Below are positions 1 to 33,709 of a DNA stretch of 33,709 nt, in pieces. The stretch's first letter is position 1; each line of letters begins with the position of its first letter. The notes beneath the pieces were generated by a model. It made no database searches, was not told the DNA's origin, and was given only the letters and a program-made list of their open reading frames with translations. Source of the DNA: Klebsormidium nitens (lineage: Eukaryota; Plantae; Klebsormidiophyceae); the NCBI GenBank assembly GCA_000708835.1, contig DF237017.1:1-33709 (forward strand), given 5' to 3'. The translations under genes and the position numbers were made by a program.

Positions 1-459
1 AACATCCCCCCATGAGGAAAGCCTTCCTTTCGAGAGGATTCTATCTTTCCATTTTTTTCCTACGGAGCCGTTTTGTCGGGGGGTCCTGCAGCGTAAACTG
101 CACATTTTGCCAACTTCTCTTGAGCTTCGTATTGCTCTAGCATGTTGTATCATAGCTCGAGAGGCCTACAAAGATGCCTCTCAATGCCCTCAACCACCTC
201 GAAAAAACGGAATGCAAATCCATGATGTCTACATCAAGTTTTAGGGTTTTGCCGTCTTAATACCGTACTAATCCTGAACTCGGAAGTGTCGCGACATCCA
301 ACGGGACTCGCGAAAGTCACAGACTCATAGCTTATTGCCCGATCTTTGGTTTGCATGGCCGCTACAGAAGCCCTTACTTTGACGTGAGATTGAATCCTCA
401 TCGGCGGGATTCGGGTTCGACCGTTTCGTGTGTCCACTGTCGGGGACCGGGGTGAGCGT

Positions 460-840
460 GTATACCGTAGGTACCGTACACTGGGTAAGTGGTGACTGTA
501 CAGAAACACTTACAGAACTTCAGAAGGTGAGGTACGTGTACAACTCCCGGTATCGTTGTACGGCACTTTCCCACTAGCTTGAGTACCAGGTACAGTGACC
601 GGTCTGCCCACATACCGGGTATGTTCTATGTCTACCATATACCATACCCACCTGCTAGGTACTTACTACCGGTAGGTACAGGTACCCTCTCACTAGTACT
701 AGTAGGTACCTGCGTACCGTAGGTAACATCAACAGCGCCACGTTGGGTGGGCAGGTAGGTACCGTAAGTAAGTACCTGGGTACTGGCAAGCACCGGCTAG
801 CATGGTACCTACCTGCTGCGGAGGAACCGAACCTGTACAC
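460..840. repeat. GTAC/GGTACC-rich low-complexity quasi-palindromic region
   Basis: About 19 GTAC tetramers in ~380 bp (eye count). Internal inverted repeat 655-680 / 757-780. Confidence 0.6.
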
Positions 841-861
841 GCCGGACGTGGCGTCGCTACT

Positions 862-1053
862 CCGATAACTCTCGTGTGACCGAAGAGCCGTGTGACCCAA
901 GATAGGCACCCGGGAGACGGGTGGGGTTGGTATGGTGGTTAGGGTGGTTGGGGTGCGGAGTGGGTGATTATTTGTGTTAGGGTTTTAGTTTGAAGTGCCC
1001 GGGTAACTCGTATCTCAGGTTACACGCCCGTTAGGTCACACGAGAGTTACCGG
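862..1053 (+). repeat. G-rich conserved motif, copy 1 (909-1008), inside an inverted repeat (862-905 / 1010-1053)
   Basis: Core cccgggagacgggtggggttgg...ttagggtgg...gggtgcggag...ttagggttttagttt...cccgggtaact. The arms match at 35/44 positions as reverse complements. Confidence 0.85.
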
Positions 1054-1537
1054 TATGGCGTCGCTCAGTCCCCGATACCGTATGTACGCATTTTGAACAC
1101 CATGGTCCATACCGTATTAATGTTAATGCATGCCTATTATTTACCTACTGTTACCTTAAAAAGGTATCTCTTAAAACCGTAGAGGAATGTTGTACATGTG
1201 ATGCCCCGGGCAACACACAAAACCTAGGGTAAAGTAACCGACCGACCCTAATGTCACTTGGGAAATGCCCGGTTGTCACCCGGCAGCTCCCGGCTGCTTG
1301 CGAGACCCTAATGTTAGAGGGGCCTGCTTGTCTCCCGGTTGCTTGCAATACCTGATGTCCCAGGGTACTTCTCGGGTACGCACCGCGCAGCGCGGGGTAC
1401 GACCGCGCAGAATCCGCCCACCACCCAAGTTACTGTCCTCCAATAGGTACACGAAATAGTACCTTATAGGTACGGTAGGTCACAACGCCTTATACCGGTA
1501 GGTAGGTATTGAACTTTATCGAGTCTTATGCGTGATA

Positions 1538-1727
1538 AGTCTCGAGTTTATGTTGAGTTTGGTGTTGAGTTAGATCAGTTCCCCGGGCACCAAAAAACTA
1601 AAATCCTAAACCCAAATTTACATGCTCCGCACCCGTACCCACCCTAAACCCCCAAACCAACCCCACCCGTCCCCCGGGCATGACCTAAGTAAACATAGCG
1701 CCGAATCTCTAACATAAAATCGAGACT
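1538..1727 (-). repeat. G-rich conserved motif, copy 2 (1577-1678, inverted), inside a different inverted repeat (1538-1577 / 1681-1727)
   Basis: The reverse complement of 1577-1678 aligns along its length with 909-1008. Arms agtctcgagtttatgtt... / ...aacataaaatcgagact. Confidence 0.85.
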
Positions 1728-2652
1728 ACTTTATGCGTTGTACTTGCACCAATCAGACGGGCAACCGGGTGCAACACGGGCGATAGCTACTGCACTGCTA
1801 TGTACAATCCCCGGCAGGACTCTCCATGAACCAGTATACCGGTGTGTGAATCGTACAGCGTAGTGCGCACATACTGCGCAGTGCTTTGATGAAGTTTGCG
1901 CCCCTACCGGTATACTGGGTACTACGAGCCGTAGGGTCCGAGACTTCAGCGTTCGACACGGAATTTTGATTTCGTCGGCTCCCAGGCCGACTGTTCTCCG
2001 GTCAGTCGGCTGAACCTCTGAACCGGTCAGCTTGTGTCAACCAAACACCTAAATTCTGCCTCGATTCTGTCCGCTTTTCGGCCGACGCCCCTCGATTGAG
2101 TCGGCCGGGTGGCAATTTCGTCGGCTGACGTTTGCCTGGGTGTGACGGCTCGTGTCGAACACTTGTCTGAGTAGCTAGGCAATAAAGGATAAATCTCTCA
2201 GTTTTTACGTCACAGTGCACACGATGACAATATGATTTCACAGTACGTGTATCGAGAATTAATTATTGGAAACAATTCTCCGAGCACCGCCGGAATTGTC
2301 GTCCCACGGTATCAGTAAGTACATGGTAGACTCACGTACGGTAAGCTCATTACCGCAGCTGCTATGGAGCTAACGGCCGTCACTGTTATTGGCGATACCT
2401 ACTGTGATTGACGCAGCTCTCGACATCCTACGGGCTAGGCTACGTCCCCTCCGGCAAGATTTGAACCTGCTATTACGTCACAGCTTATATTGGCAAACGA
2501 CCTTGTTTCCGACCCTGCGTTCGGTGAGCTAGGTTCAAATAGTCAGCCCGTGAGCTGATTCGGAAGCCAGGAGTTATTCCAGCAGCATTTGCAAACGCGA
2601 CGCCAGAGCGCCTCTCGCGGAACCGCTGTTGGCCTCCTCTCTCCCTTCCGGA

Positions 2653-5600
2653 ATGGCGGCCCTCCGCGTGTTCCTTCTCGCTGCCGTGTGCATCTTCGGC
2701 GCGGCTTCCGCGGAGCTCTTCGGTGCGCAGCCCGATGGCGGTCTGTACATCACTCCCGACGTGCTCAACAACTGCAAGTCTCTTCCCGGGACCGCTGCCG
2801 ATGGCTCTGGAAACGCGATGCTCCTCACGGCGACAGGCTCGGTGACGGATATCAAGGAGGAGGGTACGGACTTGGGCGATTGTTGCCCCCTTCCCTACAA
2901 GGGCACCCCTGCGGTAAGTGACTGTTCTTCTTGAGCTCACTGCAAAGTCTCCTTACTCTGGTTACTGCTGCACCTTTTACTTTCAACCGGAAGGGAGTAA
3001 TGCTGCCTCCATTTATGATGTTGACATTTTCTCTGTCTCTTTTAGAAGACTAAGGGCACATGTTGTGCACACACTACTGTCTCTTTAGCCACCTCCTCGT
3101 CTTTTCCTATAGAGGGCAATGCTGTCCAGTCTTCTCCCCCTGACTCTTACTGCCAAATTGCTGTACAATGCTCTCAGGAATGATCGAAACTTTAAAGGGT
3201 TGGTTGCCTTGTCTTTCACTTGGCTTCAGTGGCGCTGTTCTTGGATTTACAACGCAGGAAGTGTCATTTTGTGTTCGAGGTGATGGAAGTGTTCGTACCT
3301 TTTTGAGACCTGAAGATGTACGTTACTTGAACTGAATCTTGAAAGTACACACTTCATTGCGAAGTCGGTTACGAACCAAATTCAAGAGCCCCAGAGCAAA
3401 CAAGGGAGCATGGAATCCACTGCTGGGGTTGGACTGTACATGATGTGGAGAGCATGGGTGGGCCTGAAGAGGAGTGTTGAATCTTTACGATGGTGCCTGA
3501 CAGTTTGTGTGATTGAATCCAAGGTTCTAATATGAAAGGGATGAGTGCGCAGACATGGCTAATGGGAGCTCGATTGTACCTAAGGACTGTGCGTGGAGGT
3601 TTGAACCTCAGAGGGAGGCTCAAAATGTTTCTTTCTCACCCTGCCACGTGTGAACAGCCAGGCTGGTCTAGTTGTTTCATTCTCATGTGGAAGCCAAGAA
3701 AAGAACTCGGTGCTACTGTTGGGCCGCCTGAAGGACTTCTCTGAGGAACCTTGTCAGCAACATTCTGCTGGGGCTGTGGAAAGTCTTCCAGCTGTCTCAT
3801 GATCCTGCATCTCCCCAATAGGGGCTGAGTCCTTGTGCTTGAAAGTGCTCTGCCCAGCAGACTGTCCCCTTCCTTGCGGCCCTGTCCCTGTCATCCTTAA
3901 GCCTGCTTGTTGGAGAAGCATCCAAACAATCTTGTCCTCCATGAGACAAAGACAGCTTTTTCAGCTTCTGACCAAAGAAGATTCACAAGAAGAGCAGTCT
4001 AGTCACTACTTCCAGGAGTATCTTTGCTTTTTCTCCAGACTTGGCAATGCAAACCAGCACCTGTAAGAACTGCTTGCCTGAGCTGTAGCATCTGTGCCGG
4101 CCCTAAGTCCAACTTCCTCTATGAAGGTCAAACTTTCTGGTTGATTCTATATTGCTCCTCAGAAAGTATGACGCACTTGCCCTCAGATGCTGGTTGACGA
4201 TTTGCTTAGGTTAGCACATACTGGTTTCTTCCCCAATGAACAGCCATAAATGTCGTCTGCCTTTCTCGGATTAGAACCACTGTTGACACACCATTCCCAT
4301 TGGCCCCTTCGCTTGTCTTGTGGAGAGTTGATAAAGCTGATTCAAACTTGTGGCCCTCCAAGAAAACTTCTGACCAACTTTGTGCTGCCTAACTCTAGCA
4401 TTGCTTTCAAGGATCCTCCAGCTCAATGGAGGCTCCTAGACCTTTACAATGCTCTAGCTCTTCATCAAACCTGCCAAAGGTTTACTGTCACTGACCGGGC
4501 TTCCAAACTCTTGCAGAAATTCACCCCGGACTCCAGCAAGCCCCTCAACGTCCGCCGCTCATGGCTCGAGGTTCAGAACGACCCCGTCTACATGGCTAAG
4601 CTGGCCAAGGGCTTCCAAATGATGAGGGATCTGGATGGCAACTCCAAGAGCCCCAACAGTCTCAAGAACCAGGCTAGGGTAAGAACCAGTCTTCTAAGTC
4701 TTGCCAAACATGTTTTGACAGCCTGCAAACCAGAGTCTCACCAACCACAAATGGCAGATTAGAGGAAGCCAGCGCTGTGTCAAGCTCAAGCACATCTGGT
4801 TAACAGCCTTCAACCAGGTTTGGCTGGCTTTGAGCCAGAGTTGGCCGTATTGTGATCCTTCAAGTTCCTATGCTTACGAAACAAATTGGGATCGGCTGTA
4901 TATGTGATCCTTGATTTTCTACTTTAGGAAAAAGCAGCAAGAGCCAGATAGTATCTTTTCCTAACCAGATCTAGTAAGCAGATTCTTCTAGGATCTGATC
5001 TGAACAAGAGGACAAATGCTGAGCAAGAGCTGAGCAAGTCTGACGTCTGAACTTTTTGGCTTTGTCCGAAAAGTGACTGCTTTTGAAAGCTCCCTTGCTT
5101 TGCGGAACTCCTTTATTTTGCCAAACACCCTTGTTCTTAAACTAGTAATCTGCTTCTACTTTTCTGTAAAAATCGTTTTTCTCTTTCAATGTCAAAACTT
5201 GTCTGGTATTCTCAGATCCTTTGCAGCCACAAAATCCATGCCTACTTCGAACCTGCTTCGACTTTCTCTCTGAGCTCAAACTTACAATACAAATCACCAT
5301 TTACATGTCCCAGATACACAGGGAAGACAGCAGCTCGGGGAGTCCCCACTTTTTTGCATCTCAGATCGAGGTCTTTGAAAAAGAAAGAGCTCTACAAAGC
5401 AGAATTTCCAGACAAACCATTGCGGATTGGCCAAATCAGCATCTGTGACCGGTTGCTTTGTCCATTCTCTGATGCTTCCACTTGACAAAATGACCGCTAC
5501 GACTGCTGATTCGTTCTCAGCAAAGTCCACGCATTGTAACACAGCATTGCACCAAAGCTCGACCTAACTAAGAGTTGCACCGAACCAGGTTTTTTGCACT

Positions 5601-8600
5601 TGTTGCACCATTGCTGAGGCCCAAGACAGCTGAAATCGCCTGATCCAGCAAGAATGTGCAGACAGCCTCGCAAGCAGATTTTATTCAATTCGACAGTTAA
5701 CGACTTCGAAGAAAACCCTTGTTGGTCAAGTTCCCAAACCATAACAAAGCTCTCAAACGGTTCGCAGATGCACTGCACCACGGTGAAGTCCCAGCGCTAC
5801 ATCGATCACTAACCTCCTTTCACCTCATCAAATCCAGGTTTTTCATCAGAAAGAAAAGCGCATACCTTTCAGCTGTTTAACCCTCTTCTTCAATCTGTTT
5901 TCAGGTGCACTGCGTCCACTGCACGACTTCCAAGACCCAGGGCTACATCCACAACGGGTGGCACTTCCTGCCGTGGCATCGCGCCGAGATCTACTATTTC
6001 GAGCAGTCCATGCAGTACTTGCTCCAGGACCCCACCTTCGCCATGCCCTACTGGGAGTGGGACAACCCGGCCGGCAAGTTTGCTCTCCGCTCTAGTTCGG
6101 CTTTTACGATTTTCCTTTTCCTCATTCTCAGCTCTGTCTCGTCATGTTAGCTTCGAGCAGTCAATGCTCCAGGACCCCACCTTCGCCGTATTCTATGGAG
6201 TTGGATAACCGTGCCAGCAGGTTTTGTCTCGGCACTAGTTCCTTCTACGGAATTCTTCATTTTCATCTTCCGGTTCTGTCCGGTCTTCGAGCAGTCCAAA
6301 GCCAATGTTCCTCTGGAAAGTGGGCCAACTCTGATGGCAAAATTCTTCCAGCTTTAGTTGGTTTGGAAATTGTCCATTCTGGTCTTCCGCTCTATAGAAC
6401 CAAATCTGCTTTCTTGCAAAACCTGAATGACAAGGAAGCTTTGCATTTGTCTTTCTTTGCATTGCTTTATTTTTTTGACCAAAGAAGTACGCGTTTCAAC
6501 AATTCGTTGCCAAGCAACAAGTTTTCATGTCAACAACTTATCCTTCAATCAAAGAATTCGATTAGAAAGCACGAGTCATACGAGTTTTGCGTGGGGTTTT
6601 TGCTGCTTTCCTGATGATCGCGACCCAACCTGTTCCTTCGCTGAAAGATCCACGGGTCTCCATCTTGGCAGACATTCCCAACTTACCGAGCTGCACTTTC
6701 GGGACCAGCTTATTCTACGCCCTTTTTCACACTCGTGGCTTACGGCTTTTTCACACTCTTTGGCCGACGGGCTTATTCACACTCAGCCAGGCACTTGGCT
6801 GCTCCCTCAGTACCTGGACAGCAAGTCCGCCCCCGGGGACAGCAAGCGTACCCAGAACTACTTGTGGGTGACAAACCTATTCCTATTCACACTCGTTGAT
6901 GAAACGCATATTCACACTCGTTGACTGACGGGCTTATTCACACTCATTCAGGCACCTGGCTGCTCCCCCAGTACCTGGACAGCAAATCCGCCCTGTGGGA
7001 CAGCAAGCGTACCCAGAACCAGTCTGCGGGCATCTCCCTCATGAAGCGGTACAACTCCCCCGAGGAGACCTACAAGGCGATGACCGGCATCAATGACCCG
7101 TACCTCTTCCACGGTCTGAACGACCCCACCGTCGTAAGTTCTTTTCGGGGACATTTCGGTTGTGAAGAAGATGCGCAACGGTACTTTTGGTATATATATG
7201 GTCAGCTTAGAAACAAATTCAAGCGCGTGCCCTGAAAATGGTTTCGTCTGAAGGCTCGTATGAAGGCTCGTATTATATTGGACTCGGCTTTGTGTTGAGC
7301 CTGCGTGTTGCTAAATCGCGCCTGTTGCTAAGTCACCGTTTCAGAAAGACTCCGGCCGAGCGCTTTTTGGTCGTCGCTTATTCAGCTCGTCAAAGAAATC
7401 GAGCTTTTTCCTGAAGGACCCGAGTTTGACAGCTGTAGGTTCATTCGTCTCCAACGATGCTTCTGAAGATGCCCTCCTGGAAAGTTCCCTTTTTCATTGT
7501 TTCTTCGACTGTGATGGACGCTGGTGTTTGACCCAGAAGAACCCTCCGCCGAGTCTCTGTGGGGAGACGAAAGACCCCGCTCATAGCTAATCTCTTCGTT
7601 TTGACCCACTTCAATTGAACAGGCCTGAATTTCCCCTTCCCAAAGTTTAGCAGATACTTACTGCGTTCTTGCCGATCTTCGAGTCCCCCGCCCCTAGGAG
7701 CTTCGTAAACCGGGGCGCCTGGCCAATTTAAATTAACCCTCGTTGCTCGTTTTGAAGCCCCACTTAACCCTCCGTTTGTTCCCTCCGGTTTGCAGAGCAG
7801 CTACGGCAACCAGAGCACCCTGGAGGTCCTCCACGGGTGGCCCCCCAGCCTAGTTGGTGCCCCGGCGCAGATCCACCTTAAACATTCGTTAACTTCAATC
7901 AACTTTTGTGAACTCTTAACTAACCCTCCGTTTGTTCCCCCGGTTTGCAGAGCAGCTACGGCAACCAGGGCACCCTGGAGATCCTCCACGGGTGGCCCCA
8001 CAGCGCGGTCGGCGCGCAGGCGCAGTTCCAGCCCGGCCTCGACCCGGAGCTCTTCCCCGAGTCCGGCACGTGCGCCACGTGCCGCTTCCACGACATGGGC
8101 TCCTTCACCACCTCCGGCTGGGACCCCGCCTTCTGGTCTCACCACTACAACATTGTACGTAGTTTCTATCGTTCAATTTGTCCTTCTTTGTTGTTTGGTT
8201 AACTCGTCGCATTCTTTTTCAGTCGCTCCAACAGTCTTTCGAGCTCGACTTCTTTTCAATTCGCCTCAGTGGAGCTTGCGCAAACAATCTTGCACGAAGT
8301 CCGCCCGTAAAGGCTAGTTGCTCAAGCCTTCTGGTCTCACCACTACAACATTGTACGTATGTACCGCGAAATTTGCGGAATCGTCCTTTTTTGCTCGGGT
8401 TGTCGAGCTTGCGCTAAGAAATTTGCACGAAGTTTGACCTTTTTTGCACGGGTTGTCGAGCTCGCGCTAAGAGTTTTGCACTAAGTTTGACCGTGGAGGC
8501 TGATCCAAGCTTCTGCAAAATTCGTCCTTTTTTTCTCGGGTCATCAAGCTTCGGCTGGGATTCCGCCATCGGGATCACCAACTACAACATTCTACGTACC

Positions 8601-11460
8601 CGGAATAGCTTCAAAACTTGTCCTTTCTATCTTATCTGTCTGATCCATCTCAAATAGGTTCAAAAGTAAGTCTGAAATCATCCATTTATTTGATTTCGCT
8701 CGTCAAGCTTGCGCAAACAATTCTTGCACGAATTTCGTCGGCTGAAGTCTGATCCTTCTTTCGGTCGATGCTAGGATTGCCGCACGTTCCTTGGACGTTT
8801 CCGCTGTTTGCTTCTTACTTCTTCTCATCACTGGCGCTCCTGAACCCTGTTGTTTGCGTGCTGCTTTCCATCTCCTCAATCCGACTCGAACCCTGGTTCA
8901 GCGCTCTGGCTTCCTCGCAGATCGCAGAATTTTAGAATCCACGTCAATGTTGAACTCGATTACGTGCCTGTCTCCTCATCCCCTTGCGACCTCAGGTTAT
9001 TATTCTTAAAACCGCACACTCTAACCCGTTTTCTGCCCGCAGGACCGTCTCTGGGAGGAGTGGCTGAAGCAGCCTAACCCCAACACCACCTCGGGCGTCA
9101 ACGAGAACTTCGACGAACCCGCGTGGCTCGAGTCGACCTACACCTTCTACCGCGCGGACGGGGTTATGGAAACCATCCAGGTTAAGGACGTCCTCGACAC
9201 CAAGAACCTGGGCTACGTGTACTCGCCCGCGCTCAACAGCTGGAACGCCACCAACTCCGTCAAGTCCGGCGTCGCCGGGCGCGTCGCGGCCGCGGCCGCG
9301 GCCGCCGCACCCGCGGGCGCCCGCAAGCTGCTCCAGTCCGCGGAGCTCCCGCCCGCGCTCACGGTCGACGAGCTGCTCGCGCAGGTACGTCTCGATCTGA
9401 TTACAGTATTCCGAGTTCTGAAAGAACTCTGAAGCAAGTACTTCTCCGATGTTAACAGTAAATACTTGTCCTAAGCAGGATTTATAGCAGGTATGTATAC
9501 ATCTCACATGACGTATACCTCTCACATCTCAGTGTTTCGTTACAGCTTCGTTCTTTGTGAAACTCTAAACCCAAAAGGTTTGCGTGCTCCACAGTGCACC
9601 GACTGTACTGTAACCCACCGAAACCCTCTGTCTAACCCGACTCGTCCCAGCACTGGCTTCTTCTGGTTTCCCCAAGCTTATCACTGTAAACTCGTGCAGT
9701 ACCCTGAGAAGGAGTACACGTACGGCGAGCTGACTCCGAAGCTGGAGGCCCCGGTGCACATCGGGAGGGGCATCTCCCACTGGCGCATCAAGCGCACGCC
9801 GACCACGATCGTCGGCGCGCAGGAGATCCTCATCTTCTCCAACATCTCCGCCCGCATGGACGAGCGTTCCATCATCGAGGTAAGGGACAGCAGAAATACA
9901 CGACCAAACAATCGATCAATAAGGTAAATGACAGAGAAAACAATAACAGACAGCAGAGCTACACGACCAAACAATCAATCAATAAGGTAAATGACAAAGA
10001 AAACAATCACAGACAACCATCGAGGTAAGAATCTAGAGAAATAGATTGTGCTTAATAGTGCCGGAGCATCCATCATCTCCAGGCAAGGCCCGTAAAAGTT
10101 GTTCGGGAGCGCCACGGCGACTCTAAAATCTCCTTCCTCGTTGCTATACTTTGATCGAGCCATCGTAGCATGTTTACAAAGGCCGGACGTCCGCAAGGCC
10201 TCGCACCTAGTTTGCCCTTTGTCCTGCGCGTTTGTGGTCTTCGCACCCTTCCGTTGAAGCTTGGCTTTGATCTCGTCACTGGGTTCAGAGTTGTCGCCGT
10301 CCGTTCTTCGTTTTTGATGAACTTTGTTTTGACCCGACTGAAAAACCATCTCCTGTCAAGAGAGAACGGCTTTGGCCTGATCAAGCAGAAGACTGACCGT
10401 AGGCATGCTGACGATAGCAGGTGTGATTCAAGCAGCCGAGCGTTGACTAACGCTGTGATCGAGAAACCGAACGTGGACTGAAGAGAACGACTTCCGCCTA
10501 ACGACGCTGAAAAAATGTTGCAGGGTTGTATAAGGTCGTAGGGTTCTATTTCGGGCTTTCCGGGTGTAGTCCATTTCCGCTAAGGTTGTGCGCTGACGTT
10601 GGCAGGTGTGGATCAACAAGCCGAACGTGACGATCAAGGACAAGCTGAGCTGGCACTACGCGGGGGCTTTGACCCAGATCCCTATGTCCCCCAACAGCAA
10701 CAACGTCCTCTCCACACAGCTCTACTCCACCGCCAAGAACCGCCCCCTGCAGGTAACCCGCGCTTTGTTGCGCCGCATGCTGGGTTGTACGTGTCTTTTC
10801 AGAGCGTTGACCCCGGCCAAACCGTGTGTTTTGCGTGCGTTTTCAGAGCTTTGAAACCGAGTTTCTCCTGAAGCCGCTGAGCTCTGTCGGACTCTGACAA
10901 ACAGTGCCTTCAGCACCGCTTAAGTTATTGCAACTGATAGATACTGTACGGTTGCGGCAATGCTTGACTTTTTTCGTCATCAAGAATCGAAGGGAAGATG
11001 TCCCGCCCTTAGCAGATAATCTACCCCCTGCTCAAGGCGACTACTTGTATGATTGTGTCATTGTGTCCAACTAACCCCCTGCTCTGCCCGCAGATCAACA
11101 CCGATCTGATAATTTGGGCCTGCTCAAGGCGACCAATTGTTGTATGGTGTCAATGTCTAACTGACTGATTCCACTCCCCGCAGATTAACACCGATCTGTA
11201 CCACCTGGGCCTGCTCAAGGCGACCAAGTGTTGTATGGTGTCAATGTCTAACTGACTGATTCCACTCCCCGCAGATTAACACCGATCTGTACAACCTGGG
11301 CCTGCTCAAGGCTACCGAGCTGCTCATTACGCTGGTCCCCGTCGAGTACTTTGTCGACGAGCAGAACAATGCGTTCCGCGCCGCGCCCCAGTTCAGCACC
11401 ATCTCTCTGGGCGGAGCGGAAATCCATCAAGGAACCCTCAAGTCTTACTTCCAGAAGTAA
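2653..11460 (+). CDS. PPO: Polyphenol oxidase / tyrosinase (type-3 copper), plant PPO architecture with N-terminal signal peptide; ~610 aa, 9 exons
   Basis: Exons 2653-2913, 4517-4678, 5905-6073, 6952-7133, 7951-8154, 9043-9384, 9700-9879, 10606-10752, 11275-11460 join in frame. Motifs: N-terminal PDVLNNC...CCP; CuA QARVHCVHC...IHNGWHFLPWHR...DPTFAMPYWEWD; CuB LEILHGWPH...DMGSF...DPAFWSHHYNIDRLW; DWL-like AWLESTYTFY...VKDVLDTKNLGYVY; KFDV-like C-terminal domain EILIF...IEVWIN...YAGAL...LITLVP. Exons show strong C/G-ending codon bias. Confidence 0.93.
6152..6365 (+). repeat. Two decayed copies of the PPO exon 3 3' end plus donor, within intron 3
   Basis: ttcgagcagtc...gctccaggaccccaccttcgcc...ggataacc...gcaggttt (6152-6260) and a more degenerate copy at ~6286-6360, compared with exon sequence 5998-6130. 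Confidence 0.85.
6765..6862 (+). repeat. Intronic copy of the PPO exon 4 acceptor plus first ~70 nt of the exon
   Basis: gacgggcttattcacactca..caggcacttggctgctccctcagtacctggacagcaagtccgcc...cagcaagcgtacccagaac matches 6927-7019. Confidence 0.9.
7763..7876 (+). repeat. Intronic copy of the PPO exon 5 acceptor plus exon start
   Basis: taaccctccgtttgttccc.ccggtttgcagagcagctacggcaaccag.gcaccctggag.tcctccacgggtggccc matches 7921-8030. Decoy AG at 7795, true AG at 7950. Confidence 0.9.
8326..8760 (+). repeat. Intronic copies of the PPO exon 5 end plus donor, with associated intron repeats
   Basis: Exact 34-nt copy gccttctggtctcaccactacaacattgtacgta at 8326-8359 (= 8128-8161). Decayed copy at 8552-8598. 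Interspersed repeated gagcttgcgc.aa....ttgcacgaagt units. Confidence 0.9.
9886..10030 (+). repeat. ~63-bp tandem duplication after the PPO exon 7 donor, ending in a donor echo (catcgaggtaag)
   Basis: acagcaga..tacacgaccaaacaatc.atcaataaggtaaatgaca occurs twice. catcgaggtaag at ~10018-10029 equals the true junction 9873-9884. Confidence 0.8.
11010..11310 (+). repeat. ~90-bp tandem array of the PPO last-exon acceptor plus exon start (3 decoys plus the true copy)
   Basis: CAG acceptors end at 11015 (decayed), 11093, 11183 and 11274 (true). Each is followed by a version of attaacaccgatctg...gggcctgctcaaggc. Confidence 0.92.
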
Positions 11461-13090
11461 AACTCGGTTAACTGGTTAACCCTCGTCGGAGGCGGAGAGG
11501 AAAACTTGGTTAAGTGGTCAACTTTCGTCGGCGAAAGTCAGGCGAAGAGTGCTTTGCTAACTGGACCGTAAGTTCAGCAGCACGGGTTGGTCGAGAGTCG
11601 TCGTCGTTGGAGCCCCCCGAGTCTTAGCGAACCGGGCGGGTTAGTAGTAGGGTTAGGGACGTGGTTTTCCAGTCCCCGGAGCGTGCGTAACCGGGCCGTT
11701 TAGTAAGGATAGAGATGGGGTATCAATCGCGGTCCGTGAAAGTGTTGGCAAGCACGTGGGAGGAAAGGGGCGCATCGATTTTCGCCCGTACAGTCTCCTT
11801 TCACCGCCGTCTGTTGTGCTCTGCAGAAGTTTCTTAGCGGTTATACGCCACTTGCATCCGTCAGCAATAAAGCGCAGGCGGTCATTGACCAAGTTGGAAG
11901 CAGGTGTTGTAAAACATTCGTTGCGCTGGTAGCAGGTCAAGTGGGTGCATTGCTAACGAGTTGCACGGTCGTGTGCTGTCATTGTTTCGGCTGAAGTACG
12001 GTATGCCAGGTGTCAGTCAAACCAAGACCATCTTTATTGTTGATGCAAGACCATATGTATTTATGTTCTGAGTTCAACGTCAGTCAATTTTCCCCTCTTC
12101 GAACAGATGTTGAATCTTACACATGAATGGCCCATGGTGAACGCTCCTTGTTTAGCGTGCTCGGACCCTAGATATGTTGACCCGCGTTGCAGGGCTAGGG
12201 GCCTGTCGCCAAGCTTCCTAGTATGGTATACGAAACCAGCTCGACAATCAGTCTTAGTATGCTCATTGATCTACACGCGCCTTCGCTTTGCATACCAAGA
12301 GTAATCAACCCTGTTCGGTCATCCATGAAAGCTAGACAGGGGGCCCTCCTCTTTTTGCAACTTCCAAGGTCATCATGTGCACACATGTACAAGAAGGGCG
12401 CAGCTACAGGCAAATTGCTGCAATATGCTGTTCAGGCGTACATGCATACTACATTTGGTCCATCAGCAATTAAGCGAATGCACATACTCAAAAGCTTTAT
12501 ATATATATCCGGCCCGCATAAACACCATGTACTAAGGACGGTTGCCGCGTGTGAAGGTATATTCCATATCTAAAGGTGTTGGCGCCGCGCGTTGACTGGC
12601 ACCTACAACCCAATTATCACGCGCGCTCAGCGCGATCAGTCTCGCACGGCGCTGCGGCCAGAGTTACAAGGACATGCATGATAAGGGCAACATACAGAAA
12701 ACATGATCATGACATGCAAGCACGATTCACATATCGATGCCGGTCAAAGGTCGGCCGCGCTGGCATTCGACAATCATTGCTGCGCTGCACACCGTCAACT
12801 AGTCATGCCGCGCTGCTCGTTTATAGTTTGTCTTCAAGAGATTTCGAGCCCAATTCGGTGGCACGTACAGTGTTTTAATGTGCCCGCTTTTCTATGAAAG
12901 TGACTTGAAGTCAAGGCCGGCCTTCTGGCAGCCGCCTTGGACTTCATGTCCAATTGTACGAAGCATGTCGCAGCTACTTACAATGCCACCCCATCTGCCA
13001 ATGAGGTTTTAAGGAGAGCTACTAAGGTCCCAAGATAAGTCACTCTAGCGTGCAACTCCGAGACTCTCCGACTACCTCATCACTTGGATC

Positions 13091-13277
13091 AACCTCAAGA
13101 AAAACAATAGTAAGCCGAGACATTAGGAAGGTAACCGCACTGGGACGGGTAGCTAGGGTTAGTTTGGTAATTAGGGTGGTACGGGTGCGGAGCGGGTGTA
13201 TTTCTGGGTTAGGGTTTTTATTATTAGTCGGAGCTTATAATTATCTTGGCTTACTAAGTTTCAGCTTTCTTGAGTTT
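13091..13277 (+). repeat. G-rich conserved motif, copy 3 (~13141-13225), inside a third inverted repeat (13091-13128 / 13236-13277)
   Basis: gggacgggt...ttagggtggtacgggtgcggagc...gggttagggttttta. Arms ctcaagaaa...tagtaagccgaga / tcttggcttacta...tttcttgag. Confidence 0.8.
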
Positions 13278-13503
13278 TATAGTACTTTGTACCGTCCCGT
13301 CACAAGCGCCGGTTGACTTGCTAAGGCTCCTACTGTAATGATTGACAAGCTGGAGAGAACGCCAATGAAACCAAGCCTCCAACTATGTACGTCCACCGAA
13401 TCGTTATTGGCAAAGCTCCTCATCAAGTCGACTGATCTTCTTCATTGCGTAAGTCTTCTGCAGCAAAGGAGTGCCATGTCAACGAGCTGACGTGTGCGCT
13501 TTG

Positions 13504-16500
13504 TCACCTGACGCCTTCGGGAGACCAGCAAAACCGCTCGTTCTTGTTGAGTGCCAAGAGCGACGCGACGTCCTCTCCTTCTAACTCGAAGTCGAAGTCG
13601 AAGACTCTCGCATTTTCCTCGATCCGCTCCTTCGTGACTGATTTTGGGATCACGACTGCAAGAGAACAGAAAGACTCCTGGAACGTCCGAAGATGCTGGG
13701 ACAAAAGTAGCAGAAGGCGAACGTTGCAAAATCACACACCGAAAAGCCGTCAAGATTTCATAAACATCGCTGAGTCCTTCAGGCCAAGGACGGATTGGAA
13801 CAGAATAAGGTCTAAGCTCTGTACGACCTTGGGCTCTAGAACCGGCCTAGTTCTTTGCAAGACCAGTTGCTTGCGAATCGGAAAACTGATTCTTCAGCAA
13901 CCGAGGCCACTCGGAACAAGAAGACGTATGATATCATCCCTCCGACGTAACGGATAGAGGGAAGGCGTTGAAGCATGTGGCTCGAGGGAGACGTTGAGAA
14001 TACCGGGTTTGATCGGCTTGTAGGTTTTCAATCTGTCACTCTCTGAAACAGGTTGCGGAGTGTGACAGGCTTCTGACTGTTTTTACAATTGGACTCCAAA
14101 ACGCATTCTCTGCAAATAACCTTGCGCATATGACATTGTATCAAGGAAACGATCCAGCTTGTTCCTTTGTGAACACAAGTATTCTGGCACATAGATAACC
14201 CTGGTTACTGATGCCCCAGGTCTTCGTAATTCTCAAGAGCCTGAAAGACACCTAGCCCCTTCGCAATCCCAGAACTTCAAAACCTGTTCCAGCACCCATT
14301 TGCTTACTTAAAACCGCACCGCAAATTTTGGAGCACTTTGTCTCCTTCGAAACACAGGACCACGAATTCGTGGTTGTCAAAGCTAGACGAGATGTAGGAA
14401 GCAACATTTTGTAAAAAGCGTGATATCGGAACAGATCCGGACTTCCGACCCGCCCAAAGTACATTACTCACTCAGATTGGTTTGGAGCCCCCACCGCAGC
14501 AGGACCTGAGCGGGAGTACGTCCGAATTTGTGCGCCAACCGGACGACCGTGGCGTCCGAAAGGAGCTGCGAGAAAGGAAGAACTAGAGTCGGCTGCATTT
14601 CGTACCGTCGAGGGTAATTCAAGGCAAGGCGCTCAAGGGATTTCCGAGGGGCTGCGTCCGTATTTCGCGCCAACCGGACGACCGGACGACCGTGGCGTTC
14701 GAAAGGAGCTGTGAGAGATGCAGACCTAGGGTGGGCTCTGTTTTTATCACCGTTAAAAGGGTCAAAAAGCAAGGCGCTCAAGGGATGTCCAAGGGGACGC
14801 TGTGCTGCGTCCGTATTTCAGCGCCAACCGGACAACTGTGGCGTCCGAACCGAGCTGCGGAAAGAGAAAAGTAGAGCTGCATGTCGGACCGTTGGAAAGT
14901 ACTGAAAGGCAAGGCGCTCAAGGGATGTCAATAGGGACACGGGGCTGCGTCCGTATTTTCGCGCTAACCGGACAACTGCGGCGTCCGAACGGAGCTGCAG
15001 GAACGCAAAAGTAGAGCTGCATGTCGGACCGTTGGAAAGCCTCCAACACCCCGGGCGCTTGTGCAGGGCTAAGAGGAACCCGGGCTCAAAGAACCCATCC
15101 CTGGGCTGAGTCACTTCCTCGGTCGCCGATCTGCTCCTAATGGTTCTGTTCAAGAAGAGTTGCAAGAGGCGAGACACTAAGATGAGATGCAATCTGAACT
15201 GTCCACGTGTGTTCGATTCCTGGGACGTTTACGGAGGGTTCCAAACGGGGAAAGACCGGATTCAAAACACCTTGTGACTTGAGCTGATTATCCTCGACGG
15301 TTGCTGATCCGGTTCCTTTTCCGTCTCGTTTGATAGGAGCTGACGGAAGTTCAAGGTGGGCTGCTTTTCGGACGGTCGGGCCAAAGTGTCCGAGTGGCGA
15401 GGCGCCCCAAGTCGTCAACGGGACGGCCCTTGGACGTCTTCAATTTGAGCTACTTCGCTTTCCTTGTTGCAAGTCGATTCACAGTGGCTGTTCGAGTGTC
15501 CGCTTGCAGCAGAGCTGTGCGGCGAGACGAAGAAGGTGCGCTGCTTCTCAAACGGTAAATATTATGGTCCGAAGCAGACAAAGAACGAAACGCGGGTAAC
15601 TTTCAAGGTCTTGACGTCGCTTCCAAATGCAACGAGACGTTACGCGTACCGGTCCCTTTCTTCCTTGTACTCAAGAGGTGTTTGCAAGTTCTTTCAACTT
15701 TCCCTTTACCGCAACGTTTCTCACATCCGGCTAATCCGGTAAGTCGCACCCGCAATCTGACCTCGCCGCAGCGCAGCGGTATATGCCCTCCCACAAGAAT
15801 GCCCACAAAAGTCAAAATGTTGAAAGCAATTTCCTGTTCTGGTTAGGATGTGCGGTGCTTAACATCAACAACGCTATCTTGCCGCAACCTAGGGGTGAAT
15901 GCACTTTCACACAAATGTAATCGCTCACAAAAATGTCAAAAATGTAATTCGAATACCCCTCAAGTTCCGACCTGCGGTCATTTACACCAGTAGTCTTACC
16001 TCGCCGCAACTCGGGTGGATACGCCTCCACACACATGCCTTATCACGCAGACGTAAACGTTGTCGTAGACTTAGTAACTACTCTACCATGGACGTGCGGC
16101 TCTTCACACGAGCACTCTCACCTCGCCGCAAGCCCAGGGGTGAATACGCCTCCGACTCGATGCCCTTGCTCACAGTAATACCGAAGAATCGATTCTCGAA
16201 TACCCCTCAGCTTCCAATCTGAAATTATTTACACAGTTAGTCTTACCTCGCCGCAGCCTAGGGGTGAATACGCCTCCACCCGGATGCCCTTGCTCGCGCA
16301 AAACTCCCGCAGCCCCTCTTGCGTGAGGTACGGGTGTACCTCGATCTGGTTCACTGCGGGCACTACGGACGATGCGGACAGCAGCTCCTCGAGGTGCGTC
16401 CGCAGGAAGTTGCTGACGCCGATCGAACGGCATCGGCCTGCAAAACGGAGTCAAATACTTCGTTCTCTCAGACTTTTTGGAACTGCACCTTGCGGTCTCA

Positions 16501-19344
16501 AAATGCTGAGGCTTCAACCTCGTTCAAATTTGGGAACTGCGGACGGTGCGGACAGCAGCTCTTTCACGGCGTCCGCAGGAAGTTGCTGACGCCAATCGAG
16601 CGGCATCTTCCTGCGAAAGGACATCTCGTTCATGTCTGGTGTCCTGACTCTACTCCTTGCGGTCTCAAAATGCTGAGGCTTCGATCTAATTTGCTTTCGA
16701 AACGGCGCACTATATGGACAGTAGCCCTTCTAGGTGCGTCGGCAGGAAGTTGCTGACGCCAATCGAGCGGCATCGGCCTGCGAAACGAAAGGTAGCGGAC
16801 CCTAGGTCCTCCGTTTCAGGTTCTCAGATTACAGGCTTTTTTGATGATACTGTAACTATGTAGTACGAGGTTCTCGAACCTCGATAAGGAGTCCTTCGCA
16901 ACATAAACGACAGACGATGCGGAGAGCAACTCCTCCATGTGGATCCGGACGGAATCACGGACGCCGATCGAAGGGCATCAGCCTGCGTCGTGCATGTCAC
17001 TGGGTTCTCAGGCTTATCTACTAGGTTGGACGCTGTCTAGACAAGCACACATGTTCTTGTTCGACACCATCCGCTGACTCTAAATTTCAACCTTTGAATC
17101 CAGCACAACAGACGATGCGGACAGCAGCTCCTCCAGGTGCGTCCGCTTGAAGTCGCTGACACCAATTGAGCGGCAAACGGTCGCCGGGTTTCAAGGGTTT
17201 CGTCGAGAATCGGTAATCTGGATGTGGTAACTAGCGGTTCCAGTAATCTGCGGCGCCCCGTCAGTCAAACGGACGTCGCTAAGGACTGATGAAGGCCTCC
17301 GAAACAAGGTGGTAGAAGAGAAGGAGCAGAACCGGCTTGTGGTAATCGTGGAACTACCGAACGGGTGCAAAGCTGGGACGTTCTGCTATCCCATTTAACC
17401 ACGTTCTAAATCACCGAAGAGCTTGTTACTGCTGACCCAAAAAACGCCATTCATCCTTCTCAGCAAGTAGACTTCGCAGCAATATCCAACGGTCTCGGTA
17501 ACTTATCCAAGATCACAAGACAGGATCAGCCGTGCAAGATTCGTGGATCAGTCCGTTTGATCCCAATCGAGTCACTACCTAAACAGACTACATCCATCAG
17601 CCGACCACAGACTATGTATCCTTCATGATATCCCCAGACCATCGGGTTTAGGGTAACCCACTACAAACAAGAATAGTTCCTGAAAAATTCGTACCTTCTC
17701 GGAACGCCTCCTCCATGGCCCGCCACGTCTCATGCCGCAAGTGAACGTTCCGTTCTGACGTCACCGGAACGGAGGAAGCCCCGGGCCAGTGAACCAGATA
17801 CAGATCCAAGTAGTCGGTCCCTAATCGTGTGAGGCTTTCTTGCAGGGCTTTGCGCGCCTTCTCGTACCTGTGGCCCTGGAAAGGGGGATGCTTTCAGAGG
17901 GTCGTTTTACCCCCCTGGAAAGATAAACTTCTGTTCCTGCTTTTCCACTCTTTCTAATTTGTGTACTCTGAGCACTGCCGATATTGGTACCTTGAGGGTC
18001 GTCGCTTATCAAGGACGAGTCTAAGCACTTGTCAAATGGGCAAGGACGAGTCTAATCCTGTCAAATGGGCAGAAATTAGCACGTCTAGAGCAGCCAGGAA
18101 CCAAACACGGGAACAGCAAAGTCGAAGCAATGCATTACTGAGCAGACTCGAAACCGTCATGCACAGAACACGAAAACAGTTTGATTCTCTAGGATTCACG
18201 AGGACATGGCGCGCTGGCTCACCCTTGTTGATAGGGCGACACTTTGCTGGTGATAAAGAGACTCTCTCGGGCTACCCGAGAGTCTCGAATAGCTTCGGCG
18301 ATATCCTCCTCATTCCTGTCACAAGAACAAGATTGGCCCCATTGAATATTGGTGCCTTCTTTTATTTCTCTCCGTTCTGTCCCCTTGAGGAGTTTGGCGC
18401 AACTCCTGGGCTTTCAGGTGCTTTCACGGGAGGAGCTACTATACTCCGCTTTCAATAATCTTCGCTCTTAGACTGAACCCCAGAACGGCTCTCCTCTCTG
18501 ATTGGAGCCAGGATCAGAGTCCCTCATACCCTCATAGATTTGGGGGACATTTTTCTTAAACCGATGCAAACATTAGTGAGCCAAGCGACAGAATCGCGGA
18601 TGGTATATGGGCAATAAAAAGACAGGGGGATTATAACACCACTTCAGCTCATTTTCATCAATCGGGCAAATCAGCAATCGCAAAACGCGTTGATGAACCA
18701 ACGCAGTTCCAGCGCATGAAGTGTCGAGCCCATTGAGGGACTGTACTTTGCTCACCTGTAGATTGATGCCGTGTCGATATGTCGATACCTGCACAAATGG
18801 GACACAGTGATTTGCATCAGCACACAGAGATTGGCAGAGACGTCTAGTAGGCCAGCCAACCTGGTTCTCAGAAGAGACTTAGTCAGAACAAGCACCACAG
18901 GACCACTACCGTAAAATTTAACCTGAGACTGAACCAGAGACCGAACCAGAGGCTCAATCAGAGGCTCAACCAGACACAGGAAGCCTTTCTATGCACTGTA
19001 GAGCGCAAGTGTGAGGTGTGGACTTTCGCTGATTTGCTTGGTGCGAATGGGGGAGAGCTACGCGATTCGAAAATGTTGGTGTCCCAATCCAGAAGACACT
19101 GTAATCAGCCCTTGAAATGCAGTGCCACCGCAAAAGGCAGCACTTAAACTTCAGGTGCGGGTGTTTGATGCTGACTCTTCCAAAGGGCTCAGTGTAAGGT
19201 GGCCTACCCTGCCTCAATTGCCCACTTGACTGCATTTCTGACGTCCACGCCCTTCGCTTTGTAGGTTCCCAGGCCGAGCACTGGCATCTCGAACCCCGTG
19301 TTCAGGGTCACGCTAGATGTAAGTGCCGCACACTCTGACGCCAT
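13504..19344 (-). CDS. Aldo-keto reductase (NADPH-dependent, AKR superfamily); 290 aa, 7 exons
   Basis: Exons 19344-19208, 18788-18756, 18315-18223, 17867-17695, 16437-16247, 14565-14472, 13655-13504, all GT-AG and in frame. Motifs: [86 protein letters not shown]...RIEEN. The catalytic D/Y/K/H tetrad is present. Confidence 0.93.
14600..15040 (-). repeat. Three intronic copies (~140-bp period) of the AKR exon 6 acceptor plus exon start
   Basis: gcgccaaccggac.ac.gtggcgtccgaa.ggagctgc repeated at ~14668, ~14821 and ~14961, compared with the true sequence 14532-14570. Confidence 0.9.
15755..16245 (-). repeat. Four intronic copies (~120-bp period) of the AKR exon 5 end plus donor
   Basis: (t)acctcgccgca...ggggtgaatacgcctcc at ~16118, ~15993, ~15876 and ~15758, compared with the true sequence 16243-16280. 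Confidence 0.88.
16438..17180 (-). repeat. Four intronic copies (~175-195-bp period) of the AKR exon 5 acceptor plus first ~70 nt
   Basis: gacgatgcggacagcagctc...gcgtccgcaggaagttgctgacgcc.atcga.cggcatc..cctgc at ~16540, ~16715, ~16912 and ~17111, compared with the true sequence 16367-16441. Confidence 0.9.
18010..18072 (+). repeat. ~31-bp tandem duplication (AKR intron 3)
   Basis: caaggacgagtctaa...tgtcaaatggg occurs twice. Confidence 0.8.
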
Positions 19345-20224
19345 CTCTTCGTATGTAATCTACCTAGAATCAGTGAGAGCACCGAACTAATGGTGGGGCA
19401 CCCTTCAAATGCAACATCAGGAGCTGAAGTTGCAAGGTGGCCAGAATGCAGGACACATTCTTATGACACGAATGAGCACCAGAAAGCACGTCAATGCTTC
19501 ACTTTTCTGGGCAGGCTCAGAGTAAGGAAGGGACAACGCTTTGAGAGGTTGGTTTGAAGAAGAGGCGCTTCTTGGAATCCTGTAAATGTTACTGTTCTGC
19601 AATTTAAGCAGGACGGTGGTGTCTTGCTTCATCTTGCTTTGCGCTTTCGGAAACATTCAATTTCGAAACAGGGGCCATTATAGGATCTCCTCATCCTTGC
19701 CAGCTGTCTTTCATTGCCTGCCGTTGCTCACGTCACTTGGCGCCATAAATTGCAAAAGGTACAGGTGGCGGCCTGTCAAAGCCGGCAATAGGAATTGCTC
19801 ACGTCAGAAGATCGAACACAATCGGACACGTGATCGAGAATCCAATCACATTGCAGCGACGGTTGCCACGGAGGCCGTCACATTGCATATTCAATATCAT
19901 ATTGTCTTCTCAGTCTTGTTGTTGCTCTTGTGCAGCACCTCTTGCGTCTCAGTCCTACCAAGTGAAGGCTTCATCTCGTAAGTAGGTAGTCCTGGGGACG
20001 AGGTTCGCTCGACTGATTCCATCCCTCAAAAGACCAACTTCAAACCGGAAGAGGAAGAAAGCTAGACGCATTCTCCCTATTTCTTGAGGTTGACAGGGAC
20101 TGGGCAAAGTCCCTTGCACTGGCCCTTTGCCTGAGCTCCCTCCTTCAATTTAGGCTTCAGGCCAGTTCCAAAATTGCGCTCAAAGCCCTGCCTGGATTGT
20201 TGCCTCAATTGTTGCTTAAAGACC
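19345..20224. promoter_or_regulatory. Divergent (putatively bidirectional) promoter/5'UTR region between AKR and the lipase
   Basis: Head-to-head start codons 880 bp apart. Contains ACGT-core/G-box-like (cacgtg ~19827, cacgtc) and CCAAT motifs. Confidence 0.5.
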
Positions 20225-23200
20225 ATGGCAGCCGTGCAACAATGTTTGGTGAACGGAGCGCCGAGGTCACATCCAGGCTTTCCTAGTGGCAGCAATCAAG
20301 TTGCTTCTTTCACATTCATTCAAACGGGTGCTAGAGGTCCAGTATCTGCTCGTTGCTTGCTGCCGGCGCACTCATCAGCTTCAAAACCAATCTGCACTTC
20401 TCATAAGGATTCTCCCAGATCTGCCTTTTCCCTTGGTAGCTCCCTTTGTGGAGCTAAGCTTCGTCCAGCAGAAAGGGACATATTCTTCAGCTGCAGACAG
20501 TCGGCCCAGTCTTTCTTCATCGGGCATCGATCTGGATCGCCAGTAAGGGTTAAGGCAGCAGCTCAGGCGCAGAGTATTCAGCAGGCGGAAGAGACAAAGG
20601 ACAATCAGTTCCCTTTCCACCTGGACACGGCAGTCTTGCTGGCAGGGTTTGCGTTTGAGGCGTACAACGATGCGGAGGTGAGAGGAATGGAGGAGTCCTC
20701 TGTAATGCAGCAACCTGAGCTGACTCCAGATGACAACTATCAAGAAATGTGATCGTGTTCAAATCATATTGCCAAAGTTTTGTGCCTTGCAGATCAAGTG
20801 AGGCATCAAGTAGAATATCAAGAGGAGCTGGGACGACAGTACACAGCAGCATTTACCCTCTTTTTTGCAAGCTTCAGTTGGCTCTTACTGCGTGCAGCTT
20901 CTGACTGGTCATAGGCAGATTTTGAAACCTTTCTCTTATTGTGGGGCAGTTAAAGCAGTACTCAACACGTCTGGAAGAATAAACACAGTTAATGCTGAGC
21001 ATACTGGAAGGTGGCATAATGTGTCGTGGCGATCCTTTGATTGTCCGGTCAGAGCGGGCAGAGTCTGCCGATTGGAGACCAGTTCTTGTCTGCAAGTGCC
21101 CCAAGCTGCTCTTCCTCCGGTTGGGGGCAGCCTTCCTTTCAAGTAAATCAGATTCTCAGAGGCTGAGGAGAGTACCTAGGACTGTCCTTAGTCTAGTGTC
21201 CTCCTGTCGATCCTCGACATGTACCCTTTCTTTCGTTCTTCTGAGCTTCTTGGACTAGTATCTTGTGCATATCATTGCTGATTAAGGGGCGGTAAACTCG
21301 CTATTTCGGAAGCACCAAGCTTGCTGCTGAAAAACAATAAACTCGGATCTCTTGCAGGAGGGTATCCAGGAGCTCAGCTCCTGTGGGACAGAGAGCATCT
21401 TCCTGAACGAGTAAGTGGACTTCCCAGTAATGAACCTTCCTGCTCTGACATCAGCAAAGCAGATTCTCCATATTTAGGAACTTGTTCAGGCTGGCTGCTT
21501 CCATGTTATACTGCGCAGAACTCGCTGCTATTTCCTCTGCCTATTGCCTTATCAAAAAGCAGAGGCTGTCTATTTGCGTTAATCACCATGAAGCCAATCA
21601 ATCATCGGAGGCCTGTACAGGTTTAGTTGGCGGCACTGCGAGGGGCCTATGACGCGCAGATGTTTCTTCGTCTGAGGAACTGGACTTGTCCATCGATGCG
21701 AAATGTTGAGCTTTGGTTCTTGTTACAAGACTTTCTTAACTCGAAAGATGCAATTCTCTGCAAGTACACTGGAAGAATCTCCAGCGACCTGCCAAAATTT
21801 CAGAATGTTCGTGAGACTCTTAGCTGCCTCGCCCGCTTGTACTCAATATGCAGACTTCTCTTACGGAACCGCATGATCGATCTGCGCCACTAACGCGCGG
21901 TTGATTGCTTTAAGCAGGGACTTCGTCAAAGAGCTGTACCAGGGTCAGCTGAAGGTGAAGCTTGAGTCGGCTTCTGACCTTCCCGGGAAGAGCCTGACAG
22001 GAACAAGCGATCCGTACGTCGTTCTCACGGTTGGGGACAGCATGGTCCGGAGCGAGACAATGTGGAGGTGAGGAGCTAATCGTTTCCAACTCTATGAATC
22101 CTGGGAACCGGAAGGCTTTGAGATTAGACGCTGAGATGTGATTATCTAGCTGTGACGACGTTGAATCACAACTCCCTTTTAGGAAGTGCACTTTCTGGTC
22201 GAGACCAAGATCAAGAGAACGCTGCTTTGTTCGATCGTCTCAATCTGCTTCGCAGAAGTCCTGTATGAAACCGGTGTCTCGTTGGTCCTTCAGCGACGTT
22301 GGCCGGAGGGTGAGTTGGGATCGTTTCGATGCTTTTTGACGCTCTCACGCGCAACCTTTGTAAAGCTTTAGGAGTTTAAGCGGGCCAAAAGCCAAGACCG
22401 ATTTCCGGGCTTGCTTCACTGGAGACAGCTTCACTTGCCGCCTTCGCCAAGCAATGACAAAGACCCAAGGTTCGTCCTCTTTTGCGGCACCGAATGGCTC
22501 AGACGTACGAAAGCGACATGATGTGATACGACGTACAAAGAGGATTGTTACCAGGCTCTCTGTTGAACTGAATGTGCATCATCGTATTTATCGCCATTTG
22601 TTCTTCTTCAGGGACCTGGCTCCCACGTGGAATGCTGATTTCAGCATCTTCGTCAGTGACGCATCCCGGCAGTTGTTAAGCGTCCAAGTCTTCGACGAGA
22701 ACGTGGTCGGTTCGGACGTTCTCCTTGCGAGCGGATCCGTTCCGCTGGACGGGTTAACGGACGGTTCCGAGCAAACCCTGGAGGTTGACCTGCACACGGA
22801 CCTGGACGACACGAAGAGTGCGGAAGGCGATTCGGATGCGGCTGGTCCGAAAGTCCTGTTAAAGGTTCGGTTTGAAAAGATAAACGAGGACACGGTTCTG
22901 AACCGGACGTTGAAAGCCAAGAAAGAGGAAGAAGAAGAGAAAGTGGGGGCTAAAGAATTGGTCGAGAAAGTGTCTGGTGCGTTGAGGTTGGGGAAAGAGG
23001 GCGAAGGAGAAAAGGCGAAGCTCGGGTTCTCGACCGATCTATGGGGGTCTCATAGCGAACGGGAGTTGACAGAAGGGGAGGACGTAGAGGATTTGAACGA
23101 TTCCGAGTCGGACGACGACGATGCTGACGTGGAGGTGACGTCAGCAGGCAAGAAAACGTCGCCGAACGCTGCTCAAAATGGCCTGAAAGGCCAGCGGACA

Positions 23201-26200
23201 GGTTCCGACGAAAAGCGGACGGGTTCGGACGGAAAGCGGGCGGGGGGAGGATTCAAAGCGAGCGTCCGAACGGCGGAAAAGCGTACGGGAAAGAAGAAGC
23301 CGGACGGCTTTTCGACGGACCTTTGGGGGACGCACAGCGAGCGGGAGCTGTCAGAAGAGGAGACGGTCGAGGATCTCAACGACTCCGAGGACAATGACGA
23401 CGACGATGACGTCAGCGATGACGAGGGCGCCCCGTCAGCGAGCGTACGGCGCAAGGAGAAGAGAGCGAAGGTCGTGGAGAGCGCCCGGGAGAGCCTGCTA
23501 GAGAGCCTGAGCCAGGCGGCCAAGGCTGGGGGAAGTCTAAAGGTTCCGGCGGGGCGGGGGAACGGCCCCAGGCTGGGGCTCGGGAAGGCGTTGCTGGCGT
23601 TCGCCACGTGTCCCTGTCCGTGCTGTGTTGCCGAGTTGCTTTCGGACGGTCCGAACACGGTCCGCGCGGTTCCGGAAACGACAGTTAGTGAAAAGGGGAC
23701 AAGTCCGCAAAACGGGCCGGAAAACGCGGCGGAAGTTTTGGCCTTGAAGCACCTGCTAGAGGTGCCGTGGCGGGAGCGGAGCGGTGCCCTTTGGAACTCG
23801 CCAAAAGCGCAGAAGGAGGTGATCGTGGAGAAGAAACTAGAGCGGGAGCAGAATGAGATGGCGCGCGTGTTTGCGGACGCGGAGAGCGCGGTCGAGGCGT
23901 GGGCGGTCCTGGCATCTTCGCTGGGAAAGCCGGGTTACGTGAAGTCCGAGTTTGAGAAGATGGTTTTCGTTGACCACCAGGGGAGCGACACCCAGGTAAT
24001 TCGGATCCCGGTTTTGAGTACTCGTGACTTACAGTCTTTAGGAGTATGGTATTTGGCTGCTTTCAAAACTTGTCTAAGTGCATCTCGTTGGAGAGGTAAG
24101 AATGTGTGAAAGCTGCAACTGAGCGCCAGATACAGAATAGAACTTCTATCTACAACCATCCGTCCTTAGGTGCATTTGCACTTCCCAGAACGATTCTGCC
24201 GACTCAAATTTCTCTCCGGAAAGTTCTTCGAGCCTGCTGTGTTCAACAGCGAAGTTGGATCTAACGCATGGTTCGACAATATGCAGCGGTGATTTTGTGG
24301 TTGGTCAATAGATGATAGGATTCACTGCTTCAAAGCGAGAGGTTTTTTCAAAAAGGCGAATCTCAGCTGCTTTACCTGGTTTTGTTTCTATCAGGCAGCG
24401 GTCTGGAGGGATCCCCGGCGGAAGAGAATTGTTGTGGCGTTCCGCGGGACGGAGCAGACGGAGTGGAAGGACCTCGTTACTGACGTCAACCTGACACCAG
24501 CAAAGTGAGGGTCCTGTTGTTGGTACTTTGCCATGAAAAGCCTTCAAATGCTTGGTAAACGAAGCTCAGGAGGGTGCGGAATCTGATTGCAAACCGTGGA
24601 GGACGAAGAGTAATTGGTTGGGGCTTGGAATGGCAAACAGTGTACGACGCGTGCTCGTAAGTCGCACGTAGTTGTCAGACGAACGGTCAGAGCCCACGAA
24701 CTGATCCACATACCTCAAAATATCTTTTCTAAGCAGGAGCCCCACACTCGCAAGATTCTTCCTGATATTGAAGGCCTGACGTTTCGTAAGTAGAAAGTCT
24801 GCGCGTCCGTTCTCTCAGGACCAAGATCGACGGCGAGGAGGTGTGCGTCATCCCCGAAACGAAGTATTTGATGTATAAAAGTTACCCTTTCGAAGTCCAA
24901 ACTTTGCACGTCTACTTCGTCAGGTTCGAGGTCGACGGCGAGGAGGTGCGCGGCGACGGCGAAGAGGGCGACATCATCCTGCACGGCGGTTTCAAGAATG
25001 CGTACGACTCTGTCCGGAGCCGTCTCCGGACGATCGTCCGAGCGCTCAGCGAGGAGCCGGGGCTTCCACCGCCGGGAAGGCTTGACACCAGCACGGCCGG
25101 CGCTGGCACTGGAGCAGGCGCCAGGAGCGGCGGTGTCAAGAAAAGCACTGGAGTGGGAGTGCAGAGGGGAAATGACACGTGGAGTCTTTTGGTTACTGGG
25201 CATAGTTTGGGGGGCGCTCTCGCGACCCTGTTTGCGGCGGAGATGGCGATGGCGGCGGAAGCGGAGGGGGCCCGGATCGGGCACGTGACCATGTACAATT
25301 TCGGTGAGGGGCCAGAAAAGTTTCCAACTAACGACCCGCTATGTTACCTAGGCTGCAACTCAATGAAGAGGTCTTACTTTTCCTTCAGCACCTTCATTCA
25401 GCTGTCTTACTCATTTCTACATATGTTACCGAGTAATGGTCTGAGTACAGAACCTTGCGAGTTCCTGATCCTTTCTCTACATCATTCCTTGATTCACTCC
25501 GACTTTCCAATCCTTTGATTTGGTCTCGGGTTATGGCGTTTTGCTCAGCAACAGAATGTTGCAGTCGACGGCAGGCCAGGTTTTGACCTGTGCCAGAATT
25601 GCGCGCCTCGCATTGCCACCTGTGCCAGAATTGCGCGCCTCACATTGCCTCCGTCGTTCGCTCCTCTGATGAGTTGCGGAAAATCGGCCTCTTTTCATTG
25701 GTCAAGTCAAAAGCGGTGCGCTTCACTCTTGTAGTACGCCGATTGCTCTTCAAATAAGTTGCTCTCTTTCCAGGTCTTCAAAATGAGCTTAATGTGTAAC
25801 TCTGAACCTTCTAAATTTTAGACAATCTGAAATGCAATCTTACAACCCTGGATTCCCGGTCAGAGGTCGTAAGAGATGCCTACACTTTTCTGACACACTC
25901 TTCACGGTTTTGTTTTGCAGGGTCGCCGCGAGTAGGGAATCACGCCTTTGCCGACTTTTACAACAGGTACGCGGCGCTCTTGTCATCTCCCAGACGATCG
26001 TTGCCTCCAGTGTAAAGCAAAAGAGCTTGAAAGGCAAGACAGAAATGGTTGCGAGGGGTGCAAAGGCGAAAACTGAAAACACCGTCTCTCCGGGTTGTTC
26101 CGTTTGGGCCGCAGTTGATGGTCACGAAGGTCCGATCAATTGAGAACCGGCCAAGCCGGCCAAATCTTGCAGCTTGCGAATTGATGCGGTCTCGATTGTT

Positions 26201-28374
26201 GCAATCTGCCACAGTCGCTGCCTTTGCCCTGTTCTCGATAATGCATCTCTGCTCGAATCTGTGTGCGGTACATCCTTCTTTCCTCCACTTCGTCCATTCG
26301 GATGTCCGCTCAGAAAGTCCGCGCAAAACGTCTTGGTCCAAATAAAATCACATTTAAGCCAATCATTCTCGTAAATGCTGGCGCCAGAACCAGACGTTGG
26401 TACACCCGTCACCCTCTTATTCCGCAAGCAATCCCGGCTGCAGACGAGTGCCGGACACGTGGCGCCTCGTCAACCGCAACGACGTCATCCCGACGGTCCC
26501 GCGGATGCTGGGCTACTGCCACGTGGGCAACGCTCTGATCCTGGGCGACAAGCCGGGGGCGCCGGTGAGAAACCCGTTTGGGTTTGGATTTGGGTTGGAC
26601 TCGGCGCTAACCTGGTCACTCAACCAGCTTTTAGGTCGTTTTGTGGATTGGCTTGGACATGGTTTTGGTGCACAGTGTGTAAAGCATCGCCTTTGTCCGC
26701 ATATCAGATTCGGACGAGCTATCTTCGGGCAATGATGCTGTATTTTGAAGCTGTTAACCACTCAAGTCAAGTCACGTAAGGCTTTTCGTCTCGTTTCACC
26801 CCTTCCAGACGTGCACTTGACACCTCGGGCGTTGCCCTCGCGAGTCTTTCCTCTCGCAGAAACTCGCTAGTGTAACTTAGGCGTTGGGAAGCCAAACGTC
26901 GTGGCACTCTTCTGTACCCTAGAACCCTGATTGTTGACATCCTTCATTTCTTACCACCCTTACAACCTGAAACCATTCTTACTCCTAGTCCACAGAAAAT
27001 GAAATTTCCGATTCAGATCTTTCTATCCTCAACCCGGTAAAAATAGGCTTAGGACGTCCACGTCCTTTCAAGGTTTCACGGTGCTTTGACCATCACCAAA
27101 CCGACGTCCAAACTGTGGGCGTCAAAAATACGACGTCGGTCAGCACTTGCGGGTGACGATCTTCGGATCCCGACTCTCAATTTAAGCTGAACCTCAGGAG
27201 TTCTTTCCGTAGGTTGGGGCCGAGGAGCACAGCTCGGACGATCCTTGGCCATCTTGCACTCTAGAAAGCTAAATGTTGACAATCTTGACTTCAAACGACC
27301 TTTACATCCTGAAACTATTGTTTCTTATAACCAGAGATTCTCACCCCTCTGATGCAGATCTTTCAAGGGTTAAGCTAACCTTAGATCGTCTTTCCGTAGG
27401 TTGAGGCCGAGGAACACAGCACGGACGATCCGGACGTCGCGGAAGCGGACGCCCAGGAAGACATACTGGGAGAGGTGTCCGCAAAGGACTTCCTGCCTAA
27501 ACTGGTGAGACCGAGAAACATGCACTCATCTTGCTAGTCTGCTCGAACGAGTTTGGCGGCTGATTGGTCTCAGCCTTTCTTTTCGTAAGGTCGGTTGACT
27601 TTGTCCAAGGCTGGTTTAGGTATTGCGGACTTTGCATCCAATACTGCTGAGCAGCTTCTAAGCCTTTGAATCCTTGTCTTACTGCCGCGGTCTTAGGAGG
27701 TACACAGAATCTCAGAACTAGGTCTTGCATGATGCATCGTCTACCACCGCGGCAACACATGGGACCAGGTCAAAGGAGCTTCTTATCCACGTTTGCTTTT
27801 CTCAGTGTCGCAAAATTCTCCTTCATATTCACAATTGTTTCCTTTTTTGAGTTTCCAGTTGGCTTCTGTTCAAAACACGCTTGTTTCCTTCTTATGCACA
27901 GTTGAAAGGCGAGAAGACCCTTCTGAAGAAGGTCGTCGAGAAAGAGCTCGCGATCCTGGACGCGTTCACGGACGGCAGCGCGCTGCTCCAACACATGGAG
28001 GACTTCTATTACAAGGCGCTGCTGCAGGTGGGCATTTCCTCCAACTTTCCTTCCCTCTGTTGAAGACTTTCCTATGCTTCCGTCACGGATTTGGGGGTGG
28101 ATAACGAGGAGCGACTGTTCAAGTCTTCGTACCGCTCTCTAATTCTCCGCTATTTACCTTATCAGCCTCAGCTTTCATCCCCTCTTCCTTTATCTAGTTC
28201 CTAAAGGTTTTATACCTCCTCAAATATTATTCTGCGCTCGAACAAGTCCCTCCTCCCTTCTCTTCTTCCGATCTCGCTCTTCCGATTGTAAATGACTTTG
28301 CGCATCTTCGCACGCAGATGGTGGAACTTCACATTGGCAGGGGCGTTGATACTCCGCAAGTCGCCCAGGCTTGA
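20225..28374 (+). CDS. C2-domain class-3 lipase, likely plastid-targeted, HIL1/At4g13550-like; ~994 aa, 11 exons
   Basis: Exons 20225-20677, 21358-21410, 21918-22067, 22612-23995, 24395-24504, 24924-25303, 25921-25966, 26444-26564, 27400-27504, 27902-28027, 28318-28374 join in frame. Ser/Ala/Arg-rich transit-peptide-like N-terminus; AVLLAGFAFEAYN; C2 domain GTSDPYVVL...PTWNADF...VQVFDENVVGSD; lipase motifs VVAFRGTE, HGGF, TGHSLGGALA, YNFGSPRVGN, NDVIPTVP, and C-terminal DGSALLQHMEDFYY. Confidence 0.9.
23023..23425 (+). repeat. Coding internal duplication in lipase exon 4
   Basis: GFSTDLWGSHSERELTEGEDVEDLNDSESDDDD and GFSTDLWGTHSERELSEEETVEDLNDSEDNDDDD, with RTGSD(E/G)K 21-bp repeats between them. 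Confidence 0.85.
24805..24848 (+). repeat. Echo of the lipase exon 6 acceptor
   Basis: tcaggaccaagatcgacggcgaggaggtgtgcg compared with the true tcaggttcgaggtcgacggcgaggaggtgcgcg (24920-24952). Confidence 0.8.
25586..25650 (+). repeat. 32-bp tandem duplication (lipase intron 6)
   Basis: acctgtgccagaattgcgcgcctc(g/a)cattgcc occurs twice. Confidence 0.85.
27182..27245 (+). repeat. Echo of the lipase exon 9 acceptor
   Basis: ttaagctgaacct...tctttccgtaggttggggccgaggagcacagctcggacgatcc compared with the true 27370-27431. Confidence 0.85.
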
Positions 28375-28732
28375 TTGATTATCTCTTGGGCGGATTCAGT
28401 CGACCTTGTCACTTGACTCCCGCAGATTACAGGCCCTCTTTTCACTGTCGGTTGCATGGCTGATATGTAGTGTGTGTGTGTTGTCAGCACTTTGTACGGC
28501 GGTTTTGCGCGTTGAGGGTTATAGAGTAGGAGTTGTTGCGAACATCAACCGGGACGGTCAAAATATTGAAGACATTGTAGGCTATAGAATTAGAAAGACC
28601 TCGTTGCTTTGCGGATTGACGCTGACGATACCTAGACGACGCGTTTGGTCAAAAGAACAATTAGCTTAGGCCTTTTATGATGCTATGATGCAATCTATAA
28701 ACTGCGACTTGTATGCTAGACTTTCGTAAACG

Positions 28733-28760
28733 TTGTGTTCATTGTGTTCATTGTGTTCAT
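28733..28760 (+). repeat. 9-bp microsatellite-like repeat (ttgtgttca)x3
   Basis: Direct reading of the sequence. Confidence 0.8.
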
Positions 28761-29501
28761 CAAGCCTAAGTTGCACATGAGTTAACTTGTTGTACGGTCA
28801 GTGACTGCATGTTAGCAGGCAGCTCTTTGCACTGCAGCGGACGATTAGATTCAGTATGCGGCTAGAGCTACCGCGTCATATGTCATGCCAGCATGGGCGC
28901 GGCGCCATCCATGCATGCTGGCACATGACGTGCACGTACCGGCTCAACATGCTGGCCGCTTGGCTGGTCCATCCGACATAGTCCTAACAGTTGACGCGGC
29001 GCCCTGCTTCAATCGAGTCGGATCGACTGGCCGCGGCTTACTCCGGTCTAGCTCGATCATGACTCCCGAGTTAACGTAGGAGTGCGTCAAGTGCACTGGG
29101 CGGCGCACGCGATAATGTGCAGTCCAACGCAGTGCACCTGATTCGTTCATTGCTTTGCTCGAGCCTTTCGTGCAATCATTCGATCTCAGCGATACGCTCA
29201 CCTATATAGGCTACCTGTACTATACATCCAGTGATTGTAACGACCGATGGGATTATGAGCGCGGCTTGGTCCGATCATCGATATGACAGTCACTCAGTCA
29301 AATTCAGGGTTGCGCTGGCACACGCTTCGCCCGACCCTTTGAAATGGATGCATACAATGTCGTAGACTACACGTACGTGCAACCCTTTCCTGGAATCGGA
29401 CTTCAAGCAACCCCAGTTTGCATCCAAAGTGCGCGTGCAAACCCCCAGATCAACTTCTGAGCGGTATAAACTGCAAAAATATTCTACTTCAAAGGAGTTT
29501 G

Positions 29502-32500
29502 TCATCGGATCGTCGCATACATATTAAACTCTTCGCTTGTGAAGCGCATCGGGTGTCCCATAGCTCGTACTACATCTCTGCGCATAAAGAGCAGGAACGT
29601 CAGAACAGGGAATGTGTGCGGACCACTCCCGAACGCTGCAGGTAGTCACGGTGCAAAACGGGCTTGTGTAGTCAGGAGTCAGATACAGGGACATCACTAC
29701 GGTATGATGAACGATGACTTGCAGGGCTGATCTAAAGAAGCTCGTTTTCAAAAGTGTGCCGAACGCTAACTGGACGCCTGAAAACCACAATTCACACTTG
29801 AGCTGCCACACCTTACATGAAACCCCAAGTACAAGCGACTAATCCCATGTGCTGCGATTGGGGACAGCTGCCAGCAACCTGCAAGCGGCCACTCAAATCC
29901 TCCGCAGTAGGAGGAGAGAGACTCACGTGCGTGGTCCGTAGATCTTGACTTGCCGCATGTGGGTATCCCGCCCGTTCTGGTGGCTGGCAAGCACGGCCAC
30001 TTGGACCAAGTACGCGCGCAGAAAAACGGAACTGCAGGCAGCGCACATTAGAAAGGGGTCTCAGCAAGCGTTTTGCCAATAACGAGCGTATGGGTTTGGT
30101 TGGACGATTGCGACGTAATCGCCGCGGATCGGAACGGATGCGGGGGGACCGTTCGACGTTAAAGAGGGGCAACGGTCCATGTCGAGGGTCGACGAAGAGA
30201 AAGATCAGCTGAGCCGGCTATGCTTGGCGGCTCGTACAAAGGCAATGCGACTGAGCGGGTAGATACCCCAAGACTCTCGCAAATGTGGGGCGAAAAGAAA
30301 TGCAGTCATTCTGGCTACAAGACACTATGAGACGCTGTGCTATGGTTCAACCAAGACTCTCGGGACCGCAAACGTCAGCGTACTTGTGGTTGCGGACGGT
30401 ATGACTTACCTCGAGTCGTTTGGTCTTAGCGAGATGTAGATCCATCCAACGGGCTCTTCTAGGTCGACTTGCCGTATTTCCTGTGGAGAAGGCGCGAAGG
30501 GTTCGCTGCCAGCACGAGGAGGTGCACAGCTTTGAATGGAAAAAAGCGGCGGGTTATGATTGCAGTTTCGTTCAATCAAAATGTCCGTCTCTACTCGACC
30601 ACCGGCGCATCACAATCATGCAGTGTGGGAACTCACGTCCTAAGTCCTACGATGTTCGACAACAAGCGAGTCGCAAACTTGGTTGCTCCGCTGCAAATCT
30701 GTTCAATAATCTCAATCTCTACTCGACCACCAGCACACAAAGAGAGTGCACCATGCAAACTTATTCTCAAAACAAGGAGTTAAGGGAGATCAGCCACAAA
30801 GCGAGTTCCGAAGTTTTTATCTGCTCTACAATCCGTATACTCGTTCCTGCCTGAGCTCTACCACCAGCACCTGAAACGCATGCCGTGCAGAACAGACCTC
30901 GACCGTTTGTAACGATTCGACTGAACAAAGGCGGTCAGAAACAGAGGGAAGACGAACTTTCCTGACACTGGATTGAAAGGTGCACAGACGTCATACAGAG
31001 GGGGGGCCGTCGTTATCGAGTTCCCGAATGGTTGTTCAGCGCGAACTTTCGGTAACAAGAGGTTAATAAACACGTAGCGGCACTTCAGCACTGAGTCAGC
31101 GGTAAGAGCGGGAAGAATTTCTCAGGAAGCTTTCGTGTTTGGAAAGAACCAAACCTTTCCAGAAGCTGGAGAAAAGAGACCCTCACCCGCAGATCGTGGA
31201 AGCTATTTCCCAACCGGACCGAAATTTTGCTCGGTGTGTAGCTCTCGTCCAGCTTGAAGTCGATGTAGATGGCGATTTGCTGCAAGGAACATTTAATCAT
31301 CATCAGAGTCGTACTCCTTGCATTGCTTTTGAGTTTATCTGTGAAGGGATTCAGATAATGCACAGAGCCGAGAAAGGTCAGTCAGACTCAGGCGAAAGGC
31401 TCTGCTTTTCACTTACAAAACGACGTGCGCCTCAGAGAGACTGCCCCCCCTCGTGCTTTAGTCCCGTTTTTGGCTCGGAACAACACTCGTTCTGAAAAGA
31501 CGGATTCCATTTGACCAGCAGACTTGTACCGGGGCCGGGCAAGGGAACAAGACAAGCGCTGTTTCCTTGTACGAGGAAGTCTTTTCAACCACCAAAGAAC
31601 AAGACCCCCAAAAACAAGGCCTGCGTTCAACGCAACTGGCTTGAGGCAAGATAAAGTAGAACAACGCCTTACCTGTAGCTTCACTTTTTTCTGGAACTGA
31701 ATATTTACAAGATGGGGTTGCGCCCCGTCTGATCTGCAGGAAGAGGGGGTGCATTCCTTTTCAAACGAAAAAACGTATCGAACTGGGGTAGATATTAGCC
31801 TTTCTTGCAAAACAAGCAAGGAAACAGTCTCACTTGCATACAAACCGTTTTTCTATTCAAGCATTTACGCAGCCGTCCCATATGGAAAAAGAAGACGTTT
31901 CAACACTAAACCGAAGATGCTGTGTCAAGCGTTCGATTTTGAAATTCATCTTGACACCATGTCAGAATCATTCACAGTCTCGCTGACTCTTTTTCAGTTT
32001 TGCCAGGCGGTCAGAAAGTAGACAAATCTATATACCCAAACAGGCAATCAGAATAAGTAAACAGATTCTCAACAGCAGCAAGCCAGTTCTAAGATTCTAT
32101 GCCTGGAACCTTTTGCGTTCAAAGGGGTGTGGAGGCACCAACTCAGCAAGAAGAAGTCAGATCAAAAAGAGGAATTCAACTCAATCTGTTTCCTGGAAAC
32201 GGGTTCAACTTTTCAAAGGGTCTAGTCACCTACTGCCAGTATGTTTCAAGGTTGTCGTCCCTCATGAGCTCAACCCCATTCCCCGGCTTTGCGCTTGTCA
32301 CAGTCCACACCGCCAGCTTGCCAATCTCCCGCTTCTCTTCCTCATCCTCCCCCTCCTCGTAAGTTGCCGCCTCCGCTTCTGATGATACAAAATCAGTACA
32401 AAAGGGTAATTGAAAGGAATGTAAGGGCACAAAATCCGTCACATGGTTGCAGGCGAAGAGGGCTCAGGAGCGGACGGGAGGGTCCTCAATTCTCCTTGGT

Positions 32501-32937
32501 TGCTGGATCACTTTGTGAACATATGTCTGAGGGATTGCAATGCATGAAGAATCATCTGGACAATTGGGAGAACGATTGGAAGCATCAGCAATCTCTGCGA
32601 GTTTCTGCGACAGATTGGGCTTATTCTGGGGGTCATAATACGTGTATAACACCTTGGAATATGCTTTACTTTTGGAGGCAGGCAGCTCTAAAAGTACCAT
32701 TAAAAAGCATGAGGAACAGAGCATACACTTATTTGTCCTTTTGGACTGCGTCATTCAAACACTTTGACCACCAGGTGCACCTGCAATGCAATGCCTGCAG
32801 CACTTGTGCAGGACTTGTGCAAACTCGTGTTTTATATCTGATTCTCCACATCAAAAATCACCCACAATGAGGCAAATATGACTTGGTGTTTGATCAATCC
32901 TAAAAAATGCATTAAATTCATTGGACTTACCGGCCAT
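29502..32937 (-). CDS. APC10: Anaphase-promoting complex subunit 10 (DOC1); 185 aa, 7 coding exons
   Basis: Exons 32937-32931 (ATGGCCG, in-frame TGA just upstream), 32378-32234, 31733-31673, 31279-31187, 30480-30410, 30031-29927, 29577-29502. Motifs: [75 protein letters not shown], and the C-terminal IR tail (YATIR*). Confidence 0.95.
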
Positions 32938-33573
32938 TCTTCAACCACCTCTGCCGTGGAGGCAGCCCCAATTGCTAAGAGTTTTTGGGCTGTAGTTTGA
33001 GTTTTTCTGGCTGATCTTTGCGGTGGTGCTCAAGCACGTGCAGGATCAGAGGCTGCTCCCATAAGGTGTCTCAACAAAGGTGGCACAGGGCCGCCGCTTG
33101 GATTCACATATGAACTCTGCACACTATTAAAGTACGATGACTGCCCCAGAAAGTGCACCCAAAAAAGTGCACCTCCTTGACGCACAGAATGTTTTGCAAA
33201 CTCAAGGACTGAAGTTGAAGTCCATGAGCACGGATTCGTGCAGCCCAACCCGGTGTTTGCCTGATGGGTGGCACTTGAAATACGATCCAACCAGACTCCC
33301 TGAGCTTTTAAAAAGAAAGTTGAGCGCAACAGCAGTTTGTACCGCCTTCTTCCAAAAGTGCAAGCAAGGAAACCTTTTGCCAGACTCTCTCAATCTTGCG
33401 AGGGCAGCGCGCCGCGACTGACAATGCGCAAAATAGGCGAAGAAACACCATGGCCGAACGGTGCTAACATGGGTAGATTTGATGACGTGTCAAGCTTGTA
33501 TGAGTAGCGCCGGTGGCGGCGAAACTCTGGTGGCGTCGGTGGCGTCGGGGCGTCGCCCCAACTGGATAACCGG

Positions 33574-33600
33574 AACCCTAGAATTTGAAAGTTAGGGTTT
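33574..33600 (-). promoter_or_regulatory. Telo-box (AAACCCTAA) plus an inverted partial copy upstream of APC10
   Basis: ttagggttt at 33592-33600 and aacccta at 33574-33580. Telo-boxes are established in plant cell-cycle and translation gene promoters. Confidence 0.4.
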
Positions 33601-33709
33601 GCAGGCTTGGTCAGCAGCAGAAGGATGTCAAAATCAGAGCTGAGCATCACGAGTGCTCTGAAAGCCAGATGAACTCAACCCACAAGGTTCCTTGCACATC
33701 TTGTTCTCC

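Follow-up and report, generated by a model that had tools for sequence, protein, structure and literature searches.

Twelve of the 60 splice boundaries in a 33,709-nucleotide stretch of Klebsormidium nitens DNA (contig DF237017.1; hereafter the window) are accompanied by one to four direct copies of themselves in the adjacent intron. We consider it quite probable that these are tandem copies that decay neutrally and are skipped in the RNA of the polyphenol oxidase gene (PPO), having likely been founded by duplication at the DNA level and then likely re-amplified. Lancelets and humans have already yielded repeats of this class. Klebsormidium adds an algal case, dense enough for neutral decay, lack of use in RNA and enrichment relative to a placement null all to be measured.

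Gene models and splice boundaries

Splice boundaries were fixed by RNA joints or by identity with database proteins. PPO contains the Pfam domains PF00264 and PF12142, and all eight of its junctions are present in spliced contigs. The aldo-keto reductase (AKR) contains PF00248, and its joints 14565/16247 and 13655/14472 occur in four of four runs among the joints listed. Residues 83-994 of the lipase model match P0123, with domains PF01764 and PF00168, whereas the APC10 model is an open frame with six GT-AG introns. All 60 boundaries of these four genes were scanned against an empirical null (the boundary scan), and 45-nt exon queries were used in a second, exon-only scan with a score threshold of at least 34.

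Table 1. Coordinates of the gene models and repeat arrays (a, acceptor; d, donor; c, copy).
Feature	Position	Strand	Description
PPO, polyphenol oxidase/tyrosinase	2653-11460	+	9 exons, 610 aa; translation exactly P0001
AKR, aldo-keto reductase	13504-19344	-	7 coding exons, 290 aa; translation exactly P0003
Lipase, C2-domain class 3	20225-28376	+	11 exons; open 994-aa model
PPO a2 array	5760..5949	+	real 5904|5905; one old copy at 5767|5768
PPO d3 array (GC donor)	6012..6400	+	real 6073|6074; downstream copies +143, +263
PPO a3 array	6726..7030	+	real 6951|6952; one copy 6790|6791
PPO a4 array	7750..8030	+	real 7950|7951; one copy 7795|7796; unit 155-156 nt
PPO d5 array	8112..8755	+	real 8154|8155; copies +198, +437
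PPO a7 array	10407..10631	+	real 10605|10606; one copy 10420|10421
PPO a8 array	11012..11319	+	real 11274|11275; copies start 11184, 11094, 11016
AKR a5 array	14511..15039	-	first exon base 14565; copies 14708, 14854, 14994
AKR d5 array	15744..16304	-	last exon base 16247; four copies ~+124, +249, +369, +485
AKR a4 array	16341..17190	-	first exon base 16437; copies 16610, 16777, 16982, 17180
Lipase a5 array	24782..24963	+	real 24923|24924; one copy 24818|24819
Lipase a8 array	26902..27431	+	real 27399|27400; one copy 27212|27213
APC10 intron 4 array	30561..30961	-	three units ~131 nt; 80 nt from acceptor

Layout of the boundary copies

Strong boundary-spanning matches are found at 11 boundaries (PPO d3, a3, a4, d5, a7 and a8; AKR a4, d5 and a5; lipase a5 and a8), with scores of 47-152 compared with null maxima of 23-28. 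The twelfth, PPO a2, is borderline in the boundary scan, where its score of 29 equals its own null maximum, but both the unbiased scan and the exon-only one give it a score of 38. PPO d7, with just 7 exon nt, is a weak thirteenth candidate. An earlier note on this DNA had claimed at least 12 junctions in PPO, AKR and lipase with one to four intronic copies each, and none in APC10; the scans agree, with echoed boundaries numbering 7/16 in PPO, 3/12 in AKR, 2/20 in lipase and 0/12 in APC10. The copies total 24 and occupy ~18% of the intron DNA in the window, a count that excludes weak extra matches for PPO a4 at 255 nt, AKR a5 at 768 nt and PPO d7 at 145 nt.

Acceptor copies lie upstream of the real exon and donor copies downstream, the strict polarity that the note had described. 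With exon-only queries, matches occur on the expected side at 11 of 60 boundaries; none of 37 is on the wrong side, none of 60 is inverted and none of 206 lies in another intron of the same gene. Given that the exon must stay intact, tandem geometry dictates this polarity, which therefore provides no separate evidence.

The exon-derived part of the copies spans ~23-97 nt. These edge nucleotides alone are duplicated, and no copies of exon interiors or far ends were found. First periods measure 91-198 nt, close to the 90-200 bp given previously. Serial copies share their unit ends in the four arrays examined: every PPO a8 copy departs from the exon at about +38, the AKR a5 and d5 units end at about +54 and -55, respectively, and AKR a4 copies 1 and 2 end alike at +97.

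Three other classes of repeat were considered and rejected. By blastn over the whole window, the arrays match only their own neighbourhood, with no related copies in unrelated introns, so they are not introners or mobile elements. Tandem duplication of whole exons, as in mutually exclusive exons, does not fit because only edge nucleotides are copied and dN/dS is 0.49 with indels. Nor are they classical minisatellites or VNTRs, having units of 91-198 nt, one to four extra copies and ~70-98% identity.

Introns with echoes have a median length of 856 nt, compared with 458 nt for the remaining introns (p = 0.001). Once the copies are subtracted the median falls to 527 versus 458 nt (p = 0.47), in line with the proposal that local duplication lengthens introns.

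Decay of the copies

The copies decay at a neutral rate. Relative to the exon they carry 122 nonsynonymous differences over 846 sites and 74 synonymous differences over 278, a dN/dS of 0.49 where 0.5 is expected, and eight indel events are present in 22 copies. The nearer copy is the more similar in 16 of 18 within-array pairs, a gradient expected from any tandem-array history. The statement that farther copies are more degraded is thus largely borne out, although the rule is not strict: in the intron part of AKR d5, copy 2 resembles its real counterpart more closely (0.69) than copy 1 does (0.39). In AKR a4 and d5, the intron parts score 0.28-0.52 in most pairs and are largely unalignable, whereas the exon parts score 0.53-0.82. 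This difference is not fully explained by simple equal-rate decay.

In boundary-centred alignments, the splice dinucleotide is intact in 21 of 24 copies, and the AG in 15 of 16 acceptor copies. The excess retention implied by 21/24 vanished when alignments were anchored on the exon only, a procedure that drops 5 of 24 copies for a weak diagonal; 15 of the 19 copies left keep the dinucleotide, compared with 13.1 expected (p = 0.23). The note had also held that many decoys retain a branch point, polypyrimidine tract and AG. This is true of the AG but overstated for the full motif, since CTRAY, pyrimidine tract and AG occur together in just 3 of 16 acceptor copies. Of the 20 decoys tested, 19 would cause a frameshift or run into a stop if used, and lipase a5 is the only one that leaves the frame open (105 nt).

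These data bear on whether the copies are functional decoys kept by selection, for regulated unproductive splicing, recursive splicing or as enhancer arrays. The widely kept AG would suit such a role, as would the in-frame, stop-free lipase a5 decoy and PPO a8 c1, which shares 46 intron nt with the real acceptor without a mismatch. However, neither the dN/dS nor the exon-anchored retention, which is not above neutral, gives any sign of selection on the decoys, the complete motif is scarce, and PPO has no decoy joint in three runs (see below). We therefore regard functional decoys as very improbable.

Splicing and assembly of the arrays

The note left open whether decoys are ignored by the spliceosome or used in unproductive or recursive splicing. 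For PPO, they appear to be ignored. Seven authentic joints alone appear in the complete joint lists of three of three RNA-like runs (depth ~970-1170, 1010 and 110), and the spliced contigs of these runs, which drop rare variants, contain no decoy joints and no sign of recursive or unproductive decoy use. Contigs over PPO decoy stretches have a depth of 3-9. The authentic joint of AKR intron 5 is likewise found in four runs, among the joints listed; neither the lipase arrays nor AKR a4 appear in the RNA tables. Here the RNA label of a run is a guess, its contigs carrying GT-AG joints, and uncovered bins were counted only where spliced contigs join across. Since the PPO a8 decoy matches the real acceptor over 46 nt and is still skipped, the alga does not simply splice to whichever good acceptor comes first downstream of the donor.

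The note had named misassembly as a possible refutation. For PPO, this reading is refuted: DNA contigs of run X1 tile positions 4480-11480 with 0 differences, leaving only 9203-9314, in exon 6, uncovered. These contigs break at two near-identical repeats, where depth is 39-40 rather than 16-22; contigs 8128-8161 (PPO d5) and 11229-11292 (PPO a8) are at about double depth. Although this best DNA run may come from the sample behind the window assembly, runs of other studies also supply unspliced contigs, at low depth, that match copy regions exactly (X5 at 7594-7869, 10296-10563 and 10731-11167; X6 at 10731-11167). The copies are, moreover, 70-98% identical and each has its own indels. Across the window, the chance that they are assembly artefacts is negligible.

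Origin of the copies

The preferred account is that each array likely began when a segment of 90-200 bp spanning a splice site was duplicated once in tandem at the DNA level. A duplication crossing a single boundary would leave the exon intact, and whichever copy adjoins the body of the exon would stay functional; spare acceptors would therefore come to lie upstream and spare donors downstream. The gene would survive because the exon-adjacent site is used, as the RNA contigs indicate for PPO and AKR intron 5. That choice may be made through exon definition or through decay of wrong products, and duplications confined to an exon or covering a whole one would presumably be mostly purged. Slippage or unequal exchange between copies could then re-amplify the array. 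Some duplications do run from copy to copy or involve two-unit blocks, as between AKR a5 c2 and c3 (similarity 0.86/0.70) and in the AKR d5 array, which includes a two-unit block duplication (the real unit resembling c2). The ends of the founding junctions are too decayed for microhomology to be read.

To judge from their neutral decay, the copies probably have no function of their own, with longer introns as the net effect. They are likely harmless duplication debris.

Among other possible causes, the note had listed repair templated by RNA or splicing intermediates. Direct evidence for this is nil; the vertebrate repair-mediated splice-site duplications described in PMC2671141 derive from DNA templates. 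Copies of mRNA should carry the upstream exon, but in these copies the true intron end adjoins the exon edge. Exon-exon junction matches number 3 of 30, all where the upstream exon itself ends acceptor-like, and those three copies also fit the real intron end. Copies that span a donor cannot derive from mRNA, nor from the two intermediates of splicing step 1, because cleavage at the 5' splice site has by then taken place. A pre-mRNA template would look like DNA. Overall, templating by RNA is extremely improbable.

Excess at exon edges

The note had inferred a local duplication process centred on splice sites. In this window, which was chosen for showing the echo pattern, so that the figures describe one window with n = 13, the excess of boundary-spanning over interior duplications is real. 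Among the 13 non-exonic arrays with long units, 12 cross a boundary, compared with ~37% expected of tolerated long duplications under a random-placement null (p = 6.5e-5; lower bound of the odds ratio, 3.0); the null share in this window is ~0.34-0.37. With exons masked, the figure is 9 of 10 (p = 4.5e-4; lower bound, 2.4), and with short units included it is 12 of 18 (p = 0.002). The only long-unit array not spanning a boundary is that of APC10 intron 4, which was rejected as a decayed echo, having no significant match to an exon edge. A toy selection model combining longer visibility with blocked collapse once the decoy is damaged yields 1.0-1.5-fold in five settings, and passive selection therefore does not account for the excess. 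We think that it mixes a mutational breakpoint preference in or near exons with selection of the window, the two being inseparable.

A broader possibility, compatible with neutral copies as it concerns only where they form, is a genome-wide mutational bias that directs the founding duplications to exon edges. Candidate triggers include breaks, nicks or stalled forks, associated either with the GC-rich, CG-methylated and nucleosome-bound state of exons or with pausing of the spliceosome during transcription. Apart from the counts above, several observations point this way. All nine masked-scan arrays score at least 38 on intron-derived sequence alone, and no long-unit array exceeds 35, the null maximum, in 7.5 kb of non-genic DNA. 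GC content is 0.60 in exons and 0.48 in introns, and CG gene-body methylation correlates with expression in K. nitens, according to the part of PMC5890265 consulted. PPO has both the deepest contigs and the most arrays (heterogeneity among genes, p = 0.018), but the depth of contigs reflects expression poorly and the runs were found with PPO. Also weighing against targeting are the single window picked for its pattern, the short-unit repeats (31-63 nt), which are mostly interior and match the null, and the 0/12 of APC10. Genome-wide targeting is thus conceivable, though we lean against it.

A stronger version would have a Klebsormidium process placing roughly nucleosome-sized (90-200 bp) duplications on exon edges several-fold above chance, repeatedly at the same junctions and as the main route of intron growth. 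We put this forward only tentatively and consider it rather unlikely. Were it true, the same bias would explain the 'mirages' of amphioxus and other invertebrates, mirages would tie exon architecture to DNA duplication in a general way that has yet to be quantified, and identical decoy acceptors would allow exon definition in the plant lineage to be tested naturally across a whole genome. An excess holding genome-wide would suggest that a duplication mechanism is linked to exons and would give introns a simple way to lengthen. Searches for a second Klebsormidium locus with a repeat-element motif returned 0 loci in each of the viral, metagenome and genome contigs, and 64 pattern matches for PPO in metagenome contigs included 0 confirmed.

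Relation to known boundary repeats

The note knew of no standard name for such repeats, but one exists: they correspond to the mirages of amphioxus (PMC3087553), known in Adh3, the globins BflGb6 and BflGb9, troponin C and PGBD5 (PMC3087553, PMC3902484). Mirages too are tandem duplications across the exon-intron boundary, affecting both 5' and 3' boundaries, in which many but not all copies keep AG or GT and normal splicing is undisturbed. Here, likewise, a boundary-spanning unit is repeated head to tail beside the exon with a shared unit phase, the AG/GT is kept in many copies (21/24 boundary-centred, 15/19 exon-anchored), and regular splicing is undisturbed, as seen for PPO and AKR intron 5. 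Units are 150-160 bp in the amphioxus globins and 91-198 here. The Klebsormidium copies are fewer (1-4) and older (~70-98% identity compared with 81-100%), their host is a streptophyte alga and, unlike in amphioxus, they affect 12 junctions in three neighbouring genes. PMC3087553 describes the mechanism as unclear, and the passages on mirages in these two papers contain no genome-wide null model. We found no mirages reported for Klebsormidium or other algae in a literature search that covered few subscription journals; neither 'intron' nor 'repeat' appears in the main text of the K. nitens genome paper (PMC4052687).

Related cases, as described in the parts of the sources consulted, occur in vertebrates and plants. 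In the 37-bp VNTR of human F7 intron 7 (PMC1557585), the first repeat spans the exon-intron boundary and the downstream donor copies are silent while the exon-adjacent donor is used, but this is a short homogeneous minisatellite at one locus; its pseudo-sites are experimentally functional once the authentic site is lost. Human CBS c.844_845ins68 duplicates the last 52 intron nt and first 16 exon nt, and its upstream copy is spliced out (PMC7490669), although it is a single recent polymorphic copy masking a pathogenic variant. In potato RdRp, a plant-lineage tandem duplication across an intron-exon boundary created a new intron (PMC4974935), whereas the Klebsormidium copies are absent from the spliced RNA seen. 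The vertebrate repair-mediated duplications are also local (50-619 bp) and include splice sites, but are closely linked insertions at breaks (PMC2671141), whereas the Klebsormidium copies follow one another head to tail and share their unit ends. Boundary copies mislead gene prediction and may preserve older exon states.

Features of individual arrays

The single PPO a2 copy has an exon part identical at 27 of 36 positions and an intron part that is not alignable; its decoy offset, 137, is no multiple of three. GC is preserved in both PPO d3 copies, and the 161-nt PPO a3 unit has a 25-nt internal repeat. In PPO d5, the copy at +198 has an intact GT and 27/27 identical exon nt, whereas that at +437 has lost the GT; the array also holds a nested 53-nt repeat at 8385-8492. 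The PPO a8 copy starting at 11184 is 98% identical. A possible fourth remnant of AKR a5 lies near 15330-15390, and lipase a8 shows additional intron-only similarity at an offset of ~342. Diverged contigs in run X20 jump between AKR units, and a related genome therefore carries related arrays.

Gene models

Four gene models derived from RNA joints and open frames, a polyphenol oxidase/tyrosinase (PPO), an aldo-keto reductase (AKR), a C2-domain class 3 lipase and APC10, comprise 30 introns and 60 boundaries. A search of a protein database with their exons returned 100% identity to proteins named Klebsormidium nitens. Spliced contigs support all eight PPO junctions, AKR introns 5 and 6 and the first lipase junctions, whereas AKR acceptor 4 and lipase acceptors 5 and 8 were placed by open frame and database proteins. 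The shorter N terminus of P0123, the protein matched by the lipase, implies additional introns within lipase exon 1 (20225-20677). The longer 994-aa model is favored over this start because RNA contigs run unbroken across 20000-20675.

Coordinates of genes and other features
Feature	Position	Strand	Description
PPO	2653-11460	+	Model identical to database protein P0001; Pfam tyrosinase/PPO
AKR	13504-19344	-	Model identical to database protein P0003; Pfam aldo-keto reductase
Lipase	20225-28376	+	Residues 83-994 of model match P0123; Pfam C2 and Lipase_3
APC10			Open frame, six GT-AG introns; Pfam ANAPC10
PPO intron 3	6074-6951		GC-AG; spliced in all runs examined; GC kept in both downstream donor copies
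Duplication in large acidic lipase exon	23001-23423		In-frame, 282 bp, 76% identical; 21-bp repeat at 23193-23244
~770-bp element	909-1678		32-nt terminal inverted repeats, 91% complementary; putatively MITE-like
Second inverted repeat	844-904/1011-1071		Overlaps left end of the ~770-bp element
PPO 3' UTR repeats	11456-11721		Degenerate tandem repeats, 42-bp and 60-bp

Copies of exon-intron boundaries

A query of 40 exon plus 40 intron nt from each of the 60 boundaries was compared by alignment with the adjoining intron, with the introns of the other genes as the null. Eleven boundaries reached scores of 47-152, compared with null maxima of 23-28; PPO acceptor 2 was a marginal case here but exceeded the threshold in two further scans. 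Twelve boundaries are therefore duplicated, with 24 copies altogether (PPO 7/16, AKR 3/12, lipase 2/20, APC10 0/12), which bears out the earlier note both on the three genes with copies and on APC10 as the one without clear ones. PPO donor 7, a weak thirteenth, was left out of the 12; there, at 9881-10030, a 63-bp duplication begins one base past the donor and is followed by a 12-nt donor match, possibly a decayed boundary copy.

The strict polarity and the gradual decay described from the sequence were also recovered. Exon-only queries matched on the expected side at 11/60 boundaries and gave no match on the wrong side (0/37), inverted (0/60) or in other introns (0/206), and the nearer copy showed the greater similarity in 16 of the 18 pairs within arrays. 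Many decoys had been said to carry a full acceptor motif; branch-point motif, pyrimidine tract and AG do occur together, in only 3/16 acceptor copies, so 'many' was an overstatement.

The DNA run X1 covers 4480-11480 with zero differences except for a gap in exon 6, its contigs being interrupted at near-identical repeats, where depth doubles. Low-depth unspliced contigs of other studies match copy regions exactly, and run X20 has diverged contigs over the AKR arrays.

The copies occupy 3,554 of 19,928 intron nt and, as proposed, lengthen introns: the median is 856 nt with arrays versus 458 nt in the others (p = 0.001), a difference that disappears once copies are subtracted (527 versus 458 nt, p = 0.47).

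Excess at exon edges

In an unbiased scan for non-exonic arrays with units of at least 90 nt, 12/13 cross a boundary, compared with 37.5% predicted by random placement on de-duplicated genes (p = 6.5e-5, or 0.004 on the assumption of a doubled visibility time for boundary copies). Thus, inside the window boundary duplications are commoner than others, contrary to the refuting outcome that the earlier note had named. The excess persists when exons are masked (9/10 versus 34%, p = 4.5e-4) and when short units are counted too (12/18 versus 32%, p = 0.002), the lower bounds of the odds ratio being 3.0, 2.4 and 1.5, respectively. A toy simulation combining longer visibility with blocked collapse yielded 1.0-1.5-fold across five settings. 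Genes are heterogeneous (p = 0.018), and the excess comes from small numbers in one window flagged for the pattern; a true mutational bias toward exon edges is possible, though somewhat doubtful. The exceptional array (30561-30961), the only long-unit interior one, is less than one period away from the APC10 acceptor (30480) and has no significant similarity to the APC10 exon edge.

Origin of the copies

Units are direct and tandem, and in the four arrays examined the copies have unit ends in common. Some duplications ran from copy to copy or took in two units. A single DNA duplication would have founded each array, with later re-amplification probably through slippage or unequal exchange. Since a copy must adjoin the exon body to be functional, spare acceptors come to lie upstream and spare donors downstream without a special mechanism, and the similarity gradient is expected from any tandem history. 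Templating of the copies by mRNA is unlikely, as they bear the real intron end; the exon-exon matches, at 3/30 junctions, fall at upstream exons that themselves finish in acceptor-like letters. Two AKR arrays show much stronger decay of the intron than of the exon parts, also when copies are compared with one another; an indel-prone intron sequence, or conversion from the real exon, could be the cause.

Splicing and selection

In the complete joint listing across PPO 4480-11480, three RNA-like runs (depth about 970-1170, 1010 and 110) show only the seven authentic joints; this describes the main splice form, since contigs lose rare variants and minor forms may be missed. Contigs across PPO decoy stretches have depths of 3-9, and among the decoys for which no joint appears is one at 11184 with 46 intron nt identical to those of the real acceptor. 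For 19 of the 20 decoys tested, splicing there would cause a frameshift or lead to a stop; the exception, at lipase acceptor 5 (24819-24923), is in frame and stop-free, and its use is predicted to add 35 aa.

Differences between real and copied exon parts give a dN/dS of 0.49 (22/24 copies), the expectation for a free copy and a real exon changing only at silent sites. Splice dinucleotides seemed over-retained in boundary-centered alignments (21/24), an effect lost under exon-only anchoring (15/19 versus 13.1 expected, p = 0.23). The copies are therefore neither purged nor protected. They very probably form no functional 'system'.

Run X5 contains unspliced contigs over AKR introns 5 and 6 (13626-14501, 15449-16276) whose depth is roughly one tenth that of the exons; these are not specific to copies, because intron 6 has no array. 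All three copies of AKR acceptor 5 (14511-15039, - strand) encode KYGRSP where the real exon has KFGRTP. Among 76 homologs Y is the second commonest residue at this site and F is outside the five commonest; judging from these residues, the copies may preserve an older exon state.

Comparison with known repeats

The earlier note knew of no named feature of this kind, but one exists: the copies share with amphioxus 'mirages' the defining anatomy, a tandem duplication spanning an exon-intron boundary, and, in PPO RNA, their silence. PMC3902484 also places troponin C and PGBD5 among mirages. Single-locus precedents are described in PMC1557585 (human F7 intron 7, silent donor copies) and PMC7490669 (human CBS 844ins68, silent acceptor copy), and PMC4974935 provides a plant precedent, a duplication across a boundary in a potato gene. 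The window holds a genuine, dense and well-supported instance of a known, little-studied repeat class. We found no earlier report of mirage-type copies in Klebsormidium or algae in the literature searched, which included the genome paper's main text.

Other repeats

The ~770-bp element has a related end at 13139-13257 in the AKR 3' UTR, where many RNA contigs end loose, suggesting a multi-copy MITE-like family.
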